This document shows, piece by piece, positions 1-64,000 of a stretch of 64,000 nt of DNA. A program made the translations under genes and the position numbers. Source of the stretch: Candidatus Nanopelagicales bacterium (lineage in GTDB: Bacteria > Actinomycetota > Actinomycetes > S36-B12 > UBA5976). Within the stretch, counting starts at the first letter, position 1; each line of letters begins with the position of its first letter. The notes beneath the pieces were generated by a model. The model was given only the letters and a program-made list of their open reading frames with translations, was not told where the DNA came from and did not search any database. The stretch is from positions 11,123 to 75,122 of the forward strand of contig JAGYJD010000005.1 of NCBI GenBank assembly GCA_018402365.1. The letters are read 5' to 3'.

Positions 1-689
1 GCAGCGAAAATGATGTCAGCACCTTGATCTAATTGCTTACGAGCTTCTTGTCCACCCCAAACTGGATTAGCAAAAGCATTATCCGCTGGTGGGTGGTAAA
101 CAGTTGTTACATCAACTGCTGAATTTGAAGCTTTTGCACCGGCTTCAAAACCTTTAGCAAACAATTGAACTGGAGCAATTTCTAAACCTAGAACTTGTCC
201 GAGTTTGTTTGTTTTGGTCATGAGTCCAGCTAAGTAACCTGCGGCGTATCCTGCTTGATCTTCTGGGAACATCAGACCGGTTACGTTAGGCAAAGTTTCG
301 CCTTGGAATTGATCCACCGCGATAAAGTGCACATCAGGGTATTGCTGGGCAGCGGCAACAGTTGCTTCAGCCATCAAGAAACCTACCGTGACGATTGCGT
401 CGTAGCTTTTATCAGTAAATTGCGCAATGTTATTTGCATAATCTTTGCTATCTACTGTTTCTACATACTTAGCAACTCCACCCAACTCTTCAGCTGCGGC
501 AAGTGCGCCTTCCCAAGCTGATTGGTTGAAGGACTTATCGTCAACTTTTCCAGTATCAGTGATTAAACCGATACAAAATACTTCAGCGTCAGCACAGTTT
601 GAATCATCTGCTTGATCCGCACCAGTACTACAAGCCGCTAGTACTAAAGCAAGAATTGAAATTCCTGCCGCGATACGTATGCGTCGCAT
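1..689 (-). CDS. BMP-family (PnrA/Med-like) nucleoside ABC-transporter substrate-binding lipoprotein; C-terminal part runs off the window
   Basis: Absent from the ORF track because it is open to the window edge. My minus-strand translation from ATG 689-687 gives MRRIRIAAGISILALVLAACSTGADQ (signal peptide plus lipobox LAAC), then CIGLITDTGKVDDKSFNQSAWEG, a typical BMP N-terminus. GAAGGAGAA RBS upstream. Confidence 0.8.
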   Translation of the reverse strand, partial: MRRIRIAAGISILALVLAACSTGADQADDSNCADAEVFCIGLITDTGKVDDKSFNQSAWEGALAAAEELGGVAKYVETVDSKDYANNIAQFTDKSYDAIVTVGFLMAEATVAAAQQYPDVHFIAVDQFQGETLPNVTGLMFPEDQAGYAAGYLAGLMTKTNKLGQVLGLEIAPVQLFAKGFEAGAKASNSAVDVTTVYHPPADNAFANPVWGGQEARKQLDQGADIIFA

Positions 690-848
690 TTATAAGTTCT
701 CCTTCTTTTATCCAGTTTCGATTTGAAGCGGGATATCTTAACTAATTACTGAAGGAAACATTACGCCTAAATTCGCACTTATTTGTTAACGGCAGGTCAA
801 ATTAAATCGTTGTGACAATCTTGTGATGTTACCTTTGTGACGAATGGT

Positions 849-2117
849 TCAGACGATACGTTCGAGCACTAATTTGCGAGGTTCTACCGGAGCTGGTGCA
901 ATTTGCGCGGCACCCACTAAAGCTTGCTCCGCGACTTGAAAACGTGATGGATCATCCACATGAATTTCAAAAATATTTTGACCCGCTTCTACTCTGTCCC
1001 CTTCTTTGACTAAACAAACAATTCCTGCAGTTTTGCTCACTTGATCTTCTTTTTTAGATCTGCCAGCACCCAAATGCCAAGCACTAAGTCCAACTTTCAA
1101 GGCATCTAAGTCAACTACGAAACCTGACTTATCAGCTACGAAATGTCTTATGTCTGTTGCCACCGGAACTTGATTTGTTAAATCCCCTCCTTGGGCTTTA
1201 ACCATTTGTTCCCACACATTTAAAGCCGCCCCATTATCGATGACCTCTTGTGGGTTTTTTTCTATTCCTGCTAACGACAACATTTCTTTTGCTAAAGTTA
1301 AAGTTAATTCTGTTAAATCTTTTGGACCTGTGCCTTTTAACACTTGGATTGACTCAGAGACTTCTAGCGCATTCCCCACCGCATTACCTAGCGGAGTATT
1401 CATTTGCGTTAGTAACGCAACGGTTTTTACCCCAGCATTGTTGCCAATTTTTACCATAGTTTCGGCCAATTCACGCGCCTGGGAAATATCCTTCATAAAG
1501 GCACCGCGACCAACTTTTACATCTAAAACTAAATTCGCTGTTCCTTCGGCGATTTTTTTGCTCATAATTGATGACGAAAGAAATGGAATGGATTCTACAC
1601 AACCAATAACGTCGCGAAAGGAATACATTTTGCGATCTGCTGGAACTAACTTGTCACCAGGTTGTGCGATAAATCCACCAATTTCATTTAATTGCTTTAT
1701 TAAATCTTGATTTGAAAGTTGCGCCTTCCAGCCAGTAATTGATTCCATTTTGTCGATTGTGCCACCGAAAGTTCCTAATCCTCTTCCACCTAATTGCGGC
1801 ACTGCTGCTCCACAAGCAGCCACGATCGGAACCAACGGCAATGAAATTTTGTCGCCCACCCCACCGGTGGAATGCTTATCTACGGTGGGTTTTAAAACTT
1901 GGCTTAAATCTAATCTTTCGCCCGAATCAATCATGGCTTTTACCCAGACATCTAATTCAGTTTCTTTCAGCCCGTTAAAAAATATCGCCATTAGCAAGGC
2001 ACCGGCTTGTTCATCTGGAATTTCATTTTTCGTGAACTTATCGATAAACCACTCAATTTGCTCTTTTGTGAGGCTTTTTTTATCACGTTTGGTAACAATG
2101 ATTTCAATCATGTTCAT
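849..2117 (-). CDS. deoA: thymidine/pyrimidine-nucleoside phosphorylase
   Basis: KHSTGGVGDK and SGRGLGxTGGTxDK-type motifs, full length about 420 aa. Start placed at MNMIEI (2117), which gives an ATGA overlap with the upstream SDR stop; the ORF maximum is 2129. Confidence 0.9.
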   Translation of the reverse strand: MNMIEIIVTKRDKKSLTKEQIEWFIDKFTKNEIPDEQAGALLMAIFFNGLKETELDVWVKAMIDSGERLDLSQVLKPTVDKHSTGGVGDKISLPLVPIVAACGAAVPQLGGRGLGTFGGTIDKMESITGWKAQLSNQDLIKQLNEIGGFIAQPGDKLVPADRKMYSFRDVIGCVESIPFLSSSIMSKKIAEGTANLVLDVKVGRGAFMKDISQARELAETMVKIGNNAGVKTVALLTQMNTPLGNAVGNALEVSESIQVLKGTGPKDLTELTLTLAKEMLSLAGIEKNPQEVIDNGAALNVWEQMVKAQGGDLTNQVPVATDIRHFVADKSGFVVDLDALKVGLSAWHLGAGRSKKEDQVSKTAGIVCLVKEGDRVEAGQNIFEIHVDDPSRFQVAEQALVGAAQIAPAPVEPRKLVLERIV

Positions 2118-2872
2118 CCGATTAACCACCCTGCATCTACCGTTAATATTTCACCAGTAATACCACTTGCACTTTCAGAAGCTAAGAATCTAACTGCGCT
2201 AGCAACTTCTTGCGCCTTAACGGGTCTAGCTAAAACGCTACGCTGGTTCCAAGCGCTTAAACCTTGGGGCCAATCTATTTCTAAATTCTCTCTGTCAATT
2301 AAACCGGATCTAACTGCATTAACTCGGATGCCACCTTTGGCAAATTCTTTAGCACTTGCTTTAGTAAAAGCTTCTAAGCCGGCTTTTGCGGCTGCGTAAT
2401 GAGAATGGTTCATAAACGGCGCTATTGCCTCTACTGATGAGATATTTATTATAGAACTGCTCGGCAGCATTTCACCGCTAGCGGCACGTGAGAGTGCTAC
2501 CGCTGAGCGCAGCGTGGCATTTTGCATAGCACTCCAATCCTCGCTATCCATCTCATTTATAGAAGAAAGAATTTGGTCAGCTGCATTATTAACTAAAATT
2601 GTAATGTCACCTAATTTGAATTTAACTTCTTTAATCAAGGCCTTACTAACTTCATCCACTTGGTCGGTTGAAAGATCAGCTTGAAAAACATGATGCGGAC
2701 CCGAATTTGCTGGTAAATGTTTGGCTGTCTCAAGCGCACCAGCTTCATCGCGAAAATAATGCACCGCCACACTGGCCCCCGCTGATGCTAATTCTTTAGC
2801 GAGCTCCCGACCCAAACCACCGCTGGCACCAGTTACCAGCGCTACGTGATTACTTAAATCAGCAAAGCTCAT
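2114..2872 (-). CDS. short-chain dehydrogenase/reductase (SDR) family oxidoreductase
   Basis: TGASGGLGRE cofactor motif, NISS plus YAAAK catalytic motif, 252 aa. Translationally coupled on both sides. Confidence 0.85.
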   Translation of the reverse strand: MSFADLSNHVALVTGASGGLGRELAKELASAGASVAVHYFRDEAGALETAKHLPANSGPHHVFQADLSTDQVDEVSKALIKEVKFKLGDITILVNNAADQILSSINEMDSEDWSAMQNATLRSAVALSRAASGEMLPSSSIINISSVEAIAPFMNHSHYAAAKAGLEAFTKASAKEFAKGGIRVNAVRSGLIDRENLEIDWPQGLSAWNQRSVLARPVKAQEVASAVRFLASESASGITGEILTVDAGWLIG

Positions 2873-4164
2873 GTTTGATTCACTTTTTCTTTAGCGGTTT
2901 TCATAACTTCTTCAATTTTAACTTTAGTACTTTTTCTATCTTTAATCACAAGTTCACCGTCGACTATCACATGTTTGACATCACTTCTGCCAGCCGCATA
3001 AACCACCAAGGCCACCGGATCTCTCATTGGCGTCAGATGCGGTGCGTTTAAATCCAACATTATTAAATCGGCATATTTACCAACCTCGATAGAACCGAGC
3101 TCCTCACCCATTCCGATCGCCTTGGCCCCACCTTGCGTCGCGGCATAAATAATTTCGTCAACTGAAATTGCTTTGGGATCTGATTGCATCAGCTTTGCCA
3201 AGTTGGCAGCTAACCGCATGACGTTGAACATGTCTAAATCATTACTGCTGGAACAACCGTCGGTGCCCAAAGTTACATTAATTTGCGCTTTACGACTTGC
3301 CTGCCAATCAAATGCCCCACTCGCTAACTTCAGATTACTGCCGGGGCAGTGTGCCAAAGCAGCATTCTGCGTTTTAATCAGCGCCAAATCACCTTCGGTC
3401 AAGTGCACACTGTGACCTAATAGTGAATTTTTTAAGTTACCGCTATCAGCCAAAATTTGGGTGGGAGTTGCTTGAAAACGATTTAGCACATCTTCATTTT
3501 CTGCAAGGTTTTCAGAAACGTGGGTATGGATCCGGGCCTGAATCTTTTGAGCGATTTGAGAAATCTCTGCTAACTTTTCGGGCGAAACTGTATAAGTAGA
3601 GTGCGGCATCAAATACAGCGGAACTTTAGGCCCGCCAATCTCTTTAACCACTGCTGGCCAAACTTTTGCTTCGCTTATTCGCTCATCCCATTGCTTGTGA
3701 TCAGGCCCCGGAAACTCAAAAAATACCGGGCCATTGATGTGCCGCAAACCAACGTCTACTGCCCCTTGGTGAGTTTCACGCGGGTGCAGATACATATCAA
3801 CCGCGCAAGTTGTTCCAGACAGCAAAGCTTCTAAGGCACCAAGTCTGGCGCCAACTCGACAACCCTCAGCGTCCATAATGCGAGCTTCTTCCGCCCAAAC
3901 CTTTTCTAAAAACCCCTGCAGGTCAACATCCTCGGCCACACCCCTTAGTAACGTCATTGGTAAATGCGTATGGGTATTTATTAACCCAGGCATAACTAAT
4001 AGATCTGTCGCGTCAATTACTTCACTTGCGGTGCTCGTGGGCTGATGATTTTGAATTTGAACGATTTTATTTTTATCAATAAAAATATCTTGCGATTTTA
4101 AAATGGTTGCCTTGCTATCTACTGTAATTACGAAACTAGCGTTTTTTATTAATAAATCACTCAT
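2869..4164 (-). CDS. amidohydrolase, 5'-methylthioadenosine/S-adenosylhomocysteine (or nucleoside/base) deaminase family
   Basis: GLINTHTHLPMTLLRG metal-binding HxH motif, HxxH...TDG...D layout of MtaD/SsnA/guanine-deaminase-type amidohydrolases, 431 aa. Confidence 0.7.
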   Translation of the reverse strand: MSDLLIKNASFVITVDSKATILKSQDIFIDKNKIVQIQNHQPTSTASEVIDATDLLVMPGLINTHTHLPMTLLRGVAEDVDLQGFLEKVWAEEARIMDAEGCRVGARLGALEALLSGTTCAVDMYLHPRETHQGAVDVGLRHINGPVFFEFPGPDHKQWDERISEAKVWPAVVKEIGGPKVPLYLMPHSTYTVSPEKLAEISQIAQKIQARIHTHVSENLAENEDVLNRFQATPTQILADSGNLKNSLLGHSVHLTEGDLALIKTQNAALAHCPGSNLKLASGAFDWQASRKAQINVTLGTDGCSSSNDLDMFNVMRLAANLAKLMQSDPKAISVDEIIYAATQGGAKAIGMGEELGSIEVGKYADLIMLDLNAPHLTPMRDPVALVVYAAGRSDVKHVIVDGELVIKDRKSTKVKIEEVMKTAKEKVNQT

Positions 4165-4901
4165 TTACTACCTAATAACTTGATCGTTTCATCCAAAATC
4201 TTAATTACCTTTGCACCTGATTCTTTTATAATTGAATTTATTTCGTCGATAGTTATTACTGCCTCACTAAGCCCTGCGGCTGGATTAACTACCAAACTCA
4301 AAGCGGCATACCGTAGGCCCTTTTCGCAAGCCAAGGTAACTTCAGGCACGCCAGTCATGCCCACCACAGTTCCACCCAAAATCGAAGTCATTTTTATTTC
4401 GGCAGCACTTTCAAATCTGGGACCATCAAAGCAAGCGTAAACTCCACCGGTAAACACTTCAATGTTCACATTTTTTGCAGCTTGCTTTATCAGCTCGCGC
4501 AAATCTTTGTTATAAGCATTGGTTACTTCAGTATGAATCACTCCGTCTTGCCCATCGTAAAAAGTTGAGACACGATTTTTAGTGAAATCTAAAAAATCTT
4601 CTAAAATCTGCAATCCGCCCATAGGGATTTTTGGATCGACGCCCCCCACCACATTTACTGCCAGCACATCTTGTACACCAAAATCAACCAAGGCTTGAAT
4701 GTTGGCACGATAATTAACTTTGTGTGGTGGTAGCGAATGATCAGCTCCATGCCGAGTTAAAAAATAAACTTCTCGATTGTTCCAAGTACCATAAAAAGCT
4801 TTTGCCTTGCCAAATTCAGTCGAAACGACTTTTTCTTCAGGGTTTTCAAGATGATCAATTGAGTAAAACCCAGTGCCTGCAATTATCCCAATCGGCTTCA
4901 A
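4161..4901 (-). CDS. MTAP-family purine nucleoside phosphorylase (methylthioadenosine or methylthioinosine phosphorylase)
   Basis: N-terminal IGIIAGTGFY, FLxRHG, YRANIxAL and GMTxxPE motifs typical of trimeric MTAP/PNP-1 enzymes, 246 aa. Confidence 0.8.
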   Translation of the reverse strand: MKPIGIIAGTGFYSIDHLENPEEKVVSTEFGKAKAFYGTWNNREVYFLTRHGADHSLPPHKVNYRANIQALVDFGVQDVLAVNVVGGVDPKIPMGGLQILEDFLDFTKNRVSTFYDGQDGVIHTEVTNAYNKDLRELIKQAAKNVNIEVFTGGVYACFDGPRFESAAEIKMTSILGGTVVGMTGVPEVTLACEKGLRYAALSLVVNPAAGLSEAVITIDEINSIIKESGAKVIKILDETIKLLGSK

Positions 4902-5290
4902 ACTAAATCCGTTCGATCAAAAGCGTAAGGAAATATCTCATTTAAAGTTTTTATTCCCGCTGCATGATCTATCAATAGTTCTGCTGCAGCATGTTCTTGC
5001 AGTAATTGGCGACACCTGCCACAAGGCATCAAGCGATCATCTTGCTCTCCGGTGCAAGTGAAGGCCACTAAGCGTCCACCGCCCGACTTTATTAATTCTG
5101 AAATCAATCCGCACTCAGCGCAGAGCGTGATGCCATAAGAAGCGTTCTCAACATTGCAGCCGCTAACTATTCGTCCGTCATCAACTAAGGCCGCCGCCCC
5201 AACTGGAAACTTTGAGTAGGGCGCATAAGCGCGTTCCATCGCTTTTTTGGCTTCACTTCTTAATAGTGACCAATTAATATCTACCGCCAT
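4898..5290 (-). CDS. cdd: cytidine deaminase
   Basis: CAECG...PCGRCRQ zinc-binding motifs. Start set at MAVDINW (5290) because the longer ORF (to 5356) would overlap the divergent gene at 5348. Confidence 0.85.
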   Translation of the reverse strand: MAVDINWSLLRSEAKKAMERAYAPYSKFPVGAAALVDDGRIVSGCNVENASYGITLCAECGLISELIKSGGGRLVAFTCTGEQDDRLMPCGRCRQLLQEHAAAELLIDHAAGIKTLNEIFPYAFDRTDLV

Positions 5291-5347
5291 GGAATGTAGA
5301 TTACGCCTGCTTCTGCCTAACTTGGGTTTTAGAGGCAGAATAGCGTT

Positions 5348-6328
5348 ATGAATCAACTCGAAACTGACCTTTTAATTGTTGGCGCCGGCCCCTCAGGTAT
5401 CTATGCCGCCTACTACGCAGGATTTCGCGGGCTTTCTACCGTGGTGATGGATAGCTTGGAAGAAGCCGGCGGACAAATCACTGCCATGTACCCCGAAAAA
5501 TTGATTTTTGACGTGGCTGGGTTTCCTGGCATCAAAGGTAAGGATTTAATAAAAAATCTAATGCAACAAGCTGGGGTATTTAACCCCACATTTGTGTTAG
5601 ATGAGACCGCCTCTGAGTTAATAAAACATTCAGATGGAACTTTTACGGTAAAAAGTGAAAATCATGAAATTTTAGCGAAAGCCATCATCATTACTGGTGG
5701 AATCGGTAAGTTCACACCCCGTCCTTTGCCAGCGGCAGCTGATTGGCACGGTAAAGGTGCGGTTCACTTTGTGCCACATTTTGAATTGCATAAAGATGAG
5801 GACATAGTGATTGTGGGTGGTGGTGACTCGGCTTTTGACTGGGCGCTAGCACTACATCCAATCGCAAAAAGCGTTTCGTTAGTACATCGACGAGATGCTT
5901 TTAGAGCTCACGAAGCGTCAGTAGCCCAGGTGAAAGAACTGGGCGTCAAATTTTATTTAGAGAGCGAAGTTAGTGAAGTTTTTGGCGACGAAAAAATTAA
6001 ACAAGTAGCCATAAAAAACATAAAAAGTGATGAAGTAACCACCATTGCAGCTGACACTTTAGTTGCGGCATTAGGTTTCACTGCCAATATTGGACCTTTG
6101 GTGGAATGGGGTTTGGAATTAGAAAAACGTCGAATTGTGGTGGATACCTCAATGATGACCAATATTGACAAAATTTTTGCTGCTGGTGATATTTCTACTT
6201 ACCCAGGCAAGGTGGCTCTAATCTCAGTTGGCTTTGGTGAAGCTGCTACCGCTGTTAATAACGCTGCCGTTGCGATAAACCCAAGTGCTCATTTGTTCCC
6301 TGGACACTCAACTGGAAGCGTTGATTAA
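5348..6328 (+). CDS. ferredoxin-NADP(+) reductase, thioredoxin-reductase-like type (YumC/FNR2 family)
   Basis: DLLIVGAGPSGIYAAYYAGFRG FAD motif, GGQITAMYPEKxIFDVAGFP signature, second GGGDSAxDWA NAD(P) motif, no CxxC redox site. Confidence 0.8.
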   Translation: MNQLETDLLIVGAGPSGIYAAYYAGFRGLSTVVMDSLEEAGGQITAMYPEKLIFDVAGFPGIKGKDLIKNLMQQAGVFNPTFVLDETASELIKHSDGTFTVKSENHEILAKAIIITGGIGKFTPRPLPAAADWHGKGAVHFVPHFELHKDEDIVIVGGGDSAFDWALALHPIAKSVSLVHRRDAFRAHEASVAQVKELGVKFYLESEVSEVFGDEKIKQVAIKNIKSDEVTTIAADTLVAALGFTANIGPLVEWGLELEKRRIVVDTSMMTNIDKIFAAGDISTYPGKVALISVGFGEAATAVNNAAVAINPSAHLFPGHSTGSVD

Positions 6329-8392
6329 CTACATATCGATTCGAGAGTGATCTAGCTTTTCTGCGCCATGCACAATGAATTCTTTTCTTGGCGCCACATC
6401 AGAGCCCATCAATAAGTCAAAGACCTCACCCACATTATCGATATCACTTACTGTGATGCGTCGTAACGTTCTAGAGCTGCGATCCATCGTGGTATCTCTG
6501 AGTTGTTTGGCGTCCATTTCGCCCAAACCTTTATAGCGCTGAATTGGCTGCTTGATTTTGCCACCAGATTTTTCAATATCTTTAACTACCCGAGTCATTT
6601 CTTCATCACTATAGGTATAAATCACTTCATTGGGCTTTTTGCCGTGTCCAATTACTTCAATTCGGTGCAAGGGTGGAACCGCCGCAAAAACTCTTCCTTC
6701 ATCAAGTAGCGGACGCATGTACTTATGAAACAAAGTCAGTAGCAAAGTTCTAATATGCGCGCCATCTACGTCGGCGTCACTCATCAGAATGATTTTGCTA
6801 TAACGCACGCTTTCTAAATCAAAAGTTCTTCCAGAGCCACCACCGATCACTGAAATGATAGAGGTGCACTCATTATTTTTTAACACATCAGCAATAGAAG
6901 CTTTTTGTACATTTAATATTTTTCCGCGAATTGGTAGCAAGGCCTGAAATTCACTGTTGCGAGCAAGTTTGGCAGTACCCAGCGCACTATCGCCCTCAAC
7001 AATAAAGAGTTCGGAATTCTCAACTTCGTTAGTGCGACAATCCGCCAACTTGGCTGGCAAAGATGATGATTCAATCGCGTTTTTACGTCGTTGCACATCG
7101 CGCGAAGCTCTAGCAGCAATGCGGGCACGTGCTGCGTTGGCAATTTTTTCTAAAAGTAATTTAGTTTTTGCCTTATCGCCGCGCGGGGGGTTTTTAAACC
7201 ACTCATTCATTTCTTTGGTTACCACATTGGCCACGATTTTGGCAGCCTCAGGGGTTCCTAAGATTTCTTTGGTTTGACCTTCAAATTGTGGCTCAGGTAA
7301 GCGCACGCTAACTATCGCCACTAACCCTTCCATCAAATCATCTTTAGTAACGCTGTCTTCTGAAGGCTTAAGTATTTTTTGGCTTTTAAGTTGATCGTTA
7401 ATTACTTTGACAATCGCACGTTCAAAACCAGTTACGTGGGTTCCCCCTTTTGGAGTTGCCACTACGTTCACAAAGGATTTCATTTCGGTGTCATAACCAT
7501 TACCCCAGCGCAAGGCAATGTCTACTGACATTTCGCGCTCTAATTCACGCGGCACCATATGTCCCTCGTCGTCAAGTACCGGAACATTTTCCACAAAATT
7601 TCCAGTGCCCACTAAACGGATAATGCTGGTGATGGCCTCATCGTTTGCTAAGTGCTCAACAAACTCGGCAATGCCACCTTTAAATTTATAAGTTACTTCT
7701 GTTGGCTCAGCATCGCGTAAATCTTTAACACTTACGCTCAATCCTGGCACCAAAAATGCGGTTTGCCGGGCCCGCTGCATTAAGGCTGCCGCATCAAGAT
7801 GCAAGTCCTTTACAAAAATTTCTGGATCTGGCCAGAATCTAACTCGGGTTCCGGTGTGATACTCACTTTTAGTTTTTCTAACCGGCTTTAAGCTGCCGCC
7901 CTTGGTAAAGGTGGCGTTAGCACCGGGTTTATTCCAAGTTCCGGTATGGCCCCGCTTAAAGCTAATGGCGTGAGTTTTACCGCCCCGATCTACTTCTACA
8001 TCCATCCGCACACTCAGCGCGTTTACTACTGAGGCACCTACTCCGTGTAAACCACCAGAGGCTGTGTAGGAGCCAGAGCCAAACTTTCCGCCAGCGTGTA
8101 ATTTGGTCATAACTAACTCAACACCGCTTAACTTTGACTTTGGTTCAATGTCCACCGGAATACCGCGACCGTCGTCCTCAACTAAAACCGAACCGTCGTC
8201 ATGCAATAAAACCGAAATATTTTTAGCTTGACCCGCTAAAGCCTCATCTACCGCGTTATCGATCAACTCCCACACGCAGTGCATCAAGCCACGGCCGTCG
8301 GTAGAGCCGATATACATACCTGGGCGTTTGCGAACGGCGTCTAAACCCTCGAGAACCGATAAATCTTTTGCGTCGTAAGAGGCCTTGGCCAA
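6329..8392 (-). CDS. parE: type IIA DNA topoisomerase subunit B (gyrB-like; the actinobacterial ParE/topo IV-B paralog, judged by position next to the principal sigma factor)
   Basis: GHKL ATPase motifs (ELIDNAVDE, DDGRGIP, GGLHGVG), Toprim EGDSA and PIRGKILNV. 687 aa with no long GyrB insertion. The assignment to ParE rather than GyrB is inferred from synteny. Confidence 0.75.
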   Translation of the reverse strand: MAKASYDAKDLSVLEGLDAVRKRPGMYIGSTDGRGLMHCVWELIDNAVDEALAGQAKNISVLLHDDGSVLVEDDGRGIPVDIEPKSKLSGVELVMTKLHAGGKFGSGSYTASGGLHGVGASVVNALSVRMDVEVDRGGKTHAISFKRGHTGTWNKPGANATFTKGGSLKPVRKTKSEYHTGTRVRFWPDPEIFVKDLHLDAAALMQRARQTAFLVPGLSVSVKDLRDAEPTEVTYKFKGGIAEFVEHLANDEAITSIIRLVGTGNFVENVPVLDDEGHMVPRELEREMSVDIALRWGNGYDTEMKSFVNVVATPKGGTHVTGFERAIVKVINDQLKSQKILKPSEDSVTKDDLMEGLVAIVSVRLPEPQFEGQTKEILGTPEAAKIVANVVTKEMNEWFKNPPRGDKAKTKLLLEKIANAARARIAARASRDVQRRKNAIESSSLPAKLADCRTNEVENSELFIVEGDSALGTAKLARNSEFQALLPIRGKILNVQKASIADVLKNNECTSIISVIGGGSGRTFDLESVRYSKIILMSDADVDGAHIRTLLLTLFHKYMRPLLDEGRVFAAVPPLHRIEVIGHGKKPNEVIYTYSDEEMTRVVKDIEKSGGKIKQPIQRYKGLGEMDAKQLRDTTMDRSSRTLRRITVSDIDNVGEVFDLLMGSDVAPRKEFIVHGAEKLDHSRIDM

Positions 8393-8566
8393 AATTGTCT
8401 TCCTAACCTGTCTTTTTACCTATTATTCGCTACTTTTCACCATGGAATAGATTAGGCACGCAGTAGGTTGTAAGTAATGCATATCACCGACACTCCCCCT
8501 CGGTTACGAGTTGCGAGGCGGGTAAATGTAAGGATGATGTACTTATACCAAGGAGAGGCTTGAAAA

Positions 8567-8767
8567 GTGAACACATTGACGCAAGGCACTAAGTTAACCG
8601 CCAGCGATCGCTGTGACCGTTGTGGAGCCCAAGGCTATGTAAAGGTCACCTTGGCAAGTGGTGGCACCCTAATTTTCTGTGGACACCATGCCCGCAAGCA
8701 CGAAGAAAAGCTTCGCTCAATCGCTACTGAATATGTAGACGAAACCGAAAAGCTTTCTAAGAATTAA
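8567..8767 (+). CDS. small conserved Cys/His (zinc-ribbon-like) protein
   Basis: 66 aa, GTG start preceded by AAGGAGAG. CDRCGAQ...FCGHH pattern. This kind of small gene is commonly found beside sigA/hrdB in Actinobacteria. Confidence 0.6.
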   Translation: MNTLTQGTKLTASDRCDRCGAQGYVKVTLASGGTLIFCGHHARKHEEKLRSIATEYVDETEKLSKN

Positions 8768-8770
8768 TTT

Positions 8771-10297
8771 TTAGTCTAAATAATCTCTTAAGACCTGTGA
8801 GCGAGATGGATGTCTCAACTTGCTCATGGTCTTAGATTCAATCTGACGAATTCGCTCTCTAGTAACCCCATAGACATGTCCAATTTCATCTAAAGTTTTT
8901 GGCTGTCCGTCGGTTAAACCGAAACGCATTCTCACAACTCCCCGCTCGCGCTCACTCAATGTGTCTAAGACGCTTTCGAGTTGCTCTTGCAAAAGTGTAA
9001 ATGAAACTGCATCACTAGGAACAATTGCTTCTGAATCTTCAATAAGATCACCAAATTCGCTATCCCCATCTTCACCTAGTGGGGTGTGAAGTGAGATTGG
9101 TTCGCGACCATACTTTTGAACCTCGACAACTTTTTCAGGAGTCATATCAAGCTCGCGGGCTAATTCTTCTGGCGTGGGTTCGCGGCCAAGGTCTTGCAAC
9201 ATTTGTCTTTGCACCCGAGCCAACTTATTGATCACTTCAACCATGTGAACCGGAATACGAATAGTTCTAGCCTGATCAGCCATCGCTCTAGTAATTGCTT
9301 GACGAATCCACCAAGTGGCATAGGTAGAGAATTTGTAACCTTTGGTGTAGTCGAATTTTTCAACCGCACGAATCAAACCTAGGTTTCCTTCTTGGATTAG
9401 ATCTAAAAAGAGCATTCCGCGCCCGGTGTAACGCTTAGCTAGCGAAACCACCAAGCGTAAGTTTGCTTCAAGTAGGTGATTTTTTGCTCGATGACCGTCT
9501 TCAGCGATCCACCCGAGATCCTTTAAAAACTTTTTATCTTTAATTCCGCCACTATCAAGTTTTTCTTCGGCGAATAGTCCAGCTTCGATGCGCTTGGCTA
9601 GGACCACCTCGTCTTCTGCGTTTAGCAGGGCAACTTTTCCGATTTGTTTTAAATAATCTTTTACTGGATCTGCGGTGGCTCCCGCTTGGGTAACTTGCTG
9701 AATTGGCTCATCAGCATCGTCGGTATCAGAAATAGTAAAGGCGTCAGTTTCATCGACCCGAGAGCCAACTGCCACTTCATCTTCTTTGTCAATGATTTCC
9801 AGCTCTTCAGCCAGATCTGCTTCTGCTTCTGCTTCAACAACCGCAATCGCAGCTAATTCTTTGGGATCTACCTCTTCAACCTCTTCGACCGATACCAGTT
9901 CGCCATCTACTAAAATTACTTTGGCAAATTTGCCATCTTTACCTTTTTTGCCTTTTTCTACTGGAGCACCTTTAGCAACTTTTTTAGCGGGTTTAGCGGC
10001 TACTTTTTTAGCAGGCTTTTTTTCAGCAACTTTTTTAGTTGTCTTTTTCTTAACTGCTTTTTTAGCCGGTTTAGCGGCAGATTTTTTACTAGCGGCTTTT
10101 TTAGCTACCGGCTTCGCTTTAGGTTTTGGTTTCTCCACAACTTTTTTTGCAGGCGCTTTTTTAGCTACCGGCTTGGCTTTAGGTTTTGGCTTTTCTGCAG
10201 CTTTTTTTGCAGGCGCTTTTTTCGCCACTGGTTTTGCCTTTGGTTTTTCGATAACCGGCTTCGCTTTAGGTTTTGGTTTTTCTACAGTTTTAGCCAC
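8771..10297 (-). CDS. sigA: principal RNA polymerase sigma factor (SigA/HrdB/RpoD) with a Lys/Ala/Pro-rich repeated N-terminus
   Basis: Regions 1.2-4.2 are all recognisable ([39 protein letters not shown], [20 protein letters not shown]), plus an acidic linker and an AKKP-type tail. Confidence 0.95.
10076..10282 (-). repeat. in-frame tandem repeat of about 60 bp (20 aa), about 3.5 copies, inside the sigma-factor N-terminus
   Basis: [18 protein letters not shown](AA/VV) is repeated. The DNA units are nearly identical (ttagctaccggcttSgctttaggttttgg). Confidence 0.9.
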
Positions 10298-10330
10298 TTA
10301 AATAAAAAGCCTTCCAACTCGTCACGTGCG

Positions 10331-10355
10331 AAAAGACCTGTCAAATCGGCAGGTC
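10331..10355 (-). terminator. candidate intrinsic terminator after the 10394..11179 gene
   Basis: On the minus strand GACCTG-ccgatttga-CAGGTC is followed by TTTTCG. The stem is short (6 bp). Confidence 0.4.
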
Positions 10356-10393
10356 GTGCCCTTATTGTTGCATGAGCCGCCATACTCGCATCT

Positions 10394-11179
10394 TTAGCGG
10401 GTCAACTGTCCCCAGCCAGGTCTCAACTGTAAGGGAAGACTCGAGGTTTGCTCAAGTTTCTCAGCTACCTGCAAAGGGGCATCGGCAAATTCTTCAATTT
10501 GCCAGTCCGCTTGCCAACTAGTACTTACTAAAACTCGATAGCTGCCAGATTTATTCCAAGTATGAAATACCGTCCAACCATCACCAGGATCTCTTGTGAC
10601 TATTTGTCGATCGCCAAAATTCCAAGTCCAAGTTGGGTAAGCGGTAAGAGTGACGCTAAAACCAGCGACGGGAACTTTAATTGGGCCGAACTTTCTGGGT
10701 TGATTGCTTGCAAAGTAAACGGGCAATTTAACCAAAGCTTGTTGACTGGGATTTGAAGTTGGATTTAATTTAGGCAAAAAAACTACGGCTTCTTCTTTGA
10801 TACTTTCGGTAATTACCTTTGGTGTGATGGGGCCCTTCGGACCAAGGCAGACTATCCCTACATCAGTCCAGTCTTCGTTTGGTGCTAATTGCCGCCAGAT
10901 TCGCATATTTATCCCTTTTCCAAAATCGTTTTCGCAACCTAAAATTGGAAGATCGCAACTTGCTATTTGTTGAAAGGGATTTTCTCTTTTACAGTAATTA
11001 CTAACTAACCAGCGACAATTTTTGCAAGTTGCCGCAACTCTTTTTGTGGTTTGGCTGCCTGTGAAGGTTTGATCTAAAAACATTTGACCCGATACCCGAT
11101 AGCCATCAATTTGAGAGTCAGCTACCACGCTGGTATTGCTAGGGATTAAAAGCAAAGCGGTTACGAAGAAATCAAGCAC
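10394..11179 (-). CDS. hypothetical exported protein (N-terminal hydrophobic segment, Cys-rich region, PKD-like C-terminal motif)
   Basis: 261 aa ORF in an operon-compatible position. It has 7 Cys between residues about 52 and 121 and a WxFGD...G...H motif (TWTWNFGDRQIVTRDPGDGWTVFHTW). I recognise no family. Confidence 0.5.
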   Translation of the reverse strand: MLDFFVTALLLIPSNTSVVADSQIDGYRVSGQMFLDQTFTGSQTTKRVAATCKNCRWLVSNYCKRENPFQQIASCDLPILGCENDFGKGINMRIWRQLAPNEDWTDVGIVCLGPKGPITPKVITESIKEEAVVFLPKLNPTSNPSQQALVKLPVYFASNQPRKFGPIKVPVAGFSVTLTAYPTWTWNFGDRQIVTRDPGDGWTVFHTWNKSGSYRVLVSTSWQADWQIEEFADAPLQVAEKLEQTSSLPLQLRPGWGQLTR

Positions 11180-11218
11180 ATGCCTTAGAGAGCAAAAATC
11201 AGTTTTAGGTTTCTTAAA

Positions 11219-12361
11219 TTATATTTTGTTGCGTAATTCGATTACAGCTTTTTCTAAAATATTCGAAACTTGTTCAAATTCTAATAAAAATCCATCATGG
11301 CCGAATTCACTTTTTATTACCTCTAAAGATTGAGCGGTGGGTATCAAGTGCACCAATTCATGTTGCTGGCGTAGCGGGTAAAGCCGGTCGGTATCTACTC
11401 CTGCGATCACAAAGTTAGCTTTGATACCCGAAAGCGCTTGCGCAATCCCCCCACGATTCTTACCAACATCAAAAGTGCTCATCGCGTCGGTTAACACTAT
11501 GTAACTATTAGCATCAAATCTTCTAGCTAATTTGTTAGCGTGATGTGCTAAATAAGATTCCACTGCAAATAAACTCTCGCCTTCACTCTGCGTGCGGCGT
11601 CCAAAGCGAGAATCTAGTTCTGCTTCTGATCGGTAAGTTAAGTGAGCAAATTTTCTAGCGAGACCTAAGCCCACATGAGGCCCTGCCCCTGGTGCTTTGT
11701 GGTAGTAATCCCCATTATTCCAATTTAAATCTGATTGAATGGCGTCAATTTGTGCTGATTGGGTAGCAATTTGATCGGCACTAGCGGCGGCACTAGTTGC
11801 GATCACAAATCCGGTATCTAAACTCTCGCTAAATTCGACTGCCCACTCTAAAACTCTCATTCCGCCCATAGATCCGCCCATGATCATGGCAAATTTTTCA
11901 ATTTCTAAATACTCAGCTAATAGTTTTTCTAATCGAACTTGATCGTTGATAGTAATTCGCGGAAACCTACTGCCCCAAGGCTTTTTATCTGGTGCCAAAC
12001 TCGCCGGCCCGGTAGTGCCCTGGCAGCCTCCCAGCACATTGGCGCAAACCACAAACCATTCTTTAGGGTCAATCGCTTTACCTTCGCCAATTAAGCCATC
12101 CCACCAGCCTGGCGTTAAGTGTCCCGCTTCAATTTCTCCAGAAACGTGTGAATCCCCCGTCAAAGCGTGAGCCACATAAATTGCATTTGATTTATTTCCA
12201 TTCGCCTCGCCCCATGTTTCATAGGCAACAGTTACCTCTTGAAAGATGAATCCGTTTTCTAATTCAAAGTTTTCAAAACGAGCGAATTTTCTTTTACCTA
12301 TCTCATCCCCCTCCCGCCAGGCGCCGCTGGCAGGAGGTGGGGACGAATAATCAATCGGCAT
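11219..12361 (-). CDS. metX: homoserine O-acetyltransferase
   Basis: Alpha/beta hydrolase with GGSMGGM nucleophile elbow, ALTGDSH and GHDGFL motifs typical of MetX(A). Lies directly downstream of metY. Confidence 0.9.
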   Translation of the reverse strand: MPIDYSSPPPASGAWREGDEIGKRKFARFENFELENGFIFQEVTVAYETWGEANGNKSNAIYVAHALTGDSHVSGEIEAGHLTPGWWDGLIGEGKAIDPKEWFVVCANVLGGCQGTTGPASLAPDKKPWGSRFPRITINDQVRLEKLLAEYLEIEKFAMIMGGSMGGMRVLEWAVEFSESLDTGFVIATSAAASADQIATQSAQIDAIQSDLNWNNGDYYHKAPGAGPHVGLGLARKFAHLTYRSEAELDSRFGRRTQSEGESLFAVESYLAHHANKLARRFDANSYIVLTDAMSTFDVGKNRGGIAQALSGIKANFVIAGVDTDRLYPLRQQHELVHLIPTAQSLEVIKSEFGHDGFLLEFEQVSNILEKAVIELRNKI

Positions 12362-12367
12362 CTTGAA

Positions 12368-13663
12368 TTAGGCGCCCTTCGCGGCTCTAAAACCGGTTTC
12401 TAAATCGGCCAAGATGTCGTTAATGTTTTCTAAGCCAACCGCTAAGCGAACTAAACCAGGAGTTACCCCAGCTGTTAGTTGCTCTTCGGGTGTTAGTTGT
12501 GAGTGAGTGGTCGAGGCAGGATGAATTACCAATGAACGCACATCACCAATGTTGGCAACGTGAGAGTGTAATTCAAGTGCATCTACAAACTTTTGACCAG
12601 CTTCGACTCCACCTTTAATTTCAAAAGATAGAACCGCACCGGTACCTAGTGGTGCATATTTCTTACCCAAGGCATGCCACTTGCTATCTGGCAAACCTGC
12701 GTAATGAACCTCTGACACCTCATCGCGAGTGGTAAGCCATTGCGCAACCGCTTTAGTGTTTTCAATGTGGCGCTCAATTCGCAAAGATAAGGTTTCTAAA
12801 CCTTGCGCAATCAAGAAAGCATTGAAGGGTGAAACCGCTGCACCTAAGTCGCGCAAAAGTACAATTCTGGCGCGCAAGATAAAAGCTAATTCCCCTAAAG
12901 CTTCGGCATAGACCAAACCGTGATACGAGGGATCAGGAGTGTTGTATTGCGGGAATTTCTTTGGATCTTTAGCCCAATCAAATTTTCCGCTATCTACAAT
13001 TACTCCGGCAATTGCGGTGCCATGGCCACCGATGTATTTAGTTGCCGAGTGCACCACGATGTCAGCTCCGTGTTCAAAGGGGCGAATCAAATACGGGGTA
13101 GCGACAGTGTTATCGATAATCAATGGCACACCAGCAGCATGTGCTACTTCGGCAACCGCTGAAATATCCAAGATTTCATTTTTTGGATTTGCAATGCTTT
13201 CCCCATAAAGAGCCTTAGTGTTTGGGCGAATCGCCTTCTTCCAAGAGGCTGGGTCTCCGGGATCATCCACAAAAGAAACTTCGATGCCGTACTTAGGCAA
13301 GGTGTGATGAAACAGATTGTAAGTTCCGCCATACAAAGCTGGGGATGAAACAATGTGATCACCTGCTTCTGCCAAGTTCAAAATCGCATATGTTTCAGCA
13401 GCTTGTCCTGACGCTAACAACAAAGCCCCGACTCCACCTTCAAGTGAAGCAATTCGCTCTTCCACCGCACTTTGAGTTGGATTCATTATTCGGGTGTAAA
13501 TGTTGCCTGGTTCTGCTAACGAAAACAGATCAGCCGCATGCTTGGTATCACGAAATGTGTACGAAGTTGTTTGATAAATAGGTAAAGCTCTGGCATTTGT
13601 TTGTGAATCTGGCGATTGTCCGACATGAATTTGTCGGGTTTCAAAACTCCAACCTTGACTCAT
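12368..13663 (-). CDS. metY: O-acetylhomoserine aminocarboxypropyltransferase (sulfhydrylase), PLP-dependent
   Basis: Cys/Met-metabolism PLP family (SATKYIGGHG lysine motif, ETRxIHxGQ start). Start set at ATG 13663 (MSQGW), preceded by GAAAAGGAAA; the longer track ORF uses a TTG at 13693. Confidence 0.9.
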   Translation of the reverse strand: MSQGWSFETRQIHVGQSPDSQTNARALPIYQTTSYTFRDTKHAADLFSLAEPGNIYTRIMNPTQSAVEERIASLEGGVGALLLASGQAAETYAILNLAEAGDHIVSSPALYGGTYNLFHHTLPKYGIEVSFVDDPGDPASWKKAIRPNTKALYGESIANPKNEILDISAVAEVAHAAGVPLIIDNTVATPYLIRPFEHGADIVVHSATKYIGGHGTAIAGVIVDSGKFDWAKDPKKFPQYNTPDPSYHGLVYAEALGELAFILRARIVLLRDLGAAVSPFNAFLIAQGLETLSLRIERHIENTKAVAQWLTTRDEVSEVHYAGLPDSKWHALGKKYAPLGTGAVLSFEIKGGVEAGQKFVDALELHSHVANIGDVRSLVIHPASTTHSQLTPEEQLTAGVTPGLVRLAVGLENINDILADLETGFRAAKGA

Positions 13664-13834
13664 TTTATTTTCCTTTTCTTCTAAGTGCGGCAATCAGGCG
13701 AGTGCCGTCTTTGGACACCTGCGATGAATTTGAAATACCAAAAGTTACCCAAAATTGAGTGGAGTTTTTGATATTTATAAATACGTCGCCTCAGTGCCCC
13801 TTTTGCTGACGGGGCCTTGCCTGATGCAAGACCC

Positions 13835-13940
13835 GCGCTTGCTCGAATACTCGAGCCTGGTCTCATTCCGGAGCACCCCACCGCGGTGGAGGGTTGCCGC
13901 TCAGCTAGCCGGTGCTTGTCGCTGAGGCTCTTAACCTTGA
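13835..13940 (-). promoter_or_regulatory. SAM-IV riboswitch in the metY-metX leader
   Basis: The minus strand reads GGUUAAGAGCCUCAGCGACAAGCACCGGCUAGCUGAGCGGCAACCCUCCACCGCGGUGGGGUGCUCCGGAAUGAGACCAGGCUCGAGUAUUCGAGCAAGCGCGGGUC. It contains the SAM-IV core blocks GGCAACCCUCC / GCGGUGGGGUGC / CCGGxxUGAxACCAGG / GCAAGCGCGGG as I remember the Rfam RF00634 consensus. Confidence 0.8.
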
Positions 13941-13973
13941 AGAGAAGATTACCCCAAAGAATGCGCTAGGGCA

Positions 13974-14975
13974 TCAGATGGGTCCGAAACAATCTGCGAA
14001 CTTCCAAGGCGGAAGCCCACTTTTTATAGCGCTCATCGTCAATAGCCCTAAGCGATAACTCGCATCGATATTTAAAGCTTGATTAACCGCCGCCTGAGCC
14101 CAGACCGACTCACCCAGCTGCCATAACCAGATCCCCAAAATAGTTAAGACCGCCTTGGCTTCAGCCTTGGGCGCGTTTTGAATTAAGGGCAGCAAACGGG
14201 TCTTTAGCGAATGAAGCAAATTCAAGGGTTCTTGCGAAATTTGAATTTCTCGCAGCACTTCGCTGATCAATTTATCTCGTAGTGAAATTTCTTTAGAGAT
14301 CAAAATAATTTCAGCTTGGGCTAGTTCATTCAAATCTTCACTCTGATTAAGTAAATTTACATAGCCTCGGTTATATAGATTTTCATTCCAATTTGAATTT
14401 TTTGCCCTATTTTTTGACTTTTCTAACTTTGCGATAGCTTTTACCAGTTTTGGGTTTTCTGGCTTAGAAATAAAATATTGCTCAATTTCTTCTTTGTTAG
14501 CTAAAGCAGATTTTCCTTGAGAAATTAATTGTAACTTCTCAAGTGAAGTATCTCTTGGTAGAGCAAAACCTTCGCTGGGACAACACTCGCCATCTTCACA
14601 GAGCAGCGATCCATACCGATCCCCCTCTACCCACAATGCTTCGCTAATTTCACAAATTTCATTTTGGGCTTTAAGTAACTCATTTATTGTTGGACGATAT
14701 TGCGGCCAATTACTTTCTGCGTAAAGAGCGGTCAGCACCCCATCGATACTTGAATTTTCTTTAGCTTTTCGCAAAGCTTCCATCGCATTTTCGACTAACT
14801 GCGCTTGCGCTATCTCTGCCAGATCTATTCGAATTGCTACTACTACCCGATTGTTTTTACTATTGAAGGCAACCAGCACCAGGCTGTTGAGCGGCATAAA
14901 GCCTAAGAGATACGGTATTGCGGCTAAAAGGCTAGCTGGGCCTTTTGGTTTTAGGATTGAATTTTGTGCGTTCAT
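13974..14975 (-). CDS. DUF4192 domain-containing protein
   Basis: N-terminal LLAAIPYLLGFMPLNSLVLVAF is the hallmark start of the actinobacterial DUF4192 family. Start probably MNAQNS (14975); the ORF maximum is 15002. Confidence 0.7.
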   Translation of the reverse strand: MNAQNSILKPKGPASLLAAIPYLLGFMPLNSLVLVAFNSKNNRVVVAIRIDLAEIAQAQLVENAMEALRKAKENSSIDGVLTALYAESNWPQYRPTINELLKAQNEICEISEALWVEGDRYGSLLCEDGECCPSEGFALPRDTSLEKLQLISQGKSALANKEEIEQYFISKPENPKLVKAIAKLEKSKNRAKNSNWNENLYNRGYVNLLNQSEDLNELAQAEIILISKEISLRDKLISEVLREIQISQEPLNLLHSLKTRLLPLIQNAPKAEAKAVLTILGIWLWQLGESVWAQAAVNQALNIDASYRLGLLTMSAIKSGLPPWKFADCFGPI

Positions 14976-15052
14976 GCTTTCTAGAATGAAGCAAAGACGC
15001 AACTAGCAACAGAAAATTATTAAACCTATGGATAACTTTGCGCTGTGTATAA

Positions 15053-15532
15053 CTAGTCGACTAATTTAACGGATTTAATTGTGGCGTTCCAATTACCGCT
15101 GGGGGCCATCACTTCTACCACATCGCCCTTTTTGGCGCCCATCAAAGCTTTGCCAAGTGGTGAGTCCGATGCGATTCGCTCATCGTCTAAGTGTGCTTCA
15201 ACTGGATGAACTATCTTGACCTTAAATTTGTCGCTTTCGGTGTGCACGCTCACTGTGCAGCCCAAAGAGACAGTGCCATCAAAAGCTTCAACATCAATTT
15301 CGCCAGCCATCGCTATTACAGAGTCAAGCTCGTCAGCCTCTTCGGTGAGGCGGGTAAATTCTTGGACGATTCCTTCGTCACGATCTGTTTCGCCAATTAA
15401 GGGTTTGAAGCCTGGCAGAACTTCGTTTCGCAAGTGGTCAATTCTCACCTGCAACTCAGCCTTACCGGCTTTGGTTAGGACTAATTTATTTAAGTCGCCA
15501 GCCATCCGATTGCTCCTTTTAGTGGAACCCAC
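15053..15532 (-). CDS. GreA/GreB-family transcription factor paralog (Rnk/Gfh-like)
   Basis: The C-terminal GreA/B domain is recognisable (SPLGKALMGAKKGDVVEV). The N-terminal coiled coil lacks the canonical DxxENxxY acidic tip and has ETDRDEG instead. Confidence 0.65.
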   Translation of the reverse strand: MGSTKRSNRMAGDLNKLVLTKAGKAELQVRIDHLRNEVLPGFKPLIGETDRDEGIVQEFTRLTEEADELDSVIAMAGEIDVEAFDGTVSLGCTVSVHTESDKFKVKIVHPVEAHLDDERIASDSPLGKALMGAKKGDVVEVMAPSGNWNATIKSVKLVD

Positions 15533-15572
15533 ATCTTAGCCGCGATAGCTTGCTAGCTCGCGATGACCTTCA

Positions 15573-16544
15573 TCACTTATTAATTTTCACTTGCCAATAG
15601 ATAACGCTCACTAATCCCAAAAGAACTTGCGGCAAGTAATAGATACTTCGCCAAATCAAGACGCTAGCGGTCGCGGCCGGCAAGGCTGCCCCGAAGCTAA
15701 TCAATAAAGCAAGAAGTAATCCATCGGTAGTACCGATGCCACCAGGAGTTAAAGGAACCAGCGTTACCAAGCGCGCGAAGGCGAAAGAGACCAAGATTTC
15801 AAAAAATCCAATTTCTTGATCAAGCGCAAATAGCACGATCGGCAAGGTAGAAAACATTGAAAACTGAATCCCTAAATGTGCACTGAGCACCAGTGGCCAT
15901 TTTTCTTTCAAAATTTCAAAAGTGGACTCTCTAAATTTTGTGAATGATATGCGCCTTGAACTTCTGAATAATTTCATAAACCAGGCAAATAAATTCTCAA
16001 TTTTTGCCCCAAAAAATTCGCTTCTCAAAATCAAAATAAAACCGCTAATCAAAACTATGAGCAGAACTGAAGCAATTACTGCCGGGACAAATAAACGCCC
16101 TGGCTCCTCCCCGGCTACCGCCAGTAAAACCAAAGAAAGCATTGGCATGCCTAAAGTCATCATCACATTAAAAACGCTATTAATAGAAATAGTAGCAGTG
16201 CTACTAACAGGGCTGATCCCAAAAGATCTCATGAAAACATAAATAACCGCTACCCCAATACTGCCCCCGGCTGGCAAAGTATTTGCGATCACAAATGCTG
16301 ACTGCCTAATCACAAAAGCTCGCAAATAGCTCAAAGCCTTTGTAGTTATTTTAAAAGGCAAGGGATAAAGCAAAACGTTAATGATTGCCACCATAACCAA
16401 AAGCGCTAAATATTGTGGCGCTAAACTCAACGCCAAGCGTCTAGTGTTTTGCCAATCCCCGTAATTCAAAAACCAATTTATTCCAAAAGCTAAAATTACA
16501 ATTGTCAAGGCAAAAGTTAAAAGTGTTTTACGTGTAACTTTCAA
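15573..16544 (-). CDS. UPF0104/YbhN-type (lysylphosphatidylglycerol-synthase TM-region-like) membrane protein
   Basis: 323 aa, about 8 hydrophobic helices, PLTPGGIGTTDG motif near the C-terminus. 4-bp overlap with dinG. Confidence 0.65.
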   Translation of the reverse strand: MKVTRKTLLTFALTIVILAFGINWFLNYGDWQNTRRLALSLAPQYLALLVMVAIINVLLYPLPFKITTKALSYLRAFVIRQSAFVIANTLPAGGSIGVAVIYVFMRSFGISPVSSTATISINSVFNVMMTLGMPMLSLVLLAVAGEEPGRLFVPAVIASVLLIVLISGFILILRSEFFGAKIENLFAWFMKLFRSSRRISFTKFRESTFEILKEKWPLVLSAHLGIQFSMFSTLPIVLFALDQEIGFFEILVSFAFARLVTLVPLTPGGIGTTDGLLLALLISFGAALPAATASVLIWRSIYYLPQVLLGLVSVIYWQVKINK

Positions 16545-18457
16545 CTCAAGTTCTCGATTTCTTCTTTAAGTCGCGCTAAAGAGCTTCTTGCTTCTTTAGG
16601 GTCAGTAGTAAGCCAAAACGGTGGCAAGCTCTTTAATAACCTTTTAGAGTAATTAGAATTTACAAGTCGCGGATCCAGCACCGCAACCATGCCTTTGTCT
16701 TCATTACTTCTAATTAATCTGCCTACCCCTTGCGCTAAAAGCAGTGCGGCTTTTGGCAAAGCCACTGAAGCAAACCCACTTTTACCTTGCGAATCTGCCA
16801 AGGCGCTTCTTCCTGAAATAATTGGATCATCCGGCCGCGGAAACGGAATTTTGTCAATCACAACCAAGCTGGCACTACTGCCCGGAATATCTACCCCTTG
16901 CCAAAGGCCAATGGTTCCCAATAAGACACTGGTTTCATCGTGTAAAAATTCTTCAATTAAAAAACTTACCGGCTCACCTTTTTTAGCAACTAATAGATTT
17001 AAATCTAAATCCGCTAAAGCCGCTTCAGTTTGAGTAACCGCCCGCCAGCTGCTCATTAAAAGTAAAGCTCTGCCTCCCATTGCTTCAACCAGCTCACGCA
17101 TCTCCGTTAAGGCTGCCTGACTTAACCCATCACGACTTGGGGCTGGCAAATCTTTTGCCACATACAAGATGCCTTGTTTTTGAAAGTCAAATGGGCTACC
17201 AACATCCAACGTCGTAACATCGCTTTCGCCCAAACCCAAATTATGAGTGAGTGAATCAAAGTTTTCGCCCACCTTTAAAGTTGCACTGGTCAAAACCACA
17301 GGTTTTTTATCAAAAAGATTTTCTTTCAAGATCCCCGCCACACTAAGCGGAGCCAAATTTAATATTTGACGTCTACTCTCATCTATCCACAGCACGCTGT
17401 ATTCATCAAACTGCAGCATCGCAGCCACCGCTTGAAATACTTCATCTAATTCACCTCGCGCTCTTTGGTAAAAAGAGTTTTCCTCTAGCTCACTGGCGTC
17501 AGGTTTGTTCTTACGCATCTCACCAATTGCGTTATTTAAGGCATCACGGACTCTGGCTAATCCCCCCGCTAAAGCGTTGCTGATCTCTACGATTCGCCCT
17601 GGTTGAGTTTCATCCAAAATCAAAGCTATAGCTTCAGCCGCATCATCTATCTCTTGCAAATCTTCTAATTCTATAAATCTTTTAGCGCCATTAGCGCAGC
17701 GTTGGATTATCGCTGGGCTGATTTGCTTACTCACGGCCCCAGTAGCACGATCGATTAACTCATGACCTTCGTCAATAATCACCGCAACATGGTCAGGCAA
17801 AACCGGCAAACCTTCAATGGCATCGATCGCTAACAGGGCGTGATTGGTAATGATTAAATCTGAACTGCGGGCGTTTTCTTTGGCAATTTCACTAAAGCAA
17901 TCTTCGGAAAAAGAACATTTTTGAGCTCCAATACATTCTCTTCCGGTAACCGAAACTCCGCGCCATAATCGTTGATCTATTCCTTCTGGTAAGTCATCTC
18001 GATCCCCAGTAGTTGTCTCTGAAATCCATTTATTTAATTTTTTTGCTTGTTGAGCCAAATTTGAAATTGGTGCTTCAAATAAACCATCGGGCTCATCCTC
18101 TGGGCCGCTGCTCACTTTGTCTAGGCAAACATAGTGATTTCTGCCTTTTAAAATTGCCCATGAAATGTCTCTGCCCAAAACTTTAGAAACTTCATTCTTG
18201 ATTGCCGGTAAATCACGATTCAAAATTTGTCGCTGCAGGGCCAAAGTAGCAGTTGCAATGACCACACTTTCACCTAAAGCTAATGCTGGAGCTAAGTAGG
18301 CAAGAGACTTGCCAGTGCCAGTGCCTGCTTGCACCAGTAAGTGTTTGTGCTCTTTGATGGCCTTTTCAACTGCTTCACTCATCAAAGCTTGACCTTCCCG
18401 CGGAGTCCCACCCACGGCTTGCACCGCAGCCGCTAAAACTTCTTTGGTCCCGCTCAT
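16541..18457 (-). CDS. dinG: ATP-dependent DNA helicase, DinG/Rad3(XPD)-related
   Basis: Walker A AGTGTGKS, DEGH box (IIDEGHEL), C-terminal QGVGRLIR motif VI, 638 aa. Confidence 0.85.
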   Translation of the reverse strand: MSGTKEVLAAAVQAVGGTPREGQALMSEAVEKAIKEHKHLLVQAGTGTGKSLAYLAPALALGESVVIATATLALQRQILNRDLPAIKNEVSKVLGRDISWAILKGRNHYVCLDKVSSGPEDEPDGLFEAPISNLAQQAKKLNKWISETTTGDRDDLPEGIDQRLWRGVSVTGRECIGAQKCSFSEDCFSEIAKENARSSDLIITNHALLAIDAIEGLPVLPDHVAVIIDEGHELIDRATGAVSKQISPAIIQRCANGAKRFIELEDLQEIDDAAEAIALILDETQPGRIVEISNALAGGLARVRDALNNAIGEMRKNKPDASELEENSFYQRARGELDEVFQAVAAMLQFDEYSVLWIDESRRQILNLAPLSVAGILKENLFDKKPVVLTSATLKVGENFDSLTHNLGLGESDVTTLDVGSPFDFQKQGILYVAKDLPAPSRDGLSQAALTEMRELVEAMGGRALLLMSSWRAVTQTEAALADLDLNLLVAKKGEPVSFLIEEFLHDETSVLLGTIGLWQGVDIPGSSASLVVIDKIPFPRPDDPIISGRSALADSQGKSGFASVALPKAALLLAQGVGRLIRSNEDKGMVAVLDPRLVNSNYSKRLLKSLPPFWLTTDPKEARSSLARLKEEIENLS

Positions 18458-19824
18458 ACTTTGGCCAGATTAAGTTGATGAGCTAGCTCTGCCGGCACTA
18501 AAGCTTCAACTTCCATGCCAACTTCTAAATTATTTAAAGACTTTAGTTTTCCTTCATTATGAATTTTGGCTAATAAATCACCTCTGGCATAAGGGATCAC
18601 TCCAAAAAATTCAATCGTGGGCTCAGGCAGATTACTTTCAATCACTTGCCAAAGGTTTTCAAATCCTTCTCCACTGTGAGCTGAAACAAAAATTGCCCCA
18701 AAAAATTCATGTTCTAAATCTTCTCGTTGCTCTTTGCTAAGTAAATCAATTTTGTTAAGCACTAAAATTTCACGGATATTATCAGCCCCGATTTCACTTA
18801 AGACTTCTCTGACTGCTAAATATTGACCCCGCGGGTCGGTATCTGAGGCATCCACCAAGTGCAAAATCACATCTGCGTCACTAACTTCTTCTAAAGTACT
18901 TCGAAAGGCATCAACTAATTGGTGGGGCAAATGTCTGACAAATCCCACCGTGTCACTAATTGTCACCTCTCTTCCGCTGGGCGCCTGCGCCTTTCTTACG
19001 GTGGTATCCAAAGTGGCAAATAAAGCATCTTCTACCAAAACATGACTGCCAGTAATGCGGTTTAACAAACTTGATTTACCAGCATTGGTATAGCCAGCAA
19101 TCGCCACTGCGGGGGTATTGCTTTTTCTTCGCACTGCTCTTTGGGTATCGCGGGTTCGGGCCATCTCTTTTATTTCTCGCCTTAACTTAACCATCGAGTC
19201 TCTAATTCTTCGACGATCTGTTTCGAGTTTGGTTTCACCTGGGCCGCGGGTTCCAATACCCACGCTGCCGCCACTGGCAGCTTGCCGACTTAGTGCATCA
19301 CCCCAACCTCTAAGCCGAGGCAACATATATTGCATTTGTGCCAGTGAGACTTGGGCTTTACCGTCTCGACTTTTTGCATGCTGCGCAAAAATATCCAAAA
19401 TTAACCAAGTTCGATCGATTACTTTTACCTTTACTGTGTCTTCTAAATGTCTTAACTGGCCCGGGGAGAGTTCACCATCGAAAATAACTGTGTCTGCTTG
19501 CGTCTCGGCTACAATTTTTTTTAACTCTAAAGCTTTTCCTGAGCCAATGTAAGTGGCAGTATCTGGAACATCTCTTCTCTGAATTACCCCTGAAAGCACA
19601 ATTGAGCCTGCTGTTTCAGCTAGCCGCGCCAACTCTTCTAAAGATCTTGTGGCTTCTTGCCAACTGCCGCTAATCCAGACCCCTGCTAAAACCACTTTTT
19701 CGATTCGAAGTTTTCGATATTCAACTTCACTAATTTCTTCTAATTCGGTAGAAAGACTTGGGACTCGGCGTAACGCCGCCCGATCGGCTACCTCAAAATC
19801 AGAGAGTGAAAAGGGTTCACTCAT
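18454..19824 (-). CDS. hflX: GTPase HflX
   Basis: HflX N-domain (LxxLAxTAG, DRTxLILDIFAxHA) plus G-domain GYTNAGKSSLLN, DTVGF, NKID. Confidence 0.95.
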   Translation of the reverse strand: MSEPFSLSDFEVADRAALRRVPSLSTELEEISEVEYRKLRIEKVVLAGVWISGSWQEATRSLEELARLAETAGSIVLSGVIQRRDVPDTATYIGSGKALELKKIVAETQADTVIFDGELSPGQLRHLEDTVKVKVIDRTWLILDIFAQHAKSRDGKAQVSLAQMQYMLPRLRGWGDALSRQAASGGSVGIGTRGPGETKLETDRRRIRDSMVKLRREIKEMARTRDTQRAVRRKSNTPAVAIAGYTNAGKSSLLNRITGSHVLVEDALFATLDTTVRKAQAPSGREVTISDTVGFVRHLPHQLVDAFRSTLEEVSDADVILHLVDASDTDPRGQYLAVREVLSEIGADNIREILVLNKIDLLSKEQREDLEHEFFGAIFVSAHSGEGFENLWQVIESNLPEPTIEFFGVIPYARGDLLAKIHNEGKLKSLNNLEVGMEVEALVPAELAHQLNLAKV

Positions 19825-20609
19825 TAAATGTTCAAAATTCCGCTGGCCACAAATTCCACCGGACCTGTCATAAGAATCTCATCTTCGACAAATTCAATTT
19901 TTAAACTGCCCCCCGCAACATTAACGGTAATTTCATCCTCGCCAGTTTGGCTTCTAATTATCGCCGCCACCGCGCAAGCCCCAGTACCGCAAGAGAGTGT
20001 CTCACCACTCCCACGTTCATAAACTCTAATCTTGACTTCTTTATCTGAAATTTTTTCAGCAAATTCTATGTTCACACCATCTTCGAATAAACCTGTAGTT
20101 GTCAAATTTGGAGCGACTGTGAAATCTTTTACTTTAGCTAAGTCAGCTACCATCACAACCGCATGCGGATTAGGTGCGGTAACAGCTTGAGCTGAATAGG
20201 CGAAGCCATGGTGTTCTATCGAAACTTCTTGATTTAAAATCTCAACTTTAGGCATCGAAACCGTGACAGAGTTTTCGCTGTTAATAATGGCTTTTACTAC
20301 TCCGGCGCGAGTTCTAAATTCAAAAGTTGATTCTTTGATCAATCCCTTTTTGTAAAGGTAGGCAGCAAATACTCTGGCGCCGTTTCCACACATCAAAGCT
20401 AAAGAACCATCTGAATTTCGGTAATCCATTAAGTACAAACCATCAGCTTGTAAAACTATTCGCAGGATTCCATCCGCACCAAGGCCAAAATGGCGATCGC
20501 AGATTTTTTTTACCTGGGCTTGATCTAAAACGATCTCACCGTCAATATCCTCAATTAAAATAAAGTCATTACCGGTGCCATGGGCTTTTTCAAATTTAAT
20601 TTGGTTCAT
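19824..20609 (-). CDS. dapF: diaminopimelate epimerase
   Basis: HGTGNDF start and two catalytic Cys motifs (MCGNGARV, SCGTGACAVA). Confidence 0.95.
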   Translation of the reverse strand: MNQIKFEKAHGTGNDFILIEDIDGEIVLDQAQVKKICDRHFGLGADGILRIVLQADGLYLMDYRNSDGSLALMCGNGARVFAAYLYKKGLIKESTFEFRTRAGVVKAIINSENSVTVSMPKVEILNQEVSIEHHGFAYSAQAVTAPNPHAVVMVADLAKVKDFTVAPNLTTTGLFEDGVNIEFAEKISDKEVKIRVYERGSGETLSCGTGACAVAAIIRSQTGEDEITVNVAGGSLKIEFVEDEILMTGPVEFVASGILNI

Positions 20610-21490
20610 TTGACACCTAGCCTACGGGTTTGCTCGAACAAATCTCTATCTTGCGCGTTTAACCAGGTAATTTTCTGGTCTCTTCTGAACCAAGACAATT
20701 GGCGACGGGCAAATTTGCGGGTGGCCAAAGCGGTATCAGCTTTTGCTTGAGCTAAATCAATTTTGCCCGACAAGTACTCAAGTACTTGCGAAACCCCCAG
20801 CGCCTTTTTGGCGGTCACTCCTAATTCAGCTTGCACGGCTTGGACTTCTGCCACAATCCCGCGCTCAAACATTCTCTCGACTCGTAAATCAATTCTTTGA
20901 TCTAAAACATCCCGCGCTAAATCTAAACCAATTCTCACATCTTTAAATATTGCTTCAGCGTTTGGTAAGGCAGCACTGTAAGGCTTGCCAGTTATTTCGA
21001 TAACCTCTAAAGCTCTAATAACTCGTCGTAAGTTGCCTGGCAAAATCTTTTCAGTGGCTTTTGGATCTTTTCGTTTTAATTCTGCATATAGATCTTCACC
21101 TTGATCGGCTCGGGCTTGTAGGGCATCTCTAACTTGTTTATCTACCTCTTGAAAGCTCAAGTCGTCAATCACTGACGTGACATATAAACCCGATCCCCCA
21201 ACCAAAATCGGATACTTATCGCGACTTAAAACGTCTTTAATGGCGCTACGTGCCAATTCTTGAAATTCTGCCACCGTGGCTTCTTTACCAACTGAATAAA
21301 TATCTAATAGATGATGGGGAACGCCTTTTTGCTCACTATGGCTTAATTTCGCAGTTGCAATATCTAAACCTCGATAGAGCTGCATCGCATCTGCGTTAAT
21401 TATTTCGCCAGCTAATTCTAAAGCCAGCTCAATTGCTAAATCACTTTTACCAACTGCGGTAGGACCAATTATTACGATTAGATTCTTCAC
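20606..21490 (-). CDS. miaA: tRNA (adenosine37-N6)-dimethylallyltransferase
   Basis: [16 protein letters not shown]-loop, [18 protein letters not shown], VGGSGLY motifs. Confidence 0.95.
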
Positions 21491-22920
21491 GAGCTTTTAA
21501 TTAAAACCGGCATCCCTAAAGAAACTGCATTGCCTTTATCAGTTTGTCTGACTTCCCATAAATCCCCCGCCTTGCTGCGTCTAACTTCGCAACCAGCATC
21601 AGCTACCAAGTGATAAGGCGCAGCATAGGTAATTTCGGTTGTTACAAAATCCCCGGGTCTTATTTTTTGACTTTCTTCATAAGCAAAATGCACCAAGCGA
21701 TTTTCTGGCGTTCTACCGGAAAGACGATGTGTTTCGCTATCTTTTTTGCCTTCTCGCGGAGCTACTAATACTTCTACCTTTTTGCCTACTTGCTTTTTAC
21801 TTTCTTGCCAAGCAATCTCGTTCACAACTTTTAATAGCTTTTCAAATCTCACTTGTACTAATTCTGGTGGAATTTGATCTGGTAATTCAGCAGCAGGTGT
21901 TCCGGGTCTTTTTGAATATTGAAAGGTGTAAGCCATAGCAAATCTAGCTTTTTGGACAACATCAATTGTTTCTGCTAGATCTTCATCATTCTCACCCGGA
22001 AATCCAACAATGATGTCGGTAGTAATGGCCGCATTTGGGATGTGATGTCTTACTTGATCAATAATTTCAAGATAGCGCTCTTTACGATATGAACGGCGCA
22101 TCGCTTTTAGAATTCGATCTGAACCCGATTGCAAAGGCATATGTAATTGCGGCACCACATTTGCAGTTTCTTTCATTGCTAAAATAACTTCTTCAGTGAA
22201 ATCCCTTGGGTGCGGTGAGGTAAATCGAACTCGCTCTAACCCTTCAATCTCGCCGCAAGCCCGCAGTAAATCAGCAAAAGCTTCTTTCTCACCAAACTCA
22301 ACCCCATATGAATTAACATTTTGCCCAAGCAGCGTCACCTCAACTACCCCGTCGTCAACTAAAGCTTTAATCTCATCCAAGATCTCGCCAGCCCGGCGGT
22401 CTTTCTCTTTTCCACGCAAGGCGGGAACAATGCAGAAAGTGCAAGAGTTGTTACACCCCACACTGATTGATACCCAAGCCGAATATGAAGACTCTCTTTT
22501 ACTTGGCAAATCAGAAGGGAAAACTTCTAAACTTTCTAAAATCTCAATCTGCGCTTCTTTTTGACTTTTAGCTCTTGCTAATAAAACAGGCAGGGCATTC
22601 ACATTGTGAGTTCCAAAAACCACATCTACCCAGGGAGCCCGTCTTAAAATTTCACCACGGTCTTTTTGAGCTAAACAACCACCAACTGCGATCTGTAGAT
22701 CCGGATTTTTTTCTTTTTCTTGCACCAGCATTCCCAAGGTGCCGTAAAGTTTTTGGTCTGCGTTTTCTCTAACCGCACAAGTATTTAAAACCACAACATC
22801 AGCCGAATCGCCTGTAGCCTGGACAAATCCAGCGTCCTCTAATAAGCCACTTAGCCGCTCAGAGTCGTGGGCATTCATCTGGCAGCCAAAAGTCGTTACG
22901 CGGTAGGTACCTTTATTCAT
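21487..22920 (-). CDS. miaB: tRNA-2-methylthio-N6-dimethylallyladenosine synthase (radical SAM methylthiotransferase)
   Basis: UPF0004 N-domain TFGCQMN, radical-SAM CNNSCTFC, C-terminal TRAM domain. Directly upstream of miaA. Confidence 0.95.
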
Positions 22921-22993
22921 TAGGTTCCTAGATTACGGCCTAGTTGAATTGTTCGCTTAAACCCTCCTAGAAGAGGAATTCATTTATCGATAA

Positions 22994-24085
22994 CTACTTT
23001 TTTCGTTCCACAGTTTGATTAATCTGTACCGTCTTTTCGCTAGGAGTGGTTAATGAAACGTTCACTTCACACATTTCACCTTTTTTAACCAACACCCGGC
23101 GCCCTTTAACCCGGCAACTCTCTGGATTAGCGGTAGCAATTGAGAGCGAGTAATTTTTTGGCGCTTTAGGTAAAAGTACTCTTCGCTTGGTCATTTCATC
23201 AGGGATTCGATTGGCTACCTTCATGGCAAAGTTATTGACTTTGCGTTTCTCTCTGCCTGCAATCTCTAAGTCTGATATTTGAGTTTTCAATTCACTCAAC
23301 ATTGCAGAAGTTGTTATAGCAACTGGTAAGTAAGAACACACTTGACCAGACTGACCCGCCAACGCCCAATCAGTACAAACTTGCTTGCCGGGATTTTGTT
23401 CGGCAATTCTGCGGGCACGGTTTCTAGCTAATTCTTCGCCAGCCATATTTGCCGCCCATTGATCAAGCAAAGCGGCTCGCTCTGTAGGTGAGTAATCAAA
23501 AGTTTGATTATTTACCCCATAGCGCAAAACTGCATACTGTGGATCAGCTTCTAGTTCTGCGCGAACACTTTGATAAACAGAACTTGTGCGATCCGTCTCA
23601 ACTACGCTGCTGGTCTGCAAAGGAACGATGGTACAAACCCCACCACTACCAGAGCCTGAGTATTGCGAGGAGTAACTCCAATTTCGGCAAACTTGCACAC
23701 CTGGATTTCTAGCTGCTTCTGCTTCTGCTTCTCTTTGCGCATTTTCTTGTAAGCTCTGAATATTATTTTGCTCTTGCCTATAATCTTCAATGGCAGTGCC
23801 AACGTCTAAAGTGCCACCTGAATCTCTATATTCTTGATGAATATCACCACCAATTAAATAAACATCCCAATCTTGTTGTCTAACGCATTTAATTCTGTAG
23901 TACCTGGTCCCGTCAGGATTGTTACCAGATTCACCTGTTCTGACCGGGTGAGAGCTAGGGCAGGTTGCATTAGCGTCGTCGTAGGTGATTGTGTCGCCGC
24001 CATAATTCGGATCTGACGCAACCGCTCCAGTGCTCACAGAAAGACTTGTAAGAATTAAAACCAAACTAAAGAAAAATCTTTTCAT
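22994..24085 (-). CDS. hypothetical secreted protein with an internal Cys-containing duplication
   Basis: Signal peptide MKRFFFSLVLILTSLSVSTGAVA. Two related modules, (A)ARNPGVQVCRNW...GGVCTIVP and (A)EQNPGKQVCTDW...GQVCSYLP. I recognise no family. Confidence 0.55.
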   Translation of the reverse strand: MKRFFFSLVLILTSLSVSTGAVASDPNYGGDTITYDDANATCPSSHPVRTGESGNNPDGTRYYRIKCVRQQDWDVYLIGGDIHQEYRDSGGTLDVGTAIEDYRQEQNNIQSLQENAQREAEAEAARNPGVQVCRNWSYSSQYSGSGSGGVCTIVPLQTSSVVETDRTSSVYQSVRAELEADPQYAVLRYGVNNQTFDYSPTERAALLDQWAANMAGEELARNRARRIAEQNPGKQVCTDWALAGQSGQVCSYLPVAITTSAMLSELKTQISDLEIAGREKRKVNNFAMKVANRIPDEMTKRRVLLPKAPKNYSLSIATANPESCRVKGRRVLVKKGEMCEVNVSLTTPSEKTVQINQTVERKK

Positions 24086-24141
24086 TTACTACCCCCAGTT
24101 TCTATTTCTAACCTAACAGTGGCCGGTGACAAATTTTGGGG

Positions 24142-24711
24142 CTAGTTTTCAAAAACCACTGCATCTGGCATATCGGATACGATTTCTTTAGCTACCCGAT
24201 AACAAAGGTTTGAGGCGTAACCTTTTCTTGCTAAAAACCCCACCAGACGTCGAATTTGTGTATCGCGATCTTCTCTTTGTAAGGCACGATACTTTTTTTG
24301 GGCCAATGCTTTAGCTGACTCATATTCCTCTTCAGCGCTGATTTCAGATAAAGCTGCCTGAGCCGTATCGTCTGAAACGCCCTTTTGTCGCAACTCTTGC
24401 TTTAAAACCCCACCCGCTAGGCCTTTAGAGCGATGGCGGGTTGAAACCCATGTTTTTGCAAAGTCATCATCATTTATTAGACCCACTTCTTCTAAGCGGT
24501 CTAATGCGTCTTTGGCAATATCGTCTGAAAAAGACTTTTCACGCAGTTCTTTGGCTAATTCGCTTCTGGTGCGGGCACGCGAATTAAGCCTTCTTAATAG
24601 AAAGTCTTTTGCTGCTTGAGTTTGCTCAAGTCGCACTTGCTCAGCATTTTCTTCATTGACTAATTGCAAATGGCGCCCAAAAGCTTGAGCGCCACTGTTT
24701 TGATCTGTCAT
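24142..24711 (-). CDS. recX: recombination regulator RecX
   Basis: Three-helix-repeat pattern (RSELAKELREKSF, VGLINDDDFAKTWV, ELRQKGV). Start overlaps the recA stop by 1 nt. Confidence 0.9.
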   Translation of the reverse strand: MTDQNSGAQAFGRHLQLVNEENAEQVRLEQTQAAKDFLLRRLNSRARTRSELAKELREKSFSDDIAKDALDRLEEVGLINDDDFAKTWVSTRHRSKGLAGGVLKQELRQKGVSDDTAQAALSEISAEEEYESAKALAQKKYRALQREDRDTQIRRLVGFLARKGYASNLCYRVAKEIVSDMPDAVVFEN

Positions 24712-25748
24712 TATTCAGCTTTAGCTATAGGAACCACTTCTGCTTCTGGCTGTTCACCTAAACCCTTATTGACTTTAATCTTTTCTTCGATTTCGTTCGC
24801 CATTTCTGGGTTATCTTTTAAGAAGCTACGAGCATTCTCTTTACCTTGGCCAAGCTGATCGCCGTCGTAGGTATACCAAGAGCCACTCTTTTTAACGATC
24901 TCACACTCAACACCCATGTCGATCAAAGAACCTTCGCGTGAGATTCCCTCACCAAAAATGATGTCGAATTCTGCTTGCTTGAAAGGTGGTGCCACTTTGT
25001 TTTTAACAACCTTGACTCTAGTTCTGTTACCAACAGCGTCGGTACCATCTTTTAAGGTCTCTATGCGTCGAATGTCTAAGCGAACTGAAGCATAAAACTT
25101 CAATGCCTTACCACCAGTGGTTGTTTCTGGAGATCCGAACATCACACCAATTTTGTCACGAAGTTGGTTAATAAAAATTGCGGTGGTATTGGTGCCGCTA
25201 ATCGCACCAGTCATCTTGCGAAGGGCCTGGCTCATCAAACGAGCTTGCAAGCCCATATGACTATCACCCATTTCGCCTTCGATTTCTGCTCTTGGAGTTA
25301 AAGCTGCCACTGAGTCGATAACTAAAATGGTTAAAGCCCCTGAGCGAACTAACATGTCTGCAATTTCTAAAGCTTGCTCACCAGTATCTGGTTGACTGAC
25401 TAATAATGCATCAATGTCTACACCTAAAGCTTTTGCATATTCAGGATCAAATGCATGCTCAGCATCAATGAAGGCTGCGATTCCGCCAGCTTTTTGTGCT
25501 GAAGCGATTGCATGCAAAGCAACAGTAGTTTTACCTGATGATTCAGGACCATAAATTTCTACAACGCGACCTCTTGGCAAGCCGCCAATTCCAAGTGCAA
25601 TATCTAATGCAACAGAACCGGTTGGGATAACTTCTACTGCAACGCGCTCCTCGGCGCCCATCCGCATTACTGAGCCTTTACCGAACTGACGCTCAATCTG
25701 TGACAATGCCGCGTCTAATGCCTTATCACGATCATTTGCTGCTGCCAT
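24711..25748 (-). CDS. recA: recombinase RecA (no intein)
   Basis: [13 protein letters not shown], Walker [10 protein letters not shown] and L1/L2 loop sequences. 345 aa, uninterrupted. Confidence 0.98.
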
Positions 25749-25793
25749 TTTTATGACCCTCTCTTTGGGCTTGTATTTTTATCGGACCTCATT

Positions 25794-25816
25794 ACAGTAA
25801 GTCTTAGGACCGACAA
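25794..25816 (-). promoter_or_regulatory. RecA-NDp-type (PafBC-dependent, LexA-independent) DNA-damage promoter of recA
   Basis: The minus strand reads TTGTCGGTC-ctaagact-TACTGT. This matches the published actinobacterial motif tTGTCRgtg-8nt-TAnnnT except at the last base of the upstream element. It lies 46-68 nt upstream of the recA ATG. Confidence 0.7.
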
Positions 25817-25867
25817 ATCCCCCAGCCGAAAAAAATCTGTGGACTAACCTTCGAGGTCCAAGATAGT

Positions 25868-25883
25868 CCGAACACCTGTTCGA
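25868..25883. promoter_or_regulatory. LexA SOS box (actinobacterial/Cheo-box type)
   Basis: CCGAACACCTGTTCGA contains the palindrome CGAAC-N4-GTTCG of the consensus TCGAAC-N4-GTTCGA. It lies about 120 nt upstream of recA, just downstream of the toxin gene. Confidence 0.8.
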
Positions 25884-25907
25884 ATCAATTCAGACACGCC
25901 GGTTGAA

Positions 25908-26171
25908 TCAGAGATTGCGATAAACGTCCCTTCTAAATCCCACTCTGAGCACTTCGATGATGAGCTGGTCTTGAAAAATCTGATAAATAATTCGATAGTC
26001 GCCTATTCGAACTCGATAGTGGTTTGATAAACCCTTTACCTTTCTAACTTTTGGCGGAAAGGGATTTTCTCTTAGTAGCTCTATCGCTATGTAGATTCTA
26101 AGTCGGTCTTTAGGCGGTACCCGCGCAAGAAATTTTGCGGCTAGTTTGCGTATTTTTACCTGATATAGCAT
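25908..26171 (-). CDS. type II toxin, RelE/ParE family
   Basis: 87 aa. Pattern ...LSNHYRVRIGDYRIIYQIFQDQLIIEVLRVGFRRDVY is typical of RelE/StbE/ParE toxins. It starts 14 nt after the antitoxin gene. Confidence 0.85.
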   Translation of the reverse strand: MLYQVKIRKLAAKFLARVPPKDRLRIYIAIELLRENPFPPKVRKVKGLSNHYRVRIGDYRIIYQIFQDQLIIEVLRVGFRRDVYRNL

Positions 26172-26185
26172 TCGGATTAAGCCCC

Positions 26186-26446
26186 CTACGGCTTTGTAGG
26201 TAGTCCGAGCTCAGCCTTTACCTCGTCCCAATCAACAGACTCTTCATCCTCACTAATTTGTGATATTTCTTCTAGATCCATCAAATCTTCTGCTGACTCC
26301 ATTAACTCATTGAAAATCTCTGGATCAACCAAAACTGCAACAACCTTTCCCCTGCGGGTCACAAAAACAGGTTCTTTCGAAAGTCGCGCACCATCAATTA
26401 AATCTGCAATGTTTTCTCTGAATTGACTTACTGCCATAATCGTCAT
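26186..26446 (-). CDS. type II antitoxin, Phd/YefM family
   Basis: AVSQFRENIADLIDGARLSKEPVFVTRRGKVVAVLVDPEIF is a canonical Phd/YefM N-domain, followed by an acidic C-terminal tail. Start chosen at ATG 26446 (probably leaderless); the track ORF starts at 26461. Confidence 0.85.
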   Translation of the reverse strand: MTIMAVSQFRENIADLIDGARLSKEPVFVTRRGKVVAVLVDPEIFNELMESAEDLMDLEEISQISEDEESVDWDEVKAELGLPTKP

Positions 26447-26481
26447 GTACAAATTGTACATATTATTTGTACAATTAGCAA
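26446..26481 (-). promoter_or_regulatory. candidate toxin-antitoxin promoter with three TGTACA operator hexamers
   Basis: On the minus strand: TTGCTA (26481-26476), 17 nt, TACAAT (26458-26453), 6 nt, ATG. The self-complementary TGTACA occurs at 26446-51, 26455-60 and 26468-73. Confidence 0.45.
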
Positions 26482-26676
26482 CTACCGAACCTCAGGCCCC
26501 CAGCCTTGGTTTTTGACCACCGCTTCCCAGATGGTCTTGGTTTCATAACCCAACTCAATCGCCTCAACCACGCTCACCCCACCGAGCTCAGGCAGGACGT
26601 AATCTCTCGCCCAACTTCGAGCGTAGCTAGCTCCGAATTGAAACTCCATTCGGTTCCAGAACTCAGTTAATCGCAT
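26482..26676 (-). CDS. DUF3046 domain-containing protein (the conserved small gene normally found immediately upstream of actinobacterial recA)
   Basis: MRLTEFWNRMEFQFGASYARSWARDYVLPELGG is the characteristic DUF3046 sequence. 64 aa. Confidence 0.8.
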   Translation of the reverse strand: MRLTEFWNRMEFQFGASYARSWARDYVLPELGGVSVVEAIELGYETKTIWEAVVKNQGWGPEVR

Positions 26677-26697
26677 AAGGCAATAATGTAATAGCCC

Positions 26698-27783
26698 ATG
26701 GAACTTTACCCAGCCACGCTGTTGGCGCGTTGGATTTTAGGCTGGTTTATTTGGCGCCCCTTTAAGGTAATCAAGCTACAAAAACCCCGTTCCATGCCTA
26801 GCATTTCGGTAATCATCCCCGCTCGCAATGAGGCCAAAAATATTGCAAAAGTTCTCACTTCTTTAACTACTCAAACTTACAAAAATTTTGAAACCTTGGT
26901 GGTGGACGATCACTCGCAAGATGGCACCAAAGATATTGCAGAAAACCTAAACTTTCGCGTTTTACAAAGCGAAGCGCTACCACTTGATTGGACCGGTAAA
27001 TCCTTTGCGCTATGGCAAGGTGTGAAGGCGACAAATTCTGATCTACTTTTATTTTTAGATGCAGACTGCCACCTAGCGCCTAACTTGATTGAAAGCCTCT
27101 TAGCTGAATATGAAAAAACCCAAGGCATTGTTTCTTTGCAGCCGTATCACAAAACCCAAAAAGCTTACGAAAATCTCTCTGCTGTTTTTAACTTAATAGG
27201 CGCACTTGGTGCCAAATTAGGTAAGGACCAAGGCCAAGCGTTTGGTCCGTGCTTAATGATTTCTCGAGAAGATTACCTAACAATTGGCACCCACGAGGCT
27301 GTCAAAGAACAAGTATTAGAAGACCGAGCTTTAGGTCAATCTGCCATCGCTCACTCCTTAAAGGTAAGAGCGCTGGCTGGGGGCGAATTAATTTCATTCA
27401 GAATGTATCCAGATGGTGTTAAAGCACTCTCGCAAGGCTTTACTAAAAATATGGCGCAAGGATCGGTGGGCTTAGGTTTTTGGCCCTTTGTTTTACTCTT
27501 TGCCTGGTTCAGCGGCTTAGCCGCGGCGGCGTGGGAGCTACCTTTTGCCTTTTTGGCGTGGCCCTTTACTGGGCAGGCCCCCAGTCTTTATCAATATGTG
27601 TTAACGATTGGCTTTGGTTTGCAGTTTTACATAATGACATGGCGCTTAGGTAATTTTGGTTGGGCGATTTTTTGGTACCCGCTACAAGTAGCCTTCTTTT
27701 TAATTATCTTTTTCACATCAGTTTTTAAAACTGCTAATGGCAAGGTGGTCTGGAAGGGCCGCGAGATCGCGAGCAACAAGTGA
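26698..27783 (+). CDS. crtQ: family-2 glycosyltransferase, CrtQ-like (4,4'-diaponeurosporenoate / carotenoid glycosyltransferase type)
   Basis: SVIIPARNEAKNI, DDHSQDGT, FLDADC, SLQPYHKTQKAYENLSAVFNL, AFGP, FRMYPDG...QGFTKN, a C-terminal TM bundle and VWKGRE. These are collinear with my recollection of S. aureus CrtQ. Confidence 0.7.
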   Translation: MELYPATLLARWILGWFIWRPFKVIKLQKPRSMPSISVIIPARNEAKNIAKVLTSLTTQTYKNFETLVVDDHSQDGTKDIAENLNFRVLQSEALPLDWTGKSFALWQGVKATNSDLLLFLDADCHLAPNLIESLLAEYEKTQGIVSLQPYHKTQKAYENLSAVFNLIGALGAKLGKDQGQAFGPCLMISREDYLTIGTHEAVKEQVLEDRALGQSAIAHSLKVRALAGGELISFRMYPDGVKALSQGFTKNMAQGSVGLGFWPFVLLFAWFSGLAAAAWELPFAFLAWPFTGQAPSLYQYVLTIGFGLQFYIMTWRLGNFGWAIFWYPLQVAFFLIIFFTSVFKTANGKVVWKGREIASNK

Positions 27784-28244
27784 TTTACCCTGCCTGGTTT
27801 TATATTTTTGCCAATGCTTCGATTTGGGTGAGCTGGTCGATTTTGGTGGGTTACGCCGCTAATTTCTTACCTGAAAAATACTTCGAAAAAGACACCCTGA
27901 TAACTCGGCTGCGAAAATTCGAAACACAAGTGTGGTTTCAAAAATATCTAAAGGTGCACATTTCAAAAAAATACCTGCCTGAAAAGGGTGTTATTTTTGG
28001 TAAAGGTACTTCTAAAAAATCTTTGCCACTAGCTGAGCCCGCAGCTTTAAAAAGACTTTTAATCGAAACTCGTCGCGCCGAGTACGTTCACTGGATTGTG
28101 GTATTTGCCTGGGTCTTTACCCTTTGGTTTAACCCACCTTGGGCAGTATGGACGGTTGCCACATTGCTGATTTTTGGAAACCTGCCCTGCATCTTGGTGC
28201 AGCGTTACAACAGGCTGAGACTTTTAAGAATCTTAAAAAACTAA
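27780..28244 (+). CDS. crtO: CrtO-like glycosyl-carotenoid acyltransferase family membrane protein
   Basis: LIETRRAEYVHW and VQRYNRLRLLRILK match the ETxRAExxHW ... QRYNRxRL motifs of glycosyl-4,4'-diaponeurosporenoate acyltransferase. 4-bp overlap with the GT2 gene. Confidence 0.65.
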   Translation: MIYPAWFYIFANASIWVSWSILVGYAANFLPEKYFEKDTLITRLRKFETQVWFQKYLKVHISKKYLPEKGVIFGKGTSKKSLPLAEPAALKRLLIETRRAEYVHWIVVFAWVFTLWFNPPWAVWTVATLLIFGNLPCILVQRYNRLRLLRILKN

Positions 28245-28245
28245 C

Positions 28246-28539
28246 TTAAGCCGCGCGTTCTTGATTTTTAACTGGCAGTTTGACAACCACAGTTTGGCTA
28301 GCGCTTTCTAATTTGGCCATGGCAACACCAGCATTGATCACAACTTCGCTCAAAGGGGCATTCAGGGCATTAGTGATAGCTCGCAATACTTCGCTCGATA
28401 CTTCTTTTTGTCCCCGCTCAATCTCGCTCAAAAACCCTAGCGATACCTTGGCTTTGGCGCTGAGCGCACGCAAAGATAAGCCCTGCTCATTGCGGCGGGC
28501 TTTTAACTCTGTACCTAAGGCCTTACGTAGCGTTGACAA
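28246..28539 (-). CDS. XRE-family helix-turn-helix regulator, ClgR-like by position (upstream of cinA-pgsA)
   Basis: 97 aa, LRALSAKAKVSLGFLSEIERGQKEVS HTH_3 motif. The ClgR assignment comes from synteny only. Confidence 0.6.
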   Translation of the reverse strand: MSTLRKALGTELKARRNEQGLSLRALSAKAKVSLGFLSEIERGQKEVSSEVLRAITNALNAPLSEVVINAGVAMAKLESASQTVVVKLPVKNQERAA

Positions 28540-28584
28540 AACGTCCTTTCGATTCTCACGTTAGTTTACTCTATCTAGTGCGAA

Positions 28585-29052
28585 TTACACCTCAAGCAGT
28601 TTTTCGCGGGCAAACTCCAACGCAATCCCGCAGCTAGCTTGCCGGATTTGCTCACGCGTGCCTGAAAAATGAAAGTTTCTACTCCATGTTTCACCCTGCA
28701 CCCACAGGCCAATAAAGACCAAGCCGACAGGTTTTCCATCCACGCTGGTGGGCCCCGCTATCCCAGTGGTTGAAATCGCTACCTGCGCATCTAGTTTTTG
28801 CGCCACCCCCGCTGCCATTTCGATCGCAGTTTCTTCACTCACCGCACCAAATTCTGCCAGGGTTTTTTCTCTCACTCCTAAAAGTTCTGCCTTGATGTCA
28901 TTTTGATAAGCGAATACCCCGCCTCTTAAAACTTGTGAAACGCCAGCGATTTCGGCCAATTTACTCGTTATTAATCCGGCTGTTAATGATTCAGCAATCG
29001 CAATATTTAACTTCTTTTCAATAAGTATCTCGACTAGTTCGCGCGCACTCAA
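28585..29052 (-). CDS. CinA C-terminal domain protein / nicotinamide-nucleotide amidohydrolase (PncC-like)
   Basis: AIAESLTAGLI, VSxETAxxMAxGV and TGIAGP motifs. 155 aa. Confidence 0.85.
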   Translation of the reverse strand: MSARELVEILIEKKLNIAIAESLTAGLITSKLAEIAGVSQVLRGGVFAYQNDIKAELLGVREKTLAEFGAVSEETAIEMAAGVAQKLDAQVAISTTGIAGPTSVDGKPVGLVFIGLWVQGETWSRNFHFSGTREQIRQASCGIALEFAREKLLEV

Positions 29053-29600
29053 TTTGTAGATTCCCGGCTTAACCCAGCCACTTTGATTACATAATCAATA
29101 CCAGTCACAACTGTTAAGGCGACCGCTAAGGCCATCGATACTGGCGCTATGAAAGCGATTAAGTCAGGCAAAGGCAAAATGAATGCGGTAATAGCAACAA
29201 TTTGCACAATTGTTTTTAACTTTCCACCGCGACTAGCTGCAATCACTTTCTTGCGAATTACCCAAAAACGTAAAAGTGTAATAAAGACTTCGCGGCCCAA
29301 GATCACCCAAACGATCCAAGCCGGGATTAATCCGTGATAGGCCAAGGCAACTAACCCGACACCGATTAATGCCTTATCTGCAATCGGGTCGGCAATTTTT
29401 CCAAAATCAGATTCGATCTTCCACGCTCGGGCAATCGCACCATCTGCAATGTCAGTTAAAAATGCTAGGACAAAAATTACGGCGGTAATAATTCGATTGG
29501 TTGGGTCCATCGCATTTTCACCAAACAGCAAAACCAGTAGCACCGGCACCGAGACGATTCTGAGCAAGGTCAGAATGTTGGGGACTTGATTGGTCATCAC
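29049..29600 (-). CDS. pgsA: CDP-diacylglycerol--glycerol-3-phosphate 3-phosphatidyltransferase
   Basis: CDP-alcohol phosphatidyltransferase motif DGAIAR...G...DPIADK. 183 aa, multi-TM. Confidence 0.9.
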   Translation of the reverse strand: MMTNQVPNILTLLRIVSVPVLLVLLFGENAMDPTNRIITAVIFVLAFLTDIADGAIARAWKIESDFGKIADPIADKALIGVGLVALAYHGLIPAWIVWVILGREVFITLLRFWVIRKKVIAASRGGKLKTIVQIVAITAFILPLPDLIAFIAPVSMALAVALTVVTGIDYVIKVAGLSRESTN

Positions 29601-30949
29601 AACTCCTCCCCTATCAAATCGGCACCTAGATTGCTAGTAACAGAAATATTAACCAATTGTCCAACTTTATATTTACCCATAGGCAAGTGAGTTGTTCCAT
29701 CAACATCCGGCCCTTGGTGGCGGGAGCGCCCAAAATACTGACCGTCCTCTAGCCCCTCAATTAAGACCTGAGTTTGCTCGCCCACCCTTGAAGCTGCCCT
29801 TTGGTCTATCAGCTCTTCAGCCAAGAATTTGAGCTCATTGAACCGTTGCCGCTTTTCGCCGCTTGAAATCTGACCCTCATAATCAAAAGCAGCCGTGTTG
29901 TCCTCGTTGGCATATTCAAAAATTCCGATTGAATCAAGATCTGCTAACTCAATGAAGCTCATCAACTCTTCAAATTCACTTTCGCTCTCTTGCACAAATC
30001 CAACAATGAAATTGCTGCGAATACCGGCCGCCGGATTTGCCGTGCGAATCTCGCTAATCATCGAGAGAAATTCATCTTTTGACCCAAAGCGCTTCATCCG
30101 CCGCAGCAGTGAATTTGAGGCATGCTGAAACGAGAGGTCAAAATATGGCACCACTTTTTCGGTTTCTAAAATGCTTTTAGTCAAACTAGGCCGCATCTCA
30201 GCTGGTTGCAAGTAAGAGAGCCGAATCCAATCTAAGCCGTTGATTTTTGCTAACTCTTCAATGAGTTTTTCAAGAGAGCGCAAATCCCCCAAGTCTTTGC
30301 CATAACTCGTCGTGTTCTCAGAAACTAAAAAGACTTCTTTTACGCCTTCACTCGCTAGCCAATGGGCCTCGTCAACTATTTCTTCTATGCTGCGTGAAAT
30401 ATAGGACCCTCTAAAGCGAGGGATCGCGCAAAAAGTGCAACGCCGATCGCAGCCAGAAGCAATCTTCAAAGGACTCGAAGGCCCACTCTCAAGTCGGGTG
30501 CGATGACTAAATTTAGCCGCTTGCTTGCGTTCAACTGGCGTAACCGGCAAGAGCAATCTTCGATCTTGCACCTTAGGTGCAGCTAACTTTTCACCATTTA
30601 AAATCCGCATAACCTTTTGCGCTATATCTGGATAATCATCAAAACCTAAGATTGCATCCGCTTCAGGTAAAGCTTGCTCGAGCTCAGCCCCATAACGCTC
30701 CGCCATGCAACCCACTGCAACTACAGCCTTAACACCACTAGAATTTTTTAATTCACTTGCTTCAAGCAGCGTATCGATGCTGTCTTTTTTAGCTTGCTCT
30801 ATAAACCCACAGGTATTTACTAAAACTGCATCAGCTTTTTCAGGGTCTTTTTCTAAAATTAAACCATCAGCTTTTAATTTAGCCGCTAACTCTTCACTGT
30901 CTACATCATTTCGCGCACAGCCTAAAGAGATAATCGCGACTTTTGTCAT
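29597..30949 (-). CDS. rimO: ribosomal protein S12 methylthiotransferase
   Basis: SLGCARN N-domain, radical-SAM CDRRCTFC, TRAM C-terminus. Overall RimO layout, distinct from the MiaB at 21487. Confidence 0.85.
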   Translation of the reverse strand: MTKVAIISLGCARNDVDSEELAAKLKADGLILEKDPEKADAVLVNTCGFIEQAKKDSIDTLLEASELKNSSGVKAVVAVGCMAERYGAELEQALPEADAILGFDDYPDIAQKVMRILNGEKLAAPKVQDRRLLLPVTPVERKQAAKFSHRTRLESGPSSPLKIASGCDRRCTFCAIPRFRGSYISRSIEEIVDEAHWLASEGVKEVFLVSENTTSYGKDLGDLRSLEKLIEELAKINGLDWIRLSYLQPAEMRPSLTKSILETEKVVPYFDLSFQHASNSLLRRMKRFGSKDEFLSMISEIRTANPAAGIRSNFIVGFVQESESEFEELMSFIELADLDSIGIFEYANEDNTAAFDYEGQISSGEKRQRFNELKFLAEELIDQRAASRVGEQTQVLIEGLEDGQYFGRSRHQGPDVDGTTHLPMGKYKVGQLVNISVTSNLGADLIGEEL

Positions 30950-30984
30950 ATCTTGCAGTCTAGGGCAAGGTTAAAATTGCTTTA

Positions 30985-31815
30985 TTAATTACATTCTAAA
31001 GTTGTGAAAGTAACGCTACAGCGCTTGACTTCACCACTACCGCCAATTTTTCCGAATACTTGGCCATTGAGGCTCACGTTCAAGGCCCCAGCGTTGCCAA
31101 CTAATAATCTAACTTCTTCTAAATTTGAAATGGTTTGAGATTCACCCTGCCGAATTGTGGCCTCAAAAATAGTTTCATCATCTAGATCACTCACTCGCAC
31201 CCAGCTGGCACCATCGGTTGCCTCTAGCACTAATAAAACCAAATCATCAGCCGTAGAAGCTGTTAAATTCTCTTCTGCTTCATTAGCCGGTCTAGCTGGT
31301 GTGGTGGCCGCCACGTTTTCTTCTTCTTCAAATACTTCTGAAACATCAGCAATTGGAGGTACTACTGCATCTTGATTCACTCTAGTAACAAAAGAATATA
31401 TTCCAACTACCAAAACCAAGGCTAGGGCTGTCACCATCAGGCTGGTCCAATTAAAACCAGAAGTAGTTTTAATCTCTCGGGAGTTTAAACTAACTTTTTC
31501 TAAATCAAATTCATTATCTAAGGCAACTTCGGGATTACTGCTAAGCGATTGATTTACTACTTTATCTAAAGGGGTATCACCTGTAGATACAAATCCTTTC
31601 AATAATTCAGTCGGATCAATGTCCATTAACTTTGCATACACAGCTATATGCCCGCGAGCATAAGTTGGTGCGCCTACTTTTTCAAATTCATCAGCTTCAA
31701 TATATTTAAGTAAGGTCACTCTGACTTTTGTTTTATCAGCAACATCTTCTAAAGAGAGGCCGCGCGCTATTCGAGCATCCCGCAACACTTGACCTATAGA
31801 CATATCAAATCCCAT
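30985..31815 (-). CDS. RodZ-like protein (N-terminal HTH, TM segment, C-terminal DUF4115)
   Basis: LRDARIARGLSLEDVADKTKV HTH, a central TM (LMVTALALVLVVGIYSF) and the C-terminal ...LLVGNAGALNVSLNG motif. Confidence 0.7.
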   Translation of the reverse strand: MGFDMSIGQVLRDARIARGLSLEDVADKTKVRVTLLKYIEADEFEKVGAPTYARGHIAVYAKLMDIDPTELLKGFVSTGDTPLDKVVNQSLSSNPEVALDNEFDLEKVSLNSREIKTTSGFNWTSLMVTALALVLVVGIYSFVTRVNQDAVVPPIADVSEVFEEEENVAATTPARPANEAEENLTASTADDLVLLVLEATDGASWVRVSDLDDETIFEATIRQGESQTISNLEEVRLLVGNAGALNVSLNGQVFGKIGGSGEVKRCSVTFTTLECN

Positions 31816-31920
31816 TAAGTATCCGAAATCTCAACTGATCTAAAATCTCGGTATCTTAAGAATGGCATATAGGCTAGCGCACAACAAGTCCGCTAAGTAA
31901 ACACTTGGTTAAATCTCCAC

Positions 31921-31941
31921 AAAATGGGGACTTTGACCCCA
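31921..31941 (-). terminator. weak candidate terminator after ftsK
   Basis: The minus strand reads CTGGGGtcaaagtCCCCATTTT, 20 nt after the ftsK stop. The stem is only 5 bp. Confidence 0.3.
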
Positions 31942-31960
31942 GAAAATACTACGTACTCCC

Positions 31961-34516
31961 TTAATCCACTTCACCGCGTAGCGCACTGAGAGTGTCAACT
32001 AATTCTTCTGGTTTGGCTAAAACTTCTCTGGCTTTAGACCCTTCACTGGGCCCCACGATTCCGCGACTTTCCATCAAGTCCATTAGACGTCCTGCTTTAG
32101 CAAATCCCACTCTTAATTTTCTTTGCAGCATTGATGTTGAACCCAATTGCGTTGAAACAACTAGTTCAGTTGCTGCTAACAACATATCGATATCAGCGCC
32201 AATATCGTTTTCGATATTGCTGCGCACAGTTTGTGGTTGTAAAACATCTTCACGATATTCAGGCTCACCTTGTGCGGTCCACGAATTTACCACGGCGCGA
32301 ATTTCTTTTTCACTAACAAAAGCACCTTGAATGCGAATTGATTTTGACGCACCCATTGGCAAAAAGAGGCCATCGCCTTGGCCCACTAATTTTTCAGCAC
32401 CAGCTTGATCCAAAATAACTCTTGAATCAGCTAAAGAAGAAGTAGCAAAAGCTAAACGAGAAGGAATGTTTGCCTTAATTAATCCGGTTACCACATCAAC
32501 CGAAGGTCTTTGAGTAGCAATAACTAAGTGAATACCAGCTGCACGTGCCAACTGGGTAATTCTCACAATTGAATCTTCTACGTCTCTTGGGGCCACCATC
32601 ATTAAGTCAGCCAACTCATCAACAATTACCAAAAGATATGGATAAGTTTTTGGCTCTGGCATTTCTTCACTCTTGGCCAAAACTTTGCCTTGCTTTACTG
32701 CCTTGTTGTAATCATCTAGATGTCTAAAGCCATGTGCGTGCAATGCGTCATAACGCATATCCATTTCTTTTACAACCCATTGCAAAATGTCCGCGGCTTT
32801 TTTAGGGTGGGTAACAATTGGTGTAATTAAATGAGGCACACCAGCGTAATTACTTAACTCAACTCGTTTTGGATCAACCAAAACCAGTCTCACATCTTCT
32901 GGGGTTGCCCTCATCAAAATAGAAGTGATGAGTGAATTGATGCAACTTGATTTACCCGAACCAGTTGACCCAGCCACCAAAAGGTGTGGCATCTTTGCCA
33001 AGTTAGCAACGATGGTGTGACCTTCTACGTCTTTACCTAAACCGACTATTAAGGGGTGGGTATCATCTGTGGCAACTGCGCTTTTTAATAAGTCATGTAA
33101 CGCTACTAATTCACGATCTGAATTTGGTATCTCAACACCGATCGCGCTCTTGCCTGGGATCGGACTCAAAATTCTCACATCAGCCGAAGCCACCGCATAA
33201 GAAATATTTTTACTTAACGCCGTAACCCGCTCTACCTTTACGCCGGTTCCCAGCTCTACCTCATAGCGGGTAACGGTAGGTCCGCGAGAAAAACCTGTCA
33301 CCTGCGCATCAATATCAAATTGGGCAAATACTTGCGTTAATGCCTCAACCACTTGGTCGTTAACCTTGCTCTTAGCTTTGGGCGCTCCCCCTGGATTTAA
33401 GCAATCAGCAGAAGGCAATTTGTAGTTATAAGCCGAAGAAAGCGTTAATTGCCTTGCCTTAACTGGAGCTTTAGCTTTTGAAACTTTGATGGTCGGGATC
33501 GGCATGGTCTCATCATTTGCCTCAACCGTGATTGGAATTGGCATAGTTTGATCAATCTCTGCTTCAATTTGCTCTTCATCTACTAGTAATGGTGAGACAT
33601 CAAAAGGCTCATCTGCAAAGGCTGATTCGATAATTTCGACTTCATCGGTATCTTCAAATTTAGGAAACAACTTGCTAAAAAAACTCTTCTTTTTGGCAAC
33701 TGGCTCTTCTACTAATTCTTCGTCTTCATCATCTGCTTCAATTACCGCATCGTGCACCCCGGTAAACACCTCATCAACTGCCCGAACTAAATCAGCATCA
33801 GCCTTCTTAGGTGCCCGCTTCAAATTAACCTTGGGCATCGAACTCTTTATTTGCATAAAGAAAACACCCACTGGGGCCATTTTGCGTGGTATGGCTGTAA
33901 TTGGCGTTTTAGTCGTTACTAGTAGACCAAAAAACAGTAATAAAAACAGTAATAAAGAAGTGATCACACTATTACTTAGCGTCACTAGAGGCGCTGAAAC
34001 CAACCAACCCAGCCAGCCAGCCCCTGCCTGCATCGCCAAAACTCCATCAGCTGGGATTGGTAAGTCTTGCAAAATATGCCAAAGCCCCGCAACTGAAATC
34101 AAAATCGCGCTTAATCCAATAACTACTCTTGGTCCGTCACCTTTTTTGGTTGGATTTCTAAAACTGCTCCAAGCCCCCCAGATCATTACCACCGGAGCTA
34201 ACACTGAAAGTGAACCAACCGCCCCGCCAATAACCGTGCGTGAAAGATTTGTTAGTGGGCTCTCAACATAAAACCAAACATCTGCCGCGACAATAATTGT
34301 CATTGCTAAAAGTAATAAACCCAAGCCATCTCGTCGTTGCGCTTGGTCTATCTCTTTGGCTCCACGCAAAACCGTGCCTAAAGCACGAGCAACTGCGCTC
34401 CAACCCATACCTATTAATAGAGCAATTCGGCCTAAAACCAACACCACAGGATTGGGCCCCGCAGGTCTTTTTCTACCCCTACTTTGGGCGCGCGAAGGTG
34501 TTTTAGTTGCCATCAC
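31961..34516 (-). CDS. ftsK: DNA translocase FtsK
   Basis: N-terminal TM helices, a long acidic linker, a motor domain with Walker A GSTGSGKS and Walker B VIVDELADL, and a C-terminal gamma (KOPS) domain SxLQRKLRVGFAKAGRLMDxME. Confidence 0.95.
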   Translation of the reverse strand: MMATKTPSRAQSRGRKRPAGPNPVVLVLGRIALLIGMGWSAVARALGTVLRGAKEIDQAQRRDGLGLLLLAMTIIVAADVWFYVESPLTNLSRTVIGGAVGSLSVLAPVVMIWGAWSSFRNPTKKGDGPRVVIGLSAILISVAGLWHILQDLPIPADGVLAMQAGAGWLGWLVSAPLVTLSNSVITSLLLFLLLFFGLLVTTKTPITAIPRKMAPVGVFFMQIKSSMPKVNLKRAPKKADADLVRAVDEVFTGVHDAVIEADDEDEELVEEPVAKKKSFFSKLFPKFEDTDEVEIIESAFADEPFDVSPLLVDEEQIEAEIDQTMPIPITVEANDETMPIPTIKVSKAKAPVKARQLTLSSAYNYKLPSADCLNPGGAPKAKSKVNDQVVEALTQVFAQFDIDAQVTGFSRGPTVTRYEVELGTGVKVERVTALSKNISYAVASADVRILSPIPGKSAIGVEIPNSDRELVALHDLLKSAVATDDTHPLIVGLGKDVEGHTIVANLAKMPHLLVAGSTGSGKSSCINSLITSILMRATPEDVRLVLVDPKRVELSNYAGVPHLITPIVTHPKKAADILQWVVKEMDMRYDALHAHGFRHLDDYNKAVKQGKVLAKSEEMPEPKTYPYLLVIVDELADLMMVAPRDVEDSIVRITQLARAAGIHLVIATQRPSVDVVTGLIKANIPSRLAFATSSLADSRVILDQAGAEKLVGQGDGLFLPMGASKSIRIQGAFVSEKEIRAVVNSWTAQGEPEYREDVLQPQTVRSNIENDIGADIDMLLAATELVVSTQLGSTSMLQRKLRVGFAKAGRLMDLMESRGIVGPSEGSKAREVLAKPEELVDTLSALRGEVD

Positions 34517-34588
34517 ATCAGATTACTCCTAAAAAACACCTGCCCCAAAGGTCTCAAGGGCCTCGCGTGTCGCAAAAGTACCTTTGAG

Positions 34589-34789
34589 CTACCCCTCGAA
34601 GCCAGCTTCTCGATGACTGCCGTCGCAAAAGGGCATGGTCTTTGATTGACCGCAGCGGCAGAATGATCTTTTACCATCTATCACTTCTGTAACTTCTTCA
34701 CCAGCATCATTGGTGTAGGTAAGGGTGTATTTACCAGTTACCTTTAATGAACCTTTTTTATTTATTGATACTGAATTTTCTTCGCTCAT
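34589..34789 (-). CDS. CDGSH-type iron-sulfur domain protein
   Basis: 66 aa with CRCGQSKTMPFCDGSH, the CDGSH 2Fe-2S signature. Confidence 0.8.
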   Translation of the reverse strand: MSEENSVSINKKGSLKVTGKYTLTYTNDAGEEVTEVIDGKRSFCRCGQSKTMPFCDGSHREAGFEG

Positions 34790-34798
34790 TTTCTCCCC

Positions 34799-36478
34799 TT
34801 AGGCCTCAACGACTACCGGAATAATCATAGGTTTTCTGCGGTGTTGCTCGGCGACCCACTTGCCTGTTACGCGGCGCACGATTTTTTGCAAGGTGTGCTG
34901 GTCAACAACGTCGGTTTTCAACGCATCTTCCAGTGCGTTTTTAATCAATGGAACTACTTTGTCAAAGACGGCTTCGTTTTCTGAGAACCCTCGCGCATGC
35001 ACTTCGGGGCCAGCTACAACTTTGCCTTCAACCGCATCAACTACCACTACCACTGAGATAAAACCTTCTTCACCCAAAATACGACGGTCTTTCAAAGATG
35101 TTTCAGCGACCGAGCCCACACTTGAGCCATCCACAAACACATAACCACACGGCACTGATCCAACTATTTTTGCTTCACCTTTATATAAATCTGTCACTAA
35201 GCCATCTTCAACCAAAACAACATTTTCGATCCCGGTTTGCTTACCTAGGCGGCTATTGGCAACCAAATGTCTTGGCTCACCATGCACTGGCATTAAGTTT
35301 TTAGGTTTAGTGATGTTATAAAAGTGCAGTAATTCACCCGCAGCAGCGTGACCTGAGACGTGCACTTTGGCATTACCTGAATGCACAACTCTTGCACCAA
35401 GACGAGTTAAGCCATTGATTACTCGGTTAACTGAATCTTCATTACCCGGAATCATTGACGAAGCCAATATCACTGTGTCGTTTTCAGTTAAACGAATTTT
35501 GTGATCCATCCCTGCCATTCGGCTTAACGCTGCCATTGGCTCACCTTGAGAACCGGTAGTAATTAAGACAACTTCATTGTCAGCAAAGGATTCGACTTTA
35601 TCTAAATTAATCATTACGCCAGGTGGAACATCAAGATAACCTAAATCTGAAGCAATCTTCATATTGCGAACCATCGAGCGCCCCACATAGGCAACTTTGC
35701 GACCGTGTATTGATGCAGCGTTGATAACTTGCTGGACGCGATGCACATGAGAGGCAAATGAGGCAACCACTACTCGCCCGCGAGAAGAGAGAATCACACC
35801 TTCTAAAACACCTTGAATATCTTTTTCCATTGCAACAAACCCAGGCACCTCTGCATTGGTTGAATCACAAAGCAAGAGATCAATACCTTCATCACCTAAA
35901 CGGGCAAAACCATTTAAATCAGTGACGCGACCATCAAGTGGTAGTTGATCCATCTTGAAGTCGCCAGTGTGCACAATTGTTTGATCAAAAGCTTTTATAG
36001 ATAGCGCTAAAGCATCTGGGATTGAGTGAGTTACTGAAAGAAAGCCGATCTCAAAGTCGCCTATAGATATAGTGTCGCCTTCTTTGACTCCCCGTAAGTC
36101 TGCATCAATTCGATGCTCTGAAAGCTTGGCTTCGACAAAAGCTAGACACAATTTTGAACCATAAATTGGCACTGCCGGGATTTCTCTCAATAGATACGGC
36201 ACCGCGCCTATGTGATCTTCGTGTCCGTGAGTTAAAACCACACCCGCTACTTTTTGCCACTTATCTCGCAAATAATCAAAATCGGGCAAAATTAAATCTA
36301 CCCCTGGCTGCACATCATCTGGAAACAAAACTCCAACATCAACAATCAAGATCGAGTCTTTAGTTTCGAACACGGTCATGTTGCGACCAATTTCACCGAT
36401 GCCACCCAGCGGAATAATCCGCACGGTTTCGTTATTTAATTGCGGCGGTAATGGAAACTCAAAATGTGGATGGGTCAA
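34799..36478 (-). CDS. rnj: ribonuclease J
   Basis: Metallo-beta-lactamase HGHEDHIG, beta-CASP and C-terminal domains. 559 aa. Overlaps the dapA stop by 4 bp. Confidence 0.95.
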   Translation of the reverse strand: MTHPHFEFPLPPQLNNETVRIIPLGGIGEIGRNMTVFETKDSILIVDVGVLFPDDVQPGVDLILPDFDYLRDKWQKVAGVVLTHGHEDHIGAVPYLLREIPAVPIYGSKLCLAFVEAKLSEHRIDADLRGVKEGDTISIGDFEIGFLSVTHSIPDALALSIKAFDQTIVHTGDFKMDQLPLDGRVTDLNGFARLGDEGIDLLLCDSTNAEVPGFVAMEKDIQGVLEGVILSSRGRVVVASFASHVHRVQQVINAASIHGRKVAYVGRSMVRNMKIASDLGYLDVPPGVMINLDKVESFADNEVVLITTGSQGEPMAALSRMAGMDHKIRLTENDTVILASSMIPGNEDSVNRVINGLTRLGARVVHSGNAKVHVSGHAAAGELLHFYNITKPKNLMPVHGEPRHLVANSRLGKQTGIENVVLVEDGLVTDLYKGEAKIVGSVPCGYVFVDGSSVGSVAETSLKDRRILGEEGFISVVVVVDAVEGKVVAGPEVHARGFSENEAVFDKVVPLIKNALEDALKTDVVDQHTLQKIVRRVTGKWVAEQHRRKPMIIPVVVEA

Positions 36479-37374
36479 ACTTCAACTCCCCCAGCGCGCA
36501 ATGATGCAACCAACTCAGCTACTTGAGCATCGTCAGCTGCTACCAACGGCAACCGCGGGGATCCTGCCGGTAATTTTTTCAAATTTAAATAAGCCTTAAC
36601 GCTCATCACACCTGGCATTCTGCCCATCACGCCGTAATAAACCGGAGTTAATTCTTTATGCATTTTAGTAGCAGCTGCTACCTCACCATCAAAATACAAA
36701 CCCATCATTTTGCCAATTCGATCGGCAACTACGTGCCCAACCACACTCACACAACCCACCGCACCAATAGTCAATAGTGGCAAATTCAAAATATCGTCAC
36801 CAGAAAACCATTGCAATTTAGAATTAGTGATTACTCTGGATGCTGCTTCAAAATTATTTTTAGCATCTTTATTTGCCATAATTCGCGGATGCTCAGCTAA
36901 CTTCAACATGGTGTCAACTTCAATCGGCACCCCGCTTCTACCCGGAATGTCATACATCATCAAAGGTAAGCCGCAACCGTCTGCCACCGTTGTAAAGTGA
37001 GCGATCAATCCAGCTTGCGTTGGTTTGTTGTAATAAGGCGTCACAACTAAAATTGCGTCCGCGCCAAGTCGCTCTGCATCTTGGGCCAACATCAAGGTGT
37101 GGGCAGTGTCGTTAGAGCCAACTCCGGCAATTACTTTTGCTCGAGATCCCACTGCCTCGATCACAGCTTTTAAAACTTCATTTTTTTCATCTTCAGTTGT
37201 GGTGGCAGATTCGCCGGTTGTGCCATTAACCACTAAACCATTGTTACCAAGGTCGACCAAATAAGAGGCAAGCTTCGCAGCCCCCTCAACATCCACCGAA
37301 CCATCAGCCTTGAACGGCGTGACCATGGCAGTAACCATGTTGCCAAACGGGGTGATCGGAAAACTCATAGTCAA
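36475..37374 (-). CDS. dapA: 4-hydroxy-tetrahydrodipicolinate synthase
   Basis: GTTGES, YNKPxQ and catalytic-Lys region (MANKDA) motifs. 299 aa. Confidence 0.95.
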   Translation of the reverse strand: MTMSFPITPFGNMVTAMVTPFKADGSVDVEGAAKLASYLVDLGNNGLVVNGTTGESATTTEDEKNEVLKAVIEAVGSRAKVIAGVGSNDTAHTLMLAQDAERLGADAILVVTPYYNKPTQAGLIAHFTTVADGCGLPLMMYDIPGRSGVPIEVDTMLKLAEHPRIMANKDAKNNFEAASRVITNSKLQWFSGDDILNLPLLTIGAVGCVSVVGHVVADRIGKMMGLYFDGEVAAATKMHKELTPVYYGVMGRMPGVMSVKAYLNLKKLPAGSPRLPLVAADDAQVAELVASLRAGGVEV

Positions 37375-37764
37375 AGGTTAGTGCAAACCCCCTCCAGGCG
37401 AGAAATTCAATATATGGCTTTTTGAGCAAAGTTGTTTTCTTGGTGAAATCTTGAATCTCCCTGCAAATGAGAGACTTTATTCTTGAGCGACCTTTTTCTC
37501 AAAACCAAACCCAGGGTCTATATAAGAGAAAAAGTCCTTTATTTTTGAGCCAATCGTTACCTGTCGTTACTTTTGAGAGAATACCAACTAAAAAGTCTTA
37601 AAATGAATAAAATGCGGAGATAAATTTTTTGAAAATAAATTTTCTCACTCAAAAGAATTTTGCCCCTAAGTGGATGTAGCCCATAAAGGTGTAGGTTTTC
37701 GAACTAATATTTTAGCTTTTGAGGTTCCGGGTTAGGTCTAGAGTTTAGGATTAAAATCAAGATT

Positions 37765-38505
37765 CTAAAGTTTAGAGAACTCTAGAGATTTGACTAAGTG
37801 CTCTATTCCGGCGGTGAGAGCCCTTTTTGAATAATCATCCTTAGCTCGCTCCCCACTAATTCCGATCGAAATGCTGTCATTGCTATCTGGCAAAAAGATG
37901 GCCTTGGCAAGGCATTGCACTCCCACTAAGTATTCGCCATCGTCCACCGCAAAATCACAACTTGCTTCAATACTTTTTTGTAATTGGTCTTTTTGAGTGA
38001 TAGTTTTTTCGGTCAAAGAATTGAGTTTGTGCCCAGCTAGATAATCCTGCAATTGTGCTTCTGGCAAAGAGGCCAAGGTTGCCTTACCCAACGCGGTGGC
38101 ATGCGCCGCTTCATCTAACTCAACCCACAATTCAATTTTTTTGGCCTCGGGATGTTCCACCATCTCTACCAAGCTCATTTTTCCTTCGTGATACAAAGAT
38201 AAAAATACGGAGCAATTCGTATACAGTGCCAAACTTTCTAAAATAGGACGGGCTTTCATCGCCAGATTATTTTGAAATTTGACACTAGTTACAGCATTTA
38301 ATCTAGGACCAAGTGAATACTCGCCGCTCTTATCTTTAATCAAGTATCCGTCGTGTACCAAAGTTCGTAGCAAATGATAAACAGTTGAAAGTTCTAAACG
38401 AGTTTGATGAGCAATTTTTTTGGCGCTGACCGGCAGGATTTCACCCGCGACACATTCGACTACTCGCATCGCGCGCTGGACAGACTGAATTAGGGTCTCT
38501 GCCAC
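37765..38505 (-). CDS. IclR-family transcriptional regulator
   Basis: N-terminal winged HTH (SAKKIAHQTRLELSTVYHLLRTLVHDGYL) and a C-terminal IclR effector domain. 246 aa. Confidence 0.85.
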   Translation of the reverse strand: MAETLIQSVQRAMRVVECVAGEILPVSAKKIAHQTRLELSTVYHLLRTLVHDGYLIKDKSGEYSLGPRLNAVTSVKFQNNLAMKARPILESLALYTNCSVFLSLYHEGKMSLVEMVEHPEAKKIELWVELDEAAHATALGKATLASLPEAQLQDYLAGHKLNSLTEKTITQKDQLQKSIEASCDFAVDDGEYLVGVQCLAKAIFLPDSNDSISIGISGERAKDDYSKRALTAGIEHLVKSLEFSKL

Positions 38506-38647
38506 ATCACCCCCAACAGGTAACCTAAAAACTTAGCAAAACTTGTGCCCCCTGACTACCCCCCAAAAGTGAAGCATTTTCACCATTTGAAATCACAAAT
38601 CTCAAAAGCACTTAACAGGTGGGGCTTTTTGCTGGTTACATTTGTAG

Positions 38648-39286
38648 ATGATCACTGTAATTCCTGAGGCACTGTTAATCCCAGCGGGTAGCTACTTTAT
38701 TAGCGATTCGGACCAGAAACAGGAGGAGCCGACAGAATTTCGAATCAGTAAAAACTTAATTACCAACTCTGACTTTTATCAATACGTGGACGACACTTCT
38801 AGTCACAAAAAGTTCCCACTTCATGAACAAATTCGCGAAATTTCTCACTTCGATGATTTTCCGGTAGTGAATTTAGATTGGTATCAAGTACTCAACTACT
38901 GCAAGTGGCTTGGTGAAAAAACTTCTCTAAATATTGATTTACCTACCGAACGTCAATGGGAACGAGCTGCTCGAGGATTTGACGGTTCGCTCTATCCATG
39001 GGGTGATTTTTACGAACCAGAACGCTCCCCTTCTTTGGACGCTCAATCAATGTCAGCTGTACCAATAGGTAGTTATTTAACTGGCGCCTCACAATTCGGA
39101 GTTTTGGACCTAACCGGCAACGTCTGGCAATGGACCAAAGATAAAACCCAATCAGAAGAAATAGTTTTGAAAGGAGGCTGCTGGCTAGATGCGGCATGGG
39201 GTTTAAGAACTAATCGCTTTTTACTCGCTGATCCAAATCTGGCAACTAACACCACAGGATTTCGATTCGTAATCAACGAAAGGTGA
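38648..39286 (+). CDS. short formylglycine-generating-enzyme (SUMF1/EgtB/PvdO) family domain protein
   Basis: PVVNLDWYQVLNYCKWLG, LPTERQWERAARG, YPWG, GNVWQWT, LKGGCW and GFRFV follow the FGE-sulfatase fold motif order. It is only 212 aa. Confidence 0.75.
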   Translation: MITVIPEALLIPAGSYFISDSDQKQEEPTEFRISKNLITNSDFYQYVDDTSSHKKFPLHEQIREISHFDDFPVVNLDWYQVLNYCKWLGEKTSLNIDLPTERQWERAARGFDGSLYPWGDFYEPERSPSLDAQSMSAVPIGSYLTGASQFGVLDLTGNVWQWTKDKTQSEEIVLKGGCWLDAAWGLRTNRFLLADPNLATNTTGFRFVINER

Positions 39287-39289
39287 TAA

Positions 39290-39688
39290 ATGATCGAAGT
39301 AACAGTAGAAGATGTTTGGAAGTCATTAAAAACGGTTTACGATCCATGTTGCGCTGATCGCGGTATCAGCGTGGTTGACATGGGTGTAGCAGAAGACGTC
39401 ACAATCGATAATGACGGAACCATCCGAGTTAAGTTGGTACTTACAACCGGCTGGTGTCCGTTCGTCTCGAGTATGGAAGACGCTATTCCTGCAAAACTAA
39501 AAGAAGATTTTGGTGCAGAAAAAGTTATTGTGGAATCCGTTTGGGATCCCGTCTGGACTACAGATCGACTATCGGAATTCGCTAAAGAGAAGCTCTCTAT
39601 GCCCCTTGAGCAACTCTTGCCGCTGCGTGAAGCGCGAATCAAACAAGAGAAAGCGAATGCAAATAACGAAAGTGAGGTAGCAGTATGA
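39290..39688 (+). CDS. DUF59 (SufT/PaaD-like metal-sulfur cluster assembly) family protein, variant motif
   Basis: VYDPCCADRGISVVDMGV and LTTGWCPF correspond to the DUF59 DPE...DLG and T..CP motifs. Starts 3 nt after the FGE-like stop. Confidence 0.65.
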   Translation: MIEVTVEDVWKSLKTVYDPCCADRGISVVDMGVAEDVTIDNDGTIRVKLVLTTGWCPFVSSMEDAIPAKLKEDFGAEKVIVESVWDPVWTTDRLSEFAKEKLSMPLEQLLPLREARIKQEKANANNESEVAV

Positions 39689-40722
39689 CCGCATTGTTCC
39701 CAGGAGCGAAAACTCGCGGCAAAGGTTCTGTGCCGGCGTTTGTCTTTGACGGAGTTTGTCACCTTTTTAACTTCGACAAAAAGAACGCACTCGGCGGACC
39801 AGGTGAAATGTTTGACGAGCACCTCTATGCCTTTCATATGTTTATGACACGTGAGGGTGAGCGAATTCTCTCGCGCGAAGAATTCTTCAAAGAGTGGAGC
39901 GTTGACGAAATCGCTGAGATGGTGTTTGAGCAATCAGATACCGACATGATTGTGGCGCAACCTTTACCACTAACCGACCTGTTTCATGACGGGCTTTCCC
40001 CTTGGGAGAAGTGTGCCCAGATGGCAGCAAAGCACCCAGACAAAGCAGTTTGGTGGGGTTCGGTAAATCCGCTGGAAGGTAAAAAAGCAATCGACTTAAT
40101 GACCAAACAAGTCGAAGAGTATGGAGCGAAAGGATTTAAGTTCTATAACGTTCGCTACGACTACGGTCAACCCTTCCCTTGGAGAATGGATGATCCAAGA
40201 GTTGCCTTTCCAATTTTTGAGCACGCACAAAAATTGGGAATCAACTTGATCGGTGTTCACAAAGGTGTGCCACTTGGCCCACAACCAATCGAACACACCA
40301 GAACATTCGACATGGACGGAGCCGCAGCAAACTTTCCGGACATCAACTTTGTGATCTTCCACGTTGGTCTGCCATGGCTAGATGAAACGCTTTGGCAAAT
40401 CATCAGGTTCCCTAACCTCTACGCTTCAATTGCCGCAACGGTGAACTTTATCTCGCGTCAACCGCGAGTGTTTGCCGAAATCATGGGCAAGTTGATGTGG
40501 TGGGCCGGTGAAGACAAGATCCTCTTTGGTGGTGAATCACCAATTTGGCATCCGCAGTGGGCGTTAGAAGAATTCTGGAACTTCCAGCTACCAGAAGATA
40601 TCGTCGCCGAACGCGGATACCCACAACTAACCGAACAAGCAAAGCGCAAGATCTTGGGTGAAAACCTACTTCGCTTGCACGGTATGGATGTAGAAAAAAC
40701 TAAGAAGAAATTCGGGTACTAA
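39685..40722 (+). CDS. amidohydrolase-2 (ACMSD/LigI/LigW-type TIM-barrel hydrolase or decarboxylase) family protein
   Basis: 345 aa, FDGVCHLF N-terminal strand, GFKFY, IGVHKG, VIFHVG, ILFGGESP and the terminal KILGENLLRL pattern. ATGA overlap with the DUF59 gene. Confidence 0.65.
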   Translation: MTALFPGAKTRGKGSVPAFVFDGVCHLFNFDKKNALGGPGEMFDEHLYAFHMFMTREGERILSREEFFKEWSVDEIAEMVFEQSDTDMIVAQPLPLTDLFHDGLSPWEKCAQMAAKHPDKAVWWGSVNPLEGKKAIDLMTKQVEEYGAKGFKFYNVRYDYGQPFPWRMDDPRVAFPIFEHAQKLGINLIGVHKGVPLGPQPIEHTRTFDMDGAAANFPDINFVIFHVGLPWLDETLWQIIRFPNLYASIAATVNFISRQPRVFAEIMGKLMWWAGEDKILFGGESPIWHPQWALEEFWNFQLPEDIVAERGYPQLTEQAKRKILGENLLRLHGMDVEKTKKKFGY

Positions 40723-40735
40723 ACCCGAAACCAAT

Positions 40736-40770
40736 AAAAGAACCCTCACAGCTACGTGAGGGTTCTTTCT
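40736..40770. terminator. bidirectional intrinsic terminator between the convergent amidohydrolase and thyX genes
   Basis: AAAA-GAACCCTCAC-agctac-GTGAGGGTTC-TTTCT: a perfect 10-bp GC-rich stem flanked by an A-run and a T-run. Confidence 0.8.
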
Positions 40771-40772
40771 AA

Positions 40773-41486
40773 TTAAGGCGAAACTCTTTTATTAGCCACA
40801 AAAGCCTCATGGGTTATCGGCATCACTTGGGCAAAGTGCTCTTCATACTTCTCAGCTACCATCTCGATCTCACGCTGCGGATATGACGGAAACAGCGAAT
40901 CCTCATCTTTTTTACGCAATGACAAGAAGTTCATTAAAGCGCGAGCATTCATCGTCACATACGCCGTTGAATAAATAGTTACTGGCAAAACCCCGCGAGC
41001 AACTTCCCTCGCCACACCGGCTGCCAACATCGATTCATACTGTATATATGCAGCTTCACATGATTCTCTAAAAGCCTTATCTGTTACGTCAAACTGCTCT
41101 TTGGTTCCATCTTCAAAGTTATAGGCCCCAGCCTTGCCCACTTGTACTAATTTGCGCTTTTGGTCCGGAACATAAAATTCTGGGTCTAGTACCCGGTATC
41201 TTCCTGATTCTTCGTTATAGCTAGCAACTCGATGGCGCATATGCTCTCGCCACACAAAGATCGGCGCCTTCACATAAAAGGTAAACACCGAATGCTCAAA
41301 AGGTGTGCCGTGACGCTCACGCATCAAAAAGTTAATTAATCCCTTAGATTCGCTGACCGGCCCAACCGACTCTTTGGACCTTTCCCCCGCGGTCGAGACC
41401 CTTGCCGCCCAAACCACATCTTCATCACTGGCCGAATGCTTGACCAACTCAACTGTCACATCGGATCTGAATTTAATCTCGCTCAT
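40773..41486 (-). CDS. thyX: FAD-dependent thymidylate synthase
   Basis: ThyX motif RHRxxSxxxxSxRY is present as MRHRVASYNEESGRY. 237 aa. Confidence 0.95.
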   Translation of the reverse strand: MSEIKFRSDVTVELVKHSASDEDVVWAARVSTAGERSKESVGPVSESKGLINFLMRERHGTPFEHSVFTFYVKAPIFVWREHMRHRVASYNEESGRYRVLDPEFYVPDQKRKLVQVGKAGAYNFEDGTKEQFDVTDKAFRESCEAAYIQYESMLAAGVAREVARGVLPVTIYSTAYVTMNARALMNFLSLRKKDEDSLFPSYPQREIEMVAEKYEEHFAQVMPITHEAFVANKRVSP

Positions 41487-41647
41487 ATCGAGCCAACCTT
41501 AGTTGCTCTTTGAGGCATCCGAACACATCGACACAACCTCTCCAGTTGCCTTGACTTTGCTTCACAAATTCAGCCTTATCCTCGCGGTGAACCGTAAATT
41601 CTGTGGATAACTCAGAGAGCAAAATCAGATTATGATGAGTACTCACC

Positions 41648-42325
41648 ATGCACCTGAAATATATCTTTTTTGACGTCAACGAAACCCTTACCGACTTTTC
41701 TCAACTCTCAAAGGCTATGGGAGAGCTTGGCTTGTCGAATTCAGATATGCAACTTTGGTTTTCGCGAGTATTACGTGATGGATTTGCCATCACCTTGACC
41801 AATCAGCCAGTCAACTTTGCGCAAACAGCAGAAGTAGCCTTAGCCAATTTATTGCAAGAGCGCAATCTAAGTGTTACCCCAGATCAAATCACCCGAACCA
41901 TAAAACAAATTGCTCAATTGCCCGCCCAAAAAGGTGTGGCAGAAGCTTTCGCTCAATTAAAAGATCTAAATCTCACTCTCTCAACTTTAACCAATGGCTC
42001 AACTGCTGCAGCAGAATTTATTTTTAATCAACTAGAAATTAATCATTTAGTCTCTAATATTTTAAGCGTGCAAGATAATGCTAAATGGAAACCTCACCTG
42101 GAGGCTTATCAATTTGCGCTAAGCAAAACTGGCGCCAGTGCTAAAGAGTCAGCCCTAGTGGCAGTACACCCTTGGGATATTCATGGTGCTAATCAAGCGG
42201 GCTTAAGCACAGTTTGGATAAACAGAAAACAACTCACCTACCCCAGCTATTTTTCACCACCAACTGCGAGCATTACTGAATTCTCTGACCTCGCTAAAGC
42301 ACTTTCTGAAATAAAACCTAACTAA
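41648..42325 (+). CDS. HAD-superfamily hydrolase, haloacid dehalogenase type II-like
   Basis: FFDVNETL (DxxxT motif I), TLTNGS (motif II), a late K...H/D region. 225 aa. Confidence 0.7.
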   Translation: MHLKYIFFDVNETLTDFSQLSKAMGELGLSNSDMQLWFSRVLRDGFAITLTNQPVNFAQTAEVALANLLQERNLSVTPDQITRTIKQIAQLPAQKGVAEAFAQLKDLNLTLSTLTNGSTAAAEFIFNQLEINHLVSNILSVQDNAKWKPHLEAYQFALSKTGASAKESALVAVHPWDIHGANQAGLSTVWINRKQLTYPSYFSPPTASITEFSDLAKALSEIKPN

Positions 42326-42327
42326 AA

Positions 42328-42999
42328 ATGCTCAAAACAACTAAAGCGCTATTAATCGCCTCACACTTTATCCCCACCATGCTGGTGAGCACCATTTCAT
42401 TTCTTATTTCACTCATTCACTTCTCGCCCTCGCAATCAGCACAAATAGCACTAGCCATCTTTGCTGGCCAACTAGTAGTTGGTTGGAGTAATGACCTACT
42501 TGATTACCCACTCGATTTAGCTGCCTATCGCACCCATAAACCATTAGTAGCAAATCAAATTACCCCAAATTTTTTAAAAAAATCCATATACATCGCACTC
42601 TTTGCCGCGCTTGGCTTATCGCTACTTAGCCCACTAGGGCTGATCGGAACGTTGATTCATTTCTTAGGTATCTTTAGCGCAACTTTATATAACTTAAAAT
42701 TAAAAGCTACCATTTACTCACCACTGCCGTATATCTTTTCTTTTGCTGCGTTACCCTGGGCGATTTATCTCGCCGCTAGCGAAACTCCTCCGCTTTGGCT
42801 CTACCTGGCATTTGCGCTGTTTGCTACCGCCTTTCACTTTTTAAACGTCTTAAAGGATTTATCTTGGGACCTCTCACAAAATGTCTTAGGGCTACCGCAG
42901 CGAATCGGGCGCATAAATAGCATTCTTATTGCAATCAGCTGCACCATGGCAGGTTTGATCACCTTGATTATTTATGCCCCTTCTCTGCTTGAGGCATAA
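42328..42999 (+). CDS. compact UbiA-family prenyltransferase
   Basis: WSNDLLDYPLD (NDxxDxxxD) and a second KDLSWDLSQNVLGLPQRIG motif. Polytopic, 223 aa. Starts 2 nt after the HAD stop. Confidence 0.65.
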   Translation: MLKTTKALLIASHFIPTMLVSTISFLISLIHFSPSQSAQIALAIFAGQLVVGWSNDLLDYPLDLAAYRTHKPLVANQITPNFLKKSIYIALFAALGLSLLSPLGLIGTLIHFLGIFSATLYNLKLKATIYSPLPYIFSFAALPWAIYLAASETPPLWLYLAFALFATAFHFLNVLKDLSWDLSQNVLGLPQRIGRINSILIAISCTMAGLITLIIYAPSLLEA

Positions 43000-43086
43000 T
43001 TAAAATTTAACTAGTCACCAAACAGCTTTTTTTGCCACACTCGGTTGTTATTTATACTTTGTTCAATTAGAGTCTTATAGATACAT

Positions 43087-43338
43087 ATGGAGAGGATGTC
43101 ACCTACCATGCAAAAAGCCTCACTCAACAAATTAGCCGTTGCGTCATTTGTGCTTTCCCTACTTTTCTTCACTTTCATCGCGGCAATCATGGGACATATC
43201 GCTTTGAGGCAAATTAAAAAAACTGGGCAACGCGGACGTGCTTTGGCGCTCGCTGGCGTGATTATAGGTTGGCTGGGCACTATTTTGATTGTGTCGTTAA
43301 TCGCGTTTGTGATGTCTCCGTTCTTTTCATTCACCTAA
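43087..43338 (+). CDS. DUF4190-like small membrane protein
   Basis: NKLAVASFVLSLL...AAIMGHIALRQIKKTGQRGRALALAGVIIGW matches the DUF4190 pattern. The overlapping minus-strand ORF 43011..43334 was rejected. Confidence 0.65.
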   Translation: MERMSPTMQKASLNKLAVASFVLSLLFFTFIAAIMGHIALRQIKKTGQRGRALALAGVIIGWLGTILIVSLIAFVMSPFFSFT

Positions 43339-43392
43339 AATCCGTCCCGCTGGCCAAGCATTACTTCGGTATTTTTTGAGAGCAGAGAAAGA

Positions 43393-44019
43393 TTAAATTT
43401 CACTAGCTTTTAGAGTAGTTACAGCTAAAGCAAGTTCAGCCAAAGGATGAAGATTTTCTTTTGTGGCAACTATTTCTTTACAGCCAATAAATTTAACGGC
43501 CTCATTTATAGCCGGAACCGTCGGAGCGTTGACAACAAATAAAGAGTCTTTTAATTTTGAATTTGACCTCATTGCCACGAAACCTAAAGCGATTGCCCCT
43601 GGCCCAACTAATATTGTTCTGATATTTTTTTGGGCAAAGCCTTCTAAGGCAGTAAATAATTCAAAGGCAGATGAGCCTAAAGTTTTACTTATCACTTCTT
43701 GCGTATCTGACCTGATAGCTCTCGCTAACACCAATAAATCTCGCAGCGCAGCTACATCCTTGACCCATTGCTGGTCTTCGCCAGCCTTAGATTTACCTAA
43801 CAGAGAAGCAGCATCAATGCCCAGAAAACAACCAATTAATCCACTGGCCGACACTATGTCGCTAGGGGCATAGAGGCCGACAAGTGAATCGTTGGCTTCA
43901 AGTGAGTTATCAAAATCATCTGTTGAGCCAGTCTTTTTGTGTTCAATAGAAATTGGAGTCAAATCAGACCAATTAATTTCGGTGTTATCAAAGCCAAGGG
44001 CCAGGACTGAATTAATCAC
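43393..44019 (-). CDS. hypothetical protein
   Basis: 208-aa ORF with a GTG start and no internal stops. I recognise no motif. Confidence 0.4.
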   Translation of the reverse strand: MINSVLALGFDNTEINWSDLTPISIEHKKTGSTDDFDNSLEANDSLVGLYAPSDIVSASGLIGCFLGIDAASLLGKSKAGEDQQWVKDVAALRDLLVLARAIRSDTQEVISKTLGSSAFELFTALEGFAQKNIRTILVGPGAIALGFVAMRSNSKLKDSLFVVNAPTVPAINEAVKFIGCKEIVATKENLHPLAELALAVTTLKASEI

Positions 44020-44115
44020 GAAGTAAAGAATACCGCTTATAAAGGATTGGTTTTGTCGGTCATCGGTCCACTTGCCCTTTACTGCCGGTTTAAAAGCGAA
44101 AGCTAGAAAGGTATT

Positions 44116-45276
44116 TTAATATTCCTCTTCGTAAGTCTTAGCCAACTGTTGTATCGATGATCTATAGCCAAGTGAGAAGAATATTAAACATAATCCTGCC
44201 GGTATCATCATTAGTAGTGGTGCAAATTCCACACCAACGATGTTCATGTAGCTACCGATTAAGTACGGAAAAATCATTGACCCAGATATTGAGGCAAAGA
44301 AAACAAGGCCAGCAATTCGAGCATTACCAGGACTGATTTTAACTACCCAAGCAAATGCCATAGGAAACACTGGGGCGCAAGCAATACCAAGTAAAATTAT
44401 GGCAGTCCAATAAAAATTAGTCGCGTAAAGTAAAACTAGCGTCGGAATAAAACAAAATACCGAAACTAAAGTTAAGACACCAAAATTGATGCGATCAATG
44501 TATTTAAGAATCACTAATCGAACCAGCAGTAAGACTGCGAAAAATACTGAGACACCCAAAGACGATTTTGAAGTAGACCAACCTTTATCCATTAGATAGG
44601 TAGGAATCCAACCGCTAGCCGCAGTTTCGAGACCTACATAGGTAGTTATTCCCAACAAGAGTAGAACGATTGAAGATTTATGATTGCCAGCTCTTTCAGT
44701 TAATTCTGGTTTGTGAGCAATTTGGCCTTCTGTGTTGAAATAAAAAATCACTGCTGTTAATAACGCAGCAAATACGAAGAACCCTAACAATAAGACATAA
44801 GCCCGAGTGAGAAATAAACCAAACAGCACAGGCACCACAATGGATGAAAGAGCAAAAGCAATATTATTTTTATTTGTTCTTCTTGCTGCTTCTAGTCCAC
44901 CAACGTCAACTACTAGTTGACTAATTCCAACTTGCGCTGCCCCAAACCCAGCTCCAATAAGCGCAACGCCAAAAAGAGTTATATTCCAATTAGGCGCCAG
45001 CATCAAAACCATAACGCCAATTGCAAAAGAGAGCAGTCCAATGACTCCTGCAACTGCACCTTTTATTTTGTCAACCAAATAGCTAGCAACGAAAACACCA
45101 AAGAGCCCACTTAAACCAGTGAGAGCAAAAAGCCTGCCTGCTATTTCTAAATCGAGTGAGTATTTTTCAACATAATATGGAACCAATACTCCATATCCAG
45201 AAACAAATCCGCCGAGTACACCGATGGTGACAATACCAGCGCGAACACTTTTTTGATTTAGTTTTAAGGAAGACAT
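44116..45276 (-). CDS. MFS transporter
   Basis: 386 aa, about 12 hydrophobic helices, with a central loop between helices 6 and 7. Confidence 0.8.
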   Translation of the reverse strand: MSSLKLNQKSVRAGIVTIGVLGGFVSGYGVLVPYYVEKYSLDLEIAGRLFALTGLSGLFGVFVASYLVDKIKGAVAGVIGLLSFAIGVMVLMLAPNWNITLFGVALIGAGFGAAQVGISQLVVDVGGLEAARRTNKNNIAFALSSIVVPVLFGLFLTRAYVLLLGFFVFAALLTAVIFYFNTEGQIAHKPELTERAGNHKSSIVLLLLGITTYVGLETAASGWIPTYLMDKGWSTSKSSLGVSVFFAVLLLVRLVILKYIDRINFGVLTLVSVFCFIPTLVLLYATNFYWTAIILLGIACAPVFPMAFAWVVKISPGNARIAGLVFFASISGSMIFPYLIGSYMNIVGVEFAPLLMMIPAGLCLIFFSLGYRSSIQQLAKTYEEEY

Positions 45277-45487
45277 GAAAACCCACTAGATTTTTTCATG
45301 ACGTGCCACACTCGATTAATAATTCATTGGGTGAAAGGTATGGCAATTTAGGGCTTCTCTCTCAATATCACCGATGCCCGGTGCTGTAGTAAAGATACTA
45401 AAGAGATGCCTCGGTCTAGCCTCACGACTAGCGGTTTACTAACATACAAAAGACTTCAAGAGTAAACGCTAAGGAGAAGCCAGAGCG

Positions 45488-46567
45488 ATGAGCAAAAGAA
45501 CCCCGGTAGCCGTAATTTTAGGTGGTCGCAGCACTGAAAATTATCGCTCTTGCCAGTCGGCTAAAGATGTCATCGATGCCTTAGAGAAAAAGGGTTACGT
45601 AGTTATTGCCTACGGCGTGACTCTAGAGGCGAATTGGATTTCTTTCGGTGATTTGAACGCACTAAAAATTTCTTTGATGAAAGAAACATTTGAACTTACG
45701 GATGAAACAGCTAAAGAAATTGCAAATACTACAGAATCTTTACTACCTCCTACTTCTTTACTTGACGTACCAGTTGTTTTTTCGACGCTAATGGGTGCCT
45801 GGGGGTCTGATGGAACTATTCAAGGGATGTTTGAAACTGGCATAGTTCGATACGTTGGATCAGATACGCTTGGATCTGCAATTTCTAGTGATAAATCAAC
45901 TGCCAAATTATTAATGGAGGCAGTTGAAATTCCGACTCCAAAACATATTGTTATTCCTGATAATGCCTGGAAAAAAGATCCAGCTTCTAGTGTGATGCGG
46001 GCAGCAGTGTTAAAGCTGCCCGGTGTATCAAAACCCGCAAGAGGAAGTAACGGCGTTGGTGTTTCATATATCAAAGTTCCAAGGGACTTTAAAAAAGGAA
46101 TTGATATAGCAAGAAATTTTGATGGAAGAGTAGTGGTTGAGAAGTATCATGAGCCAGCAAGACTTTTTGAATGTAACATCATCGAGGACGAGAATAAGCA
46201 ACGTATTTTAAGTGAAATAATTCAAACTAATTGGAAAGAAGAAGATAAAGTCTTTAATTTTATCTCAAGGTCAGACAAATCCTCTTACTCCTTTGCAAAA
46301 GCAAAAGATTTAAAACCCGAAGTTGTGGCATTAATTCATGAATATGCAAAAAGAACTTTTGAAGTTCTAAAATTATCAGGCTATGCTCAGATTGAATTTA
46401 TGATTGATAAAGAAGACGAATTACTGGTGATAGAAGTAAATAGCCAACCTTATTTTGGAAAAGATGGATCCTTTGCACTTTCTTGGAAACAAGCAGGAAA
46501 GACCTACCCAGAATTAATTGATCTTGTGGTTAAAGAAGCCTTGAAGCGACCAGCGGGACTTACTTAA
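45488..46567 (+). CDS. D-alanine--D-alanine ligase family ATP-grasp enzyme (divergent N-terminus)
   Basis: VAVILGGRSTE..., ATP-grasp core, and C-terminal VIEVNSQPYFGKDGSFALSWKQAGKTYPELIDLV resembling the Ddl EVNTxPG...S...W...G..Y.ELI block. AAGGAGA RBS. Confidence 0.6.
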   Translation: MSKRTPVAVILGGRSTENYRSCQSAKDVIDALEKKGYVVIAYGVTLEANWISFGDLNALKISLMKETFELTDETAKEIANTTESLLPPTSLLDVPVVFSTLMGAWGSDGTIQGMFETGIVRYVGSDTLGSAISSDKSTAKLLMEAVEIPTPKHIVIPDNAWKKDPASSVMRAAVLKLPGVSKPARGSNGVGVSYIKVPRDFKKGIDIARNFDGRVVVEKYHEPARLFECNIIEDENKQRILSEIIQTNWKEEDKVFNFISRSDKSSYSFAKAKDLKPEVVALIHEYAKRTFEVLKLSGYAQIEFMIDKEDELLVIEVNSQPYFGKDGSFALSWKQAGKTYPELIDLVVKEALKRPAGLT

Positions 46568-47210
46568 CTGTATTCTCAAAAACTTTAAGTATCTCTGCGA
46601 GTGAAATACCCCCCTCTCGCACCAATACAGGGCTATCAGTGCTTAAATCCAAAATAGAAGACGGCTCACTCGCTGGTAGTTCCCCTTGATCTAAATAGAC
46701 AGCAATATCGCTACCAAACTGTGCTTTTATCTCAGAAATGCTTTTACCCGCACTTTGCCCAACTTTATTTGCGGTAGTGGTTGCCAAAATTTCATCTTCC
46801 CCCAAAATCTCGAAAGCTACTGGATGAAGTGGCATGCGAACCGACACCACATTTGGAGTAATTCCCTTATTCCAACTGAGATTATTTAGCCCTTTAAGCA
46901 CGAGTGTTAAAGGACCGGGCCAAAAACATAAAAATTTATTCTTAACATCATCGTTTATCCCGGCGCAGAACTTTTGCAACAATGAAATATTACCTAAAAA
47001 TATAGTTAGTGGAGTTTTTGGAGTTTGCCCTTTAATGCTCCAAAGTAGCTGCAGAGCTTTTTCATCCATTGCTCTTACTGCTAGGGCGTAACTGGTATCT
47101 GTGGGTAGTGCGATGACTCTTCCGGCAGCTAAAGCTTCTTTGGCGGCTTTGATGCCATTTTCTCTCGGAGTTGGGTGAGAGAGACTAAAAACTCTTGCGG
47201 CAACTAGCAT
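46560..47210 (-). CDS. YrdC/Sua5-domain protein (L-threonylcarbamoyladenylate synthase family)
   Basis: IALPTDTSYALA, WPGPLTLVL and VRMPxHP motifs. 216 aa. 1-nt overlap with the TIM-like gene. Confidence 0.8.
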   Translation of the reverse strand: MLVAARVFSLSHPTPRENGIKAAKEALAAGRVIALPTDTSYALAVRAMDEKALQLLWSIKGQTPKTPLTIFLGNISLLQKFCAGINDDVKNKFLCFWPGPLTLVLKGLNNLSWNKGITPNVVSVRMPLHPVAFEILGEDEILATTTANKVGQSAGKSISEIKAQFGSDIAVYLDQGELPASEPSSILDLSTDSPVLVREGGISLAEILKVFENTVK

Positions 47211-47971
47211 CAGACACTTAGGTCGTGACTAGATCTGTAGCCTGAAAAGGCTTTTTCAAAAACATTTCTAAATCCATCTTTCGACCAAGCACTACGTCCT
47301 ACAAATAGGCCATCACATAATTTAAGGGATGCGATTTCTTCTGCATTTTCAATATTTACTGATCCACCATAACAAAGTGGAAAGTTCTTGGTATCTAATT
47401 CAAGTTCATTTAAAACTTCGTTAATAATGGTGAACGATTGTTCAATATAAGAAATACCAGCCGGTGTGCCATTAACACCAATTGACCAAACTGGCTCATA
47501 CCCGATGAGTGCCCAAGGTATTTGTAAATCTTTTAATACTATTAATTGCTTTTTAAATACTTCTCTTCTTTTATTTAAGTTTTCTTGCTGTGTTTTCTCG
47601 CCTATGCAGTAAATTATCTTTAAGTCATTTTCTTGACAATTTTTAATTTGAGCTGCTAAATCTGCTTCAGTTAATCCAAGCGCTCTTCTTTCAGCGTGTC
47701 CTACCATTACTAAGTCAGCATCTAATTCTTTTATTAAATTTGCAGAGATTTCACCAGTGGTGTTTCCCTGGGCACCAGAAATTTCTTGTGGGCCAATCCA
47801 TAACCCTGAGCCAAATGACATTTTCTTTAATGGCACTAAAAGTGGCATGGTGGGTAACACGAATAACTGCACTGCTTGATTAAATTTTGCCAAATGTGAT
47901 GCGATCTCAACAACTTCTTCGTGGAGTTTTCGACCTAAAAGTTGCTTAGTATTGGTACCAAAATAAAACAT
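47210..47971 (-). CDS. triosephosphate-isomerase-family paralog (EryH/LerI-like tetrulose/erythrulose-phosphate isomerase candidate)
   Basis: Catalytic residues are retained (FGTNTK for AGNWK, GHAERR, YEPVWSIG) but the N-terminus is divergent. Last-but-one gene of the ABC operon. Confidence 0.75.
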   Translation of the reverse strand: MFYFGTNTKQLLGRKLHEEVVEIASHLAKFNQAVQLFVLPTMPLLVPLKKMSFGSGLWIGPQEISGAQGNTTGEISANLIKELDADLVMVGHAERRALGLTEADLAAQIKNCQENDLKIIYCIGEKTQQENLNKRREVFKKQLIVLKDLQIPWALIGYEPVWSIGVNGTPAGISYIEQSFTIINEVLNELELDTKNFPLCYGGSVNIENAEEIASLKLCDGLFVGRSAWSKDGFRNVFEKAFSGYRSSHDLSV

Positions 47972-47990
47972 AAACGTTACCGAGTTTCGA

Positions 47991-49076
47991 TTATTTGACT
48001 TTTATCTCGCTCGAGAGCGCTTTTCCGGAACTGTCAAAGAAAGTGATATTTTCTGAGGCAATACTGGTCCACACCGTATCTTTTGCTTCTCTTCCTATGC
48101 TGTGAGAGACGCGAGCCTTAACCAAAAGACCTCCCACTGTGAGATCAAGTAAGTACTGACCTCCTGCGCCAATTGATTTACGAGTGACTGTTGCAGCGCA
48201 AGCGCCTGCTACTTGACTTATTGACACGCTAATGCCCTCGGCTCTTACGCCTAAAATATCAACGCTAGTTGCTTTGGAGCCTAAATCAATTGTTTGAGTA
48301 AACAGCGGGGAAGTTATTTTTGTTCCAGCAACGCTGACGAACTCTGACGGAACAAAGTTCATTCCGGGATTTCCTAAAAACCAACCAGCGAATTGACTAT
48401 TTGGGTTTTCATAGATGACTTTAGGTGAATCGGACTGAGTAATCACTCCATCTTGCATTAAGGCAATTTGGTCAGCCAAAGTCATGGCTTCTGTTTGGTC
48501 GTGGGTTACATAAACAATGGTCTGCTTAAGGCGACTAAATAATTCTTTCATACTGCGCTTCAACTCCATTTTAGAAGTTAAATCAATATTAGTAATTGGT
48601 TCGTCAAATAAAATAATTCGTGGCTGCCGAGCAACTTCACGTCCCACTGCAATTTTTTGACGCGTTCCGTTATCTAGCTCTTCAACTCGTCGTTTTAAAA
48701 CGCTGGTCAAATCAAGAATTTCTGCAACTTCGTCAACACGCTTATCTAATTCATCCTTACTTAGTTTTTCTGACAATAAAGGTAATTCTAGATTTTTTCT
48801 AACACTGGTTCCACGATAAATTACTGGGTATTGAAAGACCATTCCAATATTTCGTCTTCTGGTCGGCACATCAGTGACGTCATGTTCGCCAAAGAATATT
48901 CTTCCGCGAGTTGGAGTCTCTAGCCCAGCTATCATTCTCATCAATGTCGTTTTTCCACAACCTGATGGTCCTAACAAAACCGTTACAGAAGATTTAGGAA
49001 TGGTAAAAGTAATGTCATCCACCGCAGTAAAATTATCAAATTCTTTGGTTACGTTTTCTAAGCGAATGTCATACAT
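47991..49076 (-). CDS. ABC importer ATPase B (consensus Walker/H-loop, degenerate signature), MalK/UgpC-like with C-terminal regulatory domain
   Basis: GPSGCGKTT, FDEP and VTHDQTEA are canonical, but the signature reads LDNGTRQ instead of LSGGQ. Confidence 0.9.
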   Translation of the reverse strand: MYDIRLENVTKEFDNFTAVDDITFTIPKSSVTVLLGPSGCGKTTLMRMIAGLETPTRGRIFFGEHDVTDVPTRRRNIGMVFQYPVIYRGTSVRKNLELPLLSEKLSKDELDKRVDEVAEILDLTSVLKRRVEELDNGTRQKIAVGREVARQPRIILFDEPITNIDLTSKMELKRSMKELFSRLKQTIVYVTHDQTEAMTLADQIALMQDGVITQSDSPKVIYENPNSQFAGWFLGNPGMNFVPSEFVSVAGTKITSPLFTQTIDLGSKATSVDILGVRAEGISVSISQVAGACAATVTRKSIGAGGQYLLDLTVGGLLVKARVSHSIGREAKDTVWTSIASENITFFDSSGKALSSEIKVK

Positions 49077-50154
49077 TTGAAACTCCTTGGCCTATACGCA
49101 TTCCAGTATCTGCATCAAACAAAACCAGTGCCTCGGGATTATAGCTAAGCGAAACAGTTTTAGAATCAAGTTTGGCCAAAGACTCATCATCCGTTCGAGA
49201 AACTACCGTGACCAGATTTATACCATTTACTTCAAAATAAACAGCAAATTCAGACCCTAAATTTTCTAATAATCCCACTTTGGCATCAGTTTTACCTGCT
49301 ACTGAATCAATTGAGATACCTTCAGGTCTTAGGCCTGCCACAACTTTAGAGGCGACCGAATCTACTTTAACCTTGGTGTTGCCTAAGACAGAAGTGAAAG
49401 TTGTACCTGATAATTCACCCGGAAAAATATTTGCTTCAGGAAACCCAAGCGAATTCATGCTCGCTATCGAATTGGGCAAGTCGTAAACCACATCAAGGGA
49501 ATCTTGTTGAACGATCTTTCCATTCGCCAAAATCATCACAGTTCGCGCTAAAGACAGTGCTTCAAGTGGATCTGACGTCATGTAGACAAACGCAACTTTT
49601 AGTTCCTCTTGAGTTTTTCTTAAATCATCTATTAATCTTTCACGCAATTTAAAGTCCAGACCGACCAACGGATCATCCAGCACATAAACATCTGTTGCTT
49701 TCGCTAAACCTCTGGCAATTGCCACCCGCTGCTTTTGTCCACCTGATAACTGCTCGGGTTTTTTAGCTAATAAATCAGTGATTTTAAGCAGTTCGGCAAC
49801 TCGCGCTACTGATTCTGTTTTCGTAGCTTTGCTGGCCTTTGCTAAAACTAATGGATACTCGATGTTTTCTAGAACTGAATAATGCGGGTAAAGTGCGAAA
49901 CTCTGCGGTACATAACCAATATTTCGATCCCCTGCCGCTGCTTGCGTGGCATCTTCACCTCTCACGATGATTGAGCCCGCATCAATCGTTTCTAGCCCCA
50001 TTATGGTTCGCACCAACACCGATTTACCGTTATTTGGCTTTCCACAAATTACAGAGAAATCGTCCATCCCAGCACTAAAAGAAAGGTTATCTAAAACAAC
50101 ATTGCTGCCATAAGACTTTGTTAGTCCCTTGACTTCAAGTGCGTATTCAGCCAT
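49069..50154 (-). CDS. ABC importer ATPase A (degenerate catalytic site, canonical signature)
   Basis: GKPNNGKS Walker A and LSGGQKQRVAIARGL are present, but Walker B reads VLDDP (no catalytic Glu) and the H-loop reads MTSDP (no His). Start set at MAEYALEV (50154) to avoid overlap with the small ORF. Confidence 0.85.
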   Translation of the reverse strand: MAEYALEVKGLTKSYGSNVVLDNLSFSAGMDDFSVICGKPNNGKSVLVRTIMGLETIDAGSIIVRGEDATQAAAGDRNIGYVPQSFALYPHYSVLENIEYPLVLAKASKATKTESVARVAELLKITDLLAKKPEQLSGGQKQRVAIARGLAKATDVYVLDDPLVGLDFKLRERLIDDLRKTQEELKVAFVYMTSDPLEALSLARTVMILANGKIVQQDSLDVVYDLPNSIASMNSLGFPEANIFPGELSGTTFTSVLGNTKVKVDSVASKVVAGLRPEGISIDSVAGKTDAKVGLLENLGSEFAVYFEVNGINLVTVVSRTDDESLAKLDSKTVSLSYNPEALVLFDADTGMRIGQGVSNV

Positions 50155-50170
50155 TTTTATAGTTTCCCCT

Positions 50171-50485
50171 TTAGAAATTTCTCTTAGGTCTGCCAAGCTC
50201 GATCAAATAAGGTGTTACAAAAATTGAAAAGATAAAAATAAGAAAGATTATTAGTAAAATGATCATGGTTTTCTTTAAGGATTTCTTAAAACCCCAATCC
50301 GGATTTATATTACCTAAGGCAATCTGCAATATAACCGTCGCGGACAACAGTCTGAAACCCCATACATATGCTTCATAAGAAACTTGTTGAGCCAACAAAA
50401 ATAGCGAGGTGAGCAACAAATATATATTTAATTTTTGAGCTCTAGCAGCGAAGGGCTCCTTTTGAGTTTTGATTACTTCAGACAT
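50171..50485 (-). CDS. small (104 aa) 3-TM membrane protein encoded inside the ABC operon
   Basis: The ORF exactly fills the gap between permease 2 and ATPase A; its start abuts the permease stop at 50486. It has three hydrophobic segments. Confidence 0.55.
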   Translation of the reverse strand: MSEVIKTQKEPFAARAQKLNIYLLLTSLFLLAQQVSYEAYVWGFRLLSATVILQIALGNINPDWGFKKSLKKTMIILLIIFLIFIFSIFVTPYLIELGRPKRNF

Positions 50486-51340
50486 CTATACTTCACCTCG
50501 GACAGTTCCAAAGGTAAGGCCGACTAATAGATACTTCTGAAACACATAAATTACGACCACTAGCGGTAGTACATAAAGCGTTCCAATTGAAGCCACATAG
50601 GCCCAATCGATTCCACCGCCTTTTGTCGAACCGGTGAATAAACCAACTGGGATACCATAAGTTTTAGCACCACCTAATTGAAAGTTATACAAGAACTCGT
50701 TCCACACAAAGAGGATATTAAATACGAAGGCTGCTACCAAGCCAGGCTTCACCTGAGGCAAGATAACTTTAAACATGATGTGAAAGCGTGACGCTCCGTA
50801 AACTAATCCTGTTTCATCAAATCTTTGTGAGACGCCGTCTAAAAATCCTTTTAGGATCCAAACTGAAAACGGAATGGCAAACATAGTGTAAAAAGCAATT
50901 AAGCCGATGTAGGTGTCCTTTAGTCTCAGTAAGTTAAATAACTGAAAGTAGGGAATTACAAAAGCCGCCGCAGGTACAAATCTGGTGGACAACAATAAAA
51001 ACATCAAAAAGTCTGTTCCCGCTGGTTTAAAGCGAGAGAAAGAGTACGCGGCAAGGTAAGAAACCAAGATCGCCAAGCTCACCGAACCAAATGAATAAAT
51101 AACAGAGTGCGTGAAATAATCTAGCGTGTTATCAAAGCTCAACGCTTCGATAATGTTGTCAAAAGTCGGTCTAAAAAAGAATACCGGCGGAGAAACAACA
51201 ATGCTTCCCTTTGGCTTAAGCGCGGTAGAGACAATCCAAGCAATTGGTAAAAAGAAAAGAAGTGAAATTAACCAAGCGCCAATCGTCGCGAATTTTATGG
51301 GTCCTGATTTACGTTTGGGCTTGAAAGTTACGTCGCTCAT
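50486..51340 (-). CDS. carbohydrate ABC transporter permease (CUT1 type, MalG-like)
   Basis: 6 TM, EAA-loop region (GASRFHIMFKVILPQVKPG). 284 aa. Confidence 0.9.
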   Translation of the reverse strand: MSDVTFKPKRKSGPIKFATIGAWLISLLFFLPIAWIVSTALKPKGSIVVSPPVFFFRPTFDNIIEALSFDNTLDYFTHSVIYSFGSVSLAILVSYLAAYSFSRFKPAGTDFLMFLLLSTRFVPAAAFVIPYFQLFNLLRLKDTYIGLIAFYTMFAIPFSVWILKGFLDGVSQRFDETGLVYGASRFHIMFKVILPQVKPGLVAAFVFNILFVWNEFLYNFQLGGAKTYGIPVGLFTGSTKGGGIDWAYVASIGTLYVLPLVVVIYVFQKYLLVGLTFGTVRGEV

Positions 51341-51341
51341 T

Positions 51342-52286
51342 TTATTCCTCAGCCTTCTTTCTCGCGTTCAACACATATAAATAGATTGCAGTCAAAGCGA
51401 TTGCTACGAATAGCAAGAACACTGAAACTGCCGAAGAATAACCTAATTTGAATGATTTGAAGGCAAACCTGTATAAGGAAACCGCAATTAACTCTGTTCG
51501 ATCCCCAGGCCCTCCCCCCGTCATTACATATGCCAAGTCCATCGTCTTGAAGGCATCAATAATTCTTAACAAAAGTCCTAAACCTAAAATGAACTTTGCG
51601 TGTGGCCAAATTACAGTTCTAATTAATCGAGTTAAAGGTAAGCGATCAACCCGAGCAGCTTCTAATTCAGCTTTAGGAACAGAGCCTAAAGCCGCCAGGG
51701 TCATCAAAGTCATAAATGGCGTCCACATCCAAGTGTCCACAAACACCAGTGTCGGAAACGCTAAAGTTGTGCTGCTAAGAGTATCAATTCTATCAAAACC
51801 AAAGGTCGAAACAAAAAAATTCAAAACACCTAAGGTTGGGTCAAGAATGAACTTCCAGAACAAAGAAGTTGCGATTGGTGTAACCACCATTGGTGTAAAA
51901 AGAAGAGTTAGCGCTAAGCGACGACCTGGCATTTTGTCATTTTTCCAAAAGAGTACACCTATTAAAATTCCTAAGATAGTTTGCAAAATTACTGCGCTCA
52001 ACACGAAAATTAAAGTTCGTGAGACAGCTCCCGCCAATGCGCGATTTGCTAGGAAGTCTCGAAAATTATCAAAGCCTACAAACCGCGGATTTTGTGCCGA
52101 AGTTAGTGTGTAATCGTAAAAAGCTAAACCAAACATCCAAACTGTTGGCAGCACACTCATTAAAATAAAAAAGAATAAAACTGGGGCTAAAAGACCCCAA
52201 GATAACCAAGTCTTCTTTGATTCTAGCTTTTTAGCCTTGGGAACGTCCTTGATGGATTGTTCAAGTGTCTCAACGCTTTTAGCCAT
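51342..52286 (-). CDS. carbohydrate ABC transporter permease (CUT1 type, MalF-like)
   Basis: 6 TM, EAARVDRLPLTRLIRTVIWP EAA motif. 314 aa. Confidence 0.9.
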   Translation of the reverse strand: MAKSVETLEQSIKDVPKAKKLESKKTWLSWGLLAPVLFFFILMSVLPTVWMFGLAFYDYTLTSAQNPRFVGFDNFRDFLANRALAGAVSRTLIFVLSAVILQTILGILIGVLFWKNDKMPGRRLALTLLFTPMVVTPIATSLFWKFILDPTLGVLNFFVSTFGFDRIDTLSSTTLAFPTLVFVDTWMWTPFMTLMTLAALGSVPKAELEAARVDRLPLTRLIRTVIWPHAKFILGLGLLLRIIDAFKTMDLAYVMTGGGPGDRTELIAVSLYRFAFKSFKLGYSSAVSVFLLFVAIALTAIYLYVLNARKKAEE

Positions 52287-52400
52287 TGCCGTCCTTTAAT
52301 TAATTTTTCTAAAAACATCTAACGTTGGCGTAATCATAAGAGATGTGTTGGCATCCCAGTCAACTGGGACACCAACACATTACTCTCTTCTTTTAAACTC

Positions 52401-53939
52401 TTAGAGTCTTAAAGAGTCGACATTCTCCGGTGGAGGTGTCGTGGTCCGACCAGCATTGAAGAGAATTTGCTGTTGTTTTGCTGCAGCGTATTCCAAAGCG
52501 TCTTTAGCCGACGCAACGGTTCCACTCGCATAACCATTGAATGCTTCTTGCTGTACTGCAAGCATTTCAGCATATTCTGGCAAATGCCAGAAGTCTTGTG
52601 AGCGACCCTCTTCAAGCATGTATAAGAAGGGCTCTACATAGTGAGCAACTGATAAATACTCAGGATTTGCAGCACCTTCTTTGCTCCATGGCAAGCCACC
52701 GTTGTTTTTAATGAACTTGTCTTGAGTATCTTTTGTGTACCACCACTTGAGAACATCGATTGCCACTCTCATTTGGTCGTCATTGTTGAATGCGTTGATT
52801 ACCCATGGCTGGCCACCCATTGCACCAATTAGTTTTCCATCCCATTTAGGAAGTGGGATCGAGATGACCATGTCTGGCTTGACAACTGCGTCAGCGCCAC
52901 CCATAAATGCACCCACTGCTAACCATTGCCAGGCAGAAAAGCATTTTCCACCGTTGAAAAGGTCAAGCAGAGAACCGATACCAAAAGAAGCTGCATCTGC
53001 TGGCTGATACTTCATCAGACCAACAAACTCTTCCATTGCTGCGGCGTTGATATCAGAATTTAGGATTCCGTAAACATCTGAAGTTTCTGGATCCCAAATT
53101 TTTCCGCCTGTTGAATAAGCGAATGGGTAGTAGGCACAGCTAAAGAAGTCATACTCTTTCGAGTACATCAAAGCAGTACCGAACATCTCTTCATCTGGAC
53201 GATGGAAGAAATCGATGATTTCAACTAGAGCTGAATATTCAATTTCTACATATTCTTCATAAGTAGTTGGAAGATCTTTTCCAGTTGCTGCCTTGAATGC
53301 AGCTTGTTCTGCTGGATCCTCGAGCATGTCCTTACGCATGAATACTCCCTGAGTGTCAGGCATTTGTGGGAAGCCCCAACGAATTCCTGAACCATCTGGG
53401 TAAACCTGGTAAGTGTCTCTAACCAAACTAGAGAAAGGTTCGATGTCTAGTTCTGGGTTGGCTGCGAAGACATCATCTGCCTTTACAATCCATCCTGGTT
53501 CTGACAAAGCACCTAACCACTGCGAGTCGACGACCATAAGATTGTACTCTGATGATCCGGCGGCAAGAGTTGGTGAAACTTTTTGGAACAGTTCACCGAA
53601 ACCTGCTTCGACGAAAGTTATATCGTTAACCGTATAACCATAGTTTTCTAAGGCATAGGCCTGAAAATCTGCCCATTGAGTTGTTGGCGCAGCGCTGGGT
53701 GGCCAACCTCCAATACGCGAGTATGCAAAGTCAATGGTCTTACCTTGCATATTGGTTGCATTGCTTCCATACAACGGAGAGTCTGCGGCTGGGGCTTCTG
53801 CTGAGCCACCTCCGCTTGTTGATCCCCCATCATCACTGCAAGCTGCCAGCAAACCTGCCGCTGGAATTGCAGCGCCTGCTATCGCCCCTGCTTTAAGTAG
53901 CCGGCGACGGTCAAGCTTCATTTTTGTGTCTTCTGACAA
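52401..53939 (-). CDS. large extracellular solute-binding lipoprotein with Tat-type signal
   Basis: RRRLLKAGAIAGAAIPAAGLLAAC (twin-Arg plus lipobox) and a Gly/Ser linker. 512 aa, larger than typical CUT1 binding proteins. Alternative start at MKLDRRR (53921). Confidence 0.85.
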   Translation of the reverse strand: MSEDTKMKLDRRRLLKAGAIAGAAIPAAGLLAACSDDGGSTSGGGSAEAPAADSPLYGSNATNMQGKTIDFAYSRIGGWPPSAAPTTQWADFQAYALENYGYTVNDITFVEAGFGELFQKVSPTLAAGSSEYNLMVVDSQWLGALSEPGWIVKADDVFAANPELDIEPFSSLVRDTYQVYPDGSGIRWGFPQMPDTQGVFMRKDMLEDPAEQAAFKAATGKDLPTTYEEYVEIEYSALVEIIDFFHRPDEEMFGTALMYSKEYDFFSCAYYPFAYSTGGKIWDPETSDVYGILNSDINAAAMEEFVGLMKYQPADAASFGIGSLLDLFNGGKCFSAWQWLAVGAFMGGADAVVKPDMVISIPLPKWDGKLIGAMGGQPWVINAFNNDDQMRVAIDVLKWWYTKDTQDKFIKNNGGLPWSKEGAANPEYLSVAHYVEPFLYMLEEGRSQDFWHLPEYAEMLAVQQEAFNGYASGTVASAKDALEYAAAKQQQILFNAGRTTTPPPENVDSLRL

Positions 53940-54026
53940 GTGAACTCCTTCTCAAAAAGGATCGGCCCGAGATAGGTCGGTCTCACGACTAATAATGTGA
54001 CATAGGTTGCTATCTAGTCAAGACTA

Positions 54027-54054
54027 TTGAAGAACTCTGCATAACAATTAGATA
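54027..54054 (+). promoter_or_regulatory. candidate promoter of the rpiB...gntR operon
   Basis: TTGAAG-16 nt-TAGATA. The -35 is embedded in the 14-nt box AAGACTATTGAAGA, which is shared with the promoter at 61423..61459. Confidence 0.4.
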
Positions 54055-54120
54055 ACATTGCTAAAATCGAAATCGGCAGTAGCAAACTGCCTGGTGCAAA
54101 TAGTGAGGACTGTGACTGGA

Positions 54121-54597
54121 GTGACTAAGTACCGAATTGTGGTTGGATCTGATTTTGCCGGATTTGAATTAAAAGAATTATTAAAAAAATACTTACAAAA
54201 TGACTCTCGAGTTTCTGAGGTAATTGAAATCGGTGTTAATTCTTTAGAAGACAAGACTGATTATCCAAATATTGGATTTGCTTTGGGTGAAAAAATTCAA
54301 GAACAAGCAGCTGATCGTGGTTTATTAGTTTGTGGGACCGGAATTGGAATGGCAATCTCGGCAAACAAGGTGCCGGGAATTCGTGCCACTACTGTTCATG
54401 ATCCCTACTCCCTAGAGAGAGCAGTCTTGAGTAATAATTGTCAAGTTATTACAATGGGTGCTCGAGTCATTGCGCCAGAATTAGCCCTAAGTTTGATAAA
54501 GCCTTGGCTTGATTATGTTTTTGATGAGCAAGGACCCAGCGCACCAAAAGTAAAGCAAATTAATCATCTAGAAAAGGAAGCCAAAAATAATGAGTAA
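54121..54597 (+). CDS. rpiB: ribose-5-phosphate isomerase B / RpiB-LacAB family sugar-phosphate isomerase
   Basis: RIVVGSDFAGFELKE, LVCGTGIGMAISANK and the catalytic region. Start placed at GTG 54121; the track ORF from 54058 adds a non-conserved 21-aa extension and would precede the predicted TSS. Confidence 0.85.
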   Translation: MTKYRIVVGSDFAGFELKELLKKYLQNDSRVSEVIEIGVNSLEDKTDYPNIGFALGEKIQEQAADRGLLVCGTGIGMAISANKVPGIRATTVHDPYSLERAVLSNNCQVITMGARVIAPELALSLIKPWLDYVFDEQGPSAPKVKQINHLEKEAKNNE

Positions 54598-55102
54598 AGG
54601 CACAATTGCATTTCCTATCGCTGATGGGGTTGAGGATTTGGAATATCACGTGACAAGAATGCGGCTAGAAGAAGATGGCTTCAAAGTGGTAAGTGCCGGA
54701 GTTGATAAAAAACAAATAATTGGCAAGAACGGTTTAAAAATTGATATCGACGTTTTGATTTCAGATTTGAAAGCAAGTGAACTTCAGGGCTTAGTGCTAG
54801 CTGGTGGATGGGCGCCAGACAAGTTAAGAAGATATGAGAATGTAATTAATTTAATAAAAGAAATTAATGCACAAAATAAGGTGATAGGAATTATTTGTCA
54901 TGGCGGCTCACTCGCAGTGTCAGCAGATATTCTCAAAGGTAAAAAGTCGACTGGCTCATTGGGTATCAAAGACGACCTAGTGAATGCTGGGGCAACTTGG
55001 GTAGATGAAGCTGCATTTAGCGAGGGCAACTTGGTCTGGGGTCGAGTAGTGGCCGATATTCCTGATTTTTGCCGTGAACTGGTTAAAACCCTTAATCAGT
55101 AA
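54590..55102 (+). CDS. DJ-1/PfpI family protein (class I glutamine-amidotransferase-like; deglycase/glyoxalase III candidate)
   Basis: Nucleophile elbow IGIICHGG and LAGGWAP. 170 aa. 8-bp overlap with rpiB. Confidence 0.85.
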   Translation: MSKGTIAFPIADGVEDLEYHVTRMRLEEDGFKVVSAGVDKKQIIGKNGLKIDIDVLISDLKASELQGLVLAGGWAPDKLRRYENVINLIKEINAQNKVIGIICHGGSLAVSADILKGKKSTGSLGIKDDLVNAGATWVDEAAFSEGNLVWGRVVADIPDFCRELVKTLNQ

Positions 55103-55156
55103 AAACGCTTGACCAATCCAACCTGCTGAGGGTAATCTCGCATTCTGTATACAGGA

Positions 55157-56659
55157 ATGAATACTAAAAGGATTGGGACCAGCAAAAAAATGAGTTTAAC
55201 GCAAAATGAAACTCGATCTAACTTTTTAATAAATCAGATGGCTCGAGAACTCGGCGCGATTGTGGGCCACGAAAACGTAACTCAGGATAAAGCAAAACGA
55301 ATTGAGCAAGCCAGCGACTGGTCTTGGATGAGTAAATATTTGTTATCAAAAGACGAAGACTTGCCAATAGCTGACTTAGTAGTTTCACCCAAAACAACTA
55401 AAGAGGTTTCTGAAGTTGTGGCGCTTGCTAACGACTACTTAATGCCGATTATTCCGCGCGGTGGCGGCTCGGGTACACAATCAGGAACTTTTGCACTTTA
55501 CGGCGGTATCGCTTTAGATCTTAAATCTTTAAACAAAATAATTGACATCGACGAGAACTCAATGATTGTTACTGTCGAAGCTGGACTTGATGGTTCTGAA
55601 TTAGAAAAAGTTTTAAATGCTAGAGGTTTAACTGTGCCCCATTACCCGGGCTCTCATTTTTTTGGTGCAACTATTGGTGGATGCTTAGCTGCCAGAGGTT
55701 CAGGAGTTGTTTCAACAAAATACGGTAAGGCTGAAGATTTAGTACTACAAATTGAAGCAGTGATGGCAAATGGAAAAGTCATTGAGACTCTTCCGGTACC
55801 AAGTCATGCCTCAGGTCCAGGAATTATTCAAACTCTGGTCGGTAGTGAGGGAACTCTGGGAGTGATCACTAAAGCAGCCATGAGATTAGAGCACCTTCCA
55901 GAATCTAGAGTTTTTTTGTCATACGGATTTAAAGATGTCAATACTGGTATCGAAGCCGCCAGAGCCATTATGACTAAGAGATGGAAACCAGCAGTTATCA
56001 GACTTTATGACGAAGCAGATACTCATAAACTTTCTGAATTTTTAAACCTTGATGTACAAGGGGTCCTGATGGTAATTATGTGTGATGGCGCCAAGTCATT
56101 AACTGATTTGGAATCTAAAGAAATTGATTTAATTTGCACCGCAGTAGGTGGTAAACCACACGGACCGCAAGTAGGTCAGAACTGGTGGGACGGAAAGTAT
56201 GAGCCGTTTAAACATGGCAATATTCCTGCTCCACCAATGATTTATGGCACCACAGATACTTGTGCCAGATTCAATGATTTACCCGCAATTTACGCCGCCA
56301 AAAAAGCAGTGGTAGAAAAACAATTTGCTCACCACAAAGCTAGATACACCGCTCATTTTTCTCATTGGTTTCCATGGGGTGGAATGATTTACGACCGTTT
56401 TTATGTTGATAATCCCCCATCAGATATTGACGAAGCTATGAAATTGCATGACGACATATGGAACGCAGCAATCGATGCTTCTTTGAAAAATGGAGGGACC
56501 CTTAACGAACACCATGGTGTTGGTTTAAAGCTTGGTCGCTTCATGAAGACACAACACGGCTCAGCCTGGGAATTTTTGCTGAGTCTAAAAAAAGCGTGGG
56601 ATCCAAACGGCATCATGAATCCAGGAAAACTTGGGTTTGGTCCACCGGGTTCTGCGTAA
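55157..56659 (+). CDS. FAD-linked oxidase (VAO/GlcD/alkyl-DHAP-synthase-like) flavoenzyme
   Basis: FAD_binding_4 motifs (PRGGGSGTQSG, VEAGL), GTLGVITKA and C-terminal HHGVGLKL ... DPNGIMNPGK. Alternative start at 55190. Confidence 0.85.
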   Translation: MNTKRIGTSKKMSLTQNETRSNFLINQMARELGAIVGHENVTQDKAKRIEQASDWSWMSKYLLSKDEDLPIADLVVSPKTTKEVSEVVALANDYLMPIIPRGGGSGTQSGTFALYGGIALDLKSLNKIIDIDENSMIVTVEAGLDGSELEKVLNARGLTVPHYPGSHFFGATIGGCLAARGSGVVSTKYGKAEDLVLQIEAVMANGKVIETLPVPSHASGPGIIQTLVGSEGTLGVITKAAMRLEHLPESRVFLSYGFKDVNTGIEAARAIMTKRWKPAVIRLYDEADTHKLSEFLNLDVQGVLMVIMCDGAKSLTDLESKEIDLICTAVGGKPHGPQVGQNWWDGKYEPFKHGNIPAPPMIYGTTDTCARFNDLPAIYAAKKAVVEKQFAHHKARYTAHFSHWFPWGGMIYDRFYVDNPPSDIDEAMKLHDDIWNAAIDASLKNGGTLNEHHGVGLKLGRFMKTQHGSAWEFLLSLKKAWDPNGIMNPGKLGFGPPGSA

Positions 56660-56706
56660 AACGCAAGTTTAGTAACTAAGAACTTAGTTACTGGAAGGGA
56701 AGAGCA

Positions 56707-57591
56707 ATGCATTTATCTATGCACAACTGGATGCGTGCCGAGCCATTGGAAACAACCATCGCCCGACTAGCTAAATACGGTTACAAGAGTATTGAAATCA
56801 GTGGAGAACCAGAAAAATATCCATCTGCCGATACTCGCGCTTTATTAAAAAAATACGACCTAAAGTGTTGGGGTTCTGTGACTCTAATGTTAGGTGAAAG
56901 AAATCTAGTTGCTAAAGATGAAGGAAAACGTGCTGAGAGTGTTCAGTATGTAAAAGATTGCATCACTATGGTTAAAGAACTTGATGGAACAGAAATGACA
57001 ATTGTTCCTGCCACGGTAGGTAAAATTACTCCAGATGCAACTCCAGAAGAAGAATGGAGTTGGGCAGTTGATGGCATGAAAGATATCTATGCCCATTCCC
57101 AAGCAGCAGGCGTGAAATTAGCAATCGAACCCTTAAACAGATTCGAAACTTATTTCATTACCCGATGTGAACAAGCTCTAGCTTTAGCTGAAGCAACTGG
57201 TCCAGATTGTGGAGTATGTCTAGACGCATTCCACATCAACATTGAAGAAGAAGATCTATACGCTGCAATTCGTTTAGCTGGTAAAAAGCTAAATGACTTT
57301 CACGTCGCAGATAATAATCGGATGCCAGCCGGACACGGTGATTATGACTGGAAGAAAGTTGTCGCCACTTTGAAAGAAATTGGTTATGACGGTGCGCTAA
57401 CTGCTGAATTTGTTGCTCCAGTTGATAGGACTCCAGCAAACAGATTCCCAAATGCTCTGGATATGAATCCACCAGGAATCGATCCAGATCAATTGAAGTT
57501 CATCATTGACCACGGCTCATCTATTCTTACCGAAGAATTTTATGACTGGTTGGTTAAAGAGAACGCCGAGACATTACTACCTCTTATTTAA
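56707..57591 (+). CDS. xylose-isomerase-like TIM-barrel sugar(-phosphate) isomerase/epimerase
   Basis: IEPLNRFET, LDAFHINIEE and HVADNNR...GxG..DW...L..IGYDG metal-ligand pattern (AP_endonuc_2 fold). Confidence 0.85.
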   Translation: MHLSMHNWMRAEPLETTIARLAKYGYKSIEISGEPEKYPSADTRALLKKYDLKCWGSVTLMLGERNLVAKDEGKRAESVQYVKDCITMVKELDGTEMTIVPATVGKITPDATPEEEWSWAVDGMKDIYAHSQAAGVKLAIEPLNRFETYFITRCEQALALAEATGPDCGVCLDAFHINIEEEDLYAAIRLAGKKLNDFHVADNNRMPAGHGDYDWKKVVATLKEIGYDGALTAEFVAPVDRTPANRFPNALDMNPPGIDPDQLKFIIDHGSSILTEEFYDWLVKENAETLLPLI

Positions 57592-57627
57592 CTAATAAGA
57601 AATCTTAATTAGCGACTTCAGGAGACT

Positions 57628-58851
57628 TTGGTGAATGACTTAGTGCTAGTAATTGGCACACTTGACACCAAAGGTCCTGAGGTTGCTTATTTAAGAGACA
57701 AATTAAAAGAGTATGGACTCAAGCCCTACGTAATTGATGTAGGAATTCTTGGTGAACCCATAGGCATCACCCCTGATTTTTCTAAGGCTCAACTTGCCCA
57801 ATTCGGTGGCACCACAATCGAAAAAGTTCAGAATGCTGGCTCTCGCGGAGCTGCCGTTGAATTGATGCGCGAATTTGTTATAAAAAAAGTTGAAGAGATG
57901 GTGTCTAAAGAAGAGGTGATTGGTGGCATCGGGATAGGAGGCGCTGAGGGCGGGGTAATGACAGCCGCGGCCTTAATGGTGTTACCGATTGGAGCTCCCA
58001 AAATTGTGATCTCGCCGATTGCTTCAGGTAAGCATGAATTTGCCCCACTGGTTGGCACCACAGACATGATGACAATGCATTCCATTGTTGACATTTTGGG
58101 ATTAAACGACATCTCAAAAACTATTTTTGATAACGCTGCTGCTGCGGTTTACGGAATGATTGAAAAAGGGCATCAACTAACAAAACCAAAACCTGGCACA
58201 AAAGCAGTTGCCGTGACAATGCTGGGCAATACCAATACTGCAATCACCGCGATGCAGCCCTTAATGAAAGAAGCCGGATACGAATTAGTGGTATTTCATG
58301 CCAATGGCGTGGGTGGTGCTGCCATGGAGGAGCTGGCAACCGCCGGACAGTTCGTTGGGATTATTGATTTCACAACGAATGAAATGGCTGCAAATATGTT
58401 TGGCGGCATTCATGTGGCAGATCAAAACAGATTAACAGTTGCCGGCAGTTTGGGAATTCCACAAGTTGTGGTTCCGGGATGCGTTGATTTTATAGTTTTT
58501 CATGCAAATACTGTTCCAGAAAATCTTAAAGCTAGACCAATTTACAACCACAATCCAGAGTATTGGCTAGTCAGGCTCACTGGTGAAGAAATGGAAAAGT
58601 TAGGTAAAAAGTTTGCTGAATCTTTAAACACTTCACTTGGTGAAGTGAAGGTGGTAATTCCCACTCAAGGTATCTCTATTCCTAATAAAAAAGGTGGTAT
58701 TTTTTTTGATCCTGCAGCTGATAAAAAATTTATGGATCAAATGCAACAAACCTTAAAACCTGATATCGAAGTCACAAGCTTTGATCTGCATGTCAACGAT
58801 GCTGAATTTGGTAAGGCAGTCGGTAAACTTTTTATCGATATGATGAAATGA
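57628..58851 (+). CDS. UPF0261 / Tm-1-like ATP-binding domain protein
   Basis: VLVIGTLDTKGPEVAYLRDKL start, MLGNTNT, FHANGVGG and PGCVDF blocks as I remember family PF06792. AGGAGA RBS favours GTG 57631 over the track's TTG 57628. Confidence 0.7.
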   Translation: MVNDLVLVIGTLDTKGPEVAYLRDKLKEYGLKPYVIDVGILGEPIGITPDFSKAQLAQFGGTTIEKVQNAGSRGAAVELMREFVIKKVEEMVSKEEVIGGIGIGGAEGGVMTAAALMVLPIGAPKIVISPIASGKHEFAPLVGTTDMMTMHSIVDILGLNDISKTIFDNAAAAVYGMIEKGHQLTKPKPGTKAVAVTMLGNTNTAITAMQPLMKEAGYELVVFHANGVGGAAMEELATAGQFVGIIDFTTNEMAANMFGGIHVADQNRLTVAGSLGIPQVVVPGCVDFIVFHANTVPENLKARPIYNHNPEYWLVRLTGEEMEKLGKKFAESLNTSLGEVKVVIPTQGISIPNKKGGIFFDPAADKKFMDQMQQTLKPDIEVTSFDLHVNDAEFGKAVGKLFIDMMK

Positions 58852-58860
58852 GGAAAACAA

Positions 58861-59775
58861 ATGGCTAAACACCCAATCAGAGAATTTCAACGGCTCACCT
58901 CAGGTGACGATGCCTTTCGGGCAAAGTTTCGCTCTTGGGATATGACGGAATTGTCTTACGTTGATATTCGTGAATATCTAAAAGAGAAAGACACCGTGCT
59001 GGTGCCAATGGCGTCCACCGAACAACACGGCCCGCACTTACCCTTGTACACCGACACAATTACTGCCATTGAAGTTGCAGAGCGAGTTTCTGAGGCAATC
59101 GGAGTTTTTCATACCCCACCAATTTGGACTGGCTACTCACCTCAGCACATGCACTTGCCCGGTGAAGGTCGCGGCACCATCACAATCAAGGCCTCAACTT
59201 TAAATGCCTTGATGTACGACGTGGCTCGTTCATTAATTCATCATGGTTTCAACCGAATTATTTTTATTAACGGTCATGGCTCAAACACCAAAGTCGTTGA
59301 TCCGGTATTAAGAAAATTACGTTACGAAACTGGCGCACTAATCGGATTTGTGCGGCCTTACATGGAGCGTTACGTGGGTGTATTAGAAGGTCTTATGGAA
59401 AACCCACCAGAAGAAACTCCCGGTTGGCATTCCTCCGAATTAGAAACCTCCCAAGACATGGCTTATGACCCTGATTTAGTGAGAATGGAACGGGCTTATC
59501 CCGAGAAGGCTCACATCCCCAGCTTTTTACCAGCGAGCTTTCAAAAAAATGATGGGATGCCGGATGTTGAATTTGAAGGGTATCAATATTTTACCTTTCC
59601 AATGGATCACCATGAATTCGTAGAATCAGGCACCATCGGAAATCCCATGAGAGCCACTATGGAAAAAGGCGAAGAAGCGTTTCGTCGTCTTTCCGAGCAC
59701 ACAGCAAAAGCTATATTAGAATTAACAAAAGTTCCGGTGACAGTCACCAACAGAGAGTTTGTTGATCGCGTTTAA
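58861..59775 (+). CDS. creatininase-family metal-dependent amidohydrolase
   Basis: VLVPMASTEQHGPHLPLYTD, INGHGSN and SELETS motifs of creatinine amidohydrolase/ArfB/MftE-type enzymes. 304 aa, longer than the usual size of about 260. Confidence 0.8.
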   Translation: MAKHPIREFQRLTSGDDAFRAKFRSWDMTELSYVDIREYLKEKDTVLVPMASTEQHGPHLPLYTDTITAIEVAERVSEAIGVFHTPPIWTGYSPQHMHLPGEGRGTITIKASTLNALMYDVARSLIHHGFNRIIFINGHGSNTKVVDPVLRKLRYETGALIGFVRPYMERYVGVLEGLMENPPEETPGWHSSELETSQDMAYDPDLVRMERAYPEKAHIPSFLPASFQKNDGMPDVEFEGYQYFTFPMDHHEFVESGTIGNPMRATMEKGEEAFRRLSEHTAKAILELTKVPVTVTNREFVDRV

Positions 59776-59777
59776 AA

Positions 59778-60452
59778 ATGAAAGCAGAAAACGATAAGTC
59801 GCAGGCATCATCTTTAGCAGTTGATGCCTACGATTATTTAGTTGAGGCTATTACTTCTTTTAAACTCCCTACCAATACCGCCATCAGCGAAAATAAATTA
59901 GCATCGCAATTGGGAATTTCTCGCACCCCCATTAGACAGGCTTTGCAACGACTTGAATCAGAGGGCTTGATTACTAAAAGTGACTCTTCTCGATTTAGTG
60001 TTGCCCTAGTTACCCCTAAGCAAGTTGAAGAAGCTTGTGACTTACTACAAATTATTGATACCTATCTTTTTACTAGAGCTGCTAAAAATTTGAATAAAAA
60101 AAGTAGTGATGAATTAATTGCAATAACTCAAGAAATGATTCGGGCTGCTAAAAATGATGACCGCGACAAATGGAGTCAGGCCGATACAAAATTTCATAAT
60201 CTAATAATTAAAGCTGCCGATAACCGCATGGTCTCAGATTTAGCAATTGTTACTCGAAGAAAGATTCAAAGATTTTGGACCAAATCTGCTGTTTATGAAA
60301 ATCGGCTAAGTTCGTGTTCGAAAGAACATGAGGTATTAGCCCGCGTAATTGTCAAGAAAGATTTTGAGGCAATTGAACCAGCCGTGATAGATCACATGTC
60401 ACATATGCGCTCAAGTATTTTACGAATCATCGAAACTGCGGCAGTCTTTTAA
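59778..60452 (+). CDS. GntR-family (FadR/FCD subfamily) transcriptional regulator
   Basis: ISENKLASQLGISRTPIRQALQRLESEGLI winged HTH plus an all-helical FCD C-domain (HxxI...H). Starts 2 nt after the creatininase stop. Confidence 0.9.
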   Translation: MKAENDKSQASSLAVDAYDYLVEAITSFKLPTNTAISENKLASQLGISRTPIRQALQRLESEGLITKSDSSRFSVALVTPKQVEEACDLLQIIDTYLFTRAAKNLNKKSSDELIAITQEMIRAAKNDDRDKWSQADTKFHNLIIKAADNRMVSDLAIVTRRKIQRFWTKSAVYENRLSSCSKEHEVLARVIVKKDFEAIEPAVIDHMSHMRSSILRIIETAAVF

Positions 60453-60459
60453 GGCATAG

Positions 60460-60494
60460 AAAAAGGCGGCTGCAAAAGCCCTGCCAGCCGCCTT
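60460..60494 (-). terminator. intrinsic terminator of the epimerase gene (also closes the convergent gntR operon)
   Basis: AAGGCGGCTG-N12-CAGCCGCCTT is a perfect 10-bp stem. The minus-strand reading is followed by TTTTTC. Confidence 0.75.
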
Positions 60495-60510
60495 ACCCCA
60501 GTCAGTCTTT

Positions 60511-61377
60511 TTAGTATCTGGCCTTCATAAATTTAATTGCTTTTTCAGCTAGATCATGGGAGTCATCCCATAGATTTCGCCAAATACGCAAGGCATTGGA
60601 TAACGCTGGGTCCACCACCACTGATGAAAATGATTCAAAAGTAATGGGGCCTGAGTAATTGATGGTCTTTAAGGCTCCAAAAAATGAATCAAAGTCCACA
60701 TTGCCAGTACCTAAATAACCGCGATGACTCTCGCCAATATGAACATAGCCAATGCGATCTGCTGCTGCCAGCACTCCCTCAACCATGCCGTCTTCTTCTA
60801 TATTCATGTGATAAGTATCTAAATGTAGGTAAACGTTGGGCTTATCTACCTCTTCTAAATAAAGCAAGCCTTCTTTGGCTGTATTCATTAGGTTACTTTC
60901 GTATCGATTCACGATTTCAATATTTAGATTAATTCCTTTGTCCGCGGCATAATCAGCCATACGCTTCATAGCCCCGACTGAATTGGCACGATTCTCTTTT
61001 GTGGCAGGTTGCTCATACGGCTGCAAACTTGAGGCAAAGGGACCATCAAATTCAACTCCGCCGATAGCAGCTAGTTTGTCTATCGCCTGTCGCGCTAGCT
61101 CTTCTCCGGCTTTAACAATTGACTTATCAGCACTCGAAATATCGGTACTGGCGGTTAAAACAAAACAGCCCGCAGCTTTTAAATTAAATTCCGCAAGTAA
61201 ATCTTTGGTCATTGCTGCATCAATTTTTTCGGGTTCCGCAATCAAGATTTCAATCAGATCATAACCCGCTTTATGAGCGCTGCTGGCAGCAAAGCGGGCA
61301 CTCTTTGGTGACCAATCCCCTGCCCAAACAAGCGAGTGCCCTCCAAATTCTAAAGGTTTCTTATCTGAAATTGACAT
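60511..61377 (-). CDS. ketose 3-epimerase family enzyme (D-tagatose/D-psicose 3-epimerase-like TIM barrel)
   Basis: IEIVNRYE, LDTYHMNIEE and HIGESHRGYLGTG...F..L..INYSG match the DTE/DPE metal and catalytic Glu motifs. Confidence 0.8.
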   Translation of the reverse strand: MSISDKKPLEFGGHSLVWAGDWSPKSARFAASSAHKAGYDLIEILIAEPEKIDAAMTKDLLAEFNLKAAGCFVLTASTDISSADKSIVKAGEELARQAIDKLAAIGGVEFDGPFASSLQPYEQPATKENRANSVGAMKRMADYAADKGINLNIEIVNRYESNLMNTAKEGLLYLEEVDKPNVYLHLDTYHMNIEEDGMVEGVLAAADRIGYVHIGESHRGYLGTGNVDFDSFFGALKTINYSGPITFESFSSVVVDPALSNALRIWRNLWDDSHDLAEKAIKFMKARY

Positions 61378-61422
61378 TTAAGTTCCTTTCATCTAACGTC
61401 GGAGACTGGACATAATAGACAG

Positions 61423-61459
61423 ATACTAAGGGAGAGTTCTTAACTCTTCAATAGTCTTT
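61423..61459 (-). promoter_or_regulatory. candidate promoter of the epimerase gene carrying the shared 14-nt box
   Basis: The minus strand reads AAGACTATTGAAGA-gttaaga-ACTCT...; TTGAAG (61451-61446), 17 nt, TAGTAT (61428-61423). Confidence 0.4.
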
Positions 61460-61480
61460 GTCTTAATTTTTTTTAGGCTT

Positions 61481-62356
61481 ATGAAAGGAATATCTGTGGG
61501 TGTTGTTTCTTTGAATGACATCTTGAAACCTGCCTTTGAAGAACGTTATGGTGTACCGGCGATAAATATTTTTAACGATCTAACTCTCGAAGCAGTACTT
61601 GCTGGTGCTGTTAAAGCTAAATCCCCCTTAATAGTACAAACCTCAGTCAAAACAGTAAAAAGTATTGGCGTTGAAGTTCTGGCAAACATGTGGCAAGCAA
61701 TGACAAAAGGCATCGAAGTTCCGGTCGCGCTGCATTTAGATCATTGCCCAAATCGTGATGTGATTACTGCCTGCTTAGAGCATGGGTGGAATTCAGTTTT
61801 GTTTGATGCCTCAGAATTACCAGTTGAAGAAAATCAAAGACAAACCATCGAAGTAGTAAAACAAGCTCGCGCTTTTGGCGCTTCGGTTGAGGGTGAAATT
61901 GAAGCAATAACTGGCGTTGAGGACGGACACGGATCAGACTCAATTGCGAAAAGAGAATCTTTAGAAACTTCTCTGACTTTTATTGAAGAAACTGGCATTG
62001 ATGTCTTTGCTCCCTCAATTGGCAATGCTCATGGCTCCTACAAGTCAACGCCTGTCATTGATTTTGATCGGGTCTCTGACATAGTTTCAAAAAAATCTAT
62101 CCCCATTGCACTTCACGGTGGAAGCGGATTAACTTTGGAGCAATTTCAAGAATTAATTTCACGCGGTTGTGCAAAAATTAATATATCAACGGCGCTCAAA
62201 GAGCTCTATATGAAATCTACTCTTTCTTTTCTTGTTGAAACAGAGAAAAAAAATAAGTGGGATCCCCCCTCATTATTTGCGGCCACTCGTGAGGACATTA
62301 TTGAGCTGGTGGTTGATTTAACTGAACAATTTGGTAGCAAAGACAAGGTTGGGTAG
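61481..62356 (+). CDS. class II ketose-bisphosphate aldolase family (FbaA/GatY/KbaY-like)
   Basis: HLDH, EGEIE, GNAHGSYK and LHGGSG zinc and substrate motifs. 291 aa. Confidence 0.85.
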   Translation: MKGISVGVVSLNDILKPAFEERYGVPAINIFNDLTLEAVLAGAVKAKSPLIVQTSVKTVKSIGVEVLANMWQAMTKGIEVPVALHLDHCPNRDVITACLEHGWNSVLFDASELPVEENQRQTIEVVKQARAFGASVEGEIEAITGVEDGHGSDSIAKRESLETSLTFIEETGIDVFAPSIGNAHGSYKSTPVIDFDRVSDIVSKKSIPIALHGGSGLTLEQFQELISRGCAKINISTALKELYMKSTLSFLVETEKKNKWDPPSLFAATREDIIELVVDLTEQFGSKDKVG

Positions 62357-62365
62357 ATAACTTCG

Positions 62366-63067
62366 ATGCCCGCTTTGATTTTTGACTGTGATGGAGTACT
62401 GGCTGATACTGAAAAAGATGGTCACCTGCGCGCGTTTAATCAAACTTTTGAGCACTTTCACTTGCCGGTGCACTGGAGTGTTGTGGACTATGCAGAAAAA
62501 TTAAAAATTGGTGGAGGAAAAGAGAGACTAAAGAGTCTTTTAACTCCAGAATTTATTAGCAAGGCAGAACTCTCGCCCGATCCCAAAGCGCAAGCTGCGG
62601 CTGTGGCCGATTGGCATCGCTATAAAACTGACATCTATACAGACTTAGTCGAAAGTGGCGTTATGCCACCGCGGGCTGGAATTGCCAGAATTGTTAAAGA
62701 GGCACATGCGGCAGGCTGGAAACTTGCGGTCGCCTCCACTTCACACGCAAAGTCGGTCCAAGCTGTGCTTACTCATGCGGTGGGGGCTGAACTTGCTGCT
62801 GACTTTGCGGTTTTTGCGGGCGACATTGTGCCCCACAAAAAACCAGCACCAGATATTTACCGACTAGCGCTTGCCGAATTAGCGGTTTCGACTGCCCAGG
62901 CGATAGTGATTGAAGATAGTCAAAATGGTTTAGCGGCAGCCACTGCTGCTGGGCTTCGCACAGTTGTCACCATAAGTAGCTTCACCTCAGCAGAAAATTT
63001 TGCTGCTGCTTCACTCGTAGTCAGTTGCCTAGGTGACTTAGCTACCGGGCAACCGGCAAGCTGCTAG
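62366..63067 (+). CDS. HAD-superfamily phosphatase (CbbY/beta-phosphoglucomutase-like subfamily IA)
   Basis: LIFDCDGVLADTE motif I, AVASTS motif II, K...EDSxNG motif III/IV. Confidence 0.8.
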   Translation: MPALIFDCDGVLADTEKDGHLRAFNQTFEHFHLPVHWSVVDYAEKLKIGGGKERLKSLLTPEFISKAELSPDPKAQAAAVADWHRYKTDIYTDLVESGVMPPRAGIARIVKEAHAAGWKLAVASTSHAKSVQAVLTHAVGAELAADFAVFAGDIVPHKKPAPDIYRLALAELAVSTAQAIVIEDSQNGLAAATAAGLRTVVTISSFTSAENFAAASLVVSCLGDLATGQPASC

Positions 63068-63173
63068 AAAATCCAGCTAACCTAACCTTAGGTGAAGAAT
63101 AACGCCTGCTGATTTGAAAAACATTTTAGAACTACCCGCAATAAATTAAAAACCAATCATAAGGAGAGTAAAA

Positions 63174-64000
63174 ATGACACATTTAGTAAATGACCCTGTC
63201 GATTTTCCAGTTGAATTAGTTGACGGCTTTACAAAAGCAAACTCGAGATATGTAAAAAAAGTTTATGGCGGTGTGGTGCCGGGCTACTAAAAGTGCGCCG
63301 GGCAAGTTTCTATCATCACCGGCGGTGGAACAGGTCACTATCCGGTTTCATGGGTTGGGTTGGTCCTGGTTTAGTGGATGGCGCTGTCACCGGAAAAGTT
63401 TTTGCCTCCCCCTCTGCCTCGCAGGCCCGAAGTGTTGCAAAGGCTGCCGATCACGGTGGCGGAATCATTCTTGCTTTCCTAAATTACGCCGGCGATGTCC
63501 TGCATTTTGGTATGGCGGCTGAATTGCTTAAAGCTGATGGCTATGAAGTAAGAAGCGCCGTGGTAACAGATGATGTGGCCTCTGCCTCTAAAGAAGAAGT
63601 TAAGAAACGTCGCGGTATTGCTGGAGGTTTAGCGGTATTAAAAGTAGCCGCCGCCGCAGCTGAAGCTGGACTTGGCTTGGACGAAGTCTTTAGAGTTTTA
63701 AACAAAACAAATGATAGAACCAGAACTTTTGGGGTAGCTTTCTCAGGTTGTACCTTGCCCGGTTCTCAAAAACCCTTATTTGAAGTTCCAGCCGGAAAAA
63801 TCGCAGTTGGTTTAGGTGTGCATGGTGAACCTGGAATATTTGAAACAGATCTTGGAACCGCCGATGATGTAGCAAAATTATTGGTCGACAAACTTTTAGA
63901 TGAAGTTCCAGCTGGTGCAGGTAAGAAAGTTATTGCACTCTTAAATGGTTTGGGTTCTGCTAAATATGAAGAGCTCTATGTGACTTATGAATCTGTCGCT
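63174..64000 (+). pseudogene. dhaK: dihydroxyacetone/erythrulose kinase DhaK-domain gene, disrupted by three 1-nt frameshifts; continues beyond the window
   Basis: Frame 1: MTHLVNDPVDFPVELVDGFTKANSRYVKKVYGGVV, then a stop at 63288. RATKSAPGK is in frame 2 (63279-63306). VSIITGGGTGHYP is back in frame 1. From 63344, frame 3 reads GFMGWVGPGLVDGAVTGKVFASPSASQ...NYAGDVLHFGMAAE...GVHGEPG, open to the window end. Confidence 0.8.

Follow-up and report, generated by a model that had tools for sequence, protein, structure and literature searches.

A conserved FGE-fold, DUF59 and amidohydrolase-2 gene trio, inserted between thyX and dapA, is related to a gene pair beside alkane monooxygenases

A Candidatus Nanopelagicales MAG, from a freshwater actinobacterium, carries a regulator gene and a three-gene operon between the housekeeping genes dapA and thyX. 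Here we show that the operon genes, which encode a formylglycine-generating enzyme (FGE)-sulfatase-fold protein, a DUF59 protein and an amidohydrolase-2 TIM-barrel protein (AH2), form a real conserved module whose linkage is far beyond chance, and that they are related to a pair of genes, as yet unexplained, that adjoins genes for gaseous-alkane monooxygenases. Neither the module nor its function is described in the literature searched. We propose, giving the idea roughly an even chance, that the trio forms an inducible metalloenzyme of three components, with a small oxygenated compound as its substrate.

An insertion at the thyX–dapA junction

In the 64,000-nucleotide stretch of DNA that was analysed (the window), the cassette spans positions 37765-40772 and consists of an IclR-family gene on the minus strand, a divergent FGE-fold, DUF59 and AH2 operon on the plus strand, and a bidirectional terminator. 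It is flanked on the left by dapA (36475-37374, minus strand; TIGR00674, 2.1e-82) and on the right by thyX (40773-41486, minus strand; TIGR02170, 4.2e-59). Both matches lie above the model cut-offs, the DHDPS and Thy1 domains were confirmed, and 3398 bp separate the dapA start from the thyX stop. The FGE-fold and DUF59 genes meet at TGA-TAA-ATG, with a 3-nt gap, and DUF59 and AH2 at GTATGACC, with an ATGA overlap. All of the features that a first-pass annotation had read here (the IclR gene, the coupled trio, the terminator, and the DPCC, GWCPF and VCH motifs) are present.

A synteny survey with thyX as the query covered 80 related contigs, 68 of them informative. Because thyX abuts dapA, with dapA directly downstream, in 49 of these 68 and the cassette occurs in none of the 80, the cassette has been inserted into a thyX-dapA-rnj arrangement that was ancestrally contiguous, as had been suggested, and not a set of genes that most Actinobacteria carry at this position. 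Close relatives have other, unrelated inserts at the junction, and occupancy of the site is variable. No mobility genes (integrase, transposase) were found in the insert, again in line with the earlier reading, and its GC content is close to that of the flanks. PADLOC matched none of the three operon proteins to a known defence protein family and gave only a marginal Csa3 match for the helix-turn-helix of the IclR protein (8e-4). We regard the cassette as a putatively self-contained, accessory unit at a variable junction.

Its left edge is marked by a non-coding element of about 90-100 nt (37489-37579), 3′ of the IclR gene and 115-205 nt upstream of dapA. The element contains TCGTTAC-n3-TCGTTAC and matches the sequence immediately 3′ of IclR at 72-85% identity in three related loci (L003, L004 and L006). 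In L004, a second, direct copy follows the AH2 terminator, such that direct copies bracket the cassette; the window has the left copy only. The element had no Rfam match, and a covariation-supported fold was found on neither strand. At the other edge, the terminator hairpin (40736-40769) has a 13-15-bp stem with an A run on one side and a T run on the other, scored as an intrinsic terminator, and its core is a perfect 13-bp inverted repeat (40737-40749/40756-40768). The 50-bp spacer between AH2 and thyX is 82-84% identical to the post-AH2 sequence of L004 and L006, where thyX is absent. By this sequence comparison, the terminator belongs to the cassette.

The regulator gene (37765-38505, minus strand) encodes a 246-amino-acid protein with HTH_IclR (PF09339, 2.1e-10) and IclR_C (PF01614, 1.3e-22) domains that scored far under the cut-off of every NCBIfam equivalog (BhcR, 92 bits versus 350; PcaR/PcaU, 87 versus 285). 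It is separated from the operon by a 142-bp divergent region (38506-38647), the presumed site of the promoters and operator, which is 73% identical in L003 and L004 and partly conserved in L006. This region contains a single promoter-like site, on the minus strand (38605-38576); searches with 6-nt seeds found no inverted repeats in it. The first-pass annotation had called the operon IclR-controlled. The divergent gene is indeed there and its adjacency suggests control, but of the 84 loci in which the gene order is canonical, only 14 have a divergent IclR gene, and most trio loci have no IclR gene. All close relatives with enough sequence carry a divergent IclR gene, and an IclR gene also adjoins FGE-less relatives.

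The three genes form a conserved module

AH2 relatives are encoded in 310 species-level genome stretches. Among 98 loci retrieved through one protein only, AH2 or FGE-like, the order FGE-fold, DUF59, AH2 on the same strand recurs in 84, a linkage far beyond chance. The overlapping or near-abutting arrangement is also conserved. The hosts are soil and water bacteria of the Thermoleophilia, Acidimicrobiia and Chloroflexota (Anaerolineae), with a few Nanopelagicales. The distance matrices of the three proteins correlate (Mantel r 0.81-0.84), a value reached in 0 of 999 permutations. We considered whether functionally unrelated genes had gathered by chance at an insertion hotspot, given that the junction collects unrelated inserts in relatives. 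The shared order across two phyla, the co-divergence of the proteins and their conserved translational coupling refute this reading and leave it a negligible probability. The family assignments made at first pass (PF03781, PF01883 and PF04909) also hold, and the three families are not ones that lack conserved linkage; the proposal of a module, one that the searched literature does not describe, stands.

Although they diverge together, the three proteins do so at markedly unequal rates: median identity to the window proteins is 82% for AH2, 60% for DUF59 and 33% for the FGE-fold protein, and AH2 is the constrained core of the trio. It is 77-87% identical across phyla, and in a comparison in which dapA shows 84% and rnj 90% identity it reaches 97%. 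An exhaustive search returned full-length AH2 matches at either at least 64% or at most 42% identity. No consistent neighbour of the trio pointed to a substrate. An aldehyde dehydrogenase gene lies downstream on the same strand in ten loci, the trio sits among housekeeping genes in Acidimicrobiia, and ferritin and iron-uptake genes flank the module in one genome.

Features of the three proteins

The first gene (38648-39286, plus strand) encodes a 212-amino-acid FGE-fold protein with a PF03781 match (2.4e-31; 109.8 bits versus a cut-off of 23.3) over residues 23-208. It begins directly at the fold, with residue 23 at profile position 29. The protein had been called truncated; this is wrong, as about 195-228 amino acids is typical of the operon family. 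Its best PDB sequence matches are SUMF2 (1Y4J, 3e-17) and ToxD (7SPQ, 6e-17). The catalytic, copper-binding cysteine pair of FGE presumably lies, going by the human SUMF1 literature, in a C-terminal GGS...C-H-x-S-Y-C segment. Both cysteines are absent from the window's protein, in which the segment reads GGCWLDAAWGLR, and where FGE has its first catalytic cysteine, W-L-D lies opposite the W-I-D of inactive SUMF2. Across 93 family members, C85 is the only cysteine conserved at 90% or more, and C177 of the window protein is serine in most. The protein has no DinB domain, and no DinB gene adjoins it in the window. Sulfatase genes were found neither in the scanned 36.4-43.0 kb nor among the called genes of related loci. 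With neither catalytic cysteines nor a DinB domain, the FGE-fold protein is probably non-catalytic, and the suggestion that it performs O2- and metal-dependent C-S or C-H chemistry is not supported.

The DUF59 (FeS_assembly_P) gene (39290-39688, plus strand) starts 3 nt past the FGE-fold stop codon and encodes 132 amino acids (PF01883, 3.9e-10) with DPCC and GWCPF motifs. DPCC, in place of DPE, is conserved across the trio family, and Cys56 is invariant (alignment A1). The protein reaches no NCBIfam equivalog (SUF_assoc, 63 versus a cut-off of 143; PaaD, 44-48 versus 108-180).

AH2 (39685-40722, plus strand; 345 amino acids), the presumed catalytic subunit, matches PF04909 (1.1e-31; 111 bits versus a cut-off of 26.4). 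Its AlphaFold2 model (pLDDT 94.1, pTM 0.92) is an eight-stranded barrel with Foldseek matches to PF04909 family members at probability 1.00. H26, D87, K152, H226 and N244 are invariant in the superfamily, and the DSSP string places the conserved residues at the ends of strands. With strands assigned from that string and the alignment rather than from model coordinates, strand 1 is V24-C25-H26, in which valine replaces the first histidine of HxH, and His26, Lys152, His192, His226 and Glu283 lie on strands 1, 4, 5, 6 and 8, respectively, Glu283 standing where the family has aspartate. Cys25 is alanine in an FGE-less subclade and so is not essential. DPCC and VCH had both been flagged as unusual, and both are genuine family features.

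The AH2 and partner motifs covary. AH2 proteins with HxH and the strand-8 aspartate pair with a long DPE-type DUF59 protein (6 of 6 loci), and those with V-x-H with a short DPC[CS]-type protein (12 of 12 loci examined, plus the window). A-V-H accompanies an Nfu/NifU-like partner at two loci; the one of these partners that was examined at sequence level carries CxxC. As few as two or three evolutionary events may lie behind this covariation. The one complex model, of an artefactual fusion sequence, reached a pLDDT of 61 and does not support a physical complex.

Relatives beside monooxygenase genes

A pair of genes annotated as 'amidohydrolase' and 'iron-sulfur cluster assembly protein' lies downstream of prmABCD or mimABCD in Gordonia TY-5, M. 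smegmatis and Rhodococcus RHA1 (PMC6849523, PMC12783916, PMC9213486, PMC7176365). AH2 is 34-38% identical to the prm/mim-linked amidohydrolase (E 1e-58 to 1e-65) over 92-95% of the query. A DUF59 gene adjoins the AH2 relative at every fetched locus but the two with the Nfu-like partner. Relatives occur in SDIMO-ADH-GroEL clusters (propane/acetone monooxygenase), and a closer, FGE-less AH2 subclade adjoins CuMMO (copper monooxygenase) genes in one lineage only (L189, L192). Other relatives lie near Zn-ADH, aldehyde dehydrogenase, SDR or glyoxalase genes, in some cases in clusters without a monooxygenase. The SDIMO-linked homologue accounted for 3.2% of the proteome when cells grew on 2-hydroxyisobutyrate, and growth on acetone also strongly induced the SDIMO-linked cluster (PMC7176365). 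Judged by sequence and gene context, the window system is a sister branch of the monooxygenase-linked pair and not a member of it.

Discussion

We propose that the three translationally coupled proteins act together as a complex. AH2 would be its catalytic subunit, a remodelled amidohydrolase-2 TIM barrel minus the first HxH histidine. The cysteine-rich DUF59 protein (DPCC and Cys56) would bind AH2 and supply or co-ligate its metal centre, and the FGE-fold protein would be a non-catalytic, SUMF2-like third subunit that offers a binding or scaffolding surface. Such a complex may convert a small oxygenated compound; a low-molecular-weight metabolite derived from an alcohol, ketone or aldehyde seems most likely. 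The IclR protein would sense that compound or a related molecule. In this reading the trio is a three-gene branch of the amidohydrolase and DUF59 pair that accompanies SDIMO (propane/acetone) and CuMMO alkane monooxygenase genes.

The DUF59 proteins known so far serve as maturation factors rather than as enzyme subunits, and the PaaABCE di-iron monooxygenase requires PaaD in vivo but works without it in vitro (PMC4498308). By analogy with PaaD/SufT, and with the GroEL-like MimG of di-iron monooxygenase clusters, the trio could instead be a maturation or repair system in which DUF59, helped by AH2 and the FGE-fold protein, passes iron or an Fe-S cluster on to a metalloprotein whose gene lies elsewhere, an account that we think unlikely, if worth keeping in mind. 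It would suit the best DUF59 scores, which fall short of the cut-offs and come from SUF-associated, SufT and PaaD models, the GroEL-like chaperonin adjoining the related pair in SDIMO clusters, the exchange of DUF59 for an Nfu/NifU-like Fe-S carrier, the ferritin and iron-uptake genes around one module and the housekeeping setting in Acidimicrobiia. However, the pair also lies beside a copper, non-di-iron monooxygenase and in monooxygenase-free clusters, no conserved candidate client gene is found near the trio, and the most constrained protein is AH2, which keeps catalytic-type residues, rather than DUF59. The putative IclR control and the flexible-islet location suit a substrate-inducible function. 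Moreover, MimABCD is active in E. coli with chaperone co-expression, according to an SDIMO review that never mentions the amidohydrolase (PMC11825192).

Two further readings give the FGE-fold protein a more active part. It might bind a cysteine- or histidine-derived substrate, as EgtB and OvoA do, or act on the DUF59 Cys-Cys, with AH2 hydrolysing or cleaving the product. In favour of such thiol or sulfur chemistry are weak matches to the C-terminal domains of OvoA, EgtB and SenA and the conserved DPCCxxR segment of DUF59, loosely like a cysteine-containing target motif. But those matches reach 39-55 bits against cut-offs of 360-420, the protein has no DinB iron domain and the family no conserved cysteine pair, sulfur-metabolism genes do not recur near the trio and a sister clade does without an FGE-fold gene altogether; we find it improbable. 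The aromatic or pyrone catabolic cassette of the first-pass annotation, LigI/LigW/ACMSD-like with O2- and metal-dependent chemistry by the FGE-fold protein, is quite improbable too. After 3IRS, the Foldseek neighbours of AH2 are gamma-resorcylate, salicylate and 5-carboxyvanillate decarboxylases, LigJ, LigY and LigI, and the IclR protein is weakly similar to PcaR/PcaU. These structural matches are remote, the FGE catalytic features are missing, and about 100 loci contain no ring-cleavage or aromatic-pathway genes; the relatives keep company with gaseous-alkane monooxygenases, ADH, aldehyde dehydrogenases and SDRs.

Each component of the proposed metalloenzyme can be set against known systems. 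ACMSD-type enzymes (gamma-resorcylate, salicylate and 2,3-DHB decarboxylases, LigW, IDCase, LigJ hydratase, LigY hydrolase and LigI lactonase) share with AH2 the PF04909 TIM barrel, the histidines ending strands 5 and 6 and an acidic strand-8 residue. AH2 differs from them in its 12-16% identity (TM about 0.5-0.6), in valine for the first HxH histidine, glutamate for the strand-8 aspartate and an invariant strand-4 lysine, and in an obligatory small, cysteine-rich partner gene. PDB sequence and profile searches with AH2 missed them and matched only BB4693 of Bordetella bronchiseptica (3IRS/3K4W), an uncharacterised structural-genomics TIM barrel that is the closest solved structure by sequence and fold (E 6e-8, profile 1e-11, TM 0.66/0.80). 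BB4693 is about 20% identical to AH2 and shorter (281-291 amino acids) and, having no known function, gives no functional lead. SUMF2/pFGE and ToxD-type proteins have the same single FGE-fold domain, and SUMF2 the same W-[IL]-D at the first catalytic cysteine. The window protein is shorter, appears cytoplasmic, with no signal peptide visible by inspection, and is encoded first in an operon with DUF59 and AH2. PaaD and SufT share with the window's DUF59 protein the PF01883 domain and the conserved cysteine of the T-x-x-C-P segment; the window protein has DPCC for DPE, sub-cut-off scores and no suf or paa genes nearby.

Among the closest parallels is the prm/mim pair, whose function is likewise undescribed. 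Its gene order, AH2 then DUF59, is the reverse of that in the window, and it includes no FGE-fold gene. Its DUF59 protein is long (250-280 amino acids) with a canonical DPE and its AH2 has the canonical HxH and strand-8 aspartate, whereas the window combines a short, DPCC-type DUF59 protein with a V-x-H AH2. Monooxygenase, GroEL and ADH genes surround the pair; no homologue of these or of aldehyde dehydrogenase was found in the 64-kb window. Some versions of the pair are nevertheless accompanied by an IclR gene and a Zn-ADH gene, and its amidohydrolase shares H26, D87, K152, H226 and N244 with AH2.

A divergent regulator and a three-gene operon

The gene order of the window was established by ORF listing and profile searches. 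On the reverse strand lie ftsK (31961-34516), rnj (34799-36478), dapA (36475-37374) and, after an AT-rich spacer of 390 bp, a gene for an IclR regulator (37765-38505). Across a 142-bp divergent spacer, three forward-strand genes encode an FGE-sulfatase-fold protein (38648-39286; 212 amino acids (aa); PF03781, 2.4e-31), a DUF59 protein (39290-39688; 132 aa; PF01883, 3.9e-10) and an amidohydrolase-2 protein, AH2 (39685-40722; 345 aa; PF04909, 1.1e-31). We refer to these three as the trio, and to the trio with the IclR gene as the cassette. The FGE and DUF59 genes meet at TGA-TAA-ATG, leaving a 3-nt gap, and the DUF59 and AH2 genes at GTATGACC, an ATGA overlap. A hairpin with a perfect 13-bp stem and A and T runs on either side (40736-40769), a terminator by score, precedes the reverse-strand thyX (40773-41486). 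Gene content, order, junctions and terminator are thus as the first-pass annotation had described them, as judged by ORF listing, profile searches and hairpin scoring.

None of the three operon proteins reached the cut-off of an NCBIfam model, AH2 being without any match, and an inverted-repeat operator was searched for in the IclR–FGE spacer and not found. The cassette contains no mobility genes, and the 64-kb window holds no homologues of SDIMO, GroEL, alcohol dehydrogenase (ADH), aldehyde dehydrogenase or cupin proteins. A defence-system reading was rejected, PADLOC returning no match for the three operon proteins. On the far side of thyX and outside the cassette, genes for a HAD-family hydrolase and a UbiA-family prenyltransferase are separated by a 2-nt gap (41648-42999).

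The thyX–dapA junction is a flexible islet

With thyX as a query against metagenome contigs, we compared the spacing of thyX and dapA in 80 related loci (thyX 68–95% identical). dapA lies 12–109 bp downstream of thyX in 49 of them, followed by rnj where the contig is long enough; the gap measures 0.4–5.6 kb in four, and 15 loci in which 2 kb or more is available beyond thyX have no dapA there. Homologues of IclR, FGE, DUF59 and AH2 occurred in none of the 80. The closest relative, contig L101 (831-7242; thyX 95%), carries an amino-sugar-type/ABC-transporter/ROK island after thyX, and the trio adjoins the same type of island on L021 (1755-6875), a Nanopelagicales MAG contig with an AH2 97% identical to ours. 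Such islands, which fill the thyX–dapA gap in the closest relatives, encode a SIS-domain protein, an LmbE-like deacetylase, a DgaE-like PLP lyase, a DegT aminotransferase, a Gfo/Idh/MocA oxidoreductase, an ABC sugar transporter and a ROK regulator. A further contig, L003, reads rnj–dapA–NYN–IclR<>FGE–DUF59–AH2; the possibility that the 390-bp dapA–IclR spacer of the window is a remnant of this NYN gene, which occupies the same place, was rejected on sequence comparison. The survey and these three layouts together show that thyX and dapA are ancestrally contiguous and form a flexible islet in this acI lineage, and the insertion between them that had been proposed from the window alone therefore holds. 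As there is one Nanopelagicales genome among the best 80 species-level AH2 genome hits, the cassette is rare in the order.

At the edges of the cassette, the 50-bp terminator spacer accompanies AH2 in two relatives, L004 and L006, and all relatives have, immediately 3′ of IclR, a non-coding element of about 100 nt (window 37489-37579) with 72–85% identity (L003 6918-7001; L004 739-822 and 4060-4149; L006 2562-2642). In L006 its conservation exceeds that of the IclR and FGE coding DNA. The second copy in L004 follows the AH2 terminator in direct orientation, so that direct repeats enclose the cassette there. Within the element are TCGTTAC-n3-TCGTTAC and a promoter-like site that faces dapA, and neither an Rfam match nor a covariation-supported fold on either strand was found for it. 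Recombination may target it, or it may be a dapA promoter that has been relocated.

The trio is conserved as a unit

The FGE-fold protein has few close homologues (six clusters with at least 60% identity, the next at 36%), and all examined contigs that encode them keep the order FGE–DUF59–AH2. AH2, by contrast, has very many highly similar relatives: of 1423 hits, the best 120 show 73% identity or more and belong to Anaerolineae, Chloroflexales, Acidimicrobiia and Actinomycetes; near-identical database proteins carry the label Candidatus Nanopelagicales. AH2 relatives are encoded in 310 species-level genome stretches in a scan of one genome per species, the best 80 of which show 78–97% identity and belong mostly to Thermoleophilia, and AH2 metagenome protein clusters contain up to 1279 member sequences. 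The trio lies between rnc and fpg in an Acidimicrobiia MAG and is also present in an Anaerolineae MAG. The order differs on a 3.25-Mb contig (L010 8972-15396), which reads DUF59–AH2–FGE. On either side of this module lie a divergent ferritin/rubrerythrin-like gene, and two imelysin (Peptidase_M75) genes with a di-haem oxidoreductase gene, a neighbourhood of the iron-acquisition type.

To count linkage, we searched the ORFs of 100 loci iteratively with HMMs; almost all the trio loci are MAG or metagenome contigs. In 84 of 98 loci, FGE, DUF59 and AH2 follow one another on the same strand, and a divergent IclR gene accompanies 14 of these 84. Neighbour clustering across the 100 loci found no consistently linked fourth gene; an aldehyde dehydrogenase follows in 10 loci, and cupins (about 17) and a CN-hydrolase (7) are further minority neighbours, all with non-specific NCBIfam matches. 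Pairwise-distance matrices of the three proteins, built from 77 sequences each (76 loci and the window), gave Mantel r values of 0.81–0.84, as high as none of 999 permutations. Chance adjacency of the trio genes is excluded.

Over the same 77 sequences the mean p-distance is 0.12 for AH2, 0.28 for DUF59 and 0.40 for FGE, with median identities to the window of 82%, 60% and 33%, respectively. Among acI relatives, AH2 is 97% identical, rnj 90%, dapA 84% and IclR 60–83%. Between phyla, AH2 remains 77–87% identical; about 77% between phyla is an identity typical of the best-conserved housekeeping proteins. On these comparisons AH2 is under unusually strong constraint. Recent horizontal transfer was rejected as the cause of its high identity, because the co-inherited FGE and DUF59 proteins are far more diverged and a uniformly recent transfer cannot account for such differing divergence; the GC content of the cassette (0.42–0.48), the same as that of its flanks, is further evidence against it. 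An exhaustive HMMER search of 1.84 billion representatives (190 at E <= 1e-30) indicates that full-length trio-type AH2 forms essentially two 50%-identity clusters, full-length matches having at least 64% or at most 42% identity.

Apparent DUF59–AH2, AH2–cupin and FGE–DUF59–AH2 fusion proteins (P0121, P0125, P0129, P0130, P0133 and P0143) were not used as evidence of interaction. They have out-of-frame garbled linkers or internal duplications, and the start of P0129 falls inside an FGE-like gene; they look like artefacts that indels, frameshifts or read-through produce in MAG assemblies where genes overlap, and in public protein sets they could mislead Rosetta-stone inference. An AlphaFold2 model of the DUF59–AH2 fusion P0133 (pLDDT 61, about 45 in the AH2 part) gave no interface information.

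AH2 and DUF59 relatives accompany two kinds of monooxygenase

A tblastn search against plasmids returned about 40 full-length AH2 homologues at 31–38% identity, with E values down to 1e-65. In Paracoccus aminophilus, Bradyrhizobium and Ponticoccus, genes for the SDIMO hydroxylase alpha subunit, reductase, beta subunit and coupling protein are followed by an amidohydrolase, an ‘iron-sulfur cluster assembly protein’ (DUF59), GroEL and an NAD(P)-dependent alcohol dehydrogenase, and in Caballeronia homologues of the SDIMO alpha subunit and GroEL lie on either side of the pair (tblastn; the record is unannotated). Thermomicrobium roseum has IclR–DUF59–AH2–ADH, its ADH being 59% identical to that of the Paracoccus cluster; Rhizobium sp. 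N324 has AH2–DUF59–glyoxalase I–2-hydroxyacid dehydrogenase; in Haloarchaea the pair occurs with aldehyde dehydrogenase, SDR, AOR, acyl-CoA synthetase and thiolase genes, and in Rhodococcus with SDRs and epoxide hydrolase.

The pair has been recorded beside prm/mim genes, with no function assigned (PMC6849523, PMC12783916, PMC9213486, PMC7176365). The amidohydrolase-like protein made up 3.2% of the proteome of cells grown on 2-hydroxyisobutyrate, and its cluster was strongly induced in acetone-grown cells as well (PMC7176365); a 2025 review of SDIMOs never mentions the amidohydrolase (PMC11825192). The literature searched contained no study of what the pair or the trio does.

An AH2 subclade 71–74% identical to the window protein, which includes Nonomuraea gerenzanensis, has IclR–DUF59–AH2 without an FGE gene; in this sister clade the FGE-fold protein is dispensable. 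In one of its lineages the module lies directly downstream of genes for a copper membrane monooxygenase (CuMMO; PF02461, PF04744) and upstream of a Zn-ADH. Through the SDIMO, CuMMO and dehydrogenase contexts, the pair is thus tied to alcohol/aldehyde dehydrogenases and to alkane monooxygenases of two non-homologous kinds. The pair is also found where monooxygenase genes are absent. The CuMMO-linked lineage is represented by two JGI metagenome contigs (L189 1-4955 and L192 1-5069), which carry the FGE-less IclR>DUF59>AH2 module with an AH2 73% identical to that of the window, the CuMMO genes (PF02461, PF04744) and two small unannotated ORFs upstream and, in L192, the Zn-ADH downstream. Monooxygenase-linked DUF59 proteins (L018 8000-8812; L019 8002-8841; L017 5231-5980) have a C-terminal extension of about 150–180 aa that gave no Pfam or NCBIfam match, and NCBIfam has no model for this long form.

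The putative AH2 metal-site motif covaries with its partner

The AlphaFold2 model of AH2, built from a diverse alignment, is a TIM barrel (pLDDT 94.1, pTM 0.92). Its top Foldseek match is 3IRS (BB4693, function unassigned; TM 0.66/0.80, 20% identity), followed by ACMSD-type decarboxylases, LigJ, LigY and LigI at 12–16% identity; PDB sequence and profile searches gave nothing beyond 3IRS. Among 61 diverse homologues, H26, D87, K152, H226 and N244 are invariant, and near-invariant residues include D22, N34, Y154, D170, H192, K193, D209 and H289. In the DSSP string of the model, H26, K152, H192 and H226 lie in or at the ends of strands 1, 4, 5 and 6. The first His of HxH is Val, and the canonical strand-8 Asp aligns with Glu283. 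Judged from the alignment and the DSSP string, the remaining H26/H192/E283 set would resemble a 2-His-1-carboxylate site.

In the DUF59 protein, the family cysteine C56 is invariant, and the replacement of DPE by DPCC, first noticed in the window, is kept throughout the trio family. AH2 proteins with HxH and a strand-8 Asp have a long (246–273 aa) DPE-type DUF59 partner (6 of 6 loci), and those with V-x-H and a strand-8 Glu or no acid have a short DPC[CS]-type partner (all 12 loci examined, and the window). Two loci combine A-V-H with an Nfu/NifU-like partner; such a protein replaces DUF59 on a Shinella zoogloeoides plasmid (L183 5986-7289) and in Ensifer adhaerens (L188 4983-6298), with a CxxC in Ensifer. 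This swap suggests that the essential property of the partner is Cys-based metal or cluster handling. The covariation of the putative AH2 metal-site motif with the partner Cys motif, which may reflect only two or three evolutionary events, would be expected if partner cysteines compensate for lost AH2 ligands, and is a concrete, testable structural prediction.

The FGE-fold protein resembles an inactive paralogue

Members of the FGE-fold family are typically about 195–228 aa long and conserve only the fold-defining motifs. C85 is the only Cys conserved at 90% or more, and C177 of the window protein is mostly Ser elsewhere. The best PDB matches are SUMF2, the inactive FGE paralogue, and ToxD. 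Where FGE has its first catalytic Cys, the protein reads W-L-D, like W-I-D in SUMF2; a DinB domain is absent, and EgtB, OvoA and SenA scores are about one-tenth of their cut-offs. The missing catalytic Cys, the SUMF2-like motif and the lack of DinB make an FGE or a sulfoxide synthase unlikely, and together with the low scores they speak against the O2/metal-dependent FGE-type chemistry envisaged in the first-pass annotation.

Discussion

We see about an even chance that the trio and IclR form an inducible three-component metalloenzyme system, in which AH2 would be the catalyst, DUF59 a bound metal partner donating Cys and the FGE-fold protein a non-catalytic third subunit, with IclR sensing a small molecule. 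Judging from the gene contexts, the substrate would be a small oxygenated molecule of the alcohol/ketone/aldehyde type rather than an aromatic. The aromatic or pyrone reading initially made of the cassette is not borne out by these contexts; we now regard aromatic catabolism as very improbable, and thiol chemistry by the trio likewise.

The main rival reading is that the trio matures a metallocentre, by analogy with PaaD, on which a di-iron monooxygenase depends in vivo, though not in vitro (PMC4498308). We consider this unlikely, as the relatives also occur in copper-monooxygenase and monooxygenase-free contexts, the extreme constraint sits on AH2 and not on DUF59, and IclR is linked to the genes; moreover, MimABCD is functional in Escherichia coli with chaperones only, as reported in a review (PMC11825192).

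Within the metalloenzyme reading, a bolder and doubtful version is that the trio is a new three-subunit enzyme, with DUF59 as a permanent Cys-donating subunit of a remodelled amidohydrolase site, and that together with the monooxygenase-linked pair it catalyses a step so far missing from bacterial utilisation of small volatile oxygenates, such as the products of acetone or secondary-alcohol oxidation. If true, soil Thermoleophilia, Acidimicrobiia and Chloroflexota would widely have this capacity, with a patchy distribution among freshwater acI bacteria. Should the metalloenzyme reading be right, the trio would be an entry point to an abundant enzyme system without an assigned function, and, for freshwater ecology, the cassette in the thyX–dapA islet would mark an accessory function specific to a niche in the streamlined genomes of acI bacteria. 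The same reading would also address the role of the ‘amidohydrolase’ and ‘iron-sulfur cluster assembly protein’ genes of propane/acetone monooxygenase clusters, noted repeatedly since such clusters were first described and still unexplained. In the literature searched, we found no description of the trio as a unit or of its breadth, of how conserved AH2 is, of the relationship between the trio and the monooxygenase-linked pair, or of the motif covariation; the protein families of the trio are already known, DUF59 proteins, to our knowledge, so far only as cluster-delivery factors.

Follow-up and report, generated by a model that had tools for sequence, protein, structure and literature searches.

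A 17-kb actinobacterial island read as a nested mosaic of a candidate ketose unit, an independent five-gene cassette and a strain-variable insert

The 17-kb island at positions 47210-64000 of the window (the whole 64,000-nucleotide stretch that was analysed), which belongs to a small-genome, low-GC and plausibly Nanopelagicales-like actinobacterium, raises the question of whether its many carbohydrate-type genes serve one pathway or several. An earlier note on this DNA had proposed a single non-canonical pathway carried by two transcription units. Open reading frames and searches against Pfam and NCBIfam recovered every gene family that it had listed, each where it had been placed, and also bore out that EryA/EryB-type kinases or dehydrogenases and SDR or MDR polyol dehydrogenases are absent within the window. 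We counted at least four transcription units rather than two, and the proposed island start encloses the TIM paralog and the transporter but leaves the YrdC gene, which had been listed as a member, just outside. Metagenome contigs L001-L006 match the window and reach further, and in them the cluster runs on beyond the end of the window, where genes for an alpha-beta fused E1, for E2, DhaL and DhaK follow. The single-pathway claim fails because the island is not conserved as a unit, a point on which the note had itself staked the claim: the three modules described here occur apart in comparative loci, with the cassette absent from the related contig L175, module C absent from L091 and the cassette found alone elsewhere. 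We read the region instead as a nested mosaic of a transporter/isomerase module A (47210-55102, plus DhaK/DhaL outside the window), a cassette module B (55157-60452) and a variable insert, module C (starting at 60511 and, in relatives, reaching about 69.5 kb); with the chemistry proposed below for each module included, we put the probability of this reading at about 0.5.

Module A and the gene bordering it comprise the following features.

46560-47210, minus: YrdC/TsaC-type gene (TIGR00057 equivalog passed, 142.3 vs 123.2 bits)
47210-47971, minus: divergent, LerI-like TIM paralog, last gene of the transporter operon (Pfam TIM, 2e-42)
47991-49076, minus: ABC ATPase 2, MalK/UgpC-like (ABC_tran; UgpC subfamily 284 bits, below cutoff)
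49069-50196, minus: ABC ATPase 1, MalK/UgpC-like with a TOBE_2 domain (Pfam, NCBIfam)
50171-50485, minus: 104-aa membrane protein without a Pfam match
50486-51340, minus: ABC permease (BPD_transp_1)
51342-52286, minus: ABC permease (BPD_transp_1)
52401-53939, minus: large Tat-lipoprotein solute-binding protein, SBP (Pfam SBP_bac_1, SBP_bac_8)
53940-54120, no strand: divergent control region with the palindrome TAGTCAAGACTA at 54015-54026
54058-54597, plus: RpiB-family sugar-phosphate isomerase (LacAB_rpiB, 7e-45), its true start likely at 54121 rather than 54058
54590-55102, plus: DJ-1/PfpI protein (Pfam, 1e-40; PfpI subfamily 131.7/139)

Since it passes the TsaC equivalog cutoff, YrdC is probably a housekeeping neighbour and was not counted in the system; it lies beside TIM in L091 and L174 and is absent from L175. 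The N-terminus of the SBP, read directly off the sequence (DRRRLLK...LLAAC), combines a Tat motif with a lipobox. The 104-aa membrane protein, which had no Pfam match even at E<=1 and none to DUF2160, is specific to this transporter family, a gene of 94-104 aa occupying the equivalent position in L091, L092, L093, L174 and L175. In Caldilinea and Kumtagia, SBP homologs (58% and 46% identity, respectively) stand first in operons whose transporter is followed by DhaK-DhaL-DhaM in the former and by PfkB-DhaK-DhaL in the latter, and this linkage to DhaK-DhaL was seen in both Chloroflexota and Alphaproteobacteria. In L175 the order is DhaK-DhaL, then DJ-1 and RpiB (transcribed from RpiB towards DJ-1), then SBP, two permeases, the small protein, two ATPases and TIM, with no cassette. 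TIM paralog, RpiB and Dak form the conserved core of the transporter unit in L175, L091 and L174, and DJ-1 accompanies RpiB in all three.

The claim that TIM is a paralog is supported by its sequence: it falls below every TpiA equivalog cutoff (152 vs 293 bits, NCBIfam), and its top PDB match is an L-erythrulose-1-phosphate isomerase (11ef_A, 106.6 bits), a modest margin in sequence score over the best canonical TIM (94.5 bits). It shares with the solved LerI the motifs GRSAW, kept in 115/120 of the listed TIM homologs, and IGxNGxPA, kept in about 100/120. TIM is also the fastest-evolving gene of the transporter unit, at 47-58% identity, against mostly 62-91% for its neighbours and 58-65% for the small membrane protein. 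We regard it as a candidate L-erythrulose-1-phosphate isomerase. RpiB has a CGTG Cys-type site, and GSDFAG replaces the canonical D-H motif, which is likewise missing from its best PDB matches. It is a candidate D-erythrulose-4-phosphate/erythrose-4-phosphate isomerase, or a ribose-5-phosphate isomerase; because it passes the generic RpiB subfamily model (153.8/135) and nearly reaches the actinobacterial ribose-5-phosphate isomerase equivalog RPI_actino (156 vs 168), it could be a housekeeping enzyme. The DerI model was failed by more (152.6/240).

The triad of Dak, TIM and RpiB is the published signature of tetrulose catabolism in Brucella, M. smegmatis and Yarrowia (PMC5992420; PMC10733421; PMC12542623), and module A shares it with those systems. 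The tetrulose signature proposed for the island is real and conserved as far as this core goes, but the flavoenzyme, UPF0261, creatininase-like, XI-like and GntR genes lie outside that route. Because the transporter is linked to DhaK-DhaL and the best solved relative of TIM is LerI, with common motifs, sequence evidence supports reading module A as a C3/C4 ketose system, for erythrulose or dihydroxyacetone (DHA). From the observed gene content, conservation as a unit, DhaK/DhaL linkage and LerI-like signatures, we infer the ligand and all enzyme specificities as follows. A binding-protein-dependent ABC importer would take up a C3/C4 ketose in its free form, with erythrulose and/or DHA the likeliest, for phosphorylation by a Dak-type kinase; the TIM paralog would convert L-erythrulose-1-phosphate to D-erythrulose-4-phosphate, and an RpiB-type isomerase would carry this on to erythrose-4-phosphate. 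The same scheme would convert DHAP to GAP, and DJ-1/PfpI may handle reactive carbonyl side products.

Module B consists of five genes in one orientation.

55157-56659, plus: FAD_binding_4/FAD-oxidase_C enzyme, an FAD-linked dehydrogenase with an ADPS-like active-site pattern
56707-57591, plus: XI-like TIM barrel, ketose-3-epimerase/IolO-like (AP_endonuc_2)
57628-58851, plus: UPF0261 (Tm-1/MarK-type) kinase (Pfam; DTKG motif)
58861-59775, plus: creatininase-family metal hydrolase, IolN-like (Pfam, NCBIfam)
59778-60452, plus: GntR/FCD regulator (Pfam)

At least five phyla carry the cassette, in about 25 loci that lack TIM, RpiB, Dak and the module A transporter (cassette-alone loci L007-L018, L087-L090, L094-L099 and L102, from Actinomycetota, Chloroflexota, Rhodothermales, Acidobacteriota and Longimicrobiales). 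It is an independent, self-contained, GntR/FCD-controlled set of four enzymes. Its usual neighbours elsewhere are a Liv-type ABC transporter, a levoglucosan-dehydrogenase/IolG-like GFO oxidoreductase and an IolE-like barrel; the transporters beside it vary (HAAT, TTT, MFS, CUT2), which suggests no single obvious substrate class. L091 and L174 carry the cassette and L175 does not, a difference that may reflect either insertion or loss. Modules A and B may be functionally linked, because three relatives carry the cassette immediately after RpiB-DJ-1 in the same orientation and L097 has a comparable two-ATPase CUT1 transporter adjoining a cassette.

Within the cassette, the integrity of the set, its distribution and its conserved catalytic motifs are directly seen. 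An Fe-S partner gene for the flavoenzyme in seven loci implies that this enzyme would perform a net oxidation. The XI-like barrel conserves its metal-ligand motifs and stays below the cutoffs for psicose epimerase (129/300) and IolO (124/300), with weak matches to 2-oxo-tetronate isomerase and hydroxypyruvate isomerase. The DTKG motif of UPF0261 is invariant in 23 orthologs; kinase activity in this family has been demonstrated for MarK (PMC12624787), with which the protein shares the ATP-contacting Lys and equivalents of His219 and His304. The creatininase-family protein is 75-81% identical across phyla and its gene always adjoins UPF0261, Thermus included, and the GntR/FCD gene accompanies the cassette in most loci. 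In the variant from Thermus, hydrolase and kinase are accompanied by an IolM-like dehydrogenase, a class II aldolase/adducin protein and a TTT transporter for carboxylates. Matches at the level of paralogs connect the creatininase-like protein to IolN and the XI-like barrel to IolO, all cassette matches to IolN, IolO and IolM being far under the curated cutoffs. Our best guess is an oxidative ring-opening route like that of IolM/N/O; step order and substrate class we infer on the model of the Thermotoga IolM-IolN-IolO steps. A cyclic polyol-like or carboxylated substrate would gain a second carbonyl through the FAD dehydrogenase, its ring would be opened hydrolytically by the creatininase-like metalloenzyme, the barrel would epimerise or isomerise the keto product, and UPF0261 would phosphorylate it for aldol cleavage elsewhere.

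Module C is a strain-variable insert of an epimerase-like barrel, a class II aldolase, a HAD phosphatase, a fused ATP-type DAK and E1/E2, and it could serve extra ketose or ketose-1-phosphate handling. Its part in the window is as follows.

60511-61377, minus: second XI-like barrel, psicose-3-epimerase-like (168.6/300)
61481-62356, plus: class II ketose-bisphosphate aldolase, FBA (F_bP_aldolase, 3e-79; cbbA subfamily 215.4 vs 215.6)
62366-63067, plus: HAD phosphatase, shortened here by indels (Pfam)
63175-64000, plus: 5' part of a fused Dak1-Dak2 kinase, leaving the window at its end

Compared with near-identical metagenome contigs, the window has five single-base indels in the HAD 3' end and Dak 5' end, and its Dak gene is interrupted by three frame changes; the intact relatives encode a HAD of 261 aa and a fused Dak1-Dak2 of 569 aa, the DAK copy of L001 scoring 688/492 against NF011049. 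The epimerase/aldolase/HAD/DAK block is absent from the closer relative L091.

Were the 17 kb one integrated pathway, some C3/C4 polyol or rare ketose would be imported, oxidised by the flavoenzyme, phosphorylated by UPF0261 and passed through the XI-like barrels, creatininase-like enzyme, TIM, RpiB, aldolase and DAK to erythrose-4-phosphate and triose phosphate. Physical contiguity, the shared orientation and short gaps of RpiB-DJ-1 and cassette, the recurrence of this arrangement in L091, L174 and L001-L006, and the L097 transporter all fit such a pathway; we consider it improbable, however, given a cassette that lives beside other transporters in five phyla, an L175 that keeps transporter, TIM, RpiB, DJ-1 and DhaKL without it, and an L091 without the downstream block. 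A stronger contender, though still rather unlikely, is that module A is plain glycerol/DHA uptake plus DhaK, with TIM and RpiB ordinary housekeeping enzymes and no tetrulose chemistry. The Caldilinea relative, where DhaKLM follows the transporter and an FGGY kinase, a G3P dehydrogenase and an Fe-ADH (the family to which GldA belongs) lie alongside, points to glycerol/DHA over tetrulose; the two-ATPase layout resembles GlpSTPQV glycerol transporters, single gene copies are frequent in small genomes, and the RpiB scores agree. Yet TIM reaches only about half of each TpiA equivalog cutoff, finds its best solved match, motifs included, in LerI and evolves much faster than most neighbours, while the SBP homologs carry just the name "multiple sugar transport" and not the glycerol transport KO, and the small membrane protein is no DUF2160 member by our search.

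For the cassette, a non-orthologous route for four-carbon acid sugars (tetronates) would have the dehydrogenase form a 2-oxo acid, the XI-like barrel a 3-oxo acid, UPF0261 stand in for the DUF1537 kinase and decarboxylation yield DHAP, with the creatininase-like enzyme as lactonase or decarboxylase. Carboxylates are the usual ligands of FCD-type GntR regulators, the cassette and a transporter are self-contained in Arthrobacter, a DHAP product would fit the neighbourhood in the window, and the barrel's weak isomerase matches and the TTT transporter of Thermus fit as well. The Thermus class II aldolase/adducin protein matches 3-oxo-tetronate-4-phosphate decarboxylase at 109 bits, but the OtnC cutoff is 250 bits and the OtnI match reaches 48 vs 325 bits; the flavoenzyme, aligned to LDHD, does not have the His-His-Glu pattern seen in D-2-hydroxyacid dehydrogenases, and the main cassette is unaccompanied by a class II aldolase/adducin gene. 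We hold this route to be very improbable and retain the IolM/N/O-like route for module B.

The palindrome in the control region between SBP and RpiB overlaps a -35-like hexamer and is conserved only in close relatives, making it a weak candidate for a regulatory element.

Gene families were assigned from an ORF map together with Pfam and NCBIfam, and all those that the earlier note had named were confirmed. The genes are listed here in window coordinates.

Genes of the region (coordinates, strand, family)
46560–47210, minus: YrdC, above the TsaC equivalog cutoff
47210–47971, minus: TIM-family gene
transporter operon, minus: two MalK/UgpC-like ATPases
transporter operon, minus: 104-aa membrane protein, no Pfam match
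transporter operon, minus: two permeases
52401–53939, minus: solute-binding protein (SBP), a Tat-lipoprotein of 512 aa
54058–60452, plus: RpiB, DJ-1/PfpI, FAD_binding_4/FAD-oxidase_C enzyme (the flavoenzyme), xylose-isomerase-like (XI-like) barrel, UPF0261, creatininase-family protein, GntR/FCD regulator
60511–61377, minus: second XI-like barrel
3' of the second XI-like barrel, plus: class II aldolase, HAD phosphatase, start of a Dak1 gene

We treat these genes as module A (transporter operon with its TIM paralog, and the divergent RpiB–DJ-1 pair), module B (the "cassette," from the flavoenzyme to the regulator), and module C (from the second XI-like barrel onward). YrdC is probably a housekeeping neighbor, since it passes the TsaC equivalog cutoff. 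The kinase gene at the window end had been called DhaK; its Dak family membership stands, but it is better described as a fused ATP-type DAK, because intact relatives carry a fused Dak1-Dak2 gene. Translation of 63.06–64.0 kb splits the Dak gene across three frames, and alignment with near-identical metagenome contigs revealed five single-base indels in ~290 bp (63050–63350) that shorten the HAD gene and break the kinase, while ORFs in the remainder of the region are intact. In those contigs, HAD is 261 aa long and the fused Dak1-Dak2 kinase 569 aa; next come fused E1 alpha-beta and E2 genes and then DhaL-DhaK on the other strand. The intact fused DAK of one of these contigs (L001) scores 688/492 for NF011049. 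The frameshifted gene in the window would be either a product of misassembly at this spot or a pseudogene particular to the strain.

Judged by gene content across related contigs, the region is a nested mosaic, because the cassette occurs alone, one related locus (L175) lacks the cassette, and another (L091) lacks the module C block. L175 reads DhaK-DhaL, DJ-1 and RpiB (transcribed from RpiB toward DJ-1), then SBP, two permeases, the small protein, two ATPases, and TIM (47% identical to the window TIM), with Ddl next in line. L091 lies on a 1.11-Mb contig, and most of its proteins are 75%–97% identical to those of the window; both transporter unit and cassette are present, but the epimerase/aldolase/HAD/DAK/E1E2 block is missing. 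A third related contig (L174) has the same layout as L091 over its reach. No TIM, RpiB, DJ-1, Dak, class II FBA, or window-type transporter was found in the cassette loci outside the window lineage (~25). The earlier note had read the whole island as a single non-canonical C3/C4 polyol or rare-ketose pathway with the signature of erythritol, threitol, and erythrulose routes. A tetrulose/triose-ketose signature is borne out for the transporter unit and not for the flavoenzyme, UPF0261, and creatininase-like set, whose proposed role as a non-canonical branch of the tetrulose route is unsupported, since these enzymes form an independent, widespread cassette. Adjacency within one lineage can falsely fuse independent modules into a single "pathway." The boldest reading, to which we assign slightly less than even odds (about 0.45), is that the cassette encodes an undescribed pathway in which the hydrolase and UPF0261 depend on each other to process a plentiful, so far unrecognized environmental compound and that, separately, streamlined freshwater actinobacteria take up free erythrulose or DHA via a dedicated ABC/LerI/DerI/Dak unit.

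The cassette was found in ~25 loci by genome and metagenome scans and in Pfam-annotated contigs; in the scans, a generic EQHGPHLP pattern swamped the matches, and ~20 orthologous loci were recovered. These loci belong to Actinomycetota, Chloroflexota, Rhodothermales, Acidobacteriota, and Longimicrobiales and comprise the flavoenzyme, XI-like barrel, UPF0261, and creatininase-like protein, usually with GntR/FCD. Companions include a Liv/HAAT-type ABC transporter (13 loci) and, in at least 13 loci, a GFO/IDH/MocA oxidoreductase beside another XI-like barrel; the best model for this oxidoreductase is levoglucosan dehydrogenase (388 bits, under the cutoff of 650). In the Arthrobacter cassette, the HAAT binding protein comes closest to benzoate-derivative binders, a match that is weakly compatible with a cyclic carboxylate. 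In six loci (among them L009 17–2025, L013 13910–16400, and L016–L018), the cassette is flanked by genes for a second UPF0261, a cupin, and a TIM barrel resembling PEP_hydrolase (PF09370), an arrangement that corresponds to the plant Tm-1 architecture in split form. In another locus (L097, 692–10900), a two-ATPase CUT1-type ABC transporter lies directly upstream of Fe-S, XI-like, UPF0261, and creatininase-like genes. Its SBP is 29% identical to that of the window, and this layout may reflect a functional link between the two-ATPase transporter architecture and the cassette.

The creatininase-family protein (58861–59775) is 75%–81% identical across all of these groups (L007–L018, L090), whereas its operon partners are far less conserved (flavoenzyme 41%–68%, UPF0261 44%–59% identity). 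Its homologs in Microbacteriaceae, Arthrobacter, and a Longimicrobiales MAG are 77%–82% identical to it. The stop and start codons of the hydrolase and UPF0261 genes often overlap, and the two proteins may form a complex. A divergent version of the cassette is carried by Thermus thermophilus megaplasmids (L177 5690–14736, plasmid pTF19b of strain TF19), where one arm encodes GntR, a TIM barrel, a CBS protein, and a Zn dehydrogenase that scores 225 bits against the scyllo-inosose 3-dehydrogenase IolM. The arm transcribed divergently from it encodes UPF0261 and a 47% identical creatininase-like protein, along with a class II aldolase/adducin protein and a carboxylate transporter of the TTT type. 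Because the hydrolase–kinase couple is kept even here, it is, by gene content, the invariant core of the cassette. In a further Thermus strain, AA1-1 (L176), the UPF0261 gene is shortened by a transposase.

The first activity reported for UPF0261, in 2025, is that of Novosphingobium MarK, which phosphorylates acetovanillone with ATP (PMC12624787) and establishes the family as a kinase fold. The window protein has the N and C domains (Pfam) of the two-domain fold family shared by MarK and tomato Tm-1, and its GTLDTKG aligns to QDTKE of MarK, with DTKG invariant in 23 orthologs. It also has the ATP-contacting Lys (MarK K16/Tm-1 K20) and equivalents of MarK Gly195, His219, Phe283, and His304. At acetovanillone-contacting residues it differs from MarK, with His348 replaced by Pro, Thr196 by Asn, and Ile285 by Val. 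Unlike MarK, it has no acvCDEF carboxylase or phosphatase neighbors in the cassette, no carboxylase genes were seen in any locus, and its partner is the creatininase-like hydrolase. An acetovanillone-type kinase/phosphatase pair was considered for these two proteins and discarded, as the phosphatase HpeD/AcvF is NagD/HAD-like.

The best PDB matches of the flavoenzyme are alkyl-DHAP synthases (ADPS; E 9e-42), ahead of D-lactate dehydrogenase, and its FAD_binding_4 plus FAD-oxidase_C architecture is that of the ADPS and GlcD families; against the GlcD equivalog it reached 172.9 vs 567.9 bits. Its (D/E)HHG(V/I)G motif and a Tyr, invariant in 20 orthologs, align with the HHH and catalytic Tyr of ADPS. 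Aligned with mouse LDHD, the protein has Tyr at the second His, and (D/E)HHG, as in ADPS, at GEHG; of the LDHD His-His-Glu metal site it thus lacks both that His and the Glu. Unlike ADPS, however, the cassette protein is much shorter and has an Fe-S partner in several phyla; the Fe-S protein gene stands beside it in seven loci, which implies real dehydrogenation and hence a predicted true dehydrogenase. The idea of a D-lactate/glycolate dehydrogenase paired with DJ-1 in methylglyoxal detoxification is weakened, since DJ-1 accompanies RpiB and the active site is ADPS-like. The creatininase-like protein conserves the metal-ligand motifs EQHGPHLP and NGHGSN and falls under the equivalog cutoffs (score/cutoff) for creatininase (EC 3.5.2.10; 123.5/235), MftE (104.2/172), and IolN (97.9/245). 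For the XI-like barrel, the psicose 3-epimerase and IolO models give equal scores, each under its cutoff.

NCBIfam models name IolN as 3-dehydro-scyllo-inosose hydrolase and IolO as 5-keto-L-gluconate epimerase, and Rodionova et al. are said to have placed the two, in 2013, one directly after the other in the inositol route of Thermotoga. The cassette resembles IolM/IolN/IolO of Thermotoga maritima in encoding a creatininase-family hydrolase, an XI-like barrel, and a dehydrogenase, with matches at the paralog level (IolN 98 bits, IolO 124 bits), and the Thermus dehydrogenase extends the likeness to IolM. Nonetheless, the scores lie far under the equivalog cutoffs, the dehydrogenase is an ADPS-like flavoenzyme, the UPF0261 kinase is obligatory, and the regulators and transporters are not alike. 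On the strength of the enzyme likenesses and the hydrolase–kinase core, we favor a sequence in which a cyclic polyol-like substrate, possibly carboxylated, would be oxidized, opened by ring hydrolysis, epimerized, and phosphorylated, in that order. A rival reading takes the cassette as a tetronate-like acid-sugar route; against it, the OtnI model scores 48.3 vs 325 bits, there is no DUF1537 kinase, and the class II aldolase/adducin gene that such a route could use occurs in the Thermus version only (109 vs 250 bits). Literature searches on UPF0261, the creatininase family, and IolN/IolO returned no description of the cassette, and module B is probably an undescribed pathway built from known folds. 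If the hydrolase and UPF0261 do act as a couple in such a pathway, UPF0261 would gain its second known catalytic role, and the creatininase fold a reaction new to it. Module B is compact, occurs in five phyla or more, and combines UPF0261, a bacterial ADPS-like flavoenzyme, and a highly conserved creatininase-fold enzyme in one operon; it is a target for enzyme-function discovery, and it is experimentally tractable in cultured hosts (Arthrobacter, Microbacterium, and Thermus).

The transporter family of module A carries its own 94–104-aa membrane protein. In a Caldilinea contig, the transporter is followed by DhaK-DhaL-DhaM and neighbored by an FGGY kinase, a G3P dehydrogenase, and an Fe-ADH, a member of the GldA-containing family; in Kumtagia ephedrae, it is followed by PfkB-DhaK-DhaL. 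Gene neighborhoods thus link the family to Dak-type kinases in three phyla. This order, with the transporter's relatives preceding DhaK-DhaL(-DhaM), recalls DhaKLM systems, although DhaM was not seen in actinobacterial loci. The architecture described for the glycerol ABC transporters of GlpSTPQV type (PMC11223650) recurs in the window transporter, with its two MalK-like ATPases, pair of permeases, and large SBP. Membership in GlpSTPQV was nonetheless rejected: the architecture fits, but the SBP homologs are named "multiple sugar transport" (JGI) rather than glycerol SBP, and DUF2160 was not matched by the 104-aa protein at E ≤ 1. The window transporter further differs in adjoining DhaK/DhaL, with no glpK or glpD. 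The same evidence bears on whether module A is a glycerol/DHA-only system, an alternative that is still live: the GlpSTPQV-like two-ATPase architecture and the Fe-ADH, FGGY kinase, and G3P dehydrogenase beside the Caldilinea relative speak for it, and the naming of the SBP homologs and the small membrane protein speak against it.

The TIM paralog scored below every TpiA equivalog (NF000722, 152 vs 293 bits; TIGR00419, 78.7 vs 130.6). Its best PDB match is "L-erythrulose-1-phosphate isomerase" (11ef_A; E 1.5e-29, 106.6 bits), compared with 94.5 bits for the best canonical TIM in the PDB, which makes LerI its closest solved relative. The catalytic Lys, His, and Glu are retained, and the paralog and 11ef_A both have F(V/I)GRSAW where canonical TIMs have the GGASL loop, as well as an IG(V/E)NG(T/I)PA insertion that follows YEPVW; among the 120 homologs listed, 115 have GRSAW and ~100 the insertion. 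It is also the most divergent protein of the conserved unit (47%–58% identity vs 62%–91% for most neighbors in L091, L174, and L175). Such fast evolution is unexpected for a housekeeping TIM and suggests relaxed or shifting constraint. No second tpiA or rpiB lies within the 64-kb window.

RpiB passes the generic subfamily model (153.8 vs 135 bits), comes just short of the equivalog for actinobacterial R5P isomerase (156 vs 168), and falls far under the NCBIfam DerI equivalog (152.6 bits, cutoff 240). It has a Cys-type CGTG site. The canonical RpiB motif is Asp-His, at whose position the window protein has GSDFAG; that His is also absent in the three best PDB matches, and the assignment is ambiguous on these models and motifs.

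A Dak-family kinase with a TIM paralog and an RpiB paralog is the signature of tetrulose-phosphate conversion to erythrose-4-P (E4P) in Brucella, M. smegmatis, and Yarrowia (PMC5992420, PMC10733421, PMC12542623). Module A resembles Brucella EryC/EryH(TpiA2)/EryI(RpiB), M. smegmatis LerK/LerI/DerI, and the Yarrowia EYK1 cluster in that genes of the Dak, TIM, and RpiB families lie together with a transporter. In contrast to these systems, it has no EryA kinase or EryB dehydrogenase and no tetritol dehydrogenase of the EltD/DthD type, the kinase beside the ancestral unit is two-subunit DhaK/DhaL (flanking it in L001, L091, and L175), a DJ-1/PfpI gene belongs to the unit, and the RpiB remains under the DerI cutoff. 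The remark in the earlier note that EryA/EryB-type genes and SDR/MDR polyol dehydrogenases are missing holds for 46.5–64 kb, and no polyol-activating genes (FGGY, GlpD-like, SDR, or MDR) were found there or in L001, L091, and L175. Given this lack of a polyol kinase or dehydrogenase, the simplest reading takes the substrate to be a free ketose and not a polyol: erythrulose and/or DHA would be imported directly by the ABC transporter, phosphorylated by the Dak-type kinase, and isomerized to E4P or GAP, with DJ-1/PfpI as a presumed guard against reactive carbonyls. Module A would then be a moderately new, minimal variant of the known tetrulose route that dispenses with the polyol-activating step. 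If so, free C3/C4 ketoses (erythrulose, DHA) would join the substrates of abundant, genome-streamlined freshwater Actinobacteria.

Promoter and terminator scans gave nothing above chance. The SBP/RpiB intergenic region contains a perfect palindrome, TAGTCAAGACTA (54015–54026), which shares bases with a minus-strand -35-like TTGACT and may be an operator. It was considered as a GntR operator common to the two divergent operons. It is retained in the close relatives L001 and L004, only half of it in L091; conservation did not extend past close relatives, and it was not found upstream of cassettes elsewhere.

The genes of module C (second XI-like barrel, aldolase, HAD, fused DAK, and E1/E2) occur only in the closest relatives of the window. 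The second XI-like barrel scores 169 vs 300 bits for the psicose-epimerase model, and the class II ketose-bisphosphate aldolase 215.4 vs 215.6 bits for the cbbA subfamily. By analogy, the block is compatible with extra handling of a ketose or ketose-1-P, for instance by an EryC-like epimerase or by erythrulose-1-P cleavage (PMC10733421). Past the window end, the fused DAK of L001 gives way to genes (16114–19557) for two components of a PDH/acetoin-type 2-oxoacid dehydrogenase complex, a 730-aa fused E1 alpha-beta and an E2.

Follow-up and report, generated by a model that had tools for sequence, protein, structure and literature searches.

The gene for a UPF0261 (Tm-1-like) protein and the gene for a creatininase-family hydrolase beside it are the core of a four- to five-gene module, not a stand-alone pair, and the module is conserved over seven phylum-level groups. 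It comprises genes for a GlcD-like FAD oxidase, a TIM barrel of the ketose-3-epimerase type, the UPF0261 protein, the creatininase-like hydrolase and often a GntR regulator. The family memberships, the conservation of pair and module, the clade-specific pocket of the UPF0261 protein and the carbohydrate context are direct observations. We rate as even the chances that the module is catabolic and acts on a carbohydrate-derived substrate (keto-sugar, sugar acid, sugar lactone or cyclitol), with the UPF0261 protein as kinase and the creatininase-like protein as hydrolase forming its invariant core.

Of the large UPF0261 family, which occurs in bacteria, archaea, fungi and plants, only one enzyme has been characterised (MarK, 2025), and only a handful of chemistries are known for the creatininase fold. 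Full-text literature searches returned no description of the pairing or of the module. Our work sets apart a third class of UPF0261 proteins by genomic context; its bounds are sharp, its creatininase-family partner is obligatory, its companion enzymes are fixed and it has a pocket signature of its own. The hosts include abundant freshwater acI Actinobacteria, soil Microbacteriaceae, Chloroflexota, Rhodothermales, Gemmatimonadota and Thermus, and with cultured hosts such as Microbacterium, Arthrobacter sp. MYb227 and Thermus thermophilus the module is a tractable target for enzyme discovery. Knowledge of its function would probably uncover a carbon source important to streamlined freshwater bacteria, and could help to explain how UPF0261 kinases act with partner enzymes.

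Operon structure and conservation of the module

In the window, that is the whole stretch of 64,000 nucleotides that was analysed, the gene for the two-domain ATP-binding UPF0261 protein, a putative kinase, is located at 57628..58851 (+ strand) with TTG as annotated start. The true start is probably the GTG at 57631, giving 406 amino acids; it is preferred because the 99%-identical P0001 and the gene called in L090 have this length and because AGGAG lies 6 nucleotides upstream. The conserved partner gene, encoding a metal-dependent hydrolase of the creatininase family (PF02633, 304 amino acids), follows at 58861..59775 (+), and the last gene of the operon, at 59778..60452 (+), encodes a GntR/FCD-family regulator (PF00392 and PF07729). 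Upstream, the operon starts with a gene for an RpiB/LacAB-family sugar-phosphate isomerase (from 54058, probable start 54121, +; PF02502, 153 bits), followed by genes for a DJ-1/PfpI protein (54590-55102, +; PF01965, 139.5 bits) and for two module members, a FAD-linked oxidase of the GlcD/D-lactate dehydrogenase type (55157..56659, +; PF01565 and PF02913) and the XI-like TIM barrel of the ketose-3-epimerase type (56707..57591, +; PF01261, 149 bits). The spacers are 36 nucleotides between TIM barrel and UPF0261 gene, 9 between UPF0261 and creatininase gene and 2 between creatininase and GntR gene; the open reading frames and all three distances are as given in an earlier note on this DNA. A scan for internal promoters and terminators found none above shuffled expectation within the operon, which is compatible with a single operon but no proof of it. 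We dropped a candidate operator for the GntR regulator, TAGTCAAGACTA at 54015, which fits TnGTnnnnACnA, because it could be found neither in the sister contig L090 nor at other loci.

The FAD oxidase, called at 489 amino acids in the sister contigs, matches D-lactate dehydrogenase (120 bits), glycolate oxidase (107 bits) and, in its FAD domain, alkyl-DHAP synthase in the PDB. Best PDB matches of the TIM barrel are D-psicose and D-tagatose 3-epimerases and TM0416 (79 bits), and among the NCBIfam models it scores 124 bits with IolO and 129 bits with psicose epimerase, both under the cut-off. The RpiB-family protein reaches 152.6 bits with the D-erythrulose-4-phosphate isomerase model, likewise under the cut-off. 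Together with the DJ-1/PfpI gene its gene forms a lineage-specific pair, which is retained only in the closest acI relatives (L008-L011, L090-L092). Divergent to the operon lies a CUT1-type sugar ABC transporter operon (47210..53939, -; Pfam and NCBIfam) with genes for a 512-amino-acid binding protein, two permeases, a 104-amino-acid ORF of unknown nature, two ATPases and, at its end, a protein of the triose-phosphate isomerase family; it is arranged identically in the sister contigs. The binding protein has weak similarity to a trehalose/maltose-binding protein, which is not decisive.

The pair was surveyed in the best 80 of at least 577 genome-scan matches, taken as species-representative loci from seven phylum-level groups (Actinomycetota, Chloroflexota, Rhodothermales and other Bacteroidota, Gemmatimonadota, Acidobacteriota, Poribacteria), with UPF0261 proteins 53-89% identical to the one in the window. 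Among these best 80, a creatininase gene lies beside the UPF0261 gene in every locus (80/80) and is immediately adjacent in 78; in contigs of Microbacterium, Arthrobacter and Longimicrobiales the two genes overlap by 4 nucleotides or abut. A divergent pair on megaplasmids of Thermus thermophilus (47% and 33% identical) has the reversed order and is still adjacent, bringing the loci examined to eight phylum-level groups. Because the adjacency is found at all 80 related loci and also in Thermus, it is far beyond chance. The earlier note had presented the pairing as the novelty and would have counted it as refuted if the adjacency were unique to this genome, which it decisively is not: the association is real and conserved, but the pair belongs to a larger unit. 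The FAD oxidase gene is present in 73 of the 80 loci and in all 62 of those with at least 4.5 kb of upstream sequence, the TIM barrel gene in 68, and a GntR gene follows the creatininase gene in 17, which are actinobacterial plus some others.

The same note regarded the UPF0261 protein as uncoupled from its usual partner, a PEP-hydrolase-like protein (PF09370). PF09370 is indeed the usual partner: its gene adjoins 6 of 9 distant plasmid-borne UPF0261 genes (one of the 9 adjoins a biotin carboxylase gene and the rest other genes), and co-occurrence and co-evolution of the two families have been reported (PMC5028733). It is also missing here, as tblastn with a 424-bit PEP_hydrolase query (E<=1e-4, working positive control) revealed no homologue within the 64-kb window. 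To speak of uncoupling is nevertheless misleading, as the creatininase-linked UPF0261 proteins are, by sequence comparison, a separate paralogous clade, and a canonical PEP-hydrolase gene lies within 8 kb of the module in 10 of the 80 loci, several seen beside a UPF0261 paralogue. Since both UPF0261 systems share a cluster in four loci (L021, L040, L046, L080), one does not replace the other. Whereas the clade of the window hydrolase has an obligatory UPF0261 neighbour, none was present beside the distant creatininases sampled.

Downstream of the operon, and outside the conserved module, Pfam searches identified a second XI-like TIM barrel (60511-61377, -), a class II aldolase (61481-62356), a truncated HAD phosphatase (62366-63067) and a dhaK/dak pseudogene (from 63174). 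Translation of the latter confirmed an in-frame stop and a frameshift, and the earlier note had built on this disruption to suggest the UPF0261 protein as a candidate for the missing kinase. In its full form, this reading has the UPF0261 protein replace DhaK as the sugar kinase of the operon, the pairing being a local innovation. That no FGGY, PfkB or ROK-type kinase gene was found near the window's operon fits this proposal, which we nevertheless consider hardly credible. In the sister contigs (L090 and L091, 98.2% DNA identity) the Dak1-Dak2 kinase is intact with 569 amino acids, a HAD protein of 261 amino acids is present, and the disruption amounts to five single-base indels clustered at about 63020-63345. 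Furthermore, an 87%-identity relative (L009) keeps the operon with other genes downstream and has no dhaK cluster beside it, and the module occurs across many phyla, in all seven phylum-level groups, without dhaK. Canonical FGGY or PfkB sugar kinase genes lie beside the module in at least 13 loci including some Chloroflexota, and where they adjoin it there, the UPF0261 protein is not needed as "the" sugar kinase. Thus, the argument from the broken dhaK fails, whereas a kinase role as such is reasonable given the activity of MarK.

The UPF0261 protein and the creatininase-like hydrolase

Both family assignments made in the earlier note are confirmed. The UPF0261 protein scores 163.1 bits with PF06792 (N-terminal) and 232.4 bits with PF23189 (C-terminal), with a cut-off of 27 each, and 400.4 bits with NCBIfam NF002674 (cut-off 335). 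A structure prediction, also proposed in that note, yielded an AF2 model (pLDDT 78.4) with the two-domain fold of Tm-1 and MarK; its best PDB matches in Foldseek are MarK (9MPY) and Tm-1 structures (3WRX/3WRY/3WRW) with E values of 3e-29 to 5e-27 and TM scores of 0.63-0.70 (for 9MPY and 3WRX, E about 3e-29 and TM 0.68-0.70), and sequence identity is 31% to MarK 9MPY and 36% to Tm-1. That the family has no assigned function is out of date: MarK (Saro_1862 from Novosphingobium aromaticivorans), whose crystal structure is 9MPY, is a UPF0261 kinase that stands alone, as a homodimer, and phosphorylates acetovanillone, converting ATP to ADP (PMC12624787).

The window protein resembles MarK in being a stand-alone two-domain protein without PF09370 partner, in its fold (E 3e-29, TM 0.68) and in the residues of both sites. 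Its ATP-site motif D13-T14-K15, which aligns to D14-T15-K16 of MarK, is invariant in the creatininase-linked clade and kept in every full-length sequence compared (the Tm-1 fragment used does not span this region). The ATP-contacting lysine K15 corresponds to K16 of MarK and K20 of Tm-1, and in MarK this lysine is critical for activity (PMC12624787). At the acceptor site, H224 and H308 correspond to H219 and H304 of MarK, and the hydrophobic face of Phe and Ile (here Val) is retained.

An alternative is that the UPF0261 protein is non-catalytic and serves as an ATP-binding regulatory or scaffolding subunit that controls the hydrolase, in the way that Tm-1 binds its partner protein through ATP. 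Tm-1 works by such an ATP-bridged protein binding, and wild-type MarK, which lacks the E16K change, is a very slow kinase with about 25 Angstrom between its ATP and acceptor sites (PMC12624787). However, the creatininase-linked clade natively has the very lysine that gave 1600-fold activation in MarK (PMC12624787), as well as an invariant acceptor histidine and a partner-specific signature in a small-molecule pocket; we therefore consider a purely regulatory role improbable.

The signature of the acceptor pocket tracks the partner. In the window it is formed by G200, N201, H224, F288, V290, H308 and P352, and the creatininase-linked clade has the signature G-N-H-F-V-H-P at these positions, whereas PEP-hydrolase-linked proteins and Tm-1 have G-V-H-M-N-H-L and MarK has G-T-H-F-I-H-H (G195, T196, H219, F283, I285, H304, H348). 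The canonical UPF0261-PF09370 pairs and the plant Tm-1 fusion share with the window protein the family, the fold, the D-T-K motif and a single, tightly paired specific partner. They differ in that this partner is a TIM barrel, usually accompanied by a cupin, and not a metallohydrolase of the creatininase fold, in an identity of only 33-47% and in the pocket. The pocket is also not that of a MarK-type aromatic kinase, as T196 and the ketone-binding H348 of MarK are N201 and P352 here. MarK moreover belongs to a biotin-dependent carboxylase pathway for acetovanillone (compare Sphingobium L099), and biotin-dependent carboxylase genes for phosphorylated aryl ketones were found neither in the 44-64 kb part of the window that was annotated nor at related loci. 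The window protein almost certainly has a substrate different from that of MarK. The residues common to both (Phe, Val/Ile and the stacking His) could suggest a flat aromatic or enolic compound over an open-chain sugar acid.

The hydrolase scores 207.4 bits with PF02633 (cut-off 31.3, residues 30-285) and is under the cut-offs of all three named NCBIfam equivalogs, that is creatininase (TIGR04448, 123.5 bits, cut-off 235), MftE (TIGR03964, 104.2 bits, cut-off 172) and IolN (NF041098, 97.9 bits, cut-off 245); neither the 44-64 kb part of the window that was annotated nor the related loci showed mft genes. As had been noted earlier, it is about 40 amino acids longer than typical members (304 against 260 in solved creatininases). 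The extra length comes from an N-terminal extension and an insertion at about residues 205-260, both highly conserved within the clade. The metal ligands and catalytic histidine of creatininase, which we take to be E34, H36, D45, H120, E122 and H178, fit the alignment in their numbering; the ligand-equivalent residues E54, H56, D65, H139 and H190 align with them and are invariant. By alignment, the window hydrolase shares the PF02633 domain and the ligand-equivalent Glu, His, Asp and His residues with creatininase, IolN and MftE, and differs from them by its 40-45 additional amino acids, its clade-specific conserved segments and one replaced ligand: creatininase Glu122 is Ser141 here (GHGSN). 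The conserved E193 in the motif HSSELETS could substitute for it. The hydrolase is 77-81% identical across phyla, with 43% of its positions at least 98% conserved in 65 sequences, and from these alignments it looks competent and strongly constrained. An AF2 model from 28 close homologues has low confidence (pLDDT 56, residues 166-269 unreliable) and was used only for family-level fold matching; its best structural matches are creatininases.

A less likely alternative is a two-component, ATP-dependent ring-opening hydrolase, in which the UPF0261 protein would phosphorylate a cyclic compound at an acidic oxygen of the enol, lactim or phenol type and the hydrolase would open the activated ring, possibly in a complex. 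Candidate substrates would be a lactam, a cyclic imide, an enolised diketone or a reductone, and 5-oxoprolinase, hydantoinase and caprolactamase, which likewise depend on ATP, would provide the logic. The two genes are strictly adjacent whichever comes first and overlap in several genomes, and the clade-specific N-terminal and internal segments of the extremely conserved hydrolase could form an interface. Furthermore, MarK phosphorylates an acidic phenolic oxygen, the F288, V290 and H308 pocket is common to MarK and not to the PEP-hydrolase-linked clade, and creatininase itself opens a five-membered cyclic amide. On the other hand, the 150 best representatives of the hydrolase at 50% clustering included no UPF0261-creatininase fusion (about 715 amino acids), the oxidase and epimerase are equally fixed in the module, which fits a linear pathway, and the surroundings are rich in carbohydrate genes and lack nitrogen-handling genes. 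It is likewise possible, though unlikely, that the two proteins constitute a new two-enzyme system that couples the ATP-dependent phosphorylation of an oxygen, enolic or in a ring, to the cleavage of the ring by a metal-dependent enzyme, on a new and very widespread route for a common compound of the keto-sugar, cyclitol or reductone type. If so, this would be the first physiological non-aromatic function of a UPF0261 protein and the fourth chemistry of the creatininase fold.

A possible pathway and its genomic surroundings

For the catabolic role that we favour, we infer a kinase activity, a sequence of steps, a kind of hydrolysed bond and a substrate class as follows. The FAD oxidase (D-2-hydroxyacid type) and the epimerase would create and rearrange a keto group. 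The UPF0261 protein would then phosphorylate a hydroxyl of a pathway intermediate, converting ATP to ADP as MarK does, through its D-T-K site and with His224 at the acceptor. The creatininase-like enzyme, as a putative binuclear-metal hydrolase, would catalyse an adjacent step, most likely a ring opening (of a lactone, a cyclic amide or, like IolN, a 1,3-diketone) or hydrolysis of an activated intermediate; a lactonase role has against it that it would not account for the hydrolase being more conserved than any other protein of the module. The phosphorylated product would be cut by a lineage-specific aldolase or decarboxylase encoded nearby, and in the window the products might be passed to the RpiB-like and the triose-phosphate isomerase-like enzymes.

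A similar order of reactions is known from acid-sugar catabolism, in which a dehydrogenase, a TIM-barrel isomerase, a kinase and a decarboxylase act in succession and pentonates end in erythrulose-4-P, requiring LerI/DerI isomerases (PMC12994016). Like this "3-oxo" pathway (2-dehydrogenase, OtnI, the DUF1537 kinase OtnK and OtnC), the module would oxidise a 2-hydroxy acid, rearrange, phosphorylate and cleave or decarboxylate it; a DerI-like RpiB gene and a gene of the triose-phosphate isomerase family are present in the window, and an OtnC-family gene in the Thermus operon. The kinase candidate, however, is UPF0261 and not DUF1537, the dehydrogenase FAD-linked (GlcD type) and not NAD-linked, the TIM barrel is nearer to ketose 3-epimerases (48 bits with OtnI, cut-off 325), and the Otn pathway has no creatininase-family enzyme. 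The resemblance is thus, by analogy, one of pathway logic only. The OtnC-like gene was found only in Thermus, where the UPF0261 protein is the sole kinase candidate of the operon and is followed by a class II aldolase/adducin protein, whose best matches are phosphosugar aldolases, epimerases and 3-oxo-tetronate 4-phosphate decarboxylase (OtnC-like, 109 bits, cut-off 250). Because the sole candidate kinase is followed by a protein of this kind, a phosphorylated intermediate is implied.

The neighbours encoded on the same strand as the module (n=298) are most often XI-like TIM barrels (39) and Gfo/Idh/MocA proteins (28), followed by FGGY kinases (13), LarA-like 2-hydroxyacid racemases (13), ThuA (9), PfkB (8) and DeoC aldolases (7). 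These genes bear on another alternative, a variant cyclitol pathway. In Thermotoga, inositol-type cyclitols are degraded by the IolM/IolN/IolO route. On this template the hydrolase would be a C-C hydrolase of a diketo-cyclitol and the TIM barrel a keto-gluconate epimerase; the FAD oxidase (in Thermus a Zn-ADH) would make the second keto group and the UPF0261 protein would phosphorylate the keto-acid for aldol cleavage. The hydrolase scores 98-100 bits with the IolN model, whose profile of 307 positions is similarly long, the TIM barrel 124 bits with IolO and 79 bits with TM0416 from the PDB, and the Zn-ADH from Thermus 225 bits with IolM. The two commonest neighbours are IolG-like (Gfo/Idh/MocA) and IolE/IolI-like (extra XI-like TIM barrels), and Chloroflexota loci contain genes for PfkB and for DeoC/Cgl0159-like aldolases. 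However, all Iol scores are well under the curated cut-offs (245, 300, 450), the hydrolase matches the creatininase and MftE models equally well, and the cupin genes at these loci belong to the separate triad of UPF0261, PEP hydrolase and cupin. In addition, tblastn with a verified positive control found no homologue of Gfo/Idh/MocA in the window, nor of FGGY, PfkB, LarA, cupin or DeoC. Taken together, this makes a cyclitol pathway of the Thermotoga kind rather doubtful.

The regulators encoded near the module are of the GntR/FCD type, and the transporters vary with the lineage: a CUT1 sugar ABC transporter in the window, a LivJ-type ABC transporter in Microbacteriaceae, a TTT carboxylate transporter in Thermus and MFS proteins in Longimicrobiales. 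Due to this variation, the compound taken up may differ between lineages or may be an intermediate of the pathway. The Microbacterium binding protein has weak, not decisive similarity to the solved Peripla_BP_6-type proteins 4EY3 and 4EVQ, which presumably bind aromatic acids.

Organization and conservation of the module

The window, with a GC content of about 43%, belongs to a freshwater acI-type actinobacterium; the protein that best matches its UPF0261 product (99% identity) carries the annotation Candidatus Nanopelagicales. On the plus strand, one closely packed operon runs from a gene for an RpiB/LacAB-family isomerase (54058/54121-54597) through those for a DJ-1/PfpI protein (54590-55102), a GlcD-type FAD-linked oxidase (55157-56659), an XI-like TIM barrel (56707-57591), the UPF0261 protein (57628-58851; a GTG start at 57631 is more likely) and a creatininase-family protein (58861-59775) to a GntR/FCD regulator (59778-60452). 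The gaps of 36, 9 and 2 nucleotides that the earlier note had given around the UPF0261 and creatininase genes are exact, and its family assignments hold, since both UPF0261 Pfam domains and the creatininase domain score far over their thresholds. The creatininase-family protein is indeed long (304 amino acids versus 260 in solved creatininases), and no gene for PEP hydrolase (PF09370), the usual UPF0261 partner, was found in the window.

The pairing, which the earlier note gave as its novel observation, is a stronger finding than that note could tell, being conserved rather than unique: the two genes form the invariant centre of a module with a wide distribution. Scanning one genome per GTDB species yielded at least 577 confirmed matches, of which the best 80 loci (53–89% identity) were analysed with purpose-built HMMs. 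In all 80 of these the hydrolase gene is located beside the UPF0261 gene, immediately adjacent in 78 and downstream in 79, with a single upstream case. The loci come from Actinomycetota, Chloroflexota, Rhodothermales and other Bacteroidota, Gemmatimonadota, Acidobacteriota and Poribacteria. The FAD oxidase was found in 73 of the 80 loci, and in all 62 for which at least 4.5 kb of upstream sequence exists; the TIM barrel is present in 68 and GntR in 17 of these best 80. The same block of oxidase, TIM barrel, UPF0261 and creatininase genes occurs in contigs with a UPF0261 protein 55–60% identical or a hydrolase about 80% identical, namely those of another acI lineage, Microbacterium, Arthrobacter sp. 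MYb227 and a Longimicrobiales MAG, and in the actinobacterial ones (acI lineage, Microbacterium and Arthrobacter) a GntR gene follows directly. No description of this module was found in the searchable literature.

Chloroflexota and Rhodothermales encode an extra protein of 368 amino acids between oxidase and TIM barrel (for example at 5809-6912 of L036, a related locus). Homologues were found in 52 of the 80 loci; the window has none. Because a conserved N-terminal CxxCxxC is invariant and accompanied by a fourth Cys, this protein probably serves the FAD oxidase as an Fe-S partner in electron transfer. It had no match in Pfam or NCBIfam, and a Longimicrobiales homologue gave weak Fer4_8 and Fer4_17 hits.

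Specificity of the pairing and the Thermus version

In the contexts sampled, the pairing is specific to one clade of each family. Plasmids contain 344 records with UPF0261 homologues of at most 38% identity, and among nine contexts sampled from these, six have an adjoining PEP-hydrolase-family gene, usually together with a cupin gene, one is MarK-like and located beside biotin carboxylase genes, and two are different again; a creatininase gene was present in none of the nine. No UPF0261 gene adjoins the creatininase homologues (about 32% identity) of a haloarchaeon and of Thermomicrobium. Paralogous UPF0261 genes in module loci encode proteins 33–47% identical to the module protein and nearer to plant Tm-1. 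In 10 of the 80 loci, no more than 8 kb separates the module from a PEP hydrolase (PF09370) gene, whose neighbour is another UPF0261 paralogue in L021, L046 and L080 (about 12990-15200 in L080) and a cupin gene in L040 (3-791). Thus, two UPF0261 systems co-occur; in Chloroflexota and Acidobacteriota, both may belong to one wider pathway.

A deeply divergent pair (hydrolase 47% and UPF0261 33% identical) with reversed gene order is encoded on Thermus thermophilus megaplasmids. Downstream of it lie genes for a class II aldolase/adducin protein and for a carboxylate transporter of the TTT type, and a divergent operon encodes GntR, a Zn-ADH, a CBS protein and an XI-like TIM barrel. Since UPF0261 is the sole kinase candidate there and the aldolase/adducin-family protein encoded by the next gene has its best matches among named phosphosugar enzymes, a phosphorylated intermediate is implied. 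The UPF0261 gene is intact in strain TF19 (L089); in strain AA1-1 it is truncated by a transposase insertion (L088, NZ_AP024927.1, 9904-11250), showing that the module is dispensable in at least some Thermus strains.

Active-site signature and proposed function

We give an even chance to the module being a catabolic route for a keto-sugar, sugar acid or cyclitol, in which the UPF0261 protein would act as kinase and the creatininase-like protein would open a ring or otherwise hydrolyse its substrate in a metal-dependent manner. UPF0261 proteins had been described as lacking an assigned function; however, kinase activity has been reported for MarK from Novosphingobium aromaticivorans, a stand-alone homodimeric UPF0261 protein that phosphorylates acetovanillone and related phenols with ATP, releasing ADP (PMC12624787). 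An E16K change in MarK raises the rate about 1600-fold, the Lys corresponding to the ATP-contacting K20 of Tm-1, and His219 hydrogen-bonds the acceptor oxygen (PMC12624787). The UPF0261 protein of the window natively carries Lys K15 and His H224, and its AF2 model (pLDDT 78) matches MarK (9MPY) and Tm-1 with E about 3e-29. The D-T-K motif of the ATP site is present in all full-length sequences compared; the Tm-1 fragment used does not reach that region. In the alignment, the residues of the MarK acetovanillone site (positions 195/196/219/283/285/304/348) segregate by gene partner: G-N-H-F-V-H-P in the creatininase-linked clade (G200, N201, H224, F288, V290, H308 and P352 in the window), G-N-H-Y-V-H-Y in the Thermus pair, G-T-H-F-I-H-H in MarK and a Sphingobium homologue, and G-V-H-M-N-H-L in PEP-hydrolase-linked proteins and Tm-1.

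The hydrolase is by far the most constrained protein of the module (77–81% identity, compared with 55–59% for UPF0261, 69–78% for the TIM barrel and 46–67% for the oxidase). Among 65 sequences, 43% of its positions are at least 98% conserved, and the N-terminal extension and the 205-260 insertion share in this conservation. It retains the residues equivalent to the creatininase ligands except Glu122 and falls short of the curated thresholds of the creatininase, MftE and IolN models. The main rival to the catabolic route is that the pair forms a coupled ATP-activated ring-cleavage system, which we consider rather unlikely.

Among the other enzymes of the module, the TIM barrel falls into the ketose-3-epimerase group (best PDB matches: D-psicose and D-tagatose 3-epimerases and TM0416), and the closest resemblance of the oxidase is to FAD-dependent D-lactate dehydrogenase and glycolate oxidase. 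The regulators of module loci are of the GntR/FCD type, which is typical of organic-acid and sugar-acid regulons. A Pfam census covered 298 non-core genes that share the strand of the pair and lie at most 7 kb from it; it contained 39 XI-like TIM barrels, 28 Gfo/Idh/MocA oxidoreductases, 13 each of FGGY kinases, LarA-like 2-hydroxyacid racemases and TauE, nine each of ThuA and AFOR, eight PfkB kinases and seven DeoC-type aldolases; this context suggests substrates derived from carbohydrates. A LivJ-type (Peripla_BP_6) ABC transporter comes after the module in Microbacteriaceae and acI-Phila (L004/L005, 11735-18715; L001-L003, 12990-19857), as do a second XI-like TIM barrel and a Gfo/Idh/MocA enzyme similar to levoglucosan dehydrogenase (336 bits, under the cut-off of 650). 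Their Peripla_BP_6 protein has weak similarity to the solved structures 4EY3 and 4EVQ, which we take to be binding proteins for lignin-derived aromatic acids.

Close in logic to the module is the acid-sugar route, in which a 2-dehydrogenase is followed by the TIM-barrel isomerase OtnI, the kinase OtnK and the decarboxylase OtnC, and in which pentonates end in erythrulose-4-phosphate, requiring the isomerases LerI/DerI (PMC12994016). In the window, the RpiB protein is DerI-like (152.6 bits, below the cut-off), and a TIM-family protein is encoded as well. The module can also be compared with the Thermotoga IolM/IolN/IolO trio, whose creatininase-family member hydrolyses a diketo-inositol; all three models matched, but well below threshold.

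Neighbouring genes in the window

The earlier note, pointing in part to a frameshifted dhaK, had named UPF0261 as a candidate for the missing kinase or ATP-dependent activating enzyme. dhaK is indeed disrupted in the window, but the argument drawn from it does not hold. Two sister contigs (L090 and L091; 98.2% DNA identity over 10 kb) have an intact Dak1-Dak2 gene of 569 amino acids and a longer HAD gene, and in L009, an acI relative with 87% identity, the operon is kept from the binding protein to GntR with unrelated genes downstream. The cluster of aldolase, HAD and dak genes therefore adjoins the module without belonging to it. Compared with the sister contigs, the window shows a cluster of five single-base indels in about 330 bp (63020-63345; 15390-15750 in L090) at the 3´ end of the HAD gene and the 5´ end of dhaK, several of them in short homopolymer runs. 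These indels truncate the HAD gene (233 versus 261 amino acids) and disrupt the Dak1-Dak2 kinase gene. They reflect either recent pseudogenisation or local gene decay, or a local assembly or sequencing error. L009 (CAMATO010000013.1) is a MAG labelled Bifidobacterium breve, probably a taxonomic mis-assignment because it has an acI-type operon at 87% protein identity and low-GC actinobacterial content.

Divergent from the plus-strand operon, a CUT1 sugar ABC transporter operon occupies 47210-53939 on the minus strand, with a triose-phosphate-isomerase-family gene as its last gene. Within the divergent promoter region, the palindrome TAGTCAAGACTA (54015-54026) overlaps a -35-like hexamer and matches the generic GntR-family operator pattern TnGTnnnnACnA; since neither the 98%-identical sister contig nor other loci yielded it, it is probably not a conserved operator. 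The CUT1 operon has two ATPase genes (361 and 375 amino acids), which is unusual among CUT1 systems. Between its permease and ATPase genes lies an ORF of 104 amino acids (50171-50485, minus strand) that has no match in Pfam or NCBIfam and is called identically in the sister contigs. Just downstream of this operon, a Sua5/YciO/YrdC-family gene (46560-47210, minus strand) is convergent with a D-Ala-D-Ala-ligase-family gene (45488-46567, plus strand), and the two overlap by 8 nucleotides.
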